Positions 1 to 42,498 of a stretch of 42,498 nt of DNA are shown in pieces. Made by a program: the position numbers and the translations under genes. Source of the stretch: a virus; the IMG/VR virus record IMGVR_UViG_3300005836_000027, positions 1 to 42,498 of that record, one strand, 5' to 3'. Under the pieces are notes generated by a model. It saw nothing but the letters and a program-made list of their open reading frames with translations. It made no database searches and was not told the DNA's origin. Within the stretch, counting starts at the first letter, position 1, and the number at the start of each line of letters is the position of its first letter.

Positions 1-90
1 AACCTACGGAAGGTGTTCTTTCTTTCTGCTCCCATCCAATGAATTCCCTCCCTTGCTCCCATAAATGGTCTCTAATTAAAAAACTCCATA
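1..90. repeat. Terminal direct repeat, copy 1 (identical to 42409-42498)
   Basis: Bases 1-90 recur exactly at 42409-42498. The repeat runs into ORF 39-245, so it looks like circular-assembly overlap or circular permutation rather than a non-coding physical DTR. Confidence 0.9.
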
Positions 91-245
91 AAGATAGGTT
101 TAATTGGATTACTGTAGAAAAATGTAGAAAATGCTCCGAGGTTCAAGAGACTAATTGGAATTTACAGCTACATGGGGGGAAGTTTGAAACCATGTTCACT
201 CGTTCAACTGTGACCCCAGTCGATATTCTCAAAGATGAAATATAA
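39..245 (+). CDS. Hypothetical small Cys/His protein (CSH...CRKC)
   Basis: 68-aa ORF in the AT-rich island. No Shine-Dalgarno is visible upstream. It has a possible zinc-binding CxH...CxxC arrangement. Confidence 0.35.
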   Translation: MNSLPCSHKWSLIKKLHKDRFNWITVEKCRKCSEVQETNWNLQLHGGKFETMFTRSTVTPVDILKDEI

Positions 246-248
246 AAT

Positions 249-659
249 ATGAAAGCTATTTCCATGCCCAAAATTAAGATCTACGATAAAATGTGTCGAG
301 TATGCAGAATTGTCAAAAGGATTAGGTATTTTTATCGTAAATGGGATTCGGCAGATGGCAAGCAATCTATGTGTATTGATTGCAATAAGAAGCAATTAGA
401 TAAATATCGTTCGCGCTCTAAGGCTTTGTACTTGAAAAGAAAATATGGTGATGGGCACGACCATGCAATAGATGGCGGCACTTGCCAGATTTGCAATGAC
501 ACGTTTAAGAAACTAGTAGTCGATCACGACCATAAGACAAATGAGGTAAGAGGTTATTTATGTCGGAGATGCAACGTAATGCTAGGTATGGCATTAGACA
601 ACACACGGATACTGCTTAACGCTATCAAGTACATAGTGGCATACTATGAAAGACGGTAA
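249..659 (+). CDS. Endonuclease VII-family (HNH-type) nuclease
   Basis: The motif CQICN..LVVDHDHKTNEVRGYLCRRCNVMLGMALDN matches the T4 gp49 / Endonuclease_7 signature DHDHxTGxxRGxLCxxCNxxLG. There are also N-terminal CxxC...CxxC pairs. Confidence 0.8.
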   Translation: MKAISMPKIKIYDKMCRVCRIVKRIRYFYRKWDSADGKQSMCIDCNKKQLDKYRSRSKALYLKRKYGDGHDHAIDGGTCQICNDTFKKLVVDHDHKTNEVRGYLCRRCNVMLGMALDNTRILLNAIKYIVAYYERR

Positions 660-756
660 GTCAGCTAGTGAATGGGTATTATGGGCTAAGAGAATCAATT
701 GGCTAATGAGTTTGAGAAAGTGAATCGTAATCGTAAGATCTATTACTATAATTACC

Positions 757-818
757 CAACCTCTCAGAAAATTTTTATTAAATCAACCTCTCGGAAAATT
801 ATTTCCTCTCAGAAAATT
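757..818 (+). promoter_or_regulatory. Three direct repeats CCTCTC(A/G)GAAAATT in a 330-bp intergenic spacer
   Basis: Copies sit at 760-773, 787-800 and 805-818. Copies 1 and 2 extend to CAACCTCTC. They lie upstream of the long + strand late block. A protein-binding or iteron role is inferred only. Confidence 0.35.
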
Positions 819-1019
819 ATTTTATATTTCAGGGATAAATGAAAGTTCCTTGTGGTCCGCAGATGAAGGGTGAATTGAAGAAGGACCGGAGAAGGGTGAA
901 GTTCAAGAAGATGGGATTTAGTTTACTGAGTCGGAGGAAGCCCGGGTGGATAGAGAGGTCGCTTGACAAGGAGTTTAAAAAGAAATGAGTGATTGCATTA
1001 TTTGTATGGGGGCATGTTC

Positions 1020-2186
1020 ATGCGCGTAAGAGTTGGTGACTGTGTGGTGACGAAAGGCGAGAAGGAAGCTGTAATGCGGGTCTTGGATTCCAATCAACTG
1101 AGTCCTGGCCCGAGGGTGACGGAGTTTGAGCGGTTATTTGCTTTCGAGCATGGCGGGAAGTATGGAGTGATGGTGAACAGTGGTACGGACGCTTTGAGGA
1201 TTGCCCTTGGAGCGATGAAAGAGGTTCACAGGTGGCATGACGGAGACAAGGTGCTCGTTCCGGCGCTTACGTTTGTAGCGACGTTGAACGTGGTGTTGCA
1301 AAACAATTTGAGGCCGGTGCTGGTGGATATTGACCCGTTTGATTACGGGTTTAACCGTGAACAGCTTTTTTGGGGGAATAACGCCGAAGCCAAGTGCGTG
1401 ATGCCGGTGCATTTGTTCGGGAGGCCGACATCCTTGACGGGGCATATTCATCCCGGGAGTGTTTTATCGCAGGCGCGGTTGTTCAAGATAAAAGTGCTGG
1501 AGGATTCCTGCGAGTGTATGGGGATTTCGAAAGTGGCGGGCGACATTGCCTGTTATTCGATGTACGTGTGTCACTTGATTAACACGGGCGTGGGCGGCGT
1601 GGCGGTTACCAAAGACAAACGGTACGCCGAGATCATGCGATCACTCGCCAATCACGGAAGAGCCACCGATCATATTCCCGGATACAGACTCTCCAAAGAC
1701 ATCACGAGACGTTTTGTTTTTGACCGCATCGGATATTCGTCACGCCCGACAGAGATTGAAGCGGCGCTCGGCATTGAACAGTTGAAGCGCCTTCCCGCGT
1801 TCGTTGAAAGACGCCAACAGGTCGCTCTGCGGATGATTGAAAAGATGTCGGAGATTGACGACGTTTACCGCTATTTCCGCTTTGCCTTCAAAGAAGAAGT
1901 GCCGCTCTCGTCGTGGATGATGTTTCCCGTCGTGGTTCAGCCGTGGGCGAACATCGATAAATGGGATCTCTGCAAGTTCTTGGAGAAGAACGGCATTGAG
2001 ACGCGCGAGATGTTGCCGCTCACGAACCAGCCCTGCTACAAAGAGCTGAAAATAAATCCGAAAGATTACCCGCAGGCGGATTTAGTGAACCGGAACGGCT
2101 TTTACGTCGGATGTCATCCCGGCATGACGAACCAGGACGCCGATCATATTGCCGAAACTTTTCGTCGTTACTTGCAAGATCGATGA
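1020..2186 (+). CDS. DegT/DnrJ/EryC1/StrS-family PLP/PMP-dependent sugar-modifying enzyme (aminotransferase fold, possible 3-dehydratase)
   Basis: Family motifs are VTEFERLFAFEHGGKYGVMVNSGTDALRIALGAM, LVPALTFVATLN, PVHLFG, VLEDSCECMG and YSMYVCHLINTGVGG. The ORF is open from 993 (TTG). ATG 1020 has the best spacing to the GGGGG run at 1008-1012. Confidence 0.85.
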   Translation: MRVRVGDCVVTKGEKEAVMRVLDSNQLSPGPRVTEFERLFAFEHGGKYGVMVNSGTDALRIALGAMKEVHRWHDGDKVLVPALTFVATLNVVLQNNLRPVLVDIDPFDYGFNREQLFWGNNAEAKCVMPVHLFGRPTSLTGHIHPGSVLSQARLFKIKVLEDSCECMGISKVAGDIACYSMYVCHLINTGVGGVAVTKDKRYAEIMRSLANHGRATDHIPGYRLSKDITRRFVFDRIGYSSRPTEIEAALGIEQLKRLPAFVERRQQVALRMIEKMSEIDDVYRYFRFAFKEEVPLSSWMMFPVVVQPWANIDKWDLCKFLEKNGIETREMLPLTNQPCYKELKINPKDYPQADLVNRNGFYVGCHPGMTNQDADHIAETFRRYLQDR

Positions 2187-2208
2187 AAAACTGTTAAATA
2201 GTCAGTAA

Positions 2209-2257
2209 TCCCGGCAGGATTAAAGCAATCTCTTTTCCGATTTGCCCCCTGCCGGGA
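2209..2257. other. Perfect 10-bp inverted repeat TCCCGGCAGG / CCTGCCGGGA with a 29-nt loop
   Basis: Arms are at 2209-2218 and 2248-2257, between the DegT-like gene and the putative terS. No T-run follows. It overlaps the TTG start proposed by the ORF track at 2242. Confidence 0.5.
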
Positions 2258-2304
2258 GCAATCGGCGCAAGCGAACCCTGAAATCCGTTTTGCTTGCGAC
2301 CGTT

Positions 2305-2883
2305 ATGCAGGACGAAGATAAAGCCCTCCGCCGTCACTTCAGATCCAAATCCCGCAACGTCGCTCGACATCGTGACAAGACCGCCGTTTCACTCCGATAC
2401 GACGATTCAGGGAAACCGCTTACCGAAGAAACCTTTGACGCTAGAAAACATTTAAAGCTCCTTGATCAGAACGATTGGCGGTTCTTGGAAGCATGGAAAC
2501 GCCACGACTATAATTCCGAAAAAGCCGGGCATGAGCTAAACCTCTCGGACTATTCCGTGAAAGCGCTCGTGAAGAAACTCGAGCCTTTTCGTTTGGAGGA
2601 GCTTCACGATAAGGCGCTCGCGCAGATCCCCACCTCCACGTTCATTCAGGCCAGACATGTCGAGAATTTGTACCAGCCGATAGAAAAGAAACTCTCAGAC
2701 TCCGATCAGAAGTCGCTTCAGGAACTCGCCAAGATTCAGGGCGCGTACAAAAACACGAACCAGATCAACATCCAGAACAATGTGTTCCAGATGCCGAGCA
2801 TGACGCCCGAACAGCAGGCAGAGCTGAAAGCTCTGGGAGATCGTTTAGCCGATGTCGTGGACGCAGAGGTCGCTCATGGCTGA
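2305..2883 (+). CDS. terS: Putative terminase small subunit
   Basis: It lies immediately upstream of, and overlaps, the large terminase gene. The segment HDYNSEKAGHELNLSDYSVKALVKK looks HTH-like. The ORF is open from 2242 (TTG), and the first ATG is at 2305. Confidence 0.45.
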   Translation: MQDEDKALRRHFRSKSRNVARHRDKTAVSLRYDDSGKPLTEETFDARKHLKLLDQNDWRFLEAWKRHDYNSEKAGHELNLSDYSVKALVKKLEPFRLEELHDKALAQIPTSTFIQARHVENLYQPIEKKLSDSDQKSLQELAKIQGAYKNTNQINIQNNVFQMPSMTPEQQAELKALGDRLADVVDAEVAHG

Positions 2884-4333
2884 CGTGCGTCCATGGCTCC
2901 TCGCGCAAGGATCGCTGAAATTCTTTATGACGAAGTATCTCCACGACCCCAAGACGGGCGAACTTCTTCGGTGGCTTCCGCATTACGACGCGTGGTATCG
3001 AATCGCCTGTGATGAGAAACGCTCGAATGTGGAGTCTCCCAGAGGCCATGGCAAATCCGTATTCTGGAGTTACGCGCTTCCCTTGTGGGACGTGATCCGA
3101 GGCGGAGCGGATTTTCTGCTTGTGTCATATTCCGAAGGACAGACCGTTGAACTCTTAAGACTAATTAGAAATGAGGTGGAGTCCAATGAATTCCTTGCCC
3201 CTTTACGTCCCTCCACAAAAGAAATCTGGATGGCTGATAAACTCGGCTTTAGTGATGGAGGCATTATTCGTGGTCTTGGCTTTGGTACCTCTGCTCGCGG
3301 GTTACATCCTAAGCGAATTGTTGGCGACGATATGCTCAAAGATTCAGGCGGGATCTCGCCCGAAGAACAGGAACGGTTCTGGTTCGGAGTAGTCGCCGGG
3401 ATGGCGATGCCTGAAACAAAAATCCACGCCATCGGAACGCCCATTGACTTCGACGATCTTCTCCAGAAACTCGAGAACAATCCCGTGTACTTCAACTGGA
3501 AAAAGCCCGCGCTCTTAAAAGACGGAGCGCCCATGTGCCCACAGCTTTTCACGAAAGAGAACTTGGAATTCAAGCGTCAGGAACAGGGCTCCTTACAGTT
3601 CGCAAGAGAATTTATGCTTGAACGCATTGATCCGGCGACTCAGCCCTTTAAGCGTGAGTACGAAACGCTTTACGAAGAAGCCCCCGCTCGTGAACGATAC
3701 ATGGTGGTGAACACCATCTGCGATCCGGCCTATACGGAGAACGACGGCGACGGCACCGCCATCATCACGATGGGCATTACCCACGGCAATCATGGATACG
3801 TGCTCATGCGGTCGCTTATCCGAAGAGAAGATCCCGGCATGATCGTGGACGAACTCTATAAGCACATTCATGCTCACGCGCCTGACAATGTAGGCATCAA
3901 GCGCCGCAAAGGCGACGCGATCTCGTTTACATTTAACGAGCGCCGCGTCCGTGACCAGATGTGGAATTTCAAGTACGTGGAAATTAAAGACACGAAATCG
4001 AAAACCGATAAATCAAGAATTGGCGGCCTTGTTCCCCGGTGGGAAGCCCGAAGTATTCACATCCACAAAGAGATGAAAGATCTGCTCAAGCAGTTCTATG
4101 AGTTCAGGCTGGACGACTCTCATCAGCACGATGACATGGTGGACGCGCTCGCGGATTGTTTTTCGCCGGACGTGGCGCGCCCGAACGCAGGGCATCAGTA
4201 TGTGCCGCGTCCGGAGACGTCTCGCGTGGGGGTTCCCCTTTACGGAATCGGAAACGGAAAAAGCCGGGCCTCGGACGGACAGGTGGAAGATGTTCTCAAG
4301 AGCTGGAAAGTCGTTTCGAAAGTCGCCGCTTAA
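2852..4333 (+). CDS. terL: Terminase large subunit
   Basis: Walker A-like PRGHGKS and Walker B-like RIVGDDML are present. The C-terminal nuclease motifs are ICDPAYTENDGDGTAI and HQHDDMVDALADC. An alternative start is ATG 2876. Confidence 0.9.
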   Translation: MSWTQRSLMADVRPWLLAQGSLKFFMTKYLHDPKTGELLRWLPHYDAWYRIACDEKRSNVESPRGHGKSVFWSYALPLWDVIRGGADFLLVSYSEGQTVELLRLIRNEVESNEFLAPLRPSTKEIWMADKLGFSDGGIIRGLGFGTSARGLHPKRIVGDDMLKDSGGISPEEQERFWFGVVAGMAMPETKIHAIGTPIDFDDLLQKLENNPVYFNWKKPALLKDGAPMCPQLFTKENLEFKRQEQGSLQFAREFMLERIDPATQPFKREYETLYEEAPARERYMVVNTICDPAYTENDGDGTAIITMGITHGNHGYVLMRSLIRREDPGMIVDELYKHIHAHAPDNVGIKRRKGDAISFTFNERRVRDQMWNFKYVEIKDTKSKTDKSRIGGLVPRWEARSIHIHKEMKDLLKQFYEFRLDDSHQHDDMVDALADCFSPDVARPNAGHQYVPRPETSRVGVPLYGIGNGKSRASDGQVEDVLKSWKVVSKVAA

Positions 4334-4342
4334 GGAGGCCGT

Positions 4343-4552
4343 ATGTTTAAAAAAGAAGTGAAGGGTGTGACGTATCCGCACACCGTGGACAGCTCTCACG
4401 GCATTACCAAAGAGATTCCGAGAGACACAAGCACAACGCCGAACTCAAGCATTACGGAAGCCGTGAACGAGGCGGGAAACGCCGGACGGCTTAAGGTGGC
4501 GTACAACGTCGGCAAGCGCCCGGAAACGAAGTCCGTTCAATCAACGAGATAG
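4343..4552 (+). CDS. Hypothetical protein
   Basis: 69-aa ORF preceded by a strong SD (TAAGGAGG) 4 nt upstream of the ATG. Confidence 0.5.
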   Translation: MFKKEVKGVTYPHTVDSSHGITKEIPRDTSTTPNSSITEAVNEAGNAGRLKVAYNVGKRPETKSVQSTR

Positions 4553-4591
4553 GAGTGTTTATGGCAAAGAAAAAGAAAGGCAAGAAATCAC

Positions 4592-4792
4592 ATGGTTGCT
4601 AAAAAAAGAAAATACGTCTGGAAAAAGAGCGTGGAAGAGGCGCCTGCCGAAGAGACGGTTTCCGCGCAAGTCCCTGCGCCGCCGGTCGTGGAAGCGAAGC
4701 TCCCGATCAAAGACGCGCAGGTTCTTTGCGATTGCGGAAATCCCGCGAACCCCGGCGACCATCAGTGCTGGCGCTGTTCGCATAGGACATAA
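4592..4792 (+). CDS. Small Lys-rich protein with a C-terminal zinc knuckle (CDC...CWRC)
   Basis: 66-aa ORF whose stop directly abuts the portal ATG (TAAATG). It has no SD of its own. Its ATG lies inside a 13-codon micro-ORF (4561-4602) that does have a strong SD. Confidence 0.4.
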   Translation: MVAKKRKYVWKKSVEEAPAEETVSAQVPAPPVVEAKLPIKDAQVLCDCGNPANPGDHQCWRCSHRT

Positions 4793-6865
4793 ATGCAAGA
4801 GAACATTCAAGAGGGCGTGTCGCAAGGGATTCCCGGGGAAGATCCCCTTGTCGTCAAACGCAAGAACGAACTGCTCATGTACGTCCAGAGCTTCTACCGG
4901 CGAAGCTGGGATTGGCGTTCACAGCGCTTTCATTCCAAATGGGACAGGAATGACCGGGACTATAATTCCATTTACGATCCCGTCAGGGCCTCTCAGAAAG
5001 AGCCGTGGCAGGAAACGATTCATACGGGCCTCACCGTACAGAACATCGAGGTTATCCATTCTCAAATCTACAAAACGATGATGGCTCCCCGTCCCTGCGT
5101 TCAGACCCAGGCCGGTCCTGCGGGTGACAATCTACAGGCGCGGCTCATGCAGGATTGCGTGGCCGATCAGTTCCAAAAGGGCCAATTTGACGTGAGCTTT
5201 TACGATACGTCGAAAGAGGCCGTGAAGTACGGCTCCGGGTTTATGAAGATGTACTGGGAAAAAGTGGAAGATACCCGCACCCGGCGCGTTCCCGTGATGC
5301 AATCGCCTATGGATCAGATCGCGTCCATGCCTCCCGAGGCCATGACCGGACAAGTCCCGCTTCCGTCCCCGTCCATTCAGGGGTTCCAGATGCAGAATCA
5401 GGTGATCCTGATTAAAGACCAGATGTGCTACAAGTACGTCCATATCCGCGACGTGTTTCCAGAGCCGAACACGACCACATGGGATAAGCTCATCCACCGC
5501 GACAAAATCACTTATGGCGAGATTGTGAAGAATATCCGCGCGGGCGCGTTCTTTGACGTGCGGGCACAGCTTGAAAACGTGACGGAAGGCGAGAAGTTTG
5601 AATCGGATCTTTCCACCATCAAGCAGGAACTCGGATACTTCGACACGAACAGGACGCTTTCCAAATTCGAGAAGAGACATACGGTCTGGGAACTCTGGTG
5701 CCCGATTCCGCGCAAGTGGATTAAGTTTGATATCCCGGACGGCGATGACGCGGAAATCCTGGTCCCCGCCAAAGTCATGATCGCGTCCAATATGGCGCTC
5801 CTGGCGTCCGAGGAAAACTATTTATTTGACGGCGAAACGCCCATTCTCAAAATGGATTACATCCGTACGGGGCAATCCTACGGCATGGGCGTGTGCGACT
5901 TGATTGGAGACGATCAGCCGTTGTCGAACGAAATCGTGTCGAGTCGCATCGATAACTTGAATCTCATTCTCCATAAAGGCATGGCGGTGGTTGAAAACGG
6001 GCTCGTGAACCCCGAAGAGGACATGACGGTCAAGCCCGGATGGGTGCTTCGTTTTAAGCAGATGGTGGACGATGTGCGGAAGTTTTTAGTGCCGATTGAG
6101 TTCCCAGACGTGACGGCCTCAGCCTACCGGGAAAATATTGAAGTCGGACTTCGCGTTCAGGAAAAGACGGGCGCCAACAAAGTGACGCTCGGAACCTCCA
6201 GCCAAGTAACCGACACCAATCAAACGCTTGGCGGGATGGAACTCCTCAAGCAGATGTTCAATGAACGCGTGGCGGCCTTGGGGATGGTGATTGAGTCCGT
6301 GTTTCTTGTCGTGGCGGCCCGGAAAACCTACGGGAGCATATACCAGAGGTTTGCGTCCGACCCCGAAGGGCTCAAGTTTATCCTAGGCGACGACATGGTG
6401 GTGATTGGCGAGCTTCCGAACCCCATGGGCCCGGCGTACCCGCCCATCCCCCATCAGGTTCCGCGTTATATGGCGTTTGCTTTTGTGCCGCCTGAGATCG
6501 TGAACAATGCTTACATTTACAAGCCGATGGGGATTTTCTCCATGGAGAACAAGATCGTGAAATCCGCGCAGGTGATGGACATGATCAAGCTCAACATGGG
6601 GAATCCAGGCTTTGACACGCAAGCGGCAAGCAAGTATTTGGCCGTTGACATTCAAGGCATCAACGAGGCCGAGAAGTGGTTTAGAGAAGTTCCCATGATT
6701 CCTCTAGCGATGATTCCGCCAGAGCTTCTTCCCATGATTCTTCCGCCCCCTGGCGGAGGTTCCACGAACAAGAAGAACACGCCAGGGATGAAATCAGGCC
6801 CGAACGGAAACGGGGCGACGTTTGCGCCGCCCAATCCCGTCAATCGTCAGCCGGTGGCTCCATGA
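4793..6865 (+). CDS. Portal protein
   Basis: 690 aa, located between terminase and scaffold/capsid. Size and synteny are typical of podovirus portals. No motif-level proof. Confidence 0.7.
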   Translation: MQENIQEGVSQGIPGEDPLVVKRKNELLMYVQSFYRRSWDWRSQRFHSKWDRNDRDYNSIYDPVRASQKEPWQETIHTGLTVQNIEVIHSQIYKTMMAPRPCVQTQAGPAGDNLQARLMQDCVADQFQKGQFDVSFYDTSKEAVKYGSGFMKMYWEKVEDTRTRRVPVMQSPMDQIASMPPEAMTGQVPLPSPSIQGFQMQNQVILIKDQMCYKYVHIRDVFPEPNTTTWDKLIHRDKITYGEIVKNIRAGAFFDVRAQLENVTEGEKFESDLSTIKQELGYFDTNRTLSKFEKRHTVWELWCPIPRKWIKFDIPDGDDAEILVPAKVMIASNMALLASEENYLFDGETPILKMDYIRTGQSYGMGVCDLIGDDQPLSNEIVSSRIDNLNLILHKGMAVVENGLVNPEEDMTVKPGWVLRFKQMVDDVRKFLVPIEFPDVTASAYRENIEVGLRVQEKTGANKVTLGTSSQVTDTNQTLGGMELLKQMFNERVAALGMVIESVFLVVAARKTYGSIYQRFASDPEGLKFILGDDMVVIGELPNPMGPAYPPIPHQVPRYMAFAFVPPEIVNNAYIYKPMGIFSMENKIVKSAQVMDMIKLNMGNPGFDTQAASKYLAVDIQGINEAEKWFREVPMIPLAMIPPELLPMILPPPGGGSTNKKNTPGMKSGPNGNGATFAPPNPVNRQPVAP

Positions 6866-7191
6866 AGAAGATCCCGGCCATGATCCGTGAATGGTTTTCG
6901 CCCAAGGCTTTGCAGGGCTTGGACGTTCAGGACGTGCTCTCGGCGATGGCTGACCCCGTGATCCGAAAGATTTGGGTTTCAGATGTTTATGACGAATTGC
7001 AGAGGCTCAATTTGGAAGTGGACGCCCGGTTATCGAGCGGAAAAGCCTCAGACGTGACAGATTTGGCGGCAAGACGAAAAGCCTATCAGGACGTTCTCTT
7101 AGGCGTTCTCTCCGCCAGAAGACGGGTGAAGAGCCTCAATCCGCAGTCAGGGACGTTTGATCTTGACAGCGTGACGGTTCATCCCGTTTGA
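6862..7191 (+). CDS. Hypothetical protein (head module)
   Basis: 109-aa ORF, ATGA-coupled to the portal stop. Confidence 0.5.
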   Translation: MKKIPAMIREWFSPKALQGLDVQDVLSAMADPVIRKIWVSDVYDELQRLNLEVDARLSSGKASDVTDLAARRKAYQDVLLGVLSARRRVKSLNPQSGTFDLDSVTVHPV

Positions 7192-7246
7192 GACATTCAA
7201 CAAAGATAGCCCACAATCCTGAGATGGACGGGCCTAGGAGATCAAA

Positions 7247-8329
7247 ATGGGAGTAGAACTAGCGGCAGAAGATGTTCAAGACGTAAGCGTTGTTTTGTCA
7301 CAGGCACAACCGCCTGAATCGGCACAACCCGCAAATCAGCCTTCTCCAGTCAAACTGGACAAGGAGACGGTTCGCGCGGCGACGATGCAAGCGGCCAGGC
7401 AGGGCATTGATCCCTTCAGCATGGTGGTAGGTGATCTGAACCAAGGACAATCCCCCCATGGGGGGCAAGCTCCTGCTCCACAGAAAACTGTACAGGCTGA
7501 AACTCCTGTAGAAGTGCCTGAAAAGTTCAAGAAACCGACTGGGGAAGTGGACGTTGAGAAGCTAAAGACTTCCACCGAGCGGCTTGATGAGGCGATTGAG
7601 AAAAAAGAACAGGCGATTAGTAAATCGATTGACGATTACGTGACGGAATACCGCACCAAAGAGGCCAAGCTGAGAAACCTGCCCAACCCTGAAAAGTTGG
7701 CGGCAAACCTTCAGACGCCACCTCCTGCGGTGGTTCCTCCTCCGGTTCCGATGGACCCGAACATGATCCGCGCCCGTATTGAACAGGACTTTGAGCGCGA
7801 TAAGATCGGGACGTTATCGGACCTGGTGGATATCATGATCAAACAGCGCATGGGGTCTGAAATTGCCCCTTTACGCGAGGATCTTGAACAAGTCCGCATT
7901 GATCGACAGGACCGACAGTTGCGTTCGAACTTGAAGGATTTAGCGGACAAAGATCCAAGGATTTTAAATCCGAGGGTATTTGCCGCGATCACGGCCAAGC
8001 TCGACGCCACGCCTGAACTCTGGAACTTAAAGAACCCTCATAAAGCCGCTTGGCTGGACGTTAAGGATGAGTTGCGTCTGGGTGACGCGCCGCAAGGCGT
8101 GTCGGCACAACCCAGCAGGTCGCCAAGCCCGATTCTGGGCGGCGGCACACCACCTCCTGCCCCGTCGTCGTCAGACAGTACTGCGCTTTCGGTCGATACG
8201 CTCTTGCAGGCCGCCTCTCGTCTTGGACGTGACCCGAGGGACGTTAAATACGACCCTCAACAGGCCGCGAACATGCGCGCCGCCGCCAAAGAGCTATTCG
8301 ATAGATTAGACCGTAATGCGCGTCGCTGA
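7247..8329 (+). CDS. Putative scaffolding protein
   Basis: 360 aa with a Pro/Gln/Ala-rich N-terminus followed by charged helical (coiled-coil-like) sequence. It sits directly upstream of the major capsid gene and has an SD (TAGGAG). Confidence 0.55.
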   Translation: MGVELAAEDVQDVSVVLSQAQPPESAQPANQPSPVKLDKETVRAATMQAARQGIDPFSMVVGDLNQGQSPHGGQAPAPQKTVQAETPVEVPEKFKKPTGEVDVEKLKTSTERLDEAIEKKEQAISKSIDDYVTEYRTKEAKLRNLPNPEKLAANLQTPPPAVVPPPVPMDPNMIRARIEQDFERDKIGTLSDLVDIMIKQRMGSEIAPLREDLEQVRIDRQDRQLRSNLKDLADKDPRILNPRVFAAITAKLDATPELWNLKNPHKAAWLDVKDELRLGDAPQGVSAQPSRSPSPILGGGTPPPAPSSSDSTALSVDTLLQAASRLGRDPRDVKYDPQQAANMRAAAKELFDRLDRNARR

Positions 8330-8408
8330 CGTATCCGTCCGCTAAACATTTAGTGCAAAAAGGGCCTTGTCATAAACGTCTAACGACGTGACGGACTAGG
8401 CAGATAAT

Positions 8409-9449
8409 ATGGCAGATACTAATACCAGTACCACCAGCAACGATAACTTGATGGCGGCGTACTTCAGCCAGGACATGATTGCGCGTCTTGAGCCGAATAC
8501 GCCGCTCATTGAGTTTGCCGTCAAAGATGACCTTCCTCTTCGCACGGGTAAAACCGCGACGTTTAACGGATGGCGTTCTTTGGACGGCGCTTCGACCTCG
8601 CTCTCAGAAGGCACCGCGAACTCGCTTCCGGCGCTTTCTTCCCGCAGAGTCGTGGCGACCATCGTGGGATACGGTCGTGGCGTAAAGCTCACGGACCTGT
8701 TCCAAATGACCTCGTTCTTCGATGCCGTCAATGGCGCGATGGATGTTTTGACGGATTCTGCGAGGAAAACCGTTGAAAAGATGTGTCAGATGGGTATTTA
8801 TAAAAACAGCATCCTAAAAAATGCAAGGACAACGACGAATCTGTCGAGCTATATGTCGTCCGTCGCGTCGGCCTTCTGTGCGATCAACGGGACACACAGC
8901 GGGGATCTTCAGTTCCAGTTCCCCGCCGTATTCGGAGCTTCTGTGGCGCGGTTAAGCGCTATTGGAGCCGTTGCTCCTACCACGTCGGCGCAACTCTCGG
9001 TCTTTTCCACGCGAAAAGCCGTGACGCGCCTTCGTTCAAGAGATGCTCAGCCGATGGCGGACGGGTACTTCATTGGATACGGAACGCCTCAGTCCCTGCA
9101 CGGCCTGAGACGTGACCCCACATGGGCTGTCTGGAATACTGCCCAGAACTCGAAAGAGACGATGTATCGGGGAGAAGCAGGCCGCGTTGAGAATGTTCGG
9201 TTCATCAACTCGACCATGGCTTTCCGGTACGCGGTGGCGGCGCACTCCATTAACGGCGTGTTTATCTTCGGACAGGGAGCCTTCGGCTTCACGTCCTTGG
9301 ATGGCATGGTGAAAATGATGATCGCAAGAGGTCCGGATAAAGCGGACACTTGGGACCAGTTTACACCGGTAACCTACAAAGTCTACGGGGCGGCGGTGGC
9401 GTTAAATCCATCGGCGGGCTGTATTCTTTGGGTCGCAGAGAAACTCTAA
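8409..9449 (+). CDS. Major capsid protein (HK97-fold type inferred)
   Basis: 346 aa, positioned after the scaffold gene. The N-terminal pattern PLIEFAVKDDLPLRTGKTATFNGW is typical of phage major capsid families. A hairpin follows the gene. Confidence 0.75.
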   Translation: MADTNTSTTSNDNLMAAYFSQDMIARLEPNTPLIEFAVKDDLPLRTGKTATFNGWRSLDGASTSLSEGTANSLPALSSRRVVATIVGYGRGVKLTDLFQMTSFFDAVNGAMDVLTDSARKTVEKMCQMGIYKNSILKNARTTTNLSSYMSSVASAFCAINGTHSGDLQFQFPAVFGASVARLSAIGAVAPTTSAQLSVFSTRKAVTRLRSRDAQPMADGYFIGYGTPQSLHGLRRDPTWAVWNTAQNSKETMYRGEAGRVENVRFINSTMAFRYAVAAHSINGVFIFGQGAFGFTSLDGMVKMMIARGPDKADTWDQFTPVTYKVYGAAVALNPSAGCILWVAEKL

Positions 9450-9456
9450 ACCAAGC

Positions 9457-9480
9457 CCCGGGGGTGTAAAAGCCCCCGGG
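9457..9480 (+). terminator. GC-rich hairpin after the capsid gene (candidate leaky terminator)
   Basis: CCCGGGGG (9457-9464) pairs perfectly with CCCCCGGG (9473-9480) across an 8-nt loop. The downstream T-tract is only weak (CACAATTT). Confidence 0.45.
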
Positions 9481-9489
9481 CACAATTTA

Positions 9490-10317
9490 ATGAACATCTC
9501 AGTGACAACGCCCGTCTTAAACGAAGTAGACCTGATTGGATATTCGATCATGGCGGCAGAACCTTATGTGGCGGAGTTCGTTTATACGCTTGACGAGGCT
9601 TCCACTGACGGCACTCAGGACATCCTCCATTACTTAAAAGAGAAGTATCTACATGAACGCCTCGTGATTATTGAAACGCCGACGTTTCATCCTTCCGATA
9701 TGAGGGCGTATAACAATGCTTTCAATGTGGCGATTGACGCTTCAAAAGGAGATGTCTGTTGGTTTTTGCACCCGGACATGATTTTGACGGAAGGCGGAGC
9801 CTTGGAAGGGGAGGCTTTGGCTTGGTGGATAGACGTGACGAGTTATGCGAAGGACTTGGATACCGTGGTCACGAAAGGGAGGTGTAACCAATGGAAGAAT
9901 ATACACGCGAAGAAATTCGGCTTGCACTATTTCGGTGGGTATGGGTCCGAGAACGAAGATTTCTACCATTCGGCAATAACGGGGACAACGCACAAGCATT
10001 ATGGGACAGACTTCTCAGAGTATCCGTTCCAAGTCTTAAAGAGTGCGTTCAAAATTAACCATTACTGTGAGACAAAGGATTACGAACGGCGCTTCGAGAA
10101 GATGAAGCTCTGTCTCAAGACGCAGAATCCAAAGATGTCGGATGAAATGATTGCTGAATTGGCGGCCAAGCATCCCCGGGTAACGCTTGAGTCGTCGAAC
10201 GAGCAGTTCGGGCGATTTGCGTTTGGGCCGCGCACAGACCCCGTTCCTGATGTTTTTTTAAAGCACAAAGAGGAGTTCATGCAGTTCAAGAAAGAGGAGG
10301 CATTATCACATGGCTAA
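9490..10317 (+). CDS. Glycosyltransferase family 2-like protein (degenerate DxD)
   Basis: The N-terminus ISVTTPVLNE...LDEASTDGTQDIL resembles the GT-A fold. HPD (WFLHPDMIL) sits where the DxD motif would be. Confidence 0.55.
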   Translation: MNISVTTPVLNEVDLIGYSIMAAEPYVAEFVYTLDEASTDGTQDILHYLKEKYLHERLVIIETPTFHPSDMRAYNNAFNVAIDASKGDVCWFLHPDMILTEGGALEGEALAWWIDVTSYAKDLDTVVTKGRCNQWKNIHAKKFGLHYFGGYGSENEDFYHSAITGTTHKHYGTDFSEYPFQVLKSAFKINHYCETKDYERRFEKMKLCLKTQNPKMSDEMIAELAAKHPRVTLESSNEQFGRFAFGPRTDPVPDVFLKHKEEFMQFKKEEALSHG

Positions 10318-10543
10318 TGGGTACAGAGTAAGACTGGAAAGTGCGGTATCCGATGGAACAAACATTTACACCGAAATGAAAATATCGAGTCCGACTCAGA
10401 CGTTGCCTTTGGTGAGGCCGTCATTTCCTGTGGGAACGTCGGCGGCTTCGATCGTTGCTTATATGCAGAAAATGGCCGATAACGGGCCTACGCTTGCTTC
10501 GGCTATTTCCGACCTTGTCGGCTCAAATGTTTCGGGAGCCTAA
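10310..10543 (+). CDS. Hypothetical protein inside the GT island
   Basis: 77-aa ORF with a good SD (GGAGG) upstream of the ATG. Confidence 0.45.
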   Translation: MANGYRVRLESAVSDGTNIYTEMKISSPTQTLPLVRPSFPVGTSAASIVAYMQKMADNGPTLASAISDLVGSNVSGA

Positions 10544-10555
10544 AAGGGGAAAATA

Positions 10556-10846
10556 ATGAGAAAAATAATTGGAAGTCTTGTTGTTTCATTGCTGGCGGCA
10601 TACGGGTCATTTGTTTATGCAGACAGTCAGGCTACATCCTTGGGGCTTGTCCGTGTGCAGATTTCAAGCGCACCCATTGCTCTTATCAATACAACTGTTC
10701 CATTCGGGGCATTTGAGTTGATTGGTTGTACGGATTGCATTCAGAGTTCTCTCTGTATTTCTTCCGGGACGGGGACTGGCGCCTACGTTGTTTCTTCGTC
10801 GAGCCATTCGATTGGGAGCCTGGCAACCATGGTCCATTGTCGGTAG
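10556..10846 (+). CDS. Small secreted Cys-containing, Ser/Gly/Thr-rich protein
   Basis: The N-terminus MRKIIGSLVVSLLAAYGSFVYA/DS looks like a Sec signal peptide. SD is AAGGGGA. The predicted mature part has 4 Cys. Confidence 0.5.
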   Translation: MRKIIGSLVVSLLAAYGSFVYADSQATSLGLVRVQISSAPIALINTTVPFGAFELIGCTDCIQSSLCISSGTGTGAYVVSSSSHSIGSLATMVHCR

Positions 10847-10852
10847 CAATAT

Positions 10853-12322
10853 ATGGCTAAAGAACCCATTCTCAGTTTCGTCATCCCGGTCTATAAGAAA
10901 TCTCCCGAGACGTTTACTAAATGCCTTCATTCCCTGTTTGACCAGTCGATCAAAGACTTTGAAGTCATCTGTGTGTTTGATGGCCCTGACGCGGAGCTGG
11001 AAGCGGTAGCCAAAAGGTACAACGTGACGTCTCTTGTGATTGAGCATGGCGGGGCTTGCAAGGCCCGAAACGCGGGATTTGCGGCTTCGCGCGGTCGGTA
11101 CGTGGCGCACTGGGACGCGGATTGCTTTATAAAGCCTGAAGCGGCGAAGATTTGGCTTGAAACCTTCGATCGTAATCCAGAAGCGGCTTTCGTCTATTCG
11201 GGGTATGAATTCGAAAACGAAGGCGGCGGATTTAATTCAGAGATGTTTGACGAGTATAGCCTTAAGTGCGGCAATTACATTGCTTCCATGTTTCCAGTCA
11301 AGCGGGAGTTCTTTCCGGGGTGGGACGAGTCGCTCAAGGCGGCGCAGGATTGGGATTTCTGGCTCTCTGTAGTCGAAAAAGGCGGAAAGGGCATATTTAT
11401 CCGTGGGTATGGGTTTATAACGGAACTCCCAGAAAAAGACAGCATTTCGTATTCGGGATGGTCTGCGGCCAACCGAGTGGAAACGATCCGAACGGTTCGC
11501 AGAAAACACGGCATCCAAGACAAAGACATCGCTGTTTACGGCGCCGTCCATAACCTGAAAGCCCTGCATTTAGCCAAGCTCTTGGGCGGGGATACGCTTA
11601 AAGGCTCTGGCCTTCCGGCGAACACGTACAAGATGATCTTAAATCTTGGTTATAGCCAGATGGTTCGCTTTAAAGGAGTCGCCGAAGGCGCGGTCAAGAT
11701 TCATTACTGGATGCCATGGGATATTGACTGTCTCTATGAGATCGCTCATCGTACCGCTAAAGAAACGATTCGCCTTGCCAATGAGGAGATCACGCACCAG
11801 TTCTGCAACGATATCGTGTCACAGAAAAGGCTCAAGGAGCTTGGGATTAAAGCAGAGATTCTGCCGCTTCCGACCGAGATTGATGATTTGGAGTCGGACC
11901 TTCCGGCGGACTTCAGGGTCTTAATTGACGTAGACAAAGCGCACGAACCGATTGTGGCGAATTTGGACAAGGACATTCCCTACATCAAGATTGACCGGCT
12001 GGAGATGGCGGCTTCGATCTCTAAATACTCGCTTCTCATCAGCTTTCATGAGAATCCTTACGCCGACGAGGGGATGAAGCGCTTTATGTTAAATGGCCGA
12101 AACATCATTTCAAACGTTCAGGCTCCCTTCTGCGGGTTCTTTGACTTAGAGCGTGGGCATACGGAGTTCCGAAAAGAGTTGATCGCGCAAATCCGCATGG
12201 CACGGAATTATCCTTTCAACAAAGAGGCGCAGGACTACTATAAGACGCTCGTTGATCCTTGTAAGTTCAAAGAACGGGTGTTGGCACTACTTCCGAAGCC
12301 TGTTTTAGAGGTGGTTGGATGA
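10853..12322 (+). CDS. Two-domain glycosyltransferase (N-terminal GT2, C-terminal GT-B-like region)
   Basis: GT2 motifs are LSFVIPVYKK, FDQSIKDFEVICVFDG, ARNAGFAASRG and the DxD in HWDADC. The C-terminal ~250 aa resemble a divergent Rossmann-type GT domain. Confidence 0.8.
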   Translation: MAKEPILSFVIPVYKKSPETFTKCLHSLFDQSIKDFEVICVFDGPDAELEAVAKRYNVTSLVIEHGGACKARNAGFAASRGRYVAHWDADCFIKPEAAKIWLETFDRNPEAAFVYSGYEFENEGGGFNSEMFDEYSLKCGNYIASMFPVKREFFPGWDESLKAAQDWDFWLSVVEKGGKGIFIRGYGFITELPEKDSISYSGWSAANRVETIRTVRRKHGIQDKDIAVYGAVHNLKALHLAKLLGGDTLKGSGLPANTYKMILNLGYSQMVRFKGVAEGAVKIHYWMPWDIDCLYEIAHRTAKETIRLANEEITHQFCNDIVSQKRLKELGIKAEILPLPTEIDDLESDLPADFRVLIDVDKAHEPIVANLDKDIPYIKIDRLEMAASISKYSLLISFHENPYADEGMKRFMLNGRNIISNVQAPFCGFFDLERGHTEFRKELIAQIRMARNYPFNKEAQDYYKTLVDPCKFKERVLALLPKPVLEVVG

Positions 12323-13017
12323 ACCCTAGAGCGAGTTTTGTAATTCCGGTGTTTAACGGAGAAGCCTATCTTCGGGAGACGCTTGACTCCTGCCTCGACC
12401 AGTCCGTGAAACAGCTTGAAGTGGTTGTGGTGGACGACGCGTCTACGGACGGGACCAAGGAGCTGATTGAGTATTTCGTTAAGAAAGACTCTCGGGTTAA
12501 GCCTATTTTCCTGACGGAAAATGCTGGATCAGCGAACGCCAGAAATGTCGGAAATCGGGCGGCGCAAGGGCAATATATTTTTGTTCTTGATGGGGATGAT
12601 AAAGCGACTCGGAACCGCGTGAAGGATACGATCACTTGTTTTGAGGCGAAGAATGCCGATCTTGTCTATGGAGGGTTTATCACGATTGACACGTTTGGGA
12701 ACATGGAACGCAGGTTTGCCCCGCATCCGTTTACCCGGGAAGCGTCGCTTAAGTACAAGACGCACCAAATCTGTCATTCCACGGTGGCTTACCGCAAAGG
12801 GCTGACCTTAAACGTGCAGTACCGGGAAGATCATGCCAAGTACGCGATGGAGGATTTCAGCTTTATCTGGAACGCCCACGCGAAAGGGTACAGGTTTGCC
12901 TACGTCAAGAATCCATTCTGCTATTACAGGGTGATGGATAGCTCGCAATCGACCCGAAGAAACGAATCCGAGGTCGTGAAAGCGAAGGAAGAATTTGTCA
13001 AAGCACTCGAAATCTAG
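12319..13017 (+). CDS. Glycosyltransferase family 2
   Basis: Motifs are SFVIPVFNGEAYL, LEVVVVDDASTDGT, ARNVGNRAAQG and FVLDGDD. The start is ATGA-coupled to the upstream GT. Confidence 0.85.
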   Translation: MNPRASFVIPVFNGEAYLRETLDSCLDQSVKQLEVVVVDDASTDGTKELIEYFVKKDSRVKPIFLTENAGSANARNVGNRAAQGQYIFVLDGDDKATRNRVKDTITCFEAKNADLVYGGFITIDTFGNMERRFAPHPFTREASLKYKTHQICHSTVAYRKGLTLNVQYREDHAKYAMEDFSFIWNAHAKGYRFAYVKNPFCYYRVMDSSQSTRRNESEVVKAKEEFVKALEI

Positions 13018-14206
13018 GCCGTTTCGCATTGCGATGATTCCGACCGCTAATGGCGGCGTGAATTACACGCGCCTCGCGGCATGGGCGTTTGAAATGCGGA
13101 AGTATCGGAACGTGGAAGCGAGCGTCCTTTACTTTCAGTACAACCTGATTCCGACGCATCCGTGGCAGAAAGACATCATTTCGGTCCCGCAGATCCGGCA
13201 GGACATTGAGTGTTTTGCCAGAGCCTCGGACGCCATGATTTGGCATCCCGTCTTTTACGATCACACCCTTGAATTCTTCAATGAGATCAGGCAGAAGTAC
13301 GGGAAGCCAACTTTTATCGAGACGGACGACAATTACATTGACGTTCCTGCGTGGAACGAGGCATTTCATTCCTTTGGTCCGACCTCGGCGCATCGGTATA
13401 TTGCGACGGAAGCGATGGCGTTTGCTGATGGGATGTTCGTGTCAACGCCGCACTTAAAAGAACTTTACGGGAAGTTTAACGAGAACATTCATGTCGTCGA
13501 GAATTCTCTTGATTTCAAGGGAGACAGGAAGTTTGTGGGATGGGATCAAGTCTCTGTCCGAAAGCACAAGGGGACCCGGCTTGGGTGGATTGGCGGGCGG
13601 TCGCATTTCAACGATTTGATGATGGTGGCACCTGTTTTGCGGGAGATTCTTGTCAAATACCCCGACGTGACGCTGTGCCTTGTGAATTCGGCGATCCAAC
13701 CCTCTTGCAAAGCGCTCGGCATAGCGTACCCTTTTGAAGGGCTTACGAACGTGCATTATGCGGATCGGTCGGTTCCGATCAACCGTTACGCGCAGTTTGC
13801 GGCGTCTTTTGGGTTTGATATCGGCCTTGCTCCGCTCGAGGACTGCAACTTCAATCGTTCCAAGTCGAATCTACGATGGCTGGAATATTCGGCCATGAAA
13901 ATTCCAACGATAGCGACTGATATCTCGCATTTCTCGCAGTCTATTCGTGACGGCCAAGACGGATTCCTCATCAAGAACAATGACTTGCAGGAGTGGAAGA
14001 ACCGTTTGGAAATGCTTATTAAGAGCCAAAGCACCAGAGAAGAAGTCGGCAGGCAGGCGTACAAGCGTGTCAAGAAGGATTTCAACTTAAAGACGAACGC
14101 CGCCAAGTACGTGCGGCTTCTAAAGAAGCTGAGCGATTTCAATGTGTTTACCACCCCGGAATACGAGGCGGTTGACGAACAATCGGAGGCGGCATTATGC
14201 AGTTAA
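12995..14206 (+). CDS. Glycosyltransferase, GT-B fold (GT1/GT4-like)
   Basis: The N-terminus is FRIAMIPTANGG. The C-terminal segment LEYSAMKIPTIATDISHFSQSIRDGQDGFLIKNND matches the EX7E-type GT4 sugar-donor region. Confidence 0.8.
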   Translation: MSKHSKSRPFRIAMIPTANGGVNYTRLAAWAFEMRKYRNVEASVLYFQYNLIPTHPWQKDIISVPQIRQDIECFARASDAMIWHPVFYDHTLEFFNEIRQKYGKPTFIETDDNYIDVPAWNEAFHSFGPTSAHRYIATEAMAFADGMFVSTPHLKELYGKFNENIHVVENSLDFKGDRKFVGWDQVSVRKHKGTRLGWIGGRSHFNDLMMVAPVLREILVKYPDVTLCLVNSAIQPSCKALGIAYPFEGLTNVHYADRSVPINRYAQFAASFGFDIGLAPLEDCNFNRSKSNLRWLEYSAMKIPTIATDISHFSQSIRDGQDGFLIKNNDLQEWKNRLEMLIKSQSTREEVGRQAYKRVKKDFNLKTNAAKYVRLLKKLSDFNVFTTPEYEAVDEQSEAALCS

Positions 14207-14907
14207 CAGACATCCAAGTATTGATTGGAACCCTGACGAATGATCCGAACCATGAAAGATACAGCACGACCGATATCGGCACGGAGTTTGATAACACGTC
14301 CGACAAATGGAACGTAGAAGCCAAGATCCTGAAAGATACGGTGACGCTCACGGTGGTGGCTGGAACCCGCCAGTACGCGCTTTCAGGGCTTACGGGGACG
14401 CCGATTTCGTTTACGCGGGTTACGCACAAGGGGCTCAAGCTAAACAAGAAAGACAAGGCATGGTTTGACCTTTATTACGGCGGGACGGACTGGACGACGA
14501 CGCCCGGGACGCCTGTGGACTATTTCGTGGAGGCGACGGACCCCGACTTACAGTATTTAACGGTGTTTCCTACCCCGGGTGATGGCGACGCGGGGGATAA
14601 CCTTGTCTGCGAGTACATCAAGCGGCACACGTCCATGTCGGCATCTACTGACGAACCGCTTAATTCCACCCCGCTTCTTGCTCCGTACCATTGGGGCATG
14701 TGCTACGACGCGGCGGCAAGACTCTTGATGCGCGACCCCACACAGGAAAACGTGGCGAAGGTGTCGGGATACGCGCAGATCGCCAATGGCGTGATGGCGG
14801 ACGTTGTTCAGGTATACAAAGCCTTTGAGAAGGAAGTTCCGATGCGCCTCAAGTCGATTACGAGGCCTGTCGGACAAGCGGTGACGGGGTGGCGCAGGGG
14901 ATGGTAG
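14197..14907 (+). CDS. Putative head-tail adaptor / connector protein
   Basis: 236 aa, and the first gene after the GT island, where an adaptor is expected between capsid and tail genes. Assigned by position only. Confidence 0.35.
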   Translation: MQLTDIQVLIGTLTNDPNHERYSTTDIGTEFDNTSDKWNVEAKILKDTVTLTVVAGTRQYALSGLTGTPISFTRVTHKGLKLNKKDKAWFDLYYGGTDWTTTPGTPVDYFVEATDPDLQYLTVFPTPGDGDAGDNLVCEYIKRHTSMSASTDEPLNSTPLLAPYHWGMCYDAAARLLMRDPTQENVAKVSGYAQIANGVMADVVQVYKAFEKEVPMRLKSITRPVGQAVTGWRRGW

Positions 14908-15019
14908 ACTGAAAAAGCTTCTTTTAATCGGATGTCTTTTAATACCGGGGTGGTCTTTAGCCGGAGATATTACTATTGGTTCTTTCCAAGGCCTGAACAC
15001 GCAGGACCATCCTGCGGCC

Positions 15020-17641
15020 TTGGAAGATGGAGAGTCCCAAGACCTCTTGAACGTGGACATCATCCCCGGCGGCAAGGGCGTAAAGAAGCGGGACGGCTAT
15101 GGTCTTCACAAGACTGTAGGAATCAGTACGTCGGCTATTCATGGCGGTCACTACTTTCAAGATACGTCTGGATCGGATATCCAGCTCTGGGGTGGGGACG
15201 TATACCTGAACGCCTCCGTAAACGGTGCGGCAACGGTCCAGATTGCTACTGGAACGCTCGCGGCAACGTGGCAATGTACGGACAACTCCGGTTATGCCTA
15301 TTGCGTCACGTCCAGCCGAAATACGCCAGTTCGCACGAGTGGAACGACCGCCACAACGACGTATCAGACAGGAATCCCTCTTGGGACCATGATTACGAAC
15401 ACCCCGGACCGCCTGCTTGTCGCCGGTGTGTCCGGCGCGGAGTCTACGCTCTACTTCTCACAAGCCAACACATTCACGAATTTCACAACGGGCATCAATT
15501 CGGCTGACCCTTTCACCGAAGTCATCAATTCCCCAGGCAGTCGCATAACGCATATCCGTTACGCCTGCGGGAAGGTCTTGTGGTGGAAGGATGGGTCTTT
15601 TGGGTACTCACTAGGATCAGACCAGTTCAACCTGGAGAACGTGACGGTTTCACAGAACATTGGGACGCTCGACAACTCCTCAGACGAATACAACGGGATT
15701 GTCTATTTCAGGGGACAGGATAACCACATTTACCAATACGATTGCTCAAACGTCACGCGTCTCTCCCGCAAGATCACGCCAACCGTAGAAGGATCTGGCC
15801 GCAGGAAGGCAAACTCTTGGACGCAGACGAGTCAGACGGATTTCGATAGCGGTGTTGGCATCCTATCTGGGAGTTTTTCTACGAGCCTTTCCCCTGGGGA
15901 TGTGGTTCTTTCTTCTTTTACAGCAACCGATACTATAACAGCCGACTTCGCGCAAGGAACGCTCACCAATACGACGGCTTACGCTGGCATTGGCGTAAGG
16001 CTCAGCACAAGCCCCGGAAACTTGCCAAACAATTCCATGGAGACGGCGAACGTCGGAGATGTCCTGTCTGATTGGGGCGCATATTTATTTACACGCTATG
16101 ACGGAGACGGGTCCATCGGCGGGAGTGCTTGCGGAACATCATGGTCTGACTTCGTGGGTACGAATTTTGCTTATTCTCTAGCTGGCCAATCGCCTTCCGC
16201 GTCTCCGAAGATCGTGACCACCATCTATGAGCTTTTGTCTGGAACAACGCTATATACAGACACAATCAATATGAGCGGAACGGCAGATTGTTCCTTTTCT
16301 ACGAGAACGATTACTGTATCTGCTTCCGATGTTGGAAAGCGCGTACAGCTTGTATTTATTTCGTCAGATACGAGCCCATCATCGGACATTGCCGTTCTTA
16401 GAACAACAAATTCGTTCGTTCTAAGCGGAGACATAAGCTATATGTATGCATGGGATACTAATGGCGGGAATCCTTATGCGGCGATTGACTGGGTAACTGG
16501 TGGAAGCAACACGATCAACTCAGGCCAATTCACGTCAAGGGTATTCAATACAGGTGTAACAAGCGCCATGGTTTACACTTCAGCCAACTGGACAGTAAAC
16601 ACGTCAACCCCATATCTCGAGGTGCAGACTTCTGCAAACGGAAGTAGCGGATGGACAAAAGTAACTTCCAGTACCGGTACAAACGTTTCCACGAACCAAT
16701 ATATACGCTACTTGTCGAGCTTTACGGTTGGCTCTAGCGATAACGCTCTATCCACACTTGATGACGTGTCATTTGTGGCTAAATCTACGGGCGGCGTATA
16801 CCTGTCAGCAGTCAATAACGCCTCGGGTGTCACGGAATGGAGTACCTTCGGGGCGAACGATCAGACGGGCGGGGGAACTATCGTTTACTCCGTTCGCGCT
16901 TCGACTCAACAGTTCACTATCCAGTCTAGCACCCCGCTATGGGCCACGCAGGACAAAAACGCTACCGTGAACTACGCCACAGGCACTTATATGCAGATGC
17001 GCGGGGCCTTTACCACCACTTCGGCCACCCAAGCCTTTGCTCTTAATGATTTTAGCTTCAACTGGTTTGAAGGAAACGCCGTTGATAAAGCCTACATCAA
17101 GTATTGGAACGACTACGTGTGGGTGGCGGTGTCTAGCGGAACGGCTGGTCTGAACAACCGCATCCAACGGTGGGACATCTTAAACCAGACGTGGCTCTTG
17201 GACGACATCTCAGCCAACGGGTTCTTGGTCGATAACAACAACCTCTATTTCGGAAGCTCATCTGTCGGCAAGATTTTCAAGTACGGGTCGGGTCTTACGA
17301 CGGATGATTCGTCTGACATCAACAGCTATTGGCGGTCAAAAGACTTCACAGGAGCAGACCCCTTTGTTCAGAACACATGGGACCAGCTCGACTTCATTGT
17401 GAAGCGGTCCTCCGGGACGTTCCTCGCGGTGGATTACCGCGTGAACGGATCAAGCGTCACGAACACCTATTCGATTAACCTCTACGACCCCGTTAAGACG
17501 ATCCTGCACAGGGGAAACAACCTCCCGGGGAAGAACGGGACATTCTTTAACGTGCAGTTTGGGGATAACAGCTCCAATCCCCGGTACGAGGTGTTGGGGC
17601 TCAGGGCGAGGTATACACCCCTTGGATGGCGGCCGGAATGA
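15020..17641 (+). CDS. Large virion-associated structural protein (tail nozzle or fibre-like, beta-rich, S/T/G/N-rich)
   Basis: 873 aa counted from the first ATG. The frame is open back to 14885 and encodes a signal-peptide-like extension (see findings). No specific family was recognised. Confidence 0.6.
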   Translation: MEDGESQDLLNVDIIPGGKGVKKRDGYGLHKTVGISTSAIHGGHYFQDTSGSDIQLWGGDVYLNASVNGAATVQIATGTLAATWQCTDNSGYAYCVTSSRNTPVRTSGTTATTTYQTGIPLGTMITNTPDRLLVAGVSGAESTLYFSQANTFTNFTTGINSADPFTEVINSPGSRITHIRYACGKVLWWKDGSFGYSLGSDQFNLENVTVSQNIGTLDNSSDEYNGIVYFRGQDNHIYQYDCSNVTRLSRKITPTVEGSGRRKANSWTQTSQTDFDSGVGILSGSFSTSLSPGDVVLSSFTATDTITADFAQGTLTNTTAYAGIGVRLSTSPGNLPNNSMETANVGDVLSDWGAYLFTRYDGDGSIGGSACGTSWSDFVGTNFAYSLAGQSPSASPKIVTTIYELLSGTTLYTDTINMSGTADCSFSTRTITVSASDVGKRVQLVFISSDTSPSSDIAVLRTTNSFVLSGDISYMYAWDTNGGNPYAAIDWVTGGSNTINSGQFTSRVFNTGVTSAMVYTSANWTVNTSTPYLEVQTSANGSSGWTKVTSSTGTNVSTNQYIRYLSSFTVGSSDNALSTLDDVSFVAKSTGGVYLSAVNNASGVTEWSTFGANDQTGGGTIVYSVRASTQQFTIQSSTPLWATQDKNATVNYATGTYMQMRGAFTTTSATQAFALNDFSFNWFEGNAVDKAYIKYWNDYVWVAVSSGTAGLNNRIQRWDILNQTWLLDDISANGFLVDNNNLYFGSSSVGKIFKYGSGLTTDDSSDINSYWRSKDFTGADPFVQNTWDQLDFIVKRSSGTFLAVDYRVNGSSVTNTYSINLYDPVKTILHRGNNLPGKNGTFFNVQFGDNSSNPRYEVLGLRARYTPLGWRPE

Positions 17642-18249
17642 GGTATTTACTTTTGATCTTTCTGGCTTCTTCGAGTTTTGCGGCATCCAAGTACCAGTAC
17701 AAAGATCCAAAGATGGATGACGAGATTCAGAATATTTACCACGAGATTGACAGCGTTTTAAAAGGAGACGTGCGTATCAGCTCAGTAACGATAACGACGT
17801 TGACGGTAACGGGGACGATTAATATCTCATCTCTTGGGAAAGTTAAACAAGTGACGATGTGTACTGTTTCGGCGGCTTCTTCAACCGTTGTGGCAAGTTT
17901 CGTGCCGTCGAATATGACGTGTTCTGTGACTCCCACGGCGACTACAAGCAATGTTTTGATTCAGGTTAACGGTCAAGCCGCCACGAACACAAACGTCAAT
18001 CGGTGCCGGTTTTCCATTTTCAGGGGGACGACGAATCTTATGGATGCGACGGAGGGGGGGACGAATCTCTTGAACAATGTCGTTACCACGACGCTGGAAG
18101 TGCCGATGTCGCTTACGTATTTGGACAGTCCTTCGTCGACGAGTTCAACGAGTTATACCCTGTATTTTAAAAGCGACGGGACAAATGCGTGTCGGTACAA
18201 CAGCCTTAGCGCTACAGGCGTAATGGTACTCACAGAAATAGGATCTTAG
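17638..18249 (+). CDS. Signal-peptide-bearing, Thr/Ser-rich structural-module protein
   Basis: ATG 17638 overlaps the upstream stop (ATGA). The N-terminus is MRYLLLIFLASSSFA/AS. The ORF track begins at 17626. Confidence 0.5.
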   Translation: MRYLLLIFLASSSFAASKYQYKDPKMDDEIQNIYHEIDSVLKGDVRISSVTITTLTVTGTINISSLGKVKQVTMCTVSAASSTVVASFVPSNMTCSVTPTATTSNVLIQVNGQAATNTNVNRCRFSIFRGTTNLMDATEGGTNLLNNVVTTTLEVPMSLTYLDSPSSTSSTSYTLYFKSDGTNACRYNSLSATGVMVLTEIGS

Positions 18250-18258
18250 GAGGAATTT

Positions 18259-19227
18259 ATGGCAACACCTTGGGGTAGTGGAACAGGCGGAGGAATAGAG
18301 GCTCAGCGATGGTACGCGAACCGGGACTTTCAGGAGATTTTCGGGAGAGCGCCTTCGGAAGCGGAGTTGTCTCAATTTCAAGCGGCGTATGATTCTGGCG
18401 ATATCAATAAAGCCAATGTCTCAGGCGGGCGCTCGTCCATCGCTCAATACTACCAGTCTCAGGAGAACACGCCTGATAAACAATACGCCAGACAACAGGC
18501 GGGATACGAAGCAAAAGCCCCTGAGTTTTATGGACAAATTGACAAGATGTTCCAAGGAACGCTTGGGCGTGATGCAACCGACGCAGAGCGAAAGCATTTT
18601 GGATCGTTGCTCGCATCCGGGCAAGTGGATGAGTACGGAGTTGGACAATTCCTACAAGCGCTCCCAGAGAACGTCAAAAAACAGGACACCGAATTCAGGA
18701 ATCAATTAAGCGGAGAACTTCAGAAGCAGGACGCTCAGTATTACAACGAACAAATCATGCCCGGGATTCAGTCGGCGTTTGCCCAGCAGGGCCGTGACCC
18801 AAGATCATCGGGTTTTGCCAATTCGCTCGCGCTTGCCGCACAGGGTCAGAACAGGCAGAGAGAAGGGTTTCTCTCGAACCTATCGGCTCAACAGTACGGC
18901 GGAAGTCAGAATTTAGCTCAGAGGGATTATTTGAACGCTTACGGTCAATATACGGGGTTGCAGGATTATTCGCGTCAACGTTCCGCGCAACTTCAGGACG
19001 CGACGACCGGTCGAGTGAATGAGTTGCAGAACTACGCCCTTCAGAGATCGGCTTATGACGATTACTTGAGACGATATGGGAAACGGTCTAACGCGCAAGG
19101 GATCGGAAGTCTGGCAGGTGGTATTGCTGGCATGGGCGGCGCATTTTTGACAGGGAACCCCTCCGCCGCAGGAGTGGGGTATCAGATCGGCTCTGGTCTT
19201 GGCGGCGGGATAGGGAGCTTTTTCTAA
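18259..19227 (+). CDS. Gln-rich protein with two DUF4214-like segments and a C-terminal glycine-zipper tail
   Basis: The segments are IFGRAPSEAELSQF...SQE and LGRDATDAERKHFGSLLASGQV...LPE. The C-terminus is GIGSLAGGIAGMGGAFLTG...GSGLGGGIGSFF. It is a candidate internal or ejection protein. Confidence 0.45.
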   Translation: MATPWGSGTGGGIEAQRWYANRDFQEIFGRAPSEAELSQFQAAYDSGDINKANVSGGRSSIAQYYQSQENTPDKQYARQQAGYEAKAPEFYGQIDKMFQGTLGRDATDAERKHFGSLLASGQVDEYGVGQFLQALPENVKKQDTEFRNQLSGELQKQDAQYYNEQIMPGIQSAFAQQGRDPRSSGFANSLALAAQGQNRQREGFLSNLSAQQYGGSQNLAQRDYLNAYGQYTGLQDYSRQRSAQLQDATTGRVNELQNYALQRSAYDDYLRRYGKRSNAQGIGSLAGGIAGMGGAFLTGNPSAAGVGYQIGSGLGGGIGSFF

Positions 19228-19238
19228 GGAGAACTAAC

Positions 19239-20567
19239 ATGGCAGAACTAAGATTTAATCCCCCTGAGTGGCTCATTCAGGAATATATGAGACGAAAGCA
19301 ACCTGCGGAGATTGCCAACGAAGGCATCCAACAGGGCTTGCAGACGTATGCGACGATGAATCAACAGCAGAACACGCAACGCAACGCCGCTTCTAAAAAC
19401 CTTATTGATCTAATTGCCCAAGATCCTGAACTTTTAAAGACACCTTGGGGTCAGAAAATAGCACAACAAAGTGGTGCTAACTTGAGTGGATATCAACCGC
19501 CTTCTATTTCCAGTGGTACTGCTCCATCACCTCAAGTCGTGGCTCCTGAAATAGCACCACAAACTGCAGGAACAACTCCTATATCTGGTGGTTCACCCAT
19601 TATTGATCATTGGAATCAAAGCTCAGAACAACCCATGTCTCAAAATCCACAGAATCCACCATTGCCTAGAACACTTTCCGAAAGCGACATTATGGGTCTG
19701 ATGGGGCGCGGGAAATTAGGTAAAGCGGCTGTTGCTGATTATGCCACGGGGTTAGGCACGATCAAGACTCTTGAAGGAATGGGGAACAAGCGAATCCCTT
19801 TTGAGGACGTCACGACGACTTTTCAAGCGGCTAACGAGAATCCCATCGGTGAGAAGTTGATCTCTGATGCCAAGAAATCAGGGCTTTCGTATGTTCCTGA
19901 AGAGAAGATGAATCTTGCTCTTAGGGGTCTTGGCGTAAAGAATGCAGGGATGCGTGGTGGTGCGTTGGATTCTATGGCTCAGACGCGTGAATTATCTCTA
20001 AGAGATTCTCTTAACAAAGAAGCTCGAACCGTATTAAATCCCCTTTTCCAGACTGGCGAAGGGCGCAACCAGATGACGATTCTCAATCGAATAGGACGTG
20101 CAGAACCTCTTATTGACCAGATGCTTTCTCAGAAAAATGCAGGCGATAAGAGACAAATGCGCGAGCTGGCCGCTTCTTTAGACCGTATTATTCGTGGTGG
20201 AGGACAATCTGCTCAAAGTCAAATTGATGATTTGATGCCTGATACAGCAAGAGGAAAATTTGCTCATTGGCAAGAATGGTTCACCAATGATCCGACAGGA
20301 ACCGATCAGAAGGCATTTGTCAATCGTTATGCAGAGACACTGGCCAGAGAAAGGACAGCGGTTCAGGGGCAAGTAAAGTCGATGGCGGAAAAAAATGCTC
20401 CAACACTCAGGGTTCTCAAACAGCATTATCCTCAAGATTATCAGGCACACGTCTCTAGCGTCATGGACAATCCACAACTTGTGGGTGAAGCTATTTCTGG
20501 GAACTTAACACCGGCAGAACAGGAAGAATTAGCCATTCTAGAAAAACGTTTCGGAGGAAGACCATGA
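19239..20567 (+). CDS. Hypothetical virion or ejection-module protein
   Basis: 442-aa ORF with a Pro/Gln-rich linker region, lying between tail genes. Confidence 0.5.
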   Translation: MAELRFNPPEWLIQEYMRRKQPAEIANEGIQQGLQTYATMNQQQNTQRNAASKNLIDLIAQDPELLKTPWGQKIAQQSGANLSGYQPPSISSGTAPSPQVVAPEIAPQTAGTTPISGGSPIIDHWNQSSEQPMSQNPQNPPLPRTLSESDIMGLMGRGKLGKAAVADYATGLGTIKTLEGMGNKRIPFEDVTTTFQAANENPIGEKLISDAKKSGLSYVPEEKMNLALRGLGVKNAGMRGGALDSMAQTRELSLRDSLNKEARTVLNPLFQTGEGRNQMTILNRIGRAEPLIDQMLSQKNAGDKRQMRELAASLDRIIRGGGQSAQSQIDDLMPDTARGKFAHWQEWFTNDPTGTDQKAFVNRYAETLARERTAVQGQVKSMAEKNAPTLRVLKQHYPQDYQAHVSSVMDNPQLVGEAISGNLTPAEQEELAILEKRFGGRP

Positions 20568-21418
20568 GTGAGGAAGAAGATCGTGCAAGATATCGATATC
20601 TTCAGTTAAAAGCGAAGGCTCAAATTTCTATTCCACAGGAAGTGAATGCGCTAGAACAACCCGATTCTTCTATGTTAGATGTTGCTCAACAGGCTGGCAA
20701 AGAAGCCTTGATGCAACCAGGAACCTATATGCGAGATCTGGCGACTGACCCTATAACACAAGCCAAAGCATTACCTCCTTTAGCAGGAGTTGCTGGTGCT
20801 TTCATGGGCGGCCCATTCAGCATGACAAAAACACAACTTCCAGCGCGGGCTTTATCTGATGCTGCACTAGCGGCTTATGGAAGAAAAGAAGAAATCCCGT
20901 CTCCTATGGCTCATGCCGTAGAAGCGGCAACGACGGTTGGAGCAGATGTCTTAGCGATTCCTTTTGCTCATAAAGCTGTACGTGGCTCTCAAATTGGAGC
21001 AATAGAAAAAGCAGCAGGTGTCCCTCCTCCGCAAGATATTCCTAGTCTTCCACGACCGGCTGGCGCCGGCCCCGTTTCTGGGGCCATCGATGAAGCTATT
21101 GCATCTGTAAAACAAGGGGTTGATAAGTCGCCTTTATATTGGAAACAACTCAAGGATCAGATCAGCTGGTTTTATGAAAGAGGAAAAGATGCTGTTTTAT
21201 CTTCTGGTGACAGGCAAAAGCTGGCATGGTTATCTGGAGAGGTTCAGAAAGGTTTAAATGTGGCTGTTCCAGGTCGAGGACTTCCAGCCAGCCAGATGGC
21301 AAATGCTATGAAAGCTCCCAATGTAATTTCAAAGATGTATGGGAAGATTCCTCCCATAGTCAGAAGAACTGTGATCCCAATAACTATTTTAGAAGAGTAT
21401 ATGAGACGAAGGCATTAA
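20564..21418 (+). CDS. Hypothetical protein (structural module)
   Basis: 284-aa ORF, ATGA-coupled to the upstream gene. Confidence 0.5.
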   Translation: MSEEEDRARYRYLQLKAKAQISIPQEVNALEQPDSSMLDVAQQAGKEALMQPGTYMRDLATDPITQAKALPPLAGVAGAFMGGPFSMTKTQLPARALSDAALAAYGRKEEIPSPMAHAVEAATTVGADVLAIPFAHKAVRGSQIGAIEKAAGVPPPQDIPSLPRPAGAGPVSGAIDEAIASVKQGVDKSPLYWKQLKDQISWFYERGKDAVLSSGDRQKLAWLSGEVQKGLNVAVPGRGLPASQMANAMKAPNVISKMYGKIPPIVRRTVIPITILEEYMRRRH

Positions 21419-21433
21419 GAAAGGAATTAAATT

Positions 21434-21577
21434 ATGCCCTACAAAAGTGAAAAACAGAGATCTTTCTTCCATGCCGCTGCCCAGCGTGGAGAGATTTCGA
21501 AGAAAACTGTAGCCGAATGGGACAACGCTTCCAAAGGGAAGAAACTTCCTGAGAAAGCGAAAAAAGGAAAGAAATGA
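21434..21577 (+). CDS. Small basic protein, DUF3008-like (KSEKQRSFFHAAA motif)
   Basis: 47-aa ORF below the track cutoff, sequence MPYKSEKQRSFFHAAAQRGEISKKTVAEWDNASKGKKLPEKAKKGKK. Its stop overlaps the next ATG (ATGA). The motif recurs in small phage proteins. Confidence 0.5.
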   Translation: MPYKSEKQRSFFHAAAQRGEISKKTVAEWDNASKGKKLPEKAKKGKK

Positions 21578-21869
21578 ATACAGGGAAAGAAGCCGTACGA
21601 AGGCTCAATATCATGGTTTCCTCGGGGACTGGAACGGGGCTCGTGGTAAGTCAATGGGATTTGGCGAGGTGGGTGAGAGTCGTCCCGGTTAACGAGTCGG
21701 ACACTTTTGACGTGACGTTTAAGGATGGGGATGGGTTCATTATGGGGAAGTTTACAGGGCAGTCTGGAACTTTCTCATCGAGGCTTGAAATTAGTCTTGG
21801 AATTATGAAATCGGTCTTGATCGAGAACGCCGCGCAGGATGGCACATATATCTGTCTCTTTGATTTGCA

Positions 21870-21873
<4 letters not shown>
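21574..21873 (+). CDS. Hypothetical protein
   Basis: 99-aa ORF, coupled at both ends. Confidence 0.5.
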
Positions 21874-25265
<3,392 letters not shown>

Positions 25266-25269
<4 letters not shown>

Positions 25270-26459
25270 AAAGATTATTCTTTTTGATGAGTTGTCTTTC
25301 GGTTCCTACGTTTAGTCTGGCGACCGTCAAGAACTTAACGGGATTTGAGACAGGGGATACGCTCGAATTGAACTTATCTGCCGGAACCATGAGTATTCAG
25401 TCCACAACGAAACGGACAGGCGGATACGCTCTTCAAACAAATCCTACTACGACGAACACGGGGAGCGTGACTTTGAATGCTCAAGACAACGGAACCAATA
25501 CGACCTATGGCGCGGGAGTTATGTACTACCGATTTTATTTCCGTTACGGGACAAAGCCCTCCGCAGGAATGGAGCCCATCTTTCGCGTGGATGCCGCCGG
25601 ATCGGCATTAAAAGCGCAACTCAACATCAATTCCGGCGGGTTTATCGTTGTAGTAGATTCGGCTTCTGTGGCCATCAGTACAGGGACGACCGCACTGAGT
25701 GCCAATACCTGGTATAGGCTTGAGTTTACGTGCGGAGCAGGAGCTACTCCGCAGGCCTATGAACTAAAAATAGACGGGACATCGGAACTATCCGGAACGG
25801 CCTTTATGGGATCGGGGAATCATTCTGCTTCTTTGTTTGGAAAAACAACAAACTTTAATGGGAATACGGTCGATTTTTATTACGACGATTTTCTGGCCGA
25901 TACGGCTTCATTTCCGGGCGCAGGGCAGATTGAAACAATGATTGCCGATTCGACGGGGACTTATACCACATGGTCTATTGGGGCGGGTTCTGGCGCGCAA
26001 TGGGAACAAGTCGATGAAGTGCCGACGGATTCCAACACCACCTATTTACTTTCCACAAACACGGATGGGAATATCGTGAGCTTCGGGCTTGAATCGACGA
26101 CTAGCGCCGGCATATCAGGAACTATTAAAGCCGTCAAGGTTGTGAACATCGTTGCAAGGAACACGACAAACGGAAGTCTTGAGTCGCATCTTAGAAGCGG
26201 AGGGACGGATTCAGCTTCTGGTGCGGGATCAACCATTGCGGGCTATCAGGTCAGAACGGGTCTTGTTCTCGAAACCGACCCCTCGGATTCCTCGGCATGG
26301 ACAACCGCTGATTTGGATGCTGTTGAAATAGGGGCGGTTGAAAACAGCGGAACGGTTAAATCGCGTCTTTCCACAAGTTTTCTGTCCGTTGATTTTGCGC
26401 CATCCGTGGGCGGAAGCACTGCTCCTCCGATGGTACGACGGGTAATGGTTGTCCAATGA
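25266..26459 (+). CDS. Signal-peptide-bearing jelly-roll (LamG / concanavalin-like) receptor-binding candidate
   Basis: GTGA-coupled start. The N-terminus is (M)KRLFFLMSCLSVPTFSLA/TV. GFETGD...RTGGYAL and WYRLEF..YELKIDG resemble lectin-type beta-sandwich proteins. Confidence 0.45.
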
Positions 26460-26704
26460 TTCACGAAAGGGCAGACGATATTCCACAGTGGGTTAAATGG
26501 GGTCTGACGATATTCAACCGGGCTGGATTCCCAGCGATTGCCTTCGGTGTTTTGGCCTATCTTCTCTTCGTCAAGATGGAACAGCAGACAGATATGATCC
26601 ATAACTTTAACGTGACGCTTTCGGAAATGAAATCAGCGATGGACGCATCCAATGAAACGAACAAGCGATTGATTGAGGCGATTTACAGGACAAGGACGCG
26701 GTGA
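26456..26704 (+). CDS. Single-pass membrane protein (holin or lysis-accessory candidate)
   Basis: 82 aa, ATGA-coupled. The transmembrane segment is GFPAIAFGVLAYLLFV and the C-terminus is charged. Confidence 0.45.
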   Translation: MIHERADDIPQWVKWGLTIFNRAGFPAIAFGVLAYLLFVKMEQQTDMIHNFNVTLSEMKSAMDASNETNKRLIEAIYRTRTR

Positions 26705-26845
26705 GTGCCCGAGGACGAGTCATTACGGGCTTGTCCACTCTGCAAAGGAATATGCGAAGTCGAATGGTGCGTCCTTGACGGGATCTGGTGGGAATGTCGT
26801 CATTGTGGGATCAGGTTCAAAGATTATTCGACGGATTCACGATAA
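26705..26845 (+). CDS. Candidate 46-aa zinc-ribbon protein (CPLC...CRHC)
   Basis: GTG 26705 immediately follows the in-frame TGA of the upstream ORF. AAGGA lies 8 nt upstream. Below the ORF-track cutoff. Confidence 0.3.
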   Translation: MPEDESLRACPLCKGICEVEWCVLDGIWWECRHCGIRFKDYSTDSR

Positions 26846-26889
26846 GAATAGCGTTTCGATTTTGGGGGGTCAAGGCTTTGGAGCCTAAG

Positions 26890-27318
26890 ATGCAGGACGT
26901 GATGACGATTGAGCGCGAATGGTTTACGGACAAGTCTACGGAGGGCCGTCTCATGTTTGATGGAGTATTTTTCTGTTTTACGCTTGAGGATACATGCCGG
27001 AGACAAAAAGTTCATGGCTCGACGGCTATCCCTTCCGGACGCTATGAGATTGTTTTGGATTACTCGACACGCTTTAAGAAGATCATGCCGCATCTCTTAA
27101 ACGTTCCGAAGTTTGAAGGAATCCGTATTCATAGCGGCAATACGTCCGTAGACACGGACGGCTGTATCTTGGTCGGCATGAAACGTGGGTTAGACGTGAT
27201 TTATGAATCAAGACGCGCCTGTGAGCTTGTGATGAATGAAATTGAAGCGCGACTGAAGAAAGGGCCTGTCTACGTGGCGGTTGTGGGCGGCATCTCGAAA
27301 GATCAATTTGAGGCTTAA
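26890..27318 (+). CDS. DUF5675-like protein, candidate cell-wall hydrolase (YkuD-like H...GC motif)
   Basis: ATG 26890 has a GGAG 6 nt upstream. Motifs are TEGRLMFDGVFFCFTLED, IPSGRYEIVLDYS, LLNVPKFEGIRIHSGNTSVDTDGCILVG. The ORF track starts at 26788. Confidence 0.55.
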   Translation: MQDVMTIEREWFTDKSTEGRLMFDGVFFCFTLEDTCRRQKVHGSTAIPSGRYEIVLDYSTRFKKIMPHLLNVPKFEGIRIHSGNTSVDTDGCILVGMKRGLDVIYESRRACELVMNEIEARLKKGPVYVAVVGGISKDQFEA

Positions 27319-27551
27319 TGGTTAAAGTCATCACGATTGACCGCGAAGATTGCGAGTTCCTTTCGGAGAAGTTCAGGTCGCCACGATTTAAGAATGTTCG
27401 GTTTAAGACGTGCGAATCACCGTTTCATTACTGGGTGTTGGGGTCGGCGAGTGCGAGCCGGTGTCTTTGCGGTAGATACAGGTATACGAGATGCTACGAA
27501 AAAAACAAATGGCTGATTCGTCTTATTATTGCCAAAGAGGAGGGCCTGTGA
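27318..27551 (+). CDS. Hypothetical Cys-rich basic protein
   Basis: 77-aa ORF, TAATG-coupled to the upstream gene and GTGA-coupled to the downstream gene. Confidence 0.35.
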   Translation: MVKVITIDREDCEFLSEKFRSPRFKNVRFKTCESPFHYWVLGSASASRCLCGRYRYTRCYEKNKWLIRLIIAKEEGL

Positions 27552-28138
27552 AAAAATGGCTTGTACTTGTTGTTTCCGTTTTAGGGCTATCGAACGTTTA
27601 CGGAGATCCCACGCACGATAAACTGGTGGAAGCCATAAACGCGCTCTCGGGTGAAGTGATGACCCTTCAAGCCAAATTGATAGATCTTTCTCAGTCTCAG
27701 GCGAGTCTGCTTATTGCGGCGAGATCGGTTAATATCGGGCGTGCGTCTTTACTGGCGGGCGCGGTCGCATCAGGAAGTCCGGGCTCCAATGTCAGCTTTC
27801 CCATTTCGTTTGTGAAAGGGCCGGCGGGCGTAGCGGCTTTGCAATGGGATCTCGTGGTCCCGTCAAGCTTTACGGTTTTAAGTGTTACGGCGGGCCCCGT
27901 GGCGACGGCGGCGGGGAAGAGCGTTCAATATGTAATGAGTGGGAATGTGGCTCGCATTATTATCTTCGGACTTAATCAGGACGTGATCGAAACAGGCGTT
28001 GTCGCCATTGTGACCGTGCGCCCATTAGCGACAATCCCGAGAGGCACTTATCCCATCCCGGTACGCTCGCCAGTGGCTTCGAATGCGGCCGGTGGGAGTG
28101 TCCTTATTCTTGAAACGTCCGGGGCGGTGATTTTATGA
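27548..28138 (+). CDS. Secreted coiled-coil plus cohesin-like beta-sandwich protein
   Basis: GTG 27548 follows GAGGAGGG. The N-terminus is (M)KKWLVLVVSVLGLSNVYG/DP. The segment GSNVSFPISFVKGPAGVAALQWDLVVPSSFTVLSVTAGPVA...GTYPIPV resembles cohesin domains. Confidence 0.45.
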   Translation: MKKWLVLVVSVLGLSNVYGDPTHDKLVEAINALSGEVMTLQAKLIDLSQSQASLLIAARSVNIGRASLLAGAVASGSPGSNVSFPISFVKGPAGVAALQWDLVVPSSFTVLSVTAGPVATAAGKSVQYVMSGNVARIIIFGLNQDVIETGVVAIVTVRPLATIPRGTYPIPVRSPVASNAAGGSVLILETSGAVIL

Positions 28139-28452
28139 AAACACTTTCGGAAGTGGTAGCGGCGTGGTTGCTCGCGCCTATCTTAAATAAACTAAACACA
28201 ATGGAGGACACAATGAGCGCACTTAGCGACGCAATCGCAGTACTGCAAACAAACGTATCGGCACTAGGGACTCAGTTATCGACGGTGGCGGAGAGCTTGC
28301 TCACCGAGATTCAGGAAATTAACGCGAAGATCGAGGCGGGTTCAGTGACTCAGGCGGACTTGGATAACCTGACGGCACTTCAGGCGACTTTGGCCGGGAT
28401 GTCGGCAAATGTCACGCAACTTGATACGGACATCAAGAACATCATTCCGTAG
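28135..28452 (+). CDS. Coiled-coil protein with a weakly hydrophobic N-terminus (i-spanin-like or fibre-like)
   Basis: 105 aa, ATGA-coupled. It shows heptad-like sequence such as LSDAIAVLQTNVSALGTQLSTVAESLLTEIQEINAKIEAG. Confidence 0.45.
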   Translation: MKTLSEVVAAWLLAPILNKLNTMEDTMSALSDAIAVLQTNVSALGTQLSTVAESLLTEIQEINAKIEAGSVTQADLDNLTALQATLAGMSANVTQLDTDIKNIIP

Positions 28453-28712
28453 TGAACCGCATCAAACTATGGATTATTGAAAAGGGGGCTAATCGCATGA
28501 TCCAAAAGCTCGAAGGATACAAGACCCATGCCGTTCAGGTCGTGGCCGTCCTCGTGGGCGTTTCATGTTTCATCTGGGGCCCGATTGACTTGGGAAGTAT
28601 TCACTTGCCTAAAATCGAGTTCAAGGAGTTGCTTGAAATTCTGCAAATCGGAGGCGGCCTTTCGTTTCTGAGAATGGCCCTTAACAAAAAAACGGAGGAA
28701 CCACCACAATGA
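28452..28712 (+). CDS. Putative holin-type membrane protein
   Basis: The pattern LEGYKTHAVQVVAVLVGVSCFIWGPIDLG...LQIGGGLSFLRMALNKK resembles small phage holins. The start is GTG 28452 or ATG 28498. Confidence 0.45.
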   Translation: MNRIKLWIIEKGANRMIQKLEGYKTHAVQVVAVLVGVSCFIWGPIDLGSIHLPKIEFKELLEILQIGGGLSFLRMALNKKTEEPPQ

Positions 28713-29119
28713 AGAAATTGCTTATAGTAAGTTTAGCGAGCTTAGGGATTCTTTGTAATGTCCCTAAACTTTCCATAGCTGATGACGCGGCGTTCTTTAA
28801 GATCGGTCCTTTGTCACTAAACGTTCCCTTTAAGACAGGTATGGTTACTTATATGTATGACTTTAATGCAAATAAGAATCTTATCGGAGGGGAAACGATA
28901 CTGGCGACTGTATGGGATCGTGTGGAGGGAACCCTGGGAGCCGTGACGAGCTTGGACGGACAGGGAACGCCTTTTGTGGGAGGAAATATCCTGCTTGGGA
29001 ATCTGCTTGATCGGTGGGTGACGCTTCCTTCGGACATTCGGATCGGAGGATTTGGCGGATATGATTTTAACGCTGAAACTCCAATCTATGGGTTAAAGGC
29101 CAGCTATAAGCTCTGGTAG
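28709..29119 (+). CDS. Secreted beta-rich protein with a C-terminal aromatic residue (small outer-membrane beta-barrel-like)
   Basis: The N-terminus is MKKLLIVSLASLGILCNVPKLSIA/DD. Alternating hydrophobic segments are present and the protein ends ...YGLKASYKLW. ATGA-coupled. Confidence 0.4.
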   Translation: MKKLLIVSLASLGILCNVPKLSIADDAAFFKIGPLSLNVPFKTGMVTYMYDFNANKNLIGGETILATVWDRVEGTLGAVTSLDGQGTPFVGGNILLGNLLDRWVTLPSDIRIGGFGGYDFNAETPIYGLKASYKLW

Positions 29120-29165
29120 TAAATCACTGATCCAAAAAGAGAGTATACTTCTATAGATAGAATCT

Positions 29166-30641
29166 ATGGAGTCTATTACTCTTATTACACCTCCTTCTCC
29201 ATTTTTATTGGATGAGCGTGTTTTCATGTCTTTGGGGATACTCCGTATTGGGGCTGTATTGGAGGAATCCGGACACAAAATCCAGATGGTCGATTTGTCT
29301 GGAATTGAAAATTACGTTGAAGCGGTTCGATTCCATGCAGAACGAACCACCTCGGTTTCCTTCGGCTTAACGGCGACAACGCCTCAAATGCCTTCGGCTT
29401 GCAAGATCGCAAAAGCTATTCGTCAAGTGCGTCCGGATGCCAATATAATCTTTGGCGGTCCACACCCAACACTCGTATGGGCGGCTTACAAGAAAGAAAA
29501 AGCACGCGGGATACAGGGTCGTGCGACCCGGGCTGTCCTGGATTTGGAAGATCTCTTTGACGTGATTGTGGCGGGGGACGGCGAACGAGCGATCTTTAAG
29601 GCTATTGAAGATTCTCCCCCATCCAGGTGGATTGACGCTGATGATCCCAAAACAGACCTCTTTCTTACGAATGCCACACTAAACAAGCTTCCATTCCCGG
29701 CTCGCCATTTGGCGGATGTTTCGTCTTACCACTATTCGATTGAAGGCATCCCGGCCATGTCACTCATTGCGCAACTTGGGTGCCCCTTCGCGTGTGGATT
29801 CTGCGGGGGGCGGAACTCTCCCATGCTTCGGCGCATCAGGACACGAACGACACAGAACGTAGTAGACGAGATTGTCCACATGCACAAAAGTTACGGGGTT
29901 CATGGGTTCATGCTTTACGATGATGAGTTAAACGTTAATCCGCAGATGATCCCTTTAATGAACGCCATCGCGGAGGCTCAAGAAGGCTTAGGCGTTTCCT
30001 TTAAGCTCCGAGGATTCATCAAGTCCCAGCTGTTTACCGACGAACAGGCCCAGGCCATGTATCGGGCTGGATTCCGGTGGATTTTAACGGGTTTTGAATC
30101 GGGGTCTCCGCGAATTCTTCAAAACATTAATAAGAAAGCCACGCGAGAAGAAAATACGCGGTGCGTTAATATCGCTCGCCGTCATGGACTGAAAGTGAAA
30201 GCTCTTATGTCCATCGGCCATCCGGGAGAGAGTCCGTCTACGATAGCGGAAACCAAGAACTGGCTCTTAGAAAACTCTCCGGACGATTTCGATGTGACGA
30301 TTATTACTCCTTATCCGGGGAGCCCCTACTACGACGATGCGGTACTTGAGAATGGGGCATGGGTTTATACATATCCGGCCACAGGAGACAAGCTCTACGC
30401 CAAGGAAGTCAATTATCTTGAAACGGCTGATTACTATAAGGGCGATCCCGATGGAGGGTATCAATCTTATGTTTGGACGGATGCCTTATCTGCGAATGAC
30501 CTCGTGATTGAACGGGATACGTTGGAAAGGGATGTACGCGCCCTTCTAAAAATACCATTCAATCATGGATCGCCAGGAATACGATTTGAACATTCCATGG
30601 GTCAAACGTTGCCGCCTATGATTCTGAAAACAACACTTTAA
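29166..30641 (+). CDS. B12-binding-domain radical SAM enzyme (class B)
   Basis: The N-terminus is Rossmann-like (ITLITPP...LGILRIGAVLEESGHKIQMVDL...IIFGGPHPT). It is followed by the CxxxCxxC cluster CPFACGFCGG and radical-SAM core motifs (GFESGS). Confidence 0.85.
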   Translation: MESITLITPPSPFLLDERVFMSLGILRIGAVLEESGHKIQMVDLSGIENYVEAVRFHAERTTSVSFGLTATTPQMPSACKIAKAIRQVRPDANIIFGGPHPTLVWAAYKKEKARGIQGRATRAVLDLEDLFDVIVAGDGERAIFKAIEDSPPSRWIDADDPKTDLFLTNATLNKLPFPARHLADVSSYHYSIEGIPAMSLIAQLGCPFACGFCGGRNSPMLRRIRTRTTQNVVDEIVHMHKSYGVHGFMLYDDELNVNPQMIPLMNAIAEAQEGLGVSFKLRGFIKSQLFTDEQAQAMYRAGFRWILTGFESGSPRILQNINKKATREENTRCVNIARRHGLKVKALMSIGHPGESPSTIAETKNWLLENSPDDFDVTIITPYPGSPYYDDAVLENGAWVYTYPATGDKLYAKEVNYLETADYYKGDPDGGYQSYVWTDALSANDLVIERDTLERDVRALLKIPFNHGSPGIRFEHSMGQTLPPMILKTTL

Positions 30642-30653
30642 TTAGGAAATTCT

Positions 30654-30695
30654 TAGTGGCCCCCGTCTTTATGGCGGGCGGTCACTAGGGGTTTT
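30654..30695 (+). terminator. Rho-independent-type terminator at the convergence point
   Basis: The bulged stem is TAGTGGCCCCCG / CGGGCGGTCACTA (30654-30687). It is followed by GGGGTTTT. A second short GGGG/CCCC hairpin sits at 30688-30704. Confidence 0.5.
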
Positions 30696-30765
30696 CACCA
30701 CCCCTTCTGCCTAAACCGTTTATAGTAAACCATCAACTATAAATCTGCTCGATGCTGTGGCCGGA

Positions 30766-31452
30766 TCACAACGGAAAGACCTCTTGCGCCAATCGTTTTA
30801 CCGCTATCTCACAGTATTTTTCTTCTATTTCAATTCCGATAGCTTTACGTCCTAAGTCTTTCCCGGACCGGAGGGTAATACCAGACCCCATAAATGGGTC
30901 GAGTACAGTCCCACCGGCCGGCGAGAAGATTTGAACGAACTTGTTATAGAGGGGTTGTGGTTTAGGGCATGGGTGGAACTCAAATTTATCTTGTTCCCAT
31001 TTCTTGCGCCCTATTGCAGAACCATTTCTGCCTTCGGTGTTTGGATTAAATGTAAATACATCGGATGTATATTCCCCATAAACACCTCCTGTATGAATAC
31101 CCCACATAAAAACAGGCTCCCAATGAGGAAGAACCGCAGATTTTCCGATACGTGAACCAAACGATCCGGGCTTGTTCCAAACGCCTACCCAATCCCAATC
31201 ATGTAGATGTCGCAGGGCTTCGTTGCGGTGAGTGAACATCAATATCTTCCCAGCTGATCGCATTTGTGCCACGCAGGGAACAAACCAATCCCAATATCCG
31301 GTCCGGTCATCGTTGTATGAAAGTCCGTATTTAATCCCTACACCATACGGCGGATCAGTCAGCACCAGATCGACTTTGGGGAGCGACGGCAGAATATCTC
31401 TGCAATCCCCATGGTATATCGTGATCCCGTTATGATCGTAATAAGGCTTCAT
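30766..31452 (-). CDS. DNA methyltransferase, beta-class (N6-adenine or N4-cytosine)
   Basis: Motif IV LTDPPYG precedes motif I GGTVLDPFMGSGIT. No cognate restriction gene is present. Confidence 0.85.
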   Translation of the reverse strand: MKPYYDHNGITIYHGDCRDILPSLPKVDLVLTDPPYGVGIKYGLSYNDDRTGYWDWFVPCVAQMRSAGKILMFTHRNEALRHLHDWDWVGVWNKPGSFGSRIGKSAVLPHWEPVFMWGIHTGGVYGEYTSDVFTFNPNTEGRNGSAIGRKKWEQDKFEFHPCPKPQPLYNKFVQIFSPAGGTVLDPFMGSGITLRSGKDLGRKAIGIEIEEKYCEIAVKRLAQEVFPL

Positions 31453-31488
31453 TCATTCCTTCCACGCCGCACAGCACCGAGATTGAAA

Positions 31489-31530
31489 GCGGGGCGCAAC
31501 GATCAATATCGATGGTTGCCCGGTCCCCGC
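31489..31530 (-). other. Nested GC hairpin upstream of the methyltransferase gene
   Basis: GCGGGG (31489-31494) pairs with CCCCGC (31525-31530), and the inner GCAAC pairs with GTTGC. On the - strand it is followed by TTTCAATCT. A terminator or attenuator role is speculative. Confidence 0.3.
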
Positions 31531-31534
31531 AAAA

Positions 31535-31666
31535 TCATCCTGTATACATCTCTCCGGCCCTCATCTTCTTGTAGTTCCCATGCCTGATATCTTCTCTGGC
31601 TTGCAGGAATAGAATCGTACCGACAAGAATAATCACAACGGCGAGAATCATCTCTTTTCCGGTCAC
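31535..31666 (-). CDS. Candidate 43-aa single-pass membrane peptide
   Basis: The GTG start overlaps the upstream stop (GTGA). The hydrophobic core is MILAVVIILVGTILFL. Below the track cutoff. Confidence 0.35.
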   Translation of the reverse strand: MTGKEMILAVVIILVGTILFLQAREDIRHGNYKKMRAGEMYTG

Positions 31667-31989
31667 TTTTGTTCCTTAAAGTTTTCATATTTTGCGTAGT
31701 AGCACTTCTTGCACTCCGTAATAATCTTCCCGTCTTTATCTACGCGCCCTCCGTAGTTATCTTCTGTCAATTTTACGTCGCAAATTCCGCAAAGAGGGTT
31801 CGGCGATCGTTTCACTGTAATGTTTCTCCTTTCGTGTCTTCTGCCAAGCTGATACCATTGCTTGATGACGTGAGCGATGATCTTTTGCGCTTGCTTCTTT
31901 TGGTCTGGAACATCGGCCTTCCAAGCAAGAAATATGTTGGCGATCCTATAGGCTTGCCAATGAGCTTCGGAATCAAGGTCGAATTTCAC
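31663..31989 (-). CDS. Hypothetical protein with a C-terminal zinc ribbon (CGIC...CKKC)
   Basis: 108-aa ORF with a GTG start coupled (GTGA) to the upstream micro-ORF. Confidence 0.5.
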   Translation of the reverse strand: MKFDLDSEAHWQAYRIANIFLAWKADVPDQKKQAQKIIAHVIKQWYQLGRRHERRNITVKRSPNPLCGICDVKLTEDNYGGRVDKDGKIITECKKCYYAKYENFKEQK

Positions 31990-32111
31990 TGATCCCCCTC
32001 TTCAAACTTACGCGCCTGATAGAGTTCTTCTTTGCGTAAGTCCCGAGCAATGACGAGTAGCGTCACGCACACGCCCAAAGCAAATCCCGAGAGGATGGCG
32101 ACGATAATCAT
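31986..32111 (-). CDS. Candidate 41-aa single-pass membrane peptide
   Basis: Sequence MIIVAILSGFALGVCVTLLVIARDLRKEELYQARKFEEGDQ. Coupled ATGA at the start and GTGA at the stop. Below the track cutoff. Confidence 0.4.
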   Translation of the reverse strand: MIIVAILSGFALGVCVTLLVIARDLRKEELYQARKFEEGDQ

Positions 32112-32509
32112 TCTTTCACCTCCGCGTCGAGAGCTTCAAAAGCATCTCTAAGTTTTTTCACAACTGCCTGTGCTTCATCTCTTGCAAAGGGGGAAATATC
32201 GTCTGCGCCATTTTCCGTGTAAATGAAAGCATCCATCGCCGCCTTCGCCACCGCTTCTAGCTTCTTACTTCTCAATGCCAACTTCTTGACATCGTTCAAA
32301 GCAGGTAATGCCATCTCTTCGCTATGAGATTCATCCAGTCCGTAACCAAGTGCGTATGTTGAGCATCCAGCAAGATTCCATAAAAGCCGTTCATTCTCTT
32401 CCTTGAGCCGGGATAGCTCGGATTCAAGCTCGTTATGCTGAACGTTCAAAGCGCGTAAGCACGTGCCGCAGAATTTCTCTTTGTGAGCGCAGACGTAGAA
32501 ATCGCTCAT
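32108..32509 (-). CDS. Hypothetical coiled-coil protein with an N-terminal Cys cluster
   Basis: The best start is ATG 32509 (MSDFYVCAHKEKFCGTC), preceded by GAGGGGG. The ORF track extends to 32557. Confidence 0.5.
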   Translation of the reverse strand: MSDFYVCAHKEKFCGTCLRALNVQHNELESELSRLKEENERLLWNLAGCSTYALGYGLDESHSEEMALPALNDVKKLALRSKKLEAVAKAAMDAFIYTENGADDISPFARDEAQAVVKKLRDAFEALDAEVKE

Positions 32510-32510
32510 C

Positions 32511-32837
32511 CTAAACCCCCTCGCTTTTTGTTTTGAGGGCGCGGATATTCGTTGCAATTATTTCTGCCGTGCCAATAATGATTTTGTGATTTGGCGAGGA
32601 CCCAACCTGTTTTGCTACAGCATCTGCTTTCTTCGCCGCTTCCTCTAACGCCTCGTTGCGGTCTGCGTCCGCAAAATCGGACAGGGCTTTGGGGACGACT
32701 CGTTTTCCGCACTTCGGGCATTCCAGCCAATAATCCCCAAGAATATGTCCTCTAAAAATAACTCCTTCGGGCCTCGGCTCATCATCTCGATAGCATTCGC
32801 ACTTCGGCTTGTTGGTCAATTTAATACCTCTCTGCAT
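32511..32837 (-). CDS. Hypothetical zinc-ribbon protein (CEC...CPKC)
   Basis: 108-aa ORF in the coupled early-gene chain. Confidence 0.5.
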   Translation of the reverse strand: MQRGIKLTNKPKCECYRDDEPRPEGVIFRGHILGDYWLECPKCGKRVVPKALSDFADADRNEALEEAAKKADAVAKQVGSSPNHKIIIGTAEIIATNIRALKTKSEGV

Positions 32838-32998
32838 AGTTCTTGAATTTCCTTCAAGGTGAGCTGGCGATAGCTGGAGGCCATGCCTCTAACTGACGGA
32901 ACACCAATTAAAATATCTTGCAACACACTTTTGTATCTATCGCGCTGATTCTTAATGTAATCGTGGTATTCTTTAAATTCATGGTCGGGTATATTCAT
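32816..32998 (-). CDS. Hypothetical protein
   Basis: 60-aa ORF, ATGA-coupled to the upstream repeat protein. Confidence 0.45.
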   Translation of the reverse strand: MNIPDHEFKEYHDYIKNQRDRYKSVLQDILIGVPSVRGMASSYRQLTLKEIQELCREVLN

Positions 32999-33756
32999 TT
33001 CTCATTCACCACTTTCGATGTTCTCAACAGACGCAATAGCTCGTCAGCGTACCGCTTAAATGCCGCCGACCACGCCGCCGACTTCGCCGCCGACCACGCC
33101 GCCGACTCCGCCGCCGCCGCCGCCGCCGACCACGCCGACGCCGCCGACGCCGCCGACCACGCCGCCGCCGACTCCGCCGCCGACCACGCCGCCGACTTCG
33201 CCGACTTCGCCGCCGACCACGCCGCCGACTCCGCCGCCGACTCCGCCGCCGACCACGCCGCCGACCACGCCGCCGACTCCGCCGACTTCGCCGCCGAATC
33301 ATCCCATTTACCAGAACGAATAGCGTCCTCGTTGATTTTTAAGCATCCCTGCACAGCTTCCACGACTTGCTGTTTCAGTTTGTCGTCAATCTTTAATTTA
33401 AGAACACGGTCTATATTCTCTTTTAAGATATACGCGCAAAACTTCCACTTGATAGGGTTGAGGTCAACGCCGACAGGAATAGAGATGAGGAAATCGACGG
33501 CGAATGTCTTAGCGTCCCTGTTATCCAATCCCTCAAATAGCACATCTTCAAGACGCGCCAGCCATTCTGGGATTCCAAGTTCTGTTTCGTAAGCCCTATG
33601 AGAATCGGAATGGATGGTGCATCCCACCGCGCACCCTTTCCCGTTTTCCCAATACCCGCCCTTAATAAATTCATCGGCTTTAGCGTGGGCCTCCAATCGC
33701 TCAACGTACTTCTGCTTTATCTTTTCGTCGTTATGAAATGACAGCAATGTGTTCAT
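32995..33756 (-). CDS. Early protein with a globular N-domain and a C-terminal AA[W/E/K]S tetrapeptide repeat array
   Basis: It is the longest frame through the repeat. It is continuous with a non-repetitive 150-aa N-domain (GGYWENGKGCAVGC...ELGIPEWLARLEDVLFEGL) and coupled to neighbours at both ends. Confidence 0.6.
   Translation of the reverse strand: MNTLLSFHNDEKIKQKYVERLEAHAKADEFIKGGYWENGKGCAVGCTIHSDSHRAYETELGIPEWLARLEDVLFEGLDNRDAKTFAVDFLISIPVGVDLNPIKWKFCAYILKENIDRVLKLKIDDKLKQQVVEAVQGCLKINEDAIRSGKWDDSAAKSAESAAWSAAWSAAESAAESAAWSAAKSAKSAAWSAAESAAAWSAASAASAWSAAAAAAESAAWSAAKSAAWSAAFKRYADELLRLLRTSKVVNEK
33062..33296. repeat. Imperfect tandem 12-nt repeat GCCGCCGACNNC (NN = CA/TT/TC), about 20 units
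   Basis: Read directly from the sequence. A few units are shortened or lengthened by GCC or GAC triplets, so the reading frame is always preserved. The region yields listed ORFs in five frames. Confidence 0.9.
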
Positions 33757-33768
33757 GGTTCTCCTTAT

Positions 33769-33996
33769 TCATTTCTCACCTCTCGATTTGCGCCATGCTA
33801 ATAAAGCATCTCCGTCGTAATGTTTCTCCATCATTTCCATTTCACAAGAATTACAAACCTTCTCGGCGGCTTCCAGACGGGCGAGTAGAGCCTTGATTAA
33901 ATCGCTATCCTCTCCCAGACAAGGCTCACTACCTTCAACGTGAATCTCATAATGTTCTTTCAACCGCTTTAGCTCCTCATCCGTAAACGCCATCAT
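33769..33996 (-). CDS. Hypothetical protein
   Basis: 75-aa ORF preceded by AAGAGGTGA. Confidence 0.5.
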   Translation of the reverse strand: MMAFTDEELKRLKEHYEIHVEGSEPCLGEDSDLIKALLARLEAAEKVCNSCEMEMMEKHYDGDALLAWRKSRGEK

Positions 33997-34018
33997 TTCA
34001 CCTCTTTGTTTAGGGCGG

Positions 34019-34213
34019 TCATAGCGACCCCGACCGCGACCGCGACTGCGACCACGACCACGACCACGACCACGACCGCGACCGCGACCACGACCCCGAC
34101 CGCGACCACGACCCCGACCACGACCCCGACCCCGACCGCGACCGCGACCCCGACCACAACCCCAACCCCGACCACGACCTCGTATTTATATTTCCAAGCA
34201 CCGCCGTCGTCAT
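34019..34213 (-). CDS. Candidate 64-aa Ser-[Trp/Arg/Gly] dipeptide-repeat protein (frame assignment uncertain)
   Basis: ATG 34213 sits 1 nt after the upstream TAA (TAACATG), the coupling style used throughout this strand. The alternative frame (GTG 34175-33993, poly-Val/Gly/Ala) has only a 2-nt SD spacing. Confidence 0.3.
   Translation of the reverse strand: MTTAVLGNINTRSWSGLGLWSGSRSRSGSGSWSGSWSRSGSWSRSRSWSWSWSWSQSRSRSGSL
34026..34181. repeat. Tandem hexanucleotide repeat GACCNC x26
   Basis: Twenty-six contiguous 6-nt units: 23 GACC[C/G/A/T]C, one GACTGC and two AACCCC. I saw no stop codon in any of the six frames across the tract. Confidence 0.9.
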
Positions 34214-34214
34214 G

Positions 34215-34544
34215 TTATTTTGTCTCTTTGGGAACTTCATTTTCCCACGGGAACGCATCAACAATGGCTGTTTTATTAATCAGCATCGGTCCAACATATT
34301 CGACTTCATTGAAAACCCCTTTTGATATGCAATCGCTGAACCTGCCCGAATCAGCGACCCACGACGCATCTTTGAAGATGAGGAAATCGCCTATGATATC
34401 TTTGACAATTCCAATTTGGTGATATGTCACTGTGCGAATCAGGTATGCTTTTCCAATCTCAAACGGGCAACCACCGACAGGGATTGTGCTACTATCCGAC
34501 TCCAATGCTTTTTCCAGCAATTTTTCGATTAACGTACTTTTCAT
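34215..34544 (-). CDS. Hypothetical protein
   Basis: 109-aa ORF in the coupled chain. Confidence 0.5.
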   Translation of the reverse strand: MKSTLIEKLLEKALESDSSTIPVGGCPFEIGKAYLIRTVTYHQIGIVKDIIGDFLIFKDASWVADSGRFSDCISKGVFNEVEYVGPMLINKTAIVDAFPWENEVPKETK

Positions 34545-34562
34545 TTATTTCTCCTTTTTGTT

Positions 34563-34853
34563 TTATGCTGACGTTTCGATTGCTTTTTTAATTGGACTAT
34601 CTGATCTCGGTTTTCTTTGTATCCAAATTTCCATATTGCGCCACATAAACGGAAGTCTCTCCCAACCGTATTCTCTGAGCTTATCGGTTTGTCCTTTGGG
34701 AGTGATGAATATCTCGGCTTCGGGATGATGCTTGCGGATGAACGCCTTGATATCGTCCTCTTCGGAGTGCATGACGTAATGCCCCGCCGCTTGCGGCATG
34801 GTGAAGAAAGGCGAGGGCATGGACATGGCACAGATCAATATAGCTTCGATCAT
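34563..34853 (-). CDS. Hypothetical protein
   Basis: 96-aa ORF, ATGA-coupled to the upstream micro-ORF. The overlapping ORF 34541-34831 in another frame looks less protein-like. Confidence 0.45.
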   Translation of the reverse strand: MIEAILICAMSMPSPFFTMPQAAGHYVMHSEEDDIKAFIRKHHPEAEIFITPKGQTDKLREYGWERLPFMWRNMEIWIQRKPRSDSPIKKAIETSA

Positions 34854-34951
34854 AAGACTCTACTTTTGCGTTTCCACAAAAGCAGAAACGGCAATGCTAT
34901 CCACGCCAAAATGAAGGCGATCGCGTTGATGATGAACTGCTTTTTGTTCAT
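34850..34951 (-). CDS. Candidate 33-aa single-pass membrane peptide
   Basis: Sequence MNKKQFIINAIAFILAWIALPFLLLWKRKSRVL. AGGAG lies upstream, and the stop overlaps the next ATG (ATGA). Confidence 0.4.
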   Translation of the reverse strand: MNKKQFIINAIAFILAWIALPFLLLWKRKSRVL

Positions 34952-35027
34952 AGAATAAGGGCTCCTGTCGTGTATTCCCATCTAAGCACGTTGCTCTTTT
35001 TATGTTCCCCGACAGGAGCCAAATAAG

Positions 35028-35414
35028 TCATACCGGCACAATCTCAATTTCCGTTCTCGGGTTCGGGTCTTTCCTGACCATGACGGCGTGTATTTGCATA
35101 ATCTGCCGGTCGTCCACCCATAACACCCCATTTCCAGAGTCGGAACAGGCTTTGATTAAGTTGTCCAAGTCGCATCTCCCGCCACATCCATAGAAATCCA
35201 CATACAAATGTAGACACGATTCGATAATCGGCATCTTAGCGGCGACGCGAGCGTAAGAGAGCGCCAGACTCAAAGCGTCCCGTTGTTTCTTGGAAGGATC
35301 GTAAAAGTTTCCATAACGGCCCCGCCTTGGTCGGCCCTGAATCACTGGCAACCCAGCTATAATCAGCTTGTAAGAGCCCTTGGGTGTACCTAAGTACGTT
35401 TTCGGGGTATTCAT
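35028..35414 (-). CDS. rusA: RusA-family Holliday junction resolvase
   Basis: The segment CDLDNLIKACSDSGNGVLWVDDRQI matches the RusA catalytic Asp motifs. ATG 35414 is ATGA-coupled. The ORF track extends to 35522. Confidence 0.8.
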   Translation of the reverse strand: MNTPKTYLGTPKGSYKLIIAGLPVIQGRPRRGRYGNFYDPSKKQRDALSLALSYARVAAKMPIIESCLHLYVDFYGCGGRCDLDNLIKACSDSGNGVLWVDDRQIMQIHAVMVRKDPNPRTEIEIVPV

Positions 35415-35797
35415 TGGCTGGAAGGCCCTTTTATGCGGGGTTGAAACTGCGGAAGGCGCATTCTGGCGAGTCTTTCCAAGGCCTCTGCTGTCATTTGACG
35501 TTTGTTCTTGGCTTTGATCCATTTACAGGCCGCCGGTACGTATTCGGGCTTAAACACGAATGAAGCGGCATCGTCGTAGTGATTCTTTGGCTTAAACATC
35601 TTGTTTTCTCGCTCTATTCTTGCGGCTATTCGTGTGTTTGTTAGGTACAACTCAAGCTCCGAATCGCCCCAAAGACGGATATAGCCCCGCTTTCCGGCTA
35701 TTTCCATCCATTTACGTTGGTCGCCCGGATGCTCCCCCTCGCACTGGCAGGGAGCAACCTTGTACCGCTTTCCAAACATCTCTTTGAGATCAATCAC
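35411..35797 (-). CDS. Hypothetical protein
   Basis: 128-aa ORF whose GTG start shares 1 nt with the upstream TAG. Confidence 0.5.
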   Translation of the reverse strand: MIDLKEMFGKRYKVAPCQCEGEHPGDQRKWMEIAGKRGYIRLWGDSELELYLTNTRIAARIERENKMFKPKNHYDDAASFVFKPEYVPAACKWIKAKNKRQMTAEALERLARMRLPQFQPRIKGPSSQ

Positions 35798-36258
35798 TAA
35801 AAAGGTATCTCGTCTTTTTTGCTCTTGATTTCGTGGCGTTTTAAGCCTTGAGGGACGGGTTGGGACTTCATACGGACTTGAGTTTTCGTTTTCTTCTGGA
35901 GGCCAGTCCCCGTCACGGACACTTCGAGGTCATGGTTTAAGATGTCCTCGCCGTCTTTCTCAAGGCTTGAGGCGATGGCGATCAGGTCTTTAGCCACGCT
36001 CGGTCCGTAGCTCCACAAGTAGACCGTTGAATCCGTGTGGGAGTAGACGTTCGCCACAAAACGCTGAGATTTCTTCACGCCATCGTTACAATGGAAGCAT
36101 CCTTCCCCTGAGCAGGACACCATCTTAGGGCCTTCAAGGGTATGCTGAAACTGCTCGGTGGGCTCCGGGTCTAAGAGGCGCACCGTTTGCGGACGACCTT
36201 CGACGACTTTCAGGAACAGGCTGTTCGTATACACTTTCATTTTCGAGTAGTTGCTCAT
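35797..36258 (-). CDS. gp32-like single-stranded DNA-binding protein with a zinc site
   Basis: ATG 36258 is preceded by AAGGAG. The order LKVVEGRPQTVRLL...CSGEGCFHCNDG...RFVANVY parallels T4 gp32 (VIRFLP...C..H...CPVC...ANILV). The ORF track extends to 36375. Confidence 0.5.
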   Translation of the reverse strand: MSNYSKMKVYTNSLFLKVVEGRPQTVRLLDPEPTEQFQHTLEGPKMVSCSGEGCFHCNDGVKKSQRFVANVYSHTDSTVYLWSYGPSVAKDLIAIASSLEKDGEDILNHDLEVSVTGTGLQKKTKTQVRMKSQPVPQGLKRHEIKSKKDEIPF

Positions 36259-36605
36259 TTCGTATCTCCTTTTGGTTTTTTTGTCGTTTTTTCTATTTGC
36301 GGCATTAGTTCTAAAAAAGCGATGCAGATTGCCATTGGAGCGGTGTCGGCTGTTTCTTGTATTCTTCCTCCGCATCCACCTGGAGGGATCAGCTCACAAA
36401 GAAATGGCTCATTGTTTTCGGGATTAGCTACGTCTACCTGAATATTCACATAAATAACTTCTTTCCGTAACCACTCCACCACGTCCCATGCGGCCGCTAT
36501 GTTGTTGCAGTAGTCGGGAATCACGCAAACTTTCTCCCACCCGTCTTTAATGTGACCCCTACCCAACTTCTTCGCCACGGCCTCGTTGATTTCTTGGTCG
36601 GTCAT
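36255..36605 (-). CDS. Phage ABA-sandwich-domain-like protein
   Basis: The segment IPDYCNNIAAAWDVVEWL resembles the conserved PDYstdiaaAWeVvEkl motif of that family. The best start is ATG 36605 (GGAGAT upstream). Confidence 0.45.
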   Translation of the reverse strand: MTDQEINEAVAKKLGRGHIKDGWEKVCVIPDYCNNIAAAWDVVEWLRKEVIYVNIQVDVANPENNEPFLCELIPPGGCGGRIQETADTAPMAICIAFLELMPQIEKTTKKPKGDTK

Positions 36606-36705
36606 ATGTTGATCTCCATACAATCTTGCATCAGCATCCATTCTGTTTCAGCCATACATATTCGACAATCGCAGAAAAGCTCCCATTTGCATCTTGGCCG
36701 TACAA

Positions 36706-37509
36706 TCATTTCGATTTCTCGGGTTGTATGGCTAGTTTGTAACGTCCTGATACTAAGATCTTTTGAGCAGAGGGCCAGCACGTCTGATGATGACCGCAAT
36801 AAAGACACTGCCAAGGAAGATGTCCCTTCTCGTTCGGCCCATAGGGGCGTTCGGGGAGCGTGTCTACTGTGACGGCCTTGAGCGTCTTAATGCGGTTTTG
36901 GATGTCGGTGACGATTACCTCATCCCGACTCACAAGCATCTCTGAAAGCACCCCTGCGTCTTTATTGAGGGCAATTACGATGGCTTTCGAGAGCGACAGG
37001 GCCGACATATAGGCGTTGATCTGGTATCGGTATCCCTCATCCAAAACCCCCTGCTCGAAGTCTTTGAAGCTAAACGAGGACATAGACTTCACTTCCAAGA
37101 GGTACGAATTGCCGGAGATGGTGACAATGCCGTCGGGATGTCCGACAATGCCGTCAATGTCTACGGTGGCCTGATCGTGTCCGACCGAATCCACGATAAT
37201 GCCGACCGCTTTAATGAGTCCCACCACGACGATTTCAGTCAGATCTCCCATCGCGAACACCATTTTGGCCCGGGAGTCGATCTCTTTGCCGTTTTCTTCA
37301 AAGCCCAGGGCTCGATAAGCTTGCTGTCTCAAGCATTTCCCGATAGATGAGAGCCGGAGCGTGGCTTTTGACTCTTGACGTTCTCCGAATTGCCTTCCAA
37401 AAGCCCACTTCGAGAGGTTTCCCACGTCGGCAAGGATGGCTTCGTCGATGGTCTTACCTTGACCGCCCAAGTACTCGTTAATGAGATTTACGATCACGGT
37501 TTCACCCAT
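36706..37509 (-). CDS. Cas4/RecB-like PD-(D/E)XK nuclease with a four-Cys Fe-S cluster signature
   Basis: The N-terminal Cys is in IGKCLRQQ. Motifs are GHPDG (D), LLEVKS (ExK) and QINAY (QxxxY). The C-terminal cluster is CLYCGHHQTC (CxxCxxxxxC). Confidence 0.75.
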   Translation of the reverse strand: MGETVIVNLINEYLGGQGKTIDEAILADVGNLSKWAFGRQFGERQESKATLRLSSIGKCLRQQAYRALGFEENGKEIDSRAKMVFAMGDLTEIVVVGLIKAVGIIVDSVGHDQATVDIDGIVGHPDGIVTISGNSYLLEVKSMSSFSFKDFEQGVLDEGYRYQINAYMSALSLSKAIVIALNKDAGVLSEMLVSRDEVIVTDIQNRIKTLKAVTVDTLPERPYGPNEKGHLPWQCLYCGHHQTCWPSAQKILVSGRYKLAIQPEKSK

Positions 37510-37664
37510 GCGGCGCTCGATCTTCCGGGAAGCATGGCGTGTGTATAACCTGCCTCAATGAAGTTCTTATTATCAAAGTACACAAATACGCAAATAATAA
37601 GCGTAACGGAAATTACAATGACACAAAGAGATTTTATGATTAATGAATCAAAACCATCATCCAT
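37494..37664 (-). CDS. Candidate 56-aa single-pass membrane peptide
   Basis: Sequence MDDGFDSLIIKSLCVIVISVTLIICVFVYF... It overlaps both neighbouring genes. Below the track cutoff. Confidence 0.3.
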   Translation of the reverse strand: MDDGFDSLIIKSLCVIVISVTLIICVFVYFDNKNFIEAGYTHAMLPGRSSAAWVKP

Positions 37665-37818
37665 TGGCATCCTCCACGGCTATCTTGATCGGCTTTTGCA
37701 AGAGATCATTGAGTTGTTCGACGGGTCCGAACACTTCCAGTACGACGGTTTTAACGAGATCTCCGGCCACGTCCCGTTTAATGGTGATGCGGCGGATACT
37801 TCCAGTAAGTTCAATCAT
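37657..37818 (-). CDS. Candidate 53-aa protein
   Basis: Sequence MIELTGSIRRITIKRDVAGDLVKTVVLEVFGPVEQLNDLLQKPIKIAVEDANG. ATGA-coupled, with GGAGGT 5 nt upstream. Confidence 0.35.
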   Translation of the reverse strand: MIELTGSIRRITIKRDVAGDLVKTVVLEVFGPVEQLNDLLQKPIKIAVEDANG

Positions 37819-38033
37819 GCGACCTCCAGTAAGTTTGGTTGTGAGGGTTCAAGCGTATAGAGATTTTCAGAAGGAGATTTCCCCCTGCGGTAGACGATCA
37901 TAAATCCATCATGCCGCAAATCCGTCATTCTTGCCCGATACTCTGCGGCCAAATAAGTGTTTAGTATTTGTCCAAGGGTAAGTTTATTGCCATTCTTTCT
38001 AAAAAGATCAAGCATTGCTTCTTTTTGGGTCAC
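37815..38033 (-). CDS. Small winged-helix-like DNA-binding protein
   Basis: The pattern LFRKNGNKLTLGQIL...YRARMTDLRHDGFMIVY is typical of wHTH regulators. 72 aa. Confidence 0.45.
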   Translation of the reverse strand: MTQKEAMLDLFRKNGNKLTLGQILNTYLAAEYRARMTDLRHDGFMIVYRRGKSPSENLYTLEPSQPNLLEVA

Positions 38034-38367
38034 GAATAGCCTCCCTCATTTTGGCGAAATCCGCATCTGTCATGACTTCCTCATCGTTTGGTTTTTGTTC
38101 TACGTATTTTTGAACAGGGTGCCCGAATACGGGTTTCGTCTTTCTTATTTCTTCGGCTTTCTTCATCCAGTTGGACAAATAAAGATCGTGTCTTTTGCGG
38201 TAAACCCCGTGCGTGATGAGCCAATAGTGAGCATACTGGATCTGTTCTTGGATTTTAAGCTCCGGAAACATTCTCCTCCATTCATCCACGAGAAACAGAA
38301 GTTTCTTTTTCAAGGATTCATCGGTTTCAAAACGTCTTAATCCTTTTAATAGTTCTTCAGGAGTCAT
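38008..38367 (-). CDS. Hypothetical protein
   Basis: The best start is ATG 38367 (MTPEELLKGL), just after the upstream stop. The ORF track extends to 38547 over a neighbouring ORF. Confidence 0.45.
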   Translation of the reverse strand: MTPEELLKGLRRFETDESLKKKLLFLVDEWRRMFPELKIQEQIQYAHYWLITHGVYRKRHDLYLSNWMKKAEEIRKTKPVFGHPVQKYVEQKPNDEEVMTDADFAKMREAIRDPKRSNA

Positions 38368-38371
38368 GTTC

Positions 38372-38605
38372 TTATTTCGTTTCCTTCCATTTTTCAAGAG
38401 ATTCTCCGACAGCAACAAAATGCCTTTTGCATAATTTCCAGTATGTTCCCTGCTTGATTGGCAATGCGGAGCAATACCACGGAGCGGCCTTATTCCCGGA
38501 AATAATCCACGGGACTGAGAACAATTTCGTTTTTCTGTTGGAACCAAATTCGCAATGATGGATGAGTTTAATTTTAATTCCTTTTGGGAGTTTTCTATAA
38601 GTCAT
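38372..38605 (-). CDS. Hypothetical basic Cys/His protein
   Basis: 77-aa ORF, ATGA-coupled at its start. Confidence 0.4.
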   Translation of the reverse strand: MTYRKLPKGIKIKLIHHCEFGSNRKTKLFSVPWIISGNKAAPWYCSALPIKQGTYWKLCKRHFVAVGESLEKWKETK

Positions 38606-39015
38606 TGATAACCTTGGATACCGGACGTTACTGTCTTATGCCGGTTTACTCTTTGATGTAGTCTTTCAGTCTTTAGAGGCTTACCAAGCGGCGCACTGTT
38701 GGGCGCAAGGGGCTTATTTGTCCGGTTGATGGAGGCCAAGGGAAACCCATTCTTACCATCATAGCCCTCTCTAAATCCTATGGCAGACATATGACACGTT
38801 GTCTCTTTTTGAAAGCGAAGAACGGTTGACGCTTGCAGGTATTGCTTATATCGAGGGAGAAAAGGAAGAACCTCTGTCCCACCTGCGGCCACCGGGCAAA
38901 TCTTTCCGAGAAAGCCCAAAGACACAGGGGGAACAGAGGTTCCCAAAACACCGGAAAGATTGTTTAAGTGGCATTTAATTAGCATAAAAAATTGGCCCCC
39001 TAGTTTGTCAACCAT
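38602..39015 (-). CDS. Hypothetical protein
   Basis: The best start is ATG 39015, TAATG-coupled to the lipoprotein micro-ORF. The ORF track extends to 39096. Confidence 0.4.
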   Translation of the reverse strand: MVDKLGGQFFMLIKCHLNNLSGVLGTSVPPVSLGFLGKICPVAAGGTEVLPFLPRYKQYLQASTVLRFQKETTCHMSAIGFREGYDGKNGFPLASINRTNKPLAPNSAPLGKPLKTERLHQRVNRHKTVTSGIQGYQ

Positions 39016-39137
39016 TATTTTTGGCCTCGGATATCTCCACCGATCGGCCAGCTGTAGGCCAAGCGTTGCGGCTCGTCGGGTTCGCGCTTCTCGCATCCCG
39101 AAAGGAGCACCGCAAAGAGAATCAAAATAATTTTCAT
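39015..39137 (-). CDS. Candidate 40-aa lipoprotein (lipobox LLSGC)
   Basis: Sequence MKIILILFAVLLSGCEKREPDEPQRLAYSWPIGGDIRGQK. The ATG overlaps the upstream stop (ATGA). Below the track cutoff. Confidence 0.5.
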   Translation of the reverse strand: MKIILILFAVLLSGCEKREPDEPQRLAYSWPIGGDIRGQK

Positions 39138-39364
39138 AGCAGAAACGCTTTTAATCCGGCGCGGCATTTTCTAAGGCGGTCCCGGCGTTTTTCGGAGAGG
39201 CACACGGGGCAATCCCCGTCGGAGTAGTACTTCATATCGTTTTCTGAGTCGCGCTCGGCTGTGTCGCACCAGTTGAAAAGGTATCGGTGTTGCCTGCAAT
39301 AAAGCCTTGTGCAGTTGAGGAAATTACATTCGTCGTGATAGTTGAAGCTTGATGTTATTCGCAT
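39134..39364 (-). CDS. Hypothetical Cys-rich protein
   Basis: 76-aa ORF with 7 Cys, including CPVC. Confidence 0.45.
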   Translation of the reverse strand: MRITSSFNYHDECNFLNCTRLYCRQHRYLFNWCDTAERDSENDMKYYSDGDCPVCLSEKRRDRLRKCRAGLKAFLL

Positions 39365-39428
39365 GATTAGACCCTTTTAAAAAACCACAGGATGAAATCC
39401 TTGAGGTAGTACCAGTATCGCCGGAGTG

Positions 39429-39602
39429 TCATGGCCGCAAGTTGCATAGATGTATTCCAAGCCAGACACCAAGGCCGACGATGACAAGTGCGAGCGTCCA
39501 TGAGACGACGCACACGGCGACGTTAGGGCGTTGTCCGCACGACCATGGATCATTAATTTTCTCTTTCATTTTTTCCGAGTGGAGATTTTTATATTCGTTC
39601 AT
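39429..39602 (-). CDS. Candidate 57-aa membrane protein
   Basis: Sequence MNEYKNLHSEKMKEKINDPWSCGQRPNVAVCVVSWTLALVIVGLGVWLGIHLCNLRP. ATGA-coupled. Confidence 0.4.
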   Translation of the reverse strand: MNEYKNLHSEKMKEKINDPWSCGQRPNVAVCVVSWTLALVIVGLGVWLGIHLCNLRP

Positions 39603-39775
39603 ATCCCTTGATTCCTTTCGACGGATTCAGTGACTTTTTGGAGTCCACGGAAGGCAATCTCTTTTTCTTCTTCGTGGATGAGCCAGCATTGGGAGCAGAG
39701 AAGGCCTGTGATCTCTTCACATTCGACGGTTTCGCCGCAGGACTTACAGGGGTTTCGGTCCGGTATGGGGTTCAT
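39599..39775 (-). CDS. Candidate 58-aa zinc-ribbon protein (CKSC...CSQC)
   Basis: ORF below the cutoff. Its stop overlaps the next ATG, and its 5' end overlaps the upstream ORF by about 32 nt. Confidence 0.35.
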   Translation of the reverse strand: MNPIPDRNPCKSCGETVECEEITGLLCSQCWLIHEEEKEIAFRGLQKVTESVERNQGI

Positions 39776-39929
39776 TGGTTTTAATCTCCGGTGCGTTAGG
39801 GTTTAACGGCACGAGGGGCCAAGTATGTCCGCATTTACGGCATATGAACTGGGAGGATTTTGTGCGGAGGTATGTGAGGGTTGAATTACAGATGGGGCAA
39901 CGGTTTTTAATCATGTTTGATATCTCCAT
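39744..39929 (-). CDS. Zinc-ribbon protein (CPIC...CRKC)
   Basis: 61-aa ORF. Confidence 0.45.
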   Translation of the reverse strand: MEISNMIKNRCPICNSTLTYLRTKSSQFICRKCGHTWPLVPLNPNAPEIKTNEPHTGPKPL

Positions 39930-40104
39930 ATTCTTGAATGAGTGAGACGAGGTATTGACATTGAGCGAGGGCGGACATGCGGCAGTAAGCTATTTGTGTT
40001 TCGGGATCTTTGGCGGACTTGGCGGCCATGACGAACTTACGCCATTGCTGATACCAGTGTACGGATATGACATTGAATGGATATTTCGTTTCTTCATTCA
40101 TCAC
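39907..40104 (-). CDS. Hypothetical protein
   Basis: 65-aa ORF, ATGA-coupled. Confidence 0.45.
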   Translation of the reverse strand: MMNEETKYPFNVISVHWYQQWRKFVMAAKSAKDPETQIAYCRMSALAQCQYLVSLIQEYGDIKHD

Positions 40105-40298
40105 TTGCCCCCCGTCTCTTGAGAGAGAGTATACATATTAAGAGAGTTTAATTCACTAATCATCTTGTGTGATTCTGAGCGTAGCGTTTCCATGCTTGTG
40201 GATGATTCCTTTGAGAGGGTTTTCAAGTATTGAGTGTCTCCTAGGACGTAACCTGCGAATGTGCCGCCATAGAGAGCGAGTGCTAGTAGTATGGTCAT
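40101..40298 (-). CDS. Hypothetical N-terminally membrane-anchored protein
   Basis: 65 aa, with N-terminus MTILLALALYGGTFAGYVLG. Confidence 0.45.
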   Translation of the reverse strand: MTILLALALYGGTFAGYVLGDTQYLKTLSKESSTSMETLRSESHKMISELNSLNMYTLSQETGGK

Positions 40299-40411
40299 GA
40301 TTCGACCTCGATATAGATAGGGTTGAGGAATGTGGCCATTTCCTCGATCACCAGCACTTCGGACCAGTATGCTTGTAGGACTTCGGAGGGTCTAAGCTCG
40401 GGAATGTTCAT
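40295..40411 (-). CDS. Candidate 38-aa acidic protein
   Basis: Sequence MNIPELRPSEVLQAYWSEVLVIEEMATFLNPIYIEVES. ATGA-coupled at both ends. Below the cutoff. Confidence 0.35.
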   Translation of the reverse strand: MNIPELRPSEVLQAYWSEVLVIEEMATFLNPIYIEVES

Positions 40412-40845
40412 AATTGCCCTGCTGTTTTGAAACTGTAGGAGCCTGACTCAGCGATAATGACATGATCCATTACGTCGATACCGAGGATATGGCCGCACTC
40501 TTTGACGCGCTTAGTGAGCCGGATATCCTCTTCGGACGGTGACGGGTCGCCGGAGGGGTGATTATGGACAAGGATGATTCCCGCGCACGTTGCCAGAATC
40601 GCGCCCTTAAAGATTTCGCGTGGGTGAGCGATGGAAGCGGTAAGACTTCCCTGCGATATCATTTCCCAGCCTATAAGCCCATTGCGGACGTTGACGTAAT
40701 AGACTCTTAGCTGTTCACGGTCTAAGAGGCGCATATCCTGCGCGGCTGTTATGATGTCCTGCGAGCTATTGATACGTTTTGATCCGTCGATCATTTGGGA
40801 AGAGTCTTTAACGAGTGAAACACGGAAGTTATTTAGACGGTACAT
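40408..40845 (-). CDS. radC: RadC-like JAB (MPN/JAMM) domain protein
   Basis: The JAMM motif is HNHPSGDPSPSEEDIRLTKRV, and the upstream residues are typical of the RadC family. Confidence 0.85.
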   Translation of the reverse strand: MYRLNNFRVSLVKDSSQMIDGSKRINSSQDIITAAQDMRLLDREQLRVYYVNVRNGLIGWEMISQGSLTASIAHPREIFKGAILATCAGIILVHNHPSGDPSPSEEDIRLTKRVKECGHILGIDVMDHVIIAESGSYSFKTAGQL

Positions 40846-40848
40846 GAT

Positions 40849-40989
40849 TTATTTCCCTCCGAGATTCAGGGAGCGAATGTACTCCCTGTGATTAGATGCT
40901 TCGTGATGGATCCCGATTTTAAACCCTGCGCCCAAGCCTATATAGAGGGCCAGTAGCGCTGATAGTCCTGCGATTGTTATAGTTTTCAT
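40849..40989 (-). CDS. Candidate 46-aa membrane peptide
   Basis: The best start is ATG 40989 (MKTITIAGLSALLALYIGLGAGF), after AAGGGGGTG. The ORF track extends to 41055. Confidence 0.45.
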   Translation of the reverse strand: MKTITIAGLSALLALYIGLGAGFKIGIHHEASNHREYIRSLNLGGK

Positions 40990-40991
40990 GG

Positions 40992-41414
40992 CTACACCCC
41001 CTTTTCCGTTTTGGCGATAGACCGCAACATGGCGTTGTTTTTGTCTATCTGCCAAGTTAGTTCTTTGTCTAATGTCGGATTCTGGCCTTGCATTGAATCT
41101 CTAATCCCCTCTAAAAGCTCCGTAGCTAAAACAACTGCCTCACATAATTCCTCATGGCTATTGACTGCGCGGACGATGTAGGCTCTTAATGGGTCGTCAC
41201 TAGATTCAAGCGCGACCATAATTGTATGGTCGTTCACATCTCCATCATGCGTCAACCCAAGCAGTATTTCTCTCATTTTTCCAGTCGTCGGCGTATGGGC
41301 GTGGGGTTGTGGCTTCATTCGGATTGCCCAGCATCCGTCACAATAAAGGGCCTCTTCGTTTAGTTTGGTTGATCCGCAGTCCTTGCAAGGTTCCATTGTT
41401 TTTCGCGTTTTCAT
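40992..41414 (-). CDS. Hypothetical protein with an N-terminal zinc ribbon (CKDC...CDGC)
   Basis: 140-aa ORF. Confidence 0.5.
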   Translation of the reverse strand: MKTRKTMEPCKDCGSTKLNEEALYCDGCWAIRMKPQPHAHTPTTGKMREILLGLTHDGDVNDHTIMVALESSDDPLRAYIVRAVNSHEELCEAVVLATELLEGIRDSMQGQNPTLDKELTWQIDKNNAMLRSIAKTEKGV

Positions 41415-41416
41415 TG

Positions 41417-41554
41417 TTAGGCCACCTCATAGATATAGCTTCCGGCTTTGGCAATCTTTACCACCTGATTTTTTCCATTACGGTAGATATAGCAGGAGTA
41501 CAAATTTCCCTCACGGTCGGAAATGTCCATCCATTCCATAAAGTAGATAGTCAT
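41417..41554 (-). CDS. Hypothetical small protein
   Basis: The best start is ATG 41554, after GAGGTGG. The ORF track extends to 41608. Confidence 0.4.
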   Translation of the reverse strand: MTIYFMEWMDISDREGNLYSCYIYRNGKNQVVKIAKAGSYIYEVA

Positions 41555-41555
41555 G

Positions 41556-41774
41556 TTAGGCCACCTCTTGAAAAAGTCCACGGGAAATCGTAACGGGCAC
41601 AACGTCATAGTCTGTAATGGGTTGTCCCATTAGCTGATGAGTAGCAACATAGCGCAATTTAACTAATTCATTTTTTGAGTTATAGGTTTTGAGTATATCG
41701 ATGACGGTCCATGTTTTGTGTCGTGATTCATACTTTGTTCCGATTTCGTAAGTTTTCATTTTAGATTCCCCCAT
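41556..41774 (-). CDS. Hypothetical protein
   Basis: 72-aa ORF. Confidence 0.45.
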   Translation of the reverse strand: MGESKMKTYEIGTKYESRHKTWTVIDILKTYNSKNELVKLRYVATHQLMGQPITDYDVVPVTISRGLFQEVA

Positions 41775-41994
41775 TCATTTTTTTTGCTTCGCGCTCTACG
41801 GTTGTCATATCCTGCGCTCCAATAACATCCCATTCAATAATTTTATAGTCCAGTATTCCTTTACGATGGTTTTCTGAGACTCCGCGTAGCCATCTCATAC
41901 AACCTGCTTTGTCGGGGAATTGCAGATCGCTTTTGTGCTCAATTCCAATAAGATTCCCTTTTGTAAACAGTTTTGTGAAGGTAATGGTTTTCAT
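41761..41994 (-). CDS. Hypothetical protein, first gene of the leftward early operon
   Basis: ATG 41994 is preceded by GGAGGAG. The ORF is open to 42036, but that ATG would lie at or upstream of the predicted transcription start. Confidence 0.45.
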   Translation of the reverse strand: MKTITFTKLFTKGNLIGIEHKSDLQFPDKAGCMRWLRGVSENHRKGILDYKIIEWDVIGAQDMTTVEREAKKMNGGI

Positions 41995-42042
41995 TTTAGT
42001 CTCCTCCATTTCGTAGTCGTAGTTTGTTACTTCCATGAGGAA

Positions 42043-42071
42043 AGTATAACAAGAGAGAGAGTATATATCAA
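42043..42071 (-). promoter_or_regulatory. Sigma70-like promoter for the leftward early operon
   Basis: On the - strand the elements are TTGATA (-35, 42071-42066), a 17-nt spacer and TATACT (-10, 42048-42043). Confidence 0.45.
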
Positions 42072-42229
42072 TAGGTCAATAGGCCCTATTACGTGTTATT
42101 TGGAGAGAAAGGTACTAAGGGCCCATGAATAGCGTATAGTGAACGGTAGACGGTCTAGGATTCGTTCGGGGTTGGCGATGGTAGTTTGGTATCAAAACAA
42201 AATAATGGTGGCCTTAAACCGAATTGTAG

Positions 42230-42258
42230 TTGACAAGATTAAAAACGAGGTGTAGACT
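42230..42258 (+). promoter_or_regulatory. Sigma70-like promoter reading rightward across the circular junction
   Basis: The elements are TTGACA (42230-42235), a 17-nt spacer and TAGACT (42253-42258). It is divergent from the leftward promoter about 160 bp away. Confidence 0.4.
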
Positions 42259-42408
42259 AGGACGTAGGATGTTGAATCAATCAGGCGATTACGCGCCCTC
42301 AGACAACGGAGCTGGTCAGAGAGTCTATAGAACGGTATGGCCGCATAGATGAACTCCGCAGATGCAAATCGTAATTAGAAGGACATGAAATATCTTTCTT
42401 TCTTAGGA

Positions 42409-42498
42409 AACCTACGGAAGGTGTTCTTTCTTTCTGCTCCCATCCAATGAATTCCCTCCCTTGCTCCCATAAATGGTCTCTAATTAAAAAACTCCATA
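42409..42498. repeat. Terminal direct repeat, copy 2 (identical to 1-90)
   Basis: Exact 90-nt identity with the start of the window. Confidence 0.9.

Follow-up and report, generated by a model that had tools for sequence, protein, structure and literature searches.

Glycosyltransferase genes between the capsid and adaptor genes of a podovirus lineage: a putative pathway of virion glycosylation

Organization of the cassette

Which acceptor is served by the glycosyltransferases (GTs) that a short-tailed phage encodes in the middle of its structural genes? The window, i.e., the whole stretch of 42,498 nucleotides analyzed here, is the complete 42 kb genome of an uncultured podovirus with a 90-bp terminal repeat. 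It carries a cassette for four soluble GTs (GTa, divergent and GT2-like; GTb, a fusion of GT2 with a compact GT-B domain; GTc, a canonical GT2; and GTd, a GT-B enzyme resembling GT4), flanked by an N4-gp56-type major capsid gene (5') and an SU10-type adaptor gene (3') with six genes, or 4.7 kb, in between. The features of the locus are as follows.

8409..9449, + strand: major capsid protein, N4-gp56 family (phrog_1357, E 8e-29)
nt 8412-8438, + strand: capsid Thr/Ser run ADTNTSTTS, residues 2-10, candidate glycan acceptor
9457..9480, + strand: hairpin, a perfect 8-bp GC stem, CCCGGGGG-N8-CCCCCGGG, without a U-tract, 3' of the capsid stop codon
9490..10317, + strand: GTa, divergent GT2-like (GT-A) protein with an H-x-D motif in place of DxD
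10310..10543, + strand: s77, small conserved accessory protein that co-occurs with s96
10556..10846, + strand: s96, accessory protein with a signal-peptide-like N-terminus and a Ser/Thr/Gly-rich mature part with four conserved cysteines
10853..12322, + strand: GTb, N-terminal GT2 domain (GT-A, about residues 1-200) and compact C-terminal GT-B-fold domain (about residues 215-489)
12319..13017, + strand: GTc, canonical soluble GT2 (PF00535 at 122 bits)
12995..14206, + strand: GTd, GT4-like GT-B enzyme, directly upstream of the adaptor gene
14197..14907, + strand: SU10-type head-to-tail adaptor (PF24175 at 52 bits), its start overlapping the GTd end by 10 nt

The six open reading frames (ORFs) of 9490-14206 were recovered as originally predicted, all on the + strand. 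The prediction that they belong to the late structural operon and are translationally coupled also holds: stop and start codons overlap at the GTa/s77 (8 nt), GTb/GTc (4 nt), GTc/GTd (23 nt) and GTd/adaptor (10 nt) junctions, and Shine-Dalgarno-like motifs lie upstream of the cassette starts. Of 20 relatives folded, about 17 have a strong hairpin 3' of the capsid stop codon; at this position L040, one of the relatives, carries a canonical terminator with a T-run. The hairpin is likely an attenuator or mRNA-stabilizing element, uncoupling high capsid expression from the genes that follow.

Properties of the encoded proteins

The products of the four GT genes are soluble, of GT-A and GT-B type, and retain intact catalytic motifs; none of them has a transmembrane segment (maximum 19-residue hydropathy 1.17). 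Pfam and Foldseek bore out the predicted GT types of the proteins and the fusion of GT2 with GT-B. The further claim of at least five GT domains in four proteins is supported because of the Pfam matches and the Foldseek match of the GTb C-terminal domain to compact GT-B enzymes, the GTa call being the weakest. GTc and the N-terminal domain of GTb are clear members of GT2/GT-A, while GTa is borderline. The window copy of GTa reaches 20.2 bits against PF00535 (E 6e-4; cut-off 23.3 bits), and 34 of 46 members of its family match this profile, with a best E of 1.3e-7. F92, H94 and D96 are invariant in the family, which is specific to this phage clade: its 366 homologues lie nearly all on contigs of at most 43 kb.

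In GTb, residues 8-128 match PF00535 at 78 bits and D88-x-D90 is invariant, while residues 215-489 gave no Pfam match. AlphaFold2 models of GTb had pLDDT values of 91.7 and 91.4, the latter for the C-terminal part. Foldseek matched the C-terminal model to SenB (TM 0.64), an Actinobacillus glucosyltransferase, SdgB, PimA/B and TarM; TM values to SenB, 8xsg and HepE were 0.6-0.66 at a Foldseek probability of 1.0. The modeled domain is thus a GT-B fold, its activity being only predicted. The 495 GTb homologues are on phage-sized contigs, and the viral proteins that resemble GTb in structure are multi-domain GTs from giant viruses.

The PDB sequence matches of GTc include K4CP, GalT1 (5hea), TarS, TarP and GmaR. 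GTd matched PF00534 (36 bits), PF13692 (31.5 bits) and PF13524 (28 bits), all above cut-offs, as well as phrog_7162 (E 2.6e-34). Among the fold and sequence neighbors of the cassette proteins are the protein O-glycosyltransferases SdgB, GalT1 (Fap1 pathway) and GmaR.

Conservation among related phages

The cassette had been described as an island, possibly an indel. The comparison of related contigs does not agree with this description and instead reveals a conserved core module between capsid and adaptor. GTa, GTb, GTc and GTd occupy this place in all related contigs of sufficient length, and 80 loci retrieved via GTd alone had the same placement, with GTd identity ranging from 72% down to 24%. 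GTd is found between the two genes even where capsid identity to that of the window is about 25%; orthologues were detected, for example, in L040 (E 9e-36) and L050 (E 6e-18). The minimal form consists of capsid, GTd and adaptor, and other lineages add methyltransferases, DegT-type or radical-SAM enzymes. As judged from gene order, GTd is the conserved core of the cassette, always directly 5' of the adaptor gene. It had also been considered that relatives might carry the GTs beside non-structural O-antigen or teichoic-acid genes, which was not the case, as more than 100 related contigs keep the capsid-adaptor position. Regarding cultured phages elsewhere, the GTd-like gene of Streptomyces phage Zuko precedes the terminase gene, and those of Phapecoctavirus lie by the primase and DNA polymerase genes. 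The dN/dS values were 0.06-0.08 for the cassette GTs vs. 0.04-0.05 for portal and capsid; purifying selection on the cassette is of the same strength as on these structural genes.

The small ORFs s77 and s96 show a distribution that differs from this core. Against one relative (L029), pN was 0.07 for s77 and 0.16 for s96 with synonymous sites saturated, and the low pN therefore indicates that both are real genes. By tblastn s77 was found in about half of the relatives, and s96 is present in about half of the clade, being missing where GTa abuts GTb; both are absent from all minimal capsid-GTd-adaptor lineages. The secreted, Cys-containing Ser/Gly/Thr-rich peptide proposed originally for s96 is recognizable by its signal-like N-terminus and cysteines, but it belongs to the accessory part and not to the conserved core.

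The capsid N-terminus

The Ser/Thr-rich N-terminus noted earlier in the capsid protein (MADTNTSTTS) is real and strongly conserved. Relatives of this protein are named 'N4-gp56 family major capsid protein' by JGI. In the close capsid clusters, 110 of 120 representatives match M[AVS][DN][TS][NLT][TS], with Ser or Thr invariably found at positions 6 and 8. Capsids of deep lineages begin with MATTSTATT, MSTGTNTTTT, MAISSTTTL, MATYSTTTTST or MAYSTTSNNS. The Thr codons of the run use all four synonyms, and this synonymous variation argues for selection on the amino acid. No Ser/Thr tract is present at the capsid C-terminus (...SAGCILWVAEKL).

At least four Ser/Thr in residues 2-13 were counted in 12 of 16 GT-positive capsid clusters vs. 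none of five GT-negative ones (Fisher p 0.006), an association that may partly reflect shared ancestry, the GT-positive lineages possibly forming one clade. The GT-positive clusters without a clear run are L139 (median of two members), L162, L176 and L200.

Sugar-tailoring genes

Two genes outside the cassette encode enzymes that may act on its sugar donors.

993..2186, + strand: DegT/DnrJ/EryC1-family PLP enzyme, nucleotide-sugar aminotransferase or 3-dehydratase (PF01041, 222 bits)
29166..30641, + strand: radical-SAM enzyme with a B12-binding domain (PF04055, 87 bits; PF02310, 44.5 bits)

The best PDB matches of the DegT enzyme are ColD, perosamine synthetase and E1 dehydrase, and in other lineages its homologue lies inside the cassette, directly 3' of the capsid gene; the enzyme probably supplies a modified sugar donor. 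The radical-SAM enzyme, with AprD4 as its best PDB match, possibly tailors a sugar by deoxygenation or methylation, and its link to the cassette is tentative. In L029 its homologue is directly upstream of the terminase genes, the position held by the DegT gene in the window, and the L040 cassette contains a radical-SAM/SPASM gene. Overall, DegT, radical-SAM, methyltransferase and NodB-like genes travel with the cassette.

Genome content and lifestyle

Pfam and PHROG scans covered the ORFs of at least 100 aa on the coding strands except a few (e.g., 4596-5081 and 18389-18709). They detected no dCMP/dUMP hydroxymethylase, TET/5mYOX dioxygenase, C5-cytosine methylase or phage DNA polymerase in these ORFs, and yielded only an N6/N4 methylase, RusA, RadC, a Cas4-like nuclease, SSB and endonuclease VII. 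Membership in the phage DNA glycosylation systems was considered and rejected, as no hydroxymethylated-base enzyme was found among the scanned ORFs.

30766-31452: DNA methylase, N6/N4 amino type, the only methylase found

No integrase was detected by Pfam and PHROG scans of the ORFs, and the clade is missing from the 185,579 species genomes searched, with no prophage copies. Lysogenic conversion is therefore unlikely, the genome being complete. Regarding membrane functions, the window encodes no multi-pass membrane protein, whether Gtr-type, Wzx/Wzy-type or other, no initiating phosphoglycosyltransferase, flippase, polymerase or GtrA/GtrC, and no dedicated peptide exporter. The replication genes sit on the other genome arm, apart from the morphogenesis operon, and several late proteins besides s96 have signal-like N-termini.

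Proposed function and alternative explanations

We believe, with slightly better than even confidence, that the cassette is a late-expressed cytoplasmic pathway by which the phage would glycosylate its own virion proteins, probably at the capsid N-terminus. Virion glycosylation had been suggested before; the comparative evidence strengthens it as an inference. Being the one enzyme that every lineage has, GTd is the candidate initiating protein glycosyltransferase: using a nucleotide-sugar donor, it would attach the first sugar to hydroxyl groups of Thr and Ser in the putatively exposed capsid tail MADTNTSTTS, and its acceptors perhaps include further virion proteins. GTa, both GTb domains and GTc would then elongate this sugar to an oligosaccharide. 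An amino- or deoxy-sugar donor would be made from a host nucleotide sugar by the DegT-type PLP enzyme, possibly together with the radical-SAM enzyme that binds B12. Additional enzymes in relatives (methyltransferases, a further GT-A, a deacetylase or a dioxygenase) may vary the glycan. The resulting coat could shield or stabilize the particle, or alter its adhesion to surfaces. In a wider and more tentative proposal, which we rate somewhat below even, a large podophage lineage with N4-gp56-type capsids, known from uncultured members, O-glycosylates a short Thr/Ser tag at the very N-terminus of the capsid protein; the cassette would have been fixed at the capsid-adaptor site since the origin of the lineage, with tag and GTd as the minimal system and added enzymes diversifying the glycan as O-antigen loci do.

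A counterpoint is that GT2/GT4 enzymes without membrane segments act also on lipid-linked or polymeric acceptors. The soluble GTs might therefore work late in infection at the inner membrane face on lipid-linked intermediates (O-antigen, capsule, exopolysaccharide or teichoic-acid-like), with host flippases and polymerases used for export, and remodel the host envelope so that superinfection is blocked or progeny are kept off debris. This agrees with the match of GTc to GtrB-like and O-antigen PHROGs (phrog_841, E 2.9e-16), with the closest solved GT2 relatives (K4CP, TarP, TarS and WrtF) being polysaccharide or teichoic-acid enzymes, with the JGI family name 'glycosyltransferase involved in cell wall biosynthesis' and with the many peripheral cell-wall GTs that have no membrane segments. 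However, we consider it unlikely: the window holds none of the membrane, initiating and export components listed above, the phage has neither an integrase nor a prophage copy in the genomes, and the genes are fixed at the capsid-adaptor site in every lineage rather than occurring as morons near genome ends. Furthermore, expression coupled to tail genes is late for a surface change that needs export, and the co-varying capsid N-terminus would be left unexplained. That the glycan is placed on other virion parts (adaptor, nozzle, fibers or a scaffold-associated factor), or is a free glycoconjugate for assembly, with the Thr-rich capsid tail as an unrelated lineage trait, appears improbable. GTd does always adjoin the adaptor gene and overlaps it in the window, an 873-aa tail protein and a 207-aa protein downstream contain 25-28% Ser/Thr, and four GT-positive capsid clusters have no clear run. 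Yet fibre-like proteins are often Ser/Thr-rich for structural reasons, and the amino acids of the capsid run have been maintained across deep divergence, and only in lineages with GTs.

Secreted phage proteins, such as s96 or other signal-peptide Ser/Thr-rich late proteins, could also be glycosylated before export, similarly to glycocins and HMW1-type or autotransporter adhesins. The position of s96 within the cassette, its composition, cysteines and signal-like N-terminus, the other late proteins with such N-termini and the Actinobacillus glucosyltransferase among the Foldseek neighbors of the GTb C-terminal domain are consistent with this; since the GTs are retained in the half or so of the clade, and in all the minimal lineages, that have neither s77 nor s96, and the window has no dedicated exporter, we regard it as very improbable. 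Finally, sugars might be added to modified bases of the phage DNA against restriction, as in T-even or TET/5mYOX-linked systems. DNA modification is the classic role of phage GTs, the Phapecoctavirus GTd-like genes adjoin replication genes, a DNA methylase is encoded at 30766-31452, and multi-GT DNA hypermodification is described in a preprint (bioRxiv 10.1101/2023.12.21.572611). Nevertheless, the scanned ORFs of at least 100 aa include no hydroxymethylated-base enzyme, the sole methylase is of the N6/N4 amino type, and the GT genes are in the morphogenesis operon with replication genes on the other arm, so that this possibility is extremely improbable.

Comparison with known systems

To our knowledge, some mycobacteriophages are the only phages for which virion glycosylation by enzymes of their own has been proven; there it alters antibody recognition of the particle. 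In Che8 and related phages, phage GTs attach glycans to capsid subunits in the cytoplasm and form a glycan shield, according to the accounts of Freeman et al. (2023) given in PMC12582341, PMC12619734 and PMC11256854. Glycans are found on the C-termini of capsid and tail-tube subunits (PMC12619734), and F1-cluster phages such as Maravista, which is close to Che8, have GT genes near the genome 3' end and encode an integrase (PMC11256854). Self-encoded GTs and cytoplasmic virion glycosylation would be common to both systems, proven there and proposed here from genes alone. However, those phages are siphoviruses of Actinobacteria, whereas our phage is a podovirus without tail tube or integrase and with its GTs between capsid and adaptor; its candidate acceptor is an N-terminal Thr run, not a C-terminal extension. 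The analogy is thus loose, because glycans are C-terminal and GT genes near the far genome end in those phages. Using tblastn, no Mycobacterium phage was present in the 138 records matching GTc at E 1e-3, all of which were tallied, or in the 40 of 145 GTd matches listed.

A further comparison is with chlorovirus PBCV-1 (capsid) and mimivirus (fibrils), in which virus-encoded multi-enzyme systems glycosylate virion proteins in the cytoplasm using multi-domain GTs and methyltransferases, and in mimivirus also a DegT-type sugar aminotransferase. These three enzyme types, and giant-virus GTs as viral structural neighbors of GTb, are the points of likeness. Both are eukaryotic giant viruses with unrelated capsid folds, chlorovirus glycans are N-linked, and we know of no gene-order link of their GTs to the capsid gene. 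In serine-rich-repeat adhesins of Gram-positive bacteria (GtfA/B followed by GalT1/dGT1 and others; SdgA/B), a GT4-type GT-B enzyme starts Ser/Thr O-glycosylation in the cytoplasm and GT-A enzymes extend it stepwise, much as proposed here. That pathway is cellular, uses accessory Sec export and acts on long repeats; its sequence and fold likeness to the cassette is at the superfamily level only (GalT1 5hea and SdgB matches). Prophage GtrABC and TarP share a phage-encoded GT2 with the cassette; GTc matches GtrB-like PHROGs, and TarP is among the fold neighbors. In contrast to our phage, they belong to temperate phages, comprise membrane proteins (GtrA, GtrB with TM helices, GtrC) or target wall teichoic acid, and are morons near attachment sites. 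A Gtr-type O-antigen conversion module was accordingly rejected, there being no TM segment in the GTs and no multi-pass protein, integrase or prophage copy.

If the proposed virion glycosylation is true, it would not be a curiosity of actinobacteriophages but an ancient, lineage-defining trait outside Actinobacteria, extending over a whole environmental and widely distributed phage group (protein clusters at 90% identity numbering in the hundreds, on contigs of about 40-45 kb). It would also raise questions on the role of a glycan coat outside animal hosts in particle stability, adhesion and escape from host or grazer recognition. The defined candidate acceptor motif and the one-enzyme minimal version are testable in E. 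coli without phage culture, and could provide a compact, portable tag-plus-enzyme tool for cytoplasmic glycoengineering.

Regarding morphogenesis, the phage resembles SU10 (Kuravirus) in having portal and adaptor of SU10 Pfam families. With gp9 as capsid protein and gp11 as adaptor (PMC9509320), SU10 has at most one gene between the two, in contrast to the six (4.7 kb) found here next to a capsid of the N4-gp56 family. The SU10-like portal and adaptor, together with a 136-aa signal-peptide protein that ends, as outer-membrane barrels do, in an aromatic residue, hint only weakly at the diderm host suggested earlier.

Genome Organization

An exact 90-bp direct terminal repeat is present in the window (1-90 = 42409-42498), which is therefore a complete phage genome (about 42.4 kb), either closed into a circle or terminally redundant. 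Its features, in order along the plus-strand arm and then on the minus strand, are the following:

Plus strand, endonuclease VII
993-2186, plus strand, DegT-family PLP enzyme
Plus strand, probable small terminase
2852-4333, plus strand, large terminase TerL (phrog_38)
Plus strand, portal (SU10_portal family matched by relatives)
Plus strand, scaffold-like protein
8409-9449, plus strand, major capsid protein (phrog_1357, E 8e-29; named "N4-gp56 family major capsid protein" in relatives)
Between capsid and adaptor, plus strand, glycosyltransferase (GT) block: GTa (9490-10317), GTb (10853-12322), GTc (12319-13017) and GTd (12995-14206)
14197-14907, plus strand, SU10-type adaptor (PF24175), 3' of the GT block
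Plus strand, large tail proteins and lysis-like small membrane proteins
29166-30641, plus strand, radical-SAM enzyme with B12-binding domain, at the end of the late arm
Minus-strand arm, N6/N4 DNA methylase, RusA, SSB, Cas4-like exonuclease and RadC

Searches of the window revealed neither an integrase nor a DNA polymerase or tRNA gene, and the phage is apparently virulent. Two GC-rich tandem repeats lie in the early arm, at 33062-33297 (period 12, about 19 copies) and 34025-34179 (period 6, about 26 copies); the former falls within a minus-strand ORF of 253 aa (32995-33756), and the local GC skew is strongly negative. In the late operon, signal-peptide-like hydrophobic N-termini are unusually frequent (17626-18249, 24958-25269, 25266-26459, 27491-28138 and 28709-29119), and proteins of the same type occur in the related contigs L021 (7366-9720) and L024 (8418-8924). 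Several of them are Ser/Thr-rich, one has a cohesin-like domain, and one late protein of 136 aa ends in ...YKLW, as an outer-membrane beta-barrel would. Such proteins are odd among virion genes and give a weak hint of a diderm host.

Conservation of the Cassette

A capsid-protein search of viral contigs retrieved 28 relatives, with capsid identity ranging from 85% down to 47%. In every relative extending far enough, GTa, GTb, GTc and GTd are found in the same order between capsid and adaptor, a synteny that contradicts and rules out the island, or indel, proposed in the original prediction. GT and structural proteins have diverged at similar rates; between the window and L023, identities are 62% for the capsid protein, 60% for GTa, 59% for GTd, 54% for the portal and 50% for the adaptor. 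Compared with the close relative L029, GT pN is 0.09-0.27 at saturated pS (0.66-0.81), and dN/dS, where computable, is 0.06-0.08 for the GTs and 0.04-0.05 for portal and capsid. In the same comparison GTa and TerL are only about 60% identical while their neighbours reach 75-92%, which indicates that individual genes have probably been exchanged mosaically within the clade.

The GTb and GTa families comprise 495 and 366 members, respectively, in the protein collection, and lie on contigs ending at about 40-44 kb, except for one of 84.7 kb. The latter, about twice the size of the window genome, is where one GTa and capsid cluster occurs and could represent an assembled concatemer. Across 185,579 species genomes, the capsid-protein scan gave no relative, and the GTb-alignment scan gave no full fusion, only generic GT2 domains in cellular polysaccharide loci; neither a host nor a prophage was indicated by these scans. 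Among 50,697 phage records, none matched the capsid-to-adaptor region at the nucleotide level.

Beyond this clade, the capsid protein of MW202801, a metagenomic podovirus in GenBank, shares only about 24-26% identity with that of the window. Directly 3' of its capsid gene are annotated a radical-SAM oxidoreductase, a GT2, a PhyH dioxygenase, a methyltransferase, a NodB-like deacetylase and a GT-B, followed by tail genes, and the last GT is a GTd orthologue (24% identity over 381 residues, E 9e-36). In a third lineage, the L050 group, a single GTd-like enzyme (E 6e-18) stands between the capsid gene and an adaptor-like gene. A GTd-alignment search of viral contigs yielded 80 loci whose GTd identities span 24-72%, and wherever the flanks were present the order was capsid, optional DegT/GTa/GTb/GT2, GTd and adaptor. 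Since the order is constant and only GTd is kept throughout, GTd is the conserved core and the remaining enzymes are add-ons. The cassette is thus older and wider than the window's own clade.

Enzymes of the Cassette

The ORFs described in the original prediction were all found at their reported positions, and its family assignments hold, that of GTa being the weakest. GTc is a canonical GT2 (122 bits, Pfam), while GTd, regarded as a GT4-like GT-B enzyme, scores above the cut-offs of three GT-B/GT4-type Pfam models and matches phrog_7162 (E 2.6e-34). GTb was read as a GT2 plus GT-B-like fusion. Its N-terminal domain scores 78 bits as a GT2 and, in a full-length AlphaFold2 model (pLDDT 91.7), matches K4CP, WrtF, AvpGT, TarP and SpsA; the C-terminal 275 residues, modelled separately (pLDDT 91.4), match the compact GT-B enzymes SenB (TM 0.64), an Actinobacillus glucosyltransferase, SdgB, PimA/B, TarM and HepE. 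The fusion is confirmed at the level of the predicted folds. For GTa, the GT2-like assignment stands through its family: the window copy reaches 20.2 bits against PF00535, just under the 23.3-bit cut-off, and GTa is considered a GT2 because 34 of 46 family members match that model (best E 1.3e-7). The motifs of GTa, namely P-V-L-N-E, L-D-E-A-S-T-D-G-T and an invariant F-L-H-P-D at the usual DxD site, line up with GT-A landmarks. The GTa profile had no meaningful match among PDB sequences; its hhalign alignment with GTb, of low probability (2.3%), is nonetheless in register with the GT-A motifs.

Overlaps of 8, 4, 23 and 10 nt join GTa to s77, GTb to GTc, GTc to GTd and GTd to the adaptor gene, respectively, and Shine-Dalgarno-like motifs lie ahead of the start codons. 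The enzymes are soluble, with a maximum hydropathy of 1.17 over any 19-residue window. An 8-bp all-GC hairpin lies 3' of the capsid stop codon, and a strong hairpin was found there in about 17 of the 20 relatives folded, the sole structure being well downstream of the stop in L008, L009 and L018. Next after the hairpin comes a conserved GCACAATTT(A)ATG that leads into the following gene (9481-9492, and at the same place in L007, L014, L017 and L029), which may be a translation-initiation or processing context.

Sugar-Tailoring and Small Genes

In many lineages a DegT gene is located directly 3' of the capsid gene, inside the cassette, and this ties the DegT gene of the window to cassette function. 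The nearest relatives of the window DegT protein are ColD, perosamine synthetase and E1 dehydrase, and the closest solved relative of the radical-SAM enzyme is the sugar-deoxygenating AprD4; judging from these relatives, the accessory genes are all of sugar-tailoring types. In L029 a radical-SAM homologue lies directly upstream of the terminase genes, the position filled by DegT in the window, and suggests an interchangeable slot for sugar-tailoring genes.

In close relatives the interval between capsid and GTa also contains class-I SAM methyltransferases, singly or in pairs, and a PF13712 GT-A. The methyltransferase genes, of about 185 aa (Methyltransf_11/23) and in tandem where there are two, occupy this interval in L002 (9204-11085), L004 (11000-12357), L018 (1504-2651), L020 (11059-12158) and others, with the extra PF13712 gene in L002 and L004. 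Since these genes are absent from the window, glycan tailoring appears to vary between close relatives.

A conserved pair of small genes, s77 (10310-10543) and s96 (10556-10846), lies within the GT cassette, with homologues in L002, L004, L008, L009, L015, L017, L018 and L029. Purifying selection acts on both. The s96 protein has an N-terminus resembling a signal peptide, a Ser/Thr/Gly-rich mature part of about 65 aa with the pattern C-x2-C...C...C, and an end of the type ...LSTGTVCK; it could be a secreted and possibly glycosylated peptide.

The Capsid N-Terminus as Candidate Acceptor

The capsid protein of the window starts with MADTNTSTTSND. The pattern M[AVS][DN][TS][NLT][TS] is matched by 110 of 120 capsid cluster representatives (61-96% identity), most others being truncated gene calls. 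Ser or Thr invariably occupies positions 6 and 8, and does so at position 4 in 111 of 113. The four Thr codons appear at about equal frequency, and Ser and Thr replace one another, so that the constraint acts at the amino-acid level and not at that of the RNA.

In deep GT-carrying lineages a Ser/Thr run is kept within the first dozen residues while the rest of the N-arm differs, the starts being MATTSTATTNFS, MSTGTNTTTTLS, MAINTTSTL, MAISSTTTL, MATYSTTTTST, MPTVSTTSLS, MTNTTTTSL and MAYSTTSNNS. Related capsids on GT-less contigs have an N-terminal extension of the type ...LQFFADAGT..., with 0-2 Ser/Thr. When complete capsid proteins were clustered at 50% identity, at least four Ser/Thr in residues 2-13 were found in 12 of 16 GT-positive and 0 of 5 GT-negative clusters (Fisher p 0.006; Mann-Whitney p 0.001), the clusters not being phylogenetically independent and the GT-positive loci being partly chosen through GTd. 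A clear run is missing in four GT-positive clusters, that of L139 (median of two members) and those of L162, L176 and L200. Divergence within the deep capsid alignment (A4) was too great to search it for patterns, and L024, the clade member that diverges most, retrieved nothing but itself. A capsid profile gave only weak matches in the PDB.

Capsid residues 3-7 (D-T-N-T-S, 8415-8429) fit the extended bacterial N-glycosylation sequon D-x-N-x-S/T, and 110 of 113 close relatives have Asn5, so that N-linked glycosylation is possible within the window's close clade. As a general mechanism it was set aside, because the deep lineages keep the Ser/Thr run and not the Asn; O-linkage thus seems the more general of the two.

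Possible Function of the Cassette

The suggestion of virion glycosylation in the original prediction is plausible without its island framing and has gained broad comparative support, and we lean, with reservation, toward this role. It fits a cassette that keeps a fixed place among the morphogenesis genes, is coupled to the adaptor gene and encodes soluble enzymes, as well as a window genome that encodes no multi-pass membrane protein, the apparently virulent lifestyle and the co-varying capsid N-terminus. That the acceptor is specifically this N-terminus is a more tentative proposal, about which some doubt is in order. Remodelling of an envelope glycan is possible as well, because GT2/GT4 enzymes of this type commonly use lipid-linked acceptors, and the solved GT2 structures that come nearest belong to polysaccharide or teichoic-acid enzymes. 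However, the genome has no initiating transferase, flippase, polymerase or Gtr partner, and envelope remodelling leaves the gene position and the capsid motif unexplained.

Gtr-type conversion was rejected for want of partner genes, and DNA glycosylation because no enzyme creating a hydroxymethyl acceptor was found among the scanned window ORFs of at least 100 aa. Glycosylation of s96 cannot be the core function, given that roughly half of the clade lacks s77 and s96, as does every minimal lineage, in which only GTd separates capsid and adaptor.

Comparison With Known Systems

Virion glycosylation in mycobacteriophages is closest in kind to the cassette of the window. In those phages the glycans are on the C-termini of capsid and tail-tube subunits (PMC12619734), whereas the candidate run of the window capsid is N-terminal. 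The Che8-related F1-cluster phages are temperate siphoviruses with GT genes near the far genome end (PMC11256854). SU10 has gp9 as its capsid protein and gp11 as its adaptor (PMC9509320), so that at most one gene lies between them. No mycobacteriophage was found in any of the 138 records of the GTc tblastn search or among the 40 matches listed for GTd. The literature searched described neither the lineage of the window nor capsid-adjacent GT cassettes in podophages.

In chloroviruses and mimivirus, virus-encoded multi-domain GTs and methyltransferases glycosylate virion proteins in the cytoplasm, mimivirus also using a DegT-type aminotransferase, and the nearest viral structural neighbours of GTb are giant-virus multi-domain GTs. 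The closest cellular analogue, to our knowledge, is the serine-rich-repeat adhesin pathway, where a GT4-type GT-B initiates and GT-A enzymes extend. The sequence matches included GalT1 of this pathway, and the fold matches included SdgB, the GT-B enzyme that serves in the related glycosylation of SD repeats.

Finally, Escherichia phage ESCO13 (L123; NC_047770.1, 105097-108241) carries a four-GT cluster between lysis genes and primase/DNA polymerase. In cultured Phapecoctavirus phages two of the four clustered GTs are GTd-like and annotated with no function, and these phages could serve as a culturable model for the GT-B family of GTd.

Follow-up and report, generated by a model that had tools for sequence, protein, structure and literature searches.

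Predicted Sec-type signal peptides on the tail proteins of an uncultured podovirus-like phage lineage

Late genes of the window and their N-termini

The window, i.e., the whole stretch of 42,498 nucleotides analyzed here (IMGVR_UViG_3300005836_000027), is a complete, podovirus-like contig of 42.5 kb and encodes a portal and an adaptor of the SU10 type; the eight leader-bearing genes and the head, adaptor, ejection-like and lysis genes lie on its plus strand. The head module (4793..9449; Pfam and PHROGs) comprises the portal (4793-6865; Pfam SU10_portal, E = 1.9e-25), a scaffold-like protein (7247-8329) and the major head protein (8409-9449; phrog_1357, E = 8e-29), with a small protein gene between the first two. 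A protein of 96 aa (10556..10846; sequence and homologues) is flanked by a 77-aa protein (10310-10543) and a glycosyltransferase at 10853. The SU10-type head-to-tail adaptor (14197..14907; Pfam SU10_adaptor, E = 1.2e-13) completes the portal-scaffold-capsid-adaptor module, and directly 3' of it lies the gene of a 910-aa tail nozzle protein (14909..17641; AlphaFold, Foldseek and homologues), in an order identical in all relatives. The next gene encodes a short fibre or knob protein of 203 aa (17638..18249, with an alternative ATG at 17626; AlphaFold, Foldseek and relatives). Three proteins of 322, 442 and 284 aa (18259..21418) are putative internal or ejection proteins, assigned only from position and composition: they have zero Cys, the first has a Gly-rich C-terminus, and no match was found in PHROGs.

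The tail fibre of 847 aa (22418..24961), identified by its homologues, is followed directly by a 103-aa protein (24958..25269), whose GTG start overlaps the fibre stop, and by a 397-aa protein (25266..26459), a probable second fibre or receptor-binding protein on the basis of Pfam, PHROGs and positional analogues. The lysis genes (26456..27318; Pfam and sequence) encode a holin-like protein of 82 aa (26456-26704), with a single transmembrane segment read from the sequence, and a DUF5675 protein (26788-27318; Pfam DUF5675, E = 2.9e-33), which we take to be the endolysin, this being our reading of the family and not an annotation; relatives have Peptidase_M15_3 at this position. As the putative endolysin bears no signal, holin-dependent opening of the inner membrane is implied. 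A cohesin/Ig-like protein of 196 aa (27548..28138; Pfam Cohesin, E = 6e-6, above the cut-off) is read from a GTG within an ORF that opens at ATG 27491, this internal start having GAGGAGG as a strong Shine-Dalgarno motif, and the late/lysis block is closed by a 136-aa protein (28709..29119), whose gene overlaps that of a membrane protein (28452-28712) by 4 nt.

The initial annotation had ascribed Sec-type signal peptides to eight of these proteins, and all eight N-termini are present in the sequence where it had placed them: MRKIIGSLVVSLLAAYGSFVYA/DS in the 96-aa protein (10556-10621), (L/M)KKLLLIGCLLIPGWSLA/GD in the nozzle (14909-14962), MRYLLLIFLASSSFA/AS in the short fibre (17638-17682), VKKWLVLVVSVLGLSNVYG/DP in the cohesin/Ig-like protein (27548-27604), MKKLLIVSLASLGILCNVPKLSIA/DD in the 136-aa protein (28709-28780), and the leaders of the tail fibre (22418-22471), the 103-aa protein (24958-25002) and the 397-aa protein (25266-25322). 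N-termini were classed as SP-like by a self-written, rule-based heuristic, which demands K/R in the n-region, a minimum of 7 uncharged hydrophobic residues, cleavage at 14-36 and small residues at -3/-1; it is the only predictor behind all the SP counts in this work and gives false positives, e.g., the GT2 protein at 12319. The heuristic accepted 8/8 proteins. In each protein, K/R stands among the first 2-4 residues, 13-19 uncharged residues run to the predicted site, and the site itself is of the small-x-small kind; seven of them, the nozzle being the exception, have ATG or GTG as initiation codon together with Shine-Dalgarno motifs. With n-, h- and c-regions thus in place, the N-termini behave, as far as sequence can tell, as cleavable Sec-type signals. 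Other classes of signal were rejected. RR occurs in 0/8 n-regions, as opposed to Tat signals, and the only lipobox-like string of the SPase II type, LIGC in the window nozzle, would cut the leader to 8 residues and does not occur in the homologues; there is no other conserved Cys at +1.

Among the structural proteins the leaders occur only distal to the adaptor, the head, portal, scaffold, adaptor and ejection-like proteins being without one. The adaptor, which is kept in all relatives and is SP-like in none, marks the boundary, being the final structural gene without a signal ahead of the nozzle. SP-like by the heuristic was 1/28 portal homologues, a false positive caused by an internal start. 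This adaptor-distal restriction is a pattern absent from the initial annotation.

The nozzle leader and its homologues

The AlphaFold model of the 910-aa protein (pLDDT 87.2) has the beta-propeller-based nozzle fold, and all PDB structures at Foldseek ranks 1-25 are podovirus tail or nozzle structures (E down to 2.5e-15), including T7 gp12, the P22 and Sf6 tail complexes, SU10 and the crAss001 muzzle; matches in BFVD include P22 gp10-like stabilization proteins. At the sequence level no match to the nozzle was found in the PDB. Judged by the predicted model, the protein is a true podovirus tail nozzle. Its leader appears in the model as a detached helix (pLDDT about 52-64 over residues 2-10); a strand at 19-23 begins the mature chain.

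The leader of the window nozzle contains no ATG, GTG or TTG; the sole candidate start is CTG 14909, 1 nt past the adaptor stop, with a Shine-Dalgarno-like motif AGGGGA 7 nt upstream. The public gene call (P0121) begins the nozzle at TTG 15020, giving 873 aa and omitting the leader. Apparently the leader is nevertheless translated, since in homologues (L004, L007 and many relatives with P-numbers) an ATG immediately precedes the same leader; in L007 an in-frame stop lies shortly upstream of it. In several relatives this position offers just ATC or ATT, or no obvious start, and in L042/L043 the nearest TTG would give a leader of just 11 residues, so that not every member of the family clearly makes the full signal.

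The nozzle family numbers at least 674 clusters at E <= 1e-30, and among 114 full-length representatives drawn from the best 150 clusters the leader is present in 103. The N-termini of the best 120 of 182 nozzle homologues were inspected; as in a first alignment, the leaders are divergent in sequence and keep their n/h/c character, stopping just before a conserved mature start, (G)[DE]-I-x-I-x-x-F-x-G-L-N. For the 93 homologues with a recognizable site, residue -1 is A in 47, G in 33, S in 11 and C in 2, residue +1 is D/E/G/Q in 79 (mostly D/E/G), and the n-region contains K/R in 88. Leaders have a median length of 20, with a median of 15 for the uncharged run (n = 83, partly overlapping with the 93); runs of at least 20 residues were found in 3/83, a few leaders reaching 20-23, and the helix breakers P/G, read by eye, are frequent at -4 to -6.

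The short fibre consists of the signal peptide, a helix and a TNF-like jelly-roll domain (AlphaFold pLDDT 81, with a low-confidence leader). Foldseek matched it to the TNF-like lectins PLTL and BC2L-C, to Pgp3 and to the CBD of the short tail fibre of cyanophage A-1(L). Its gene follows the nozzle in every relative and encodes a leader followed by GPKYxYxD; no leader was found on the homologues of its C-domain in other phages, which have ordinary N-termini. Thus, the nozzle fold and the TNF-like knob bear out the earlier claim that true virion tail proteins carry the signals. For the long fibre, 78 of the 120 best homologues are SP-like, and all 17 homologues that share its N-domain (17/17) have DTG as the start of the mature chain, at a distance of 17-20 residues from the N-terminus. 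The 397-aa protein matches Pfam SO2946-like_C at E = 3.5e-5, which is under the curated cut-off, and phrog_6368 at E = 3.7e-7; its positional analogues in L049, L055 and L059 are SP-like, the last one having a Laminin_G_3 domain, and the analogue in L048 has a hydrophobic start that the heuristic rejected.

The small proteins behave similarly. The 96-aa protein has positional or sequence homologues with different leaders in L043, L052, L053 and L063 (90 aa in L063, with 4 Cys over the whole protein), and residues 22-72 are matched in L054 by tblastn. The L062 homologue (18147-18536) of the 136-aa protein has an unrelated leader, MKKTLLLLAVLVSPAFA, and a near-identical mature start, DDTAFFKLGPLSLNVPFKT, the conserved form being DD[AT]AFFK.GPLSLNVPFKT. 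In L063 a cohesin-domain protein (19491-20237) bears its own leader. The 103-aa protein is known from this one sequence, with no homologue in the fetched relative loci, where other SP-bearing genes occupy its position (L062 13408-14100, L063 17471-18199); its role may be that of an exported factor for fibre assembly. As the initial annotation had proposed to check, the homologues retain the leaders, in their n/h/c character, and the leaders, as the alignments read, are under selection for this character and not for sequence.

Recurrence beyond chance, cysteines and lineage

Applied to control loci of unrelated phages, the heuristic found 21/306 ORFs SP-like (about 7%), and 1/47 when only proteins of 400 aa or more were counted; in loci of this family the counts were 54/292 and 21/72 (Fisher p = 2e-5 for all ORFs and 8e-5 for the large proteins). 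At the background rate, 8 or more SP-like proteins among the 35 late genes would be expected with a probability of 0.002, and no minus-strand early gene of the window was SP-like by the heuristic. The recurrence therefore goes beyond chance, as had been supposed, and chance or an annotation artefact, for which the positive rate in unrelated ORFs might speak, has a practically negligible probability and is already refuted by these values and by the conservation of the leader over hundreds of divergent homologues.

Mature nozzles have an even number of Cys in 87 cases and an odd one in 21 (p = 1e-10, the sequences being treated as independent of phylogeny), as compared with 80:68, about 50:50, in the pooled non-signal families. 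C123/C132 co-occur in 59 of 60 nozzle sequences; C220/C279 are both present in 44 and both missing in 16, never occurring singly. The 17 N-domain fibre homologues share a conserved C-x12-13-C pair, and 15 have an even and 2 an odd count; contrary to this trend, the window fibre has an odd count (5). The mature parts of the window nozzle, short fibre and 96-aa protein have 6, 4 and 4 Cys, respectively. Such a disulfide signature points to real export, parity being no proof of periplasmic folding, because disulfides could also form after release.

No prophage of this lineage was found in 185,579 GTDB species genomes and no match among cultured phages; tblastn of the portal and nozzle against GenBank phages gave zero matches. 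Membership in the Kuravirus/SU10-like phages was rejected, the relatedness in portal and adaptor being only at the Pfam level. On this evidence the lineage is a large group of uncultured, short-tailed phages that share SU10-type parts and stand outside the SU10 genus.

Possible extracytoplasmic maturation of the tail

Every adaptor-distal tail protein begins with a conserved export signal, thus suggesting a tail that is built outside the cytoplasm. We consider it rather probable that the leaders are genuine, cleavable Sec/SPase I signals marking the whole adaptor-distal tail module (the nozzle, the TNF-like short fibre, the long fibre, the second fibre-like protein and several small accessory proteins), which would mature in the periplasm and join the heads at lysis. 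The host Sec system would translocate the tail proteins into the periplasm, assuming a diderm envelope, or into another oxidizing compartment, where they would be cleaved, form disulfides and pre-assemble into tails. DNA-filled, adaptor-capped heads would meanwhile mature in the cytoplasm, and the two might come together no earlier than lysis, once the inner membrane has been opened by the holin, or in the lysate; the holin-like gene together with the signal-less putative endolysin would supply this opening. We know of nothing similar to such head-tail joining at lysis among tailed phages.

The same hydrophobic N-termini would also do as uncleaved signal-anchors, or membrane tethers, that organize tail assembly on the inner membrane and are freed by late cleavage or by the collapse at lysis, much as phage SAR endolysins are tethered and then released, and the few leaders with the longest uncharged runs would fit this. 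Such tethering is possible but unlikely, because the h-regions are mostly too short to span a bilayer, and the small -1/-3 and acidic +1 residues, unneeded by an anchor, are conserved over hundreds of divergent homologues. An anchor with N-terminal K/R would still leave the bulk of the protein periplasmic, so that it differs from a cleavable signal only in whether and when it is cleaved.

Tailed phages are known to assemble in the cytoplasm, and nozzle and fibres contact the host envelope, where hydrophobic peptides could help; the N-termini might then never be seen by Sec and be kept on the virion as membrane-inserting peptides or attachment helices. We find this unlikely. The same tripartite leader stands on eight unrelated folds, its sequence is unconserved although the adjacent mature start is conserved, an exposed n/h/c leader would be captured by SRP or SecA, and the -3/-1 rule and the cysteine pairing would have no role. 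The conserved buried attachment helix envisaged as a refutation of the signal reading does not agree with the unconserved leader or with its detached, low-confidence helix, which AlphaFold leaves unpacked against the fold.

An unusual host cell plan (e.g., of the PVC type, with a large periplasm or inner compartments), in which the signals route tail proteins to the site of completion, would suit so large a family with no cultured relative and no prophage, as expected for poorly cultured hosts. It seems quite unlikely, as the lysis genes (holin-like, with DUF5675 or M15 peptidases) look ordinary and the median leader length is typical of ordinary diderm signals. Very improbable is export of these proteins as decoys, receptor masks or superinfection-exclusion factors, with virion copies made from leaderless internal starts, even though exported exclusion proteins of phages are known (T5 Llp, lambda Lom/Bor) and the public gene call begins at just such a start, TTG 15020. 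With that start the mature chain would lose 19 conserved residues, the first strand among them; nor is the start conserved, given the ATG before the leader in relatives and the upstream stop in L007; the fibre, the short fibre and the other proteins have no alternative start. An essential nozzle included among the exported proteins, and no signal-less copy of it, make this reading hard to sustain. Of the initial interpretation, then, the Sec type, the tail proteins and the non-chance recurrence stand; among its four explanations (tethered intermediates, uncleaved attachment anchors, decoys or exclusion, an unusual host), decoys or exclusion are unlikely and uncleaved anchors disfavoured.

Known podovirus nozzles (T7 gp12, P22 gp10, Sf6, SU10, crAss001 muzzle) have ordinary N-termini and are assembled on the head in the cytoplasm. 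The window nozzle shares their fold (Foldseek prob 1.0) at about 10% identity, as well as the gene position after an SU10-type adaptor, and differs in having three Cys pairs and a leader of the cleavable type, all of them conserved. The short fibre shares the jelly-roll of its C-domain with PLTL, the BC2L-C N-domain and the A-1(L) CBD (TM up to 0.77 on the target) at about 13% identity, the leader and the GPKY motif being specific to the window lineage. Inoviridae pIII and pVIII are virion or receptor-binding proteins with signal peptides that pass through Sec/YidC before assembly; the likeness ends there, as they have no sequence or fold relation to the window proteins, and inoviruses are assembled by extrusion at the membrane and lack capsid, portal and lysis, whereas the genes here predict an icosahedral head, terminase, portal and holin-based lysis along with exported tail parts. 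Late proteins of tailed phages that use Sec through a signal or a signal-arrest-release domain, such as Lys44 of Oenococcus phage fOg44 and P1 Lyz, are lysis enzymes and not virion parts; here the tail proteins carry the signal and the putative endolysin carries none. Lambda Lom and Bor and T5 Llp are signal-bearing and encoded among or beside tail genes, but they are small, non-structural and accessory, unlike the essential nozzle and fibres that bear the signal here, where the trait is found throughout the lineage.

We found no precedent in the literature for a signal-bearing tail in a tailed phage, and the making of a tail outside the cytoplasm has not been described for these viruses. If the tail proteins do mature beyond the inner membrane, the likely benefit would be access to the oxidative folding machinery of the host, resulting in a more stable extracellular tail.

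Signal peptide-like leaders of the late proteins

The initial annotation had recognized Sec-type signal peptides (SP) at the N-termini of eight late proteins, starting at 10556, 14909, 17638, 22418, 24958, 25266, 27548 and 28709. These N-termini were read identically in the sequence of the window, and all eight passed a rule-based test, which asked for K/R in the n-region, a hydrophobic run free of charges, small residues at -3 and -1, and a site at positions 14-36. The Sec-type reading is well supported in silico: in n-region charge, length of the uncharged run and small residues at -1 and -3 the leaders conform to Sec/signal peptidase I signals, and they resemble neither lipoprotein nor Tat signals. 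The LIGC motif in the leader of the 910-aa nozzle protein (14909) was rejected as a lipobox, being short and not conserved. The 27548 leader begins with an internal GTG that has a strong Shine-Dalgarno motif. Gene calls conflict in this region (27318-27604), where an ORF for a Cys-rich 77-aa protein (27318-27551) overlaps an ORF opening at ATG 27491; the likeliest start of the SP-bearing product is GTG 27548, downstream of the GAGGAGG motif.

SP-like N-termini in the window are clustered in the plus-strand late region, and the same test revealed none among the minus-strand early genes. Unrelated phages sharing the DUF5675 gene served as the negative control; a search with the DUF5675 protein had retrieved only phages having that single gene in common with the window. 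A permissive scan of 20 unrelated phage loci gave 21 SP-like N-termini among 306 proteins and 1 among 47 proteins of at least 400 aa, versus 54/292 and 21/72, respectively, in 13 loci of the window's phage family (Fisher test, p = 2e-5 for all proteins and 8e-5 for those of at least 400 aa). At the background rate, eight or more of 35 late genes would be positive with a probability of 0.002. The claim that the pattern recurs too often to be accidental was thus upheld, and the conservation data described below refute chance as an explanation.

Relatives of the window were not found among GenBank phages, either by megablast with positions 10000-30000 or by tblastn with the nozzle and portal proteins, nor were related loci retrieved with a single nozzle protein or with the protein encoded at 19239-20567. 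The portal query yielded 21 related IMG/VR contigs, the nozzle alignment query 17 loci (fetched with 10 kb on each side), and exact protein matches four further loci; the NCBI records containing relatives are, to judge by the numbering of their contigs, bulk metagenome assemblies, not genomes. Profiles of the nozzle and portal had no matches in GTDB genomes and therefore provided no host clue, and no prophage copy was detected in 185,579 species-representative genomes. One relative, L059, carries a phage integrase (19890-20870), and the lineage may therefore include temperate members.

Nearly all relatives bear a leader on the nozzle, on the next gene and on the fibre (the 847-aa protein at 22418 in the window). 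Leaders also occur on the post-fibre genes and, if present, on the small gene at the position of 10556, and never on the terminase, portal, scaffold, capsid, glycosyltransferases, adaptor or three Cys-free proteins; the 24958 protein has no homologues in the fetched loci. Homologues keep the hydrophobic N-terminus, a check proposed initially for the fibres, and the leaders proved to be a lineage-wide rule. The leaders have almost no common sequence, and each stops just ahead of a conserved start of the mature part, i.e., the part following the predicted signal peptidase I site: (G)[DE]-I-x-I-x-x-F-x-G-L-N in the nozzle, DTG[FY]K..I.V.E.D..P.C..GQ in the fibre, GPKYxYxD...DDE..NIY in the 203-aa short fibre (17638) and DD[AT]AFFK.GPLSLNVPFKT in the last protein (136 aa, 28709).

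A search of 5.8 billion proteins yielded 182 nozzle homologues. An obvious cleavage site was present in 93 of the 97 homologues having a complete N-terminus, with A (47), G (33), S (11) or C (2) at -1 and mostly D, E or G at +1, and 88 of these 93 leaders contained K/R in the n-region. Across 83 homologues, some of them also in the former set, the median length was 20 for the leader and 15 for the uncharged run. Seemingly leaderless nozzle records were N-terminally truncated gene calls. When 1.84 billion representatives were searched with a profile, 2,803 related clusters emerged (674 at E <= 1e-30); among the best 150 clusters a hydrophobic leader was found in 103 of 114 full-length representatives, the rest being mis-started. 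The leader is therefore an old trait, shared by practically all members of a very large lineage. At this level of analysis the leaders are shown to be canonical, positionally exact and selected for their character.

Gene layout and identity of the leader-bearing proteins

The window is an entire public metagenome contig, and the database entry of its fibre protein lists 42,498 bases as the longest contig. It has a podovirus gene layout. Its plus strand encodes the large terminase (2852-4333), an SU10-type portal (4793-6865; Pfam E = 1.9e-25), a scaffold-like protein (7247-8329), the major head protein (8409-9449; phrog_1357, E = 8e-29), four glycosyltransferases (9490-14206; three GT2-like and one GT1-like) and an SU10-type adaptor (14197-14907; Pfam E = 1.2e-13). 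After the adaptor come the nozzle of about 900 aa, the 203-aa protein, three Cys-free putative ejection proteins (18259-21418), and the 847-aa fibre with further late genes. Downstream of the fibre are the genes of a holin-like protein and of the DUF5675 protein, taken as a putative endolysin, and a 491-aa B12-binding radical SAM enzyme (29166-30641) closes the late operon. The early genes, including those of a DNA methylase, RusA and RadC, lie on the minus strand, a DegT-type aminotransferase gene (993-2186) is located upstream of the glycosyltransferases, and no tRNA genes were found in the window. The leader boundary is at the adaptor, and the signal-less putative endolysin adjoins the holin-like gene.

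The four glycosyltransferases between the capsid and adaptor genes are present in every relative, with a methyltransferase added in some. No flippase or oligosaccharyltransferase was seen, and a simple N-glycosylation link to these enzymes is unsupported, as the signal-bearing tail proteins show no enrichment of N-x-S/T sequons; the glycosylated target may be the capsid, the tail or the host envelope. The scaffold and the three putative ejection proteins contain no Cys in the window and in nearly all relatives examined; the tail proteins have paired Cys. The first putative ejection protein has a Gly-rich, glycine-zipper-like C-terminal tail, and none of the ejection-like or small late proteins had a match in PHROGs. 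A conserved signal-less 77-aa protein (10310-10543) precedes the small SP protein at 10556. It is duplicated in two relatives, L053 (5399-5626 and 17941-18168) and L058 (5451-5678 and 18008-18235), where the second copy immediately precedes the gene of an SP-bearing fibre (419 or 1,189 aa); this protein may serve exported proteins as a chaperone or partner. The lysis block ends in a membrane protein gene and the gene of the SP-bearing 136-aa protein, which overlap by 4 nt (28452-29119); the pair is also conserved in the relative L062 (17869-18536). The mature N-terminus of the 136-aa protein is nearly identical across genomes and its leaders are different. The pair, for which no family match was found, could be spanin-like or another envelope pair.

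Searched by sequence against the PDB, the nozzle, the fibre and the proteins at 25266 and 28709 had no matches. The AlphaFold model of the 910-aa nozzle, built with a 60-sequence alignment, had a mean pLDDT of 87.2; residues 1-20 formed a detached helix (pLDDT 52-64), and the confident fold began with a strand at 19-23. In the Foldseek search of PDB, ranks 1-25 were all podovirus tail structures, with E down to 2.5e-15 (Pa223, LME-1, Carin-1, cyanophage A4, SU10, T7 gp12, the P22 and Sf6 tail complexes, and the crAss001 muzzle), and a viral predicted-structure library agreed with the nozzle identity. The protein belongs to the same fold class as podovirus nozzles, but is not close to that of SU10 or any cultured phage. 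In the model of the 203-aa protein the leader is followed by a helix and a TNF-like jelly roll; matches of the model include the short tail fibre domain of a cyanophage as well as trimeric lectins. Judging from these models, the leader-bearing proteins are real tail parts. In other phages the knob has sequence relatives whose N-termini are ordinary, which indicates that the leader is the lineage's own innovation, added to a standard receptor-binding module.

The common tail-fibre motif of the fibre also occurs in 1,776 proteins, and 78 of the best 120 fibre matches were SP-like, including fibres on unrelated contigs. Two such phage-like contigs encode large SP-like fibre-like proteins with many Cys, L064 (6830-9586 and 10001-12397, with 18 and 12 Cys, next to a 1,406-aa protein without a leader) and L035 (7318-9555), so signal-bearing fibres may be more widespread than the lineage of the window.

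Nozzle start codon and cysteine pairing

No ATG, GTG or TTG precedes the conserved nozzle leader in the window (14885-15022) and in the relatives L042/L043 (4604-4700 in L043), L051, L052 (9938-10060), L053 (9881-10110) and L058 (9878-10060) with near-duplicates. In the window the only candidate is CTG (14909), with a Shine-Dalgarno-like motif; the other such relatives have ATC, ATT or nothing obvious, and the nearest TTG in L042/L043 would give an 11-residue leader. Some nozzle leaders among the relatives are unclear for this reason, and about 20 of 120 public nozzle gene calls are truncated because such a codon is lacking. A conserved programmed adaptor-nozzle frameshift was rejected as unlikely, since the frame relation varies by genome (+1, -1 or the same frame). 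Our guess is near-cognate initiation of the nozzle, coupled to adaptor termination.

In bacteria with DsbA, exported proteins are known to be marked by an even Cys count. The count was even in 87 of 108 mature nozzle homologues (binomial p = 1e-10, shared ancestry being ignored) and in 15 fibres versus 2 with an odd one; Cys-containing signal-less proteins (terminase, portal, capsid, glycosyltransferases and DegT), pooled, gave 80:68. Of six Cys-rich columns in the alignment of 60 nozzles, C123 and C132 were jointly present in 59, C220 and C279 were both present in 44, both missing in 16 and never found singly, and C408 and C461 occurred in 57 and 52 sequences, respectively. Such paired gain and loss is, on the alignment evidence, the pattern of disulfide partners; the signature fits export and does not prove the place of bond formation.

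Possible routes of tail assembly

Real export of the tail proteins is, in our opinion, likely. As for the assembly mechanism, we infer, with appreciably greater doubt, a two-compartment virion, in which a Sec-exported, signal-peptidase-processed, disulfide-bonded periplasmic tail would join cytoplasmic adaptor-bearing heads after the holin breach. After export via Sec and cleavage by signal peptidase I, the nozzle, fibres and helper proteins would become oxidised and would pre-assemble in the periplasm; heads would be packaged and adaptor-capped in the cytoplasm and would meet the tails through the holin's membrane lesions. Phages of the T7 and P22 types are known to have tail complexes that form independently and heads that can be completed in vitro, and late head-tail joining is therefore physically plausible.

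An unusual host is a rival explanation of low probability. Retention of the leader as an uncleaved membrane tether is disfavoured by the short h-regions and the conserved -1/-3 rule, and its role as a hydrophobic peptide resident in the virion by the same tripartite leader on eight unrelated folds, the drift of its sequence and its detachment in the nozzle model. Exported decoys alongside leaderless virion copies are likewise disfavoured: the internal start that such copies would use cuts off conserved residues and is itself not conserved, and in relatives an ATG stands at the leader.

Tailed-phage assembly is described in textbooks as entirely cytoplasmic. A full-text search, which is weak evidence as most subscription journals lie outside it, turned up no paper describing signal peptides on nozzle, fibre or other virion proteins of tailed phages, and the phiCbK paper mentions signals in lysis and methods context only. 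Filamentous-phage coat proteins (signal-bearing virion proteins) and secreted/SAR endolysins (tailed phages using Sec) are functional analogies, but not precedents for an exported tail. Ordinary signal peptides and ordinary nozzle and fibres thus stand here in an unprecedented combination, and there is a substantial chance that a new assembly route lies behind the leaders. Were it true, pipelines that trim such starts, or take a signal peptide as a non-structural mark, would mislabel hundreds of tail genes. Tails could use periplasmic folding machinery (Dsb enzymes, perhaps glycosylation), which may account for the durability of virions in freshwater and soil, and Sec, LepB and Dsb would become tailed-phage host factors and new points of resistance or dependency. 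It would be the first tailed-phage tail routed via the host secretory pathway, in a large and globally distributed lineage, and head-tail joining deferrable to lysis would alter the view of the order and timing of assembly.
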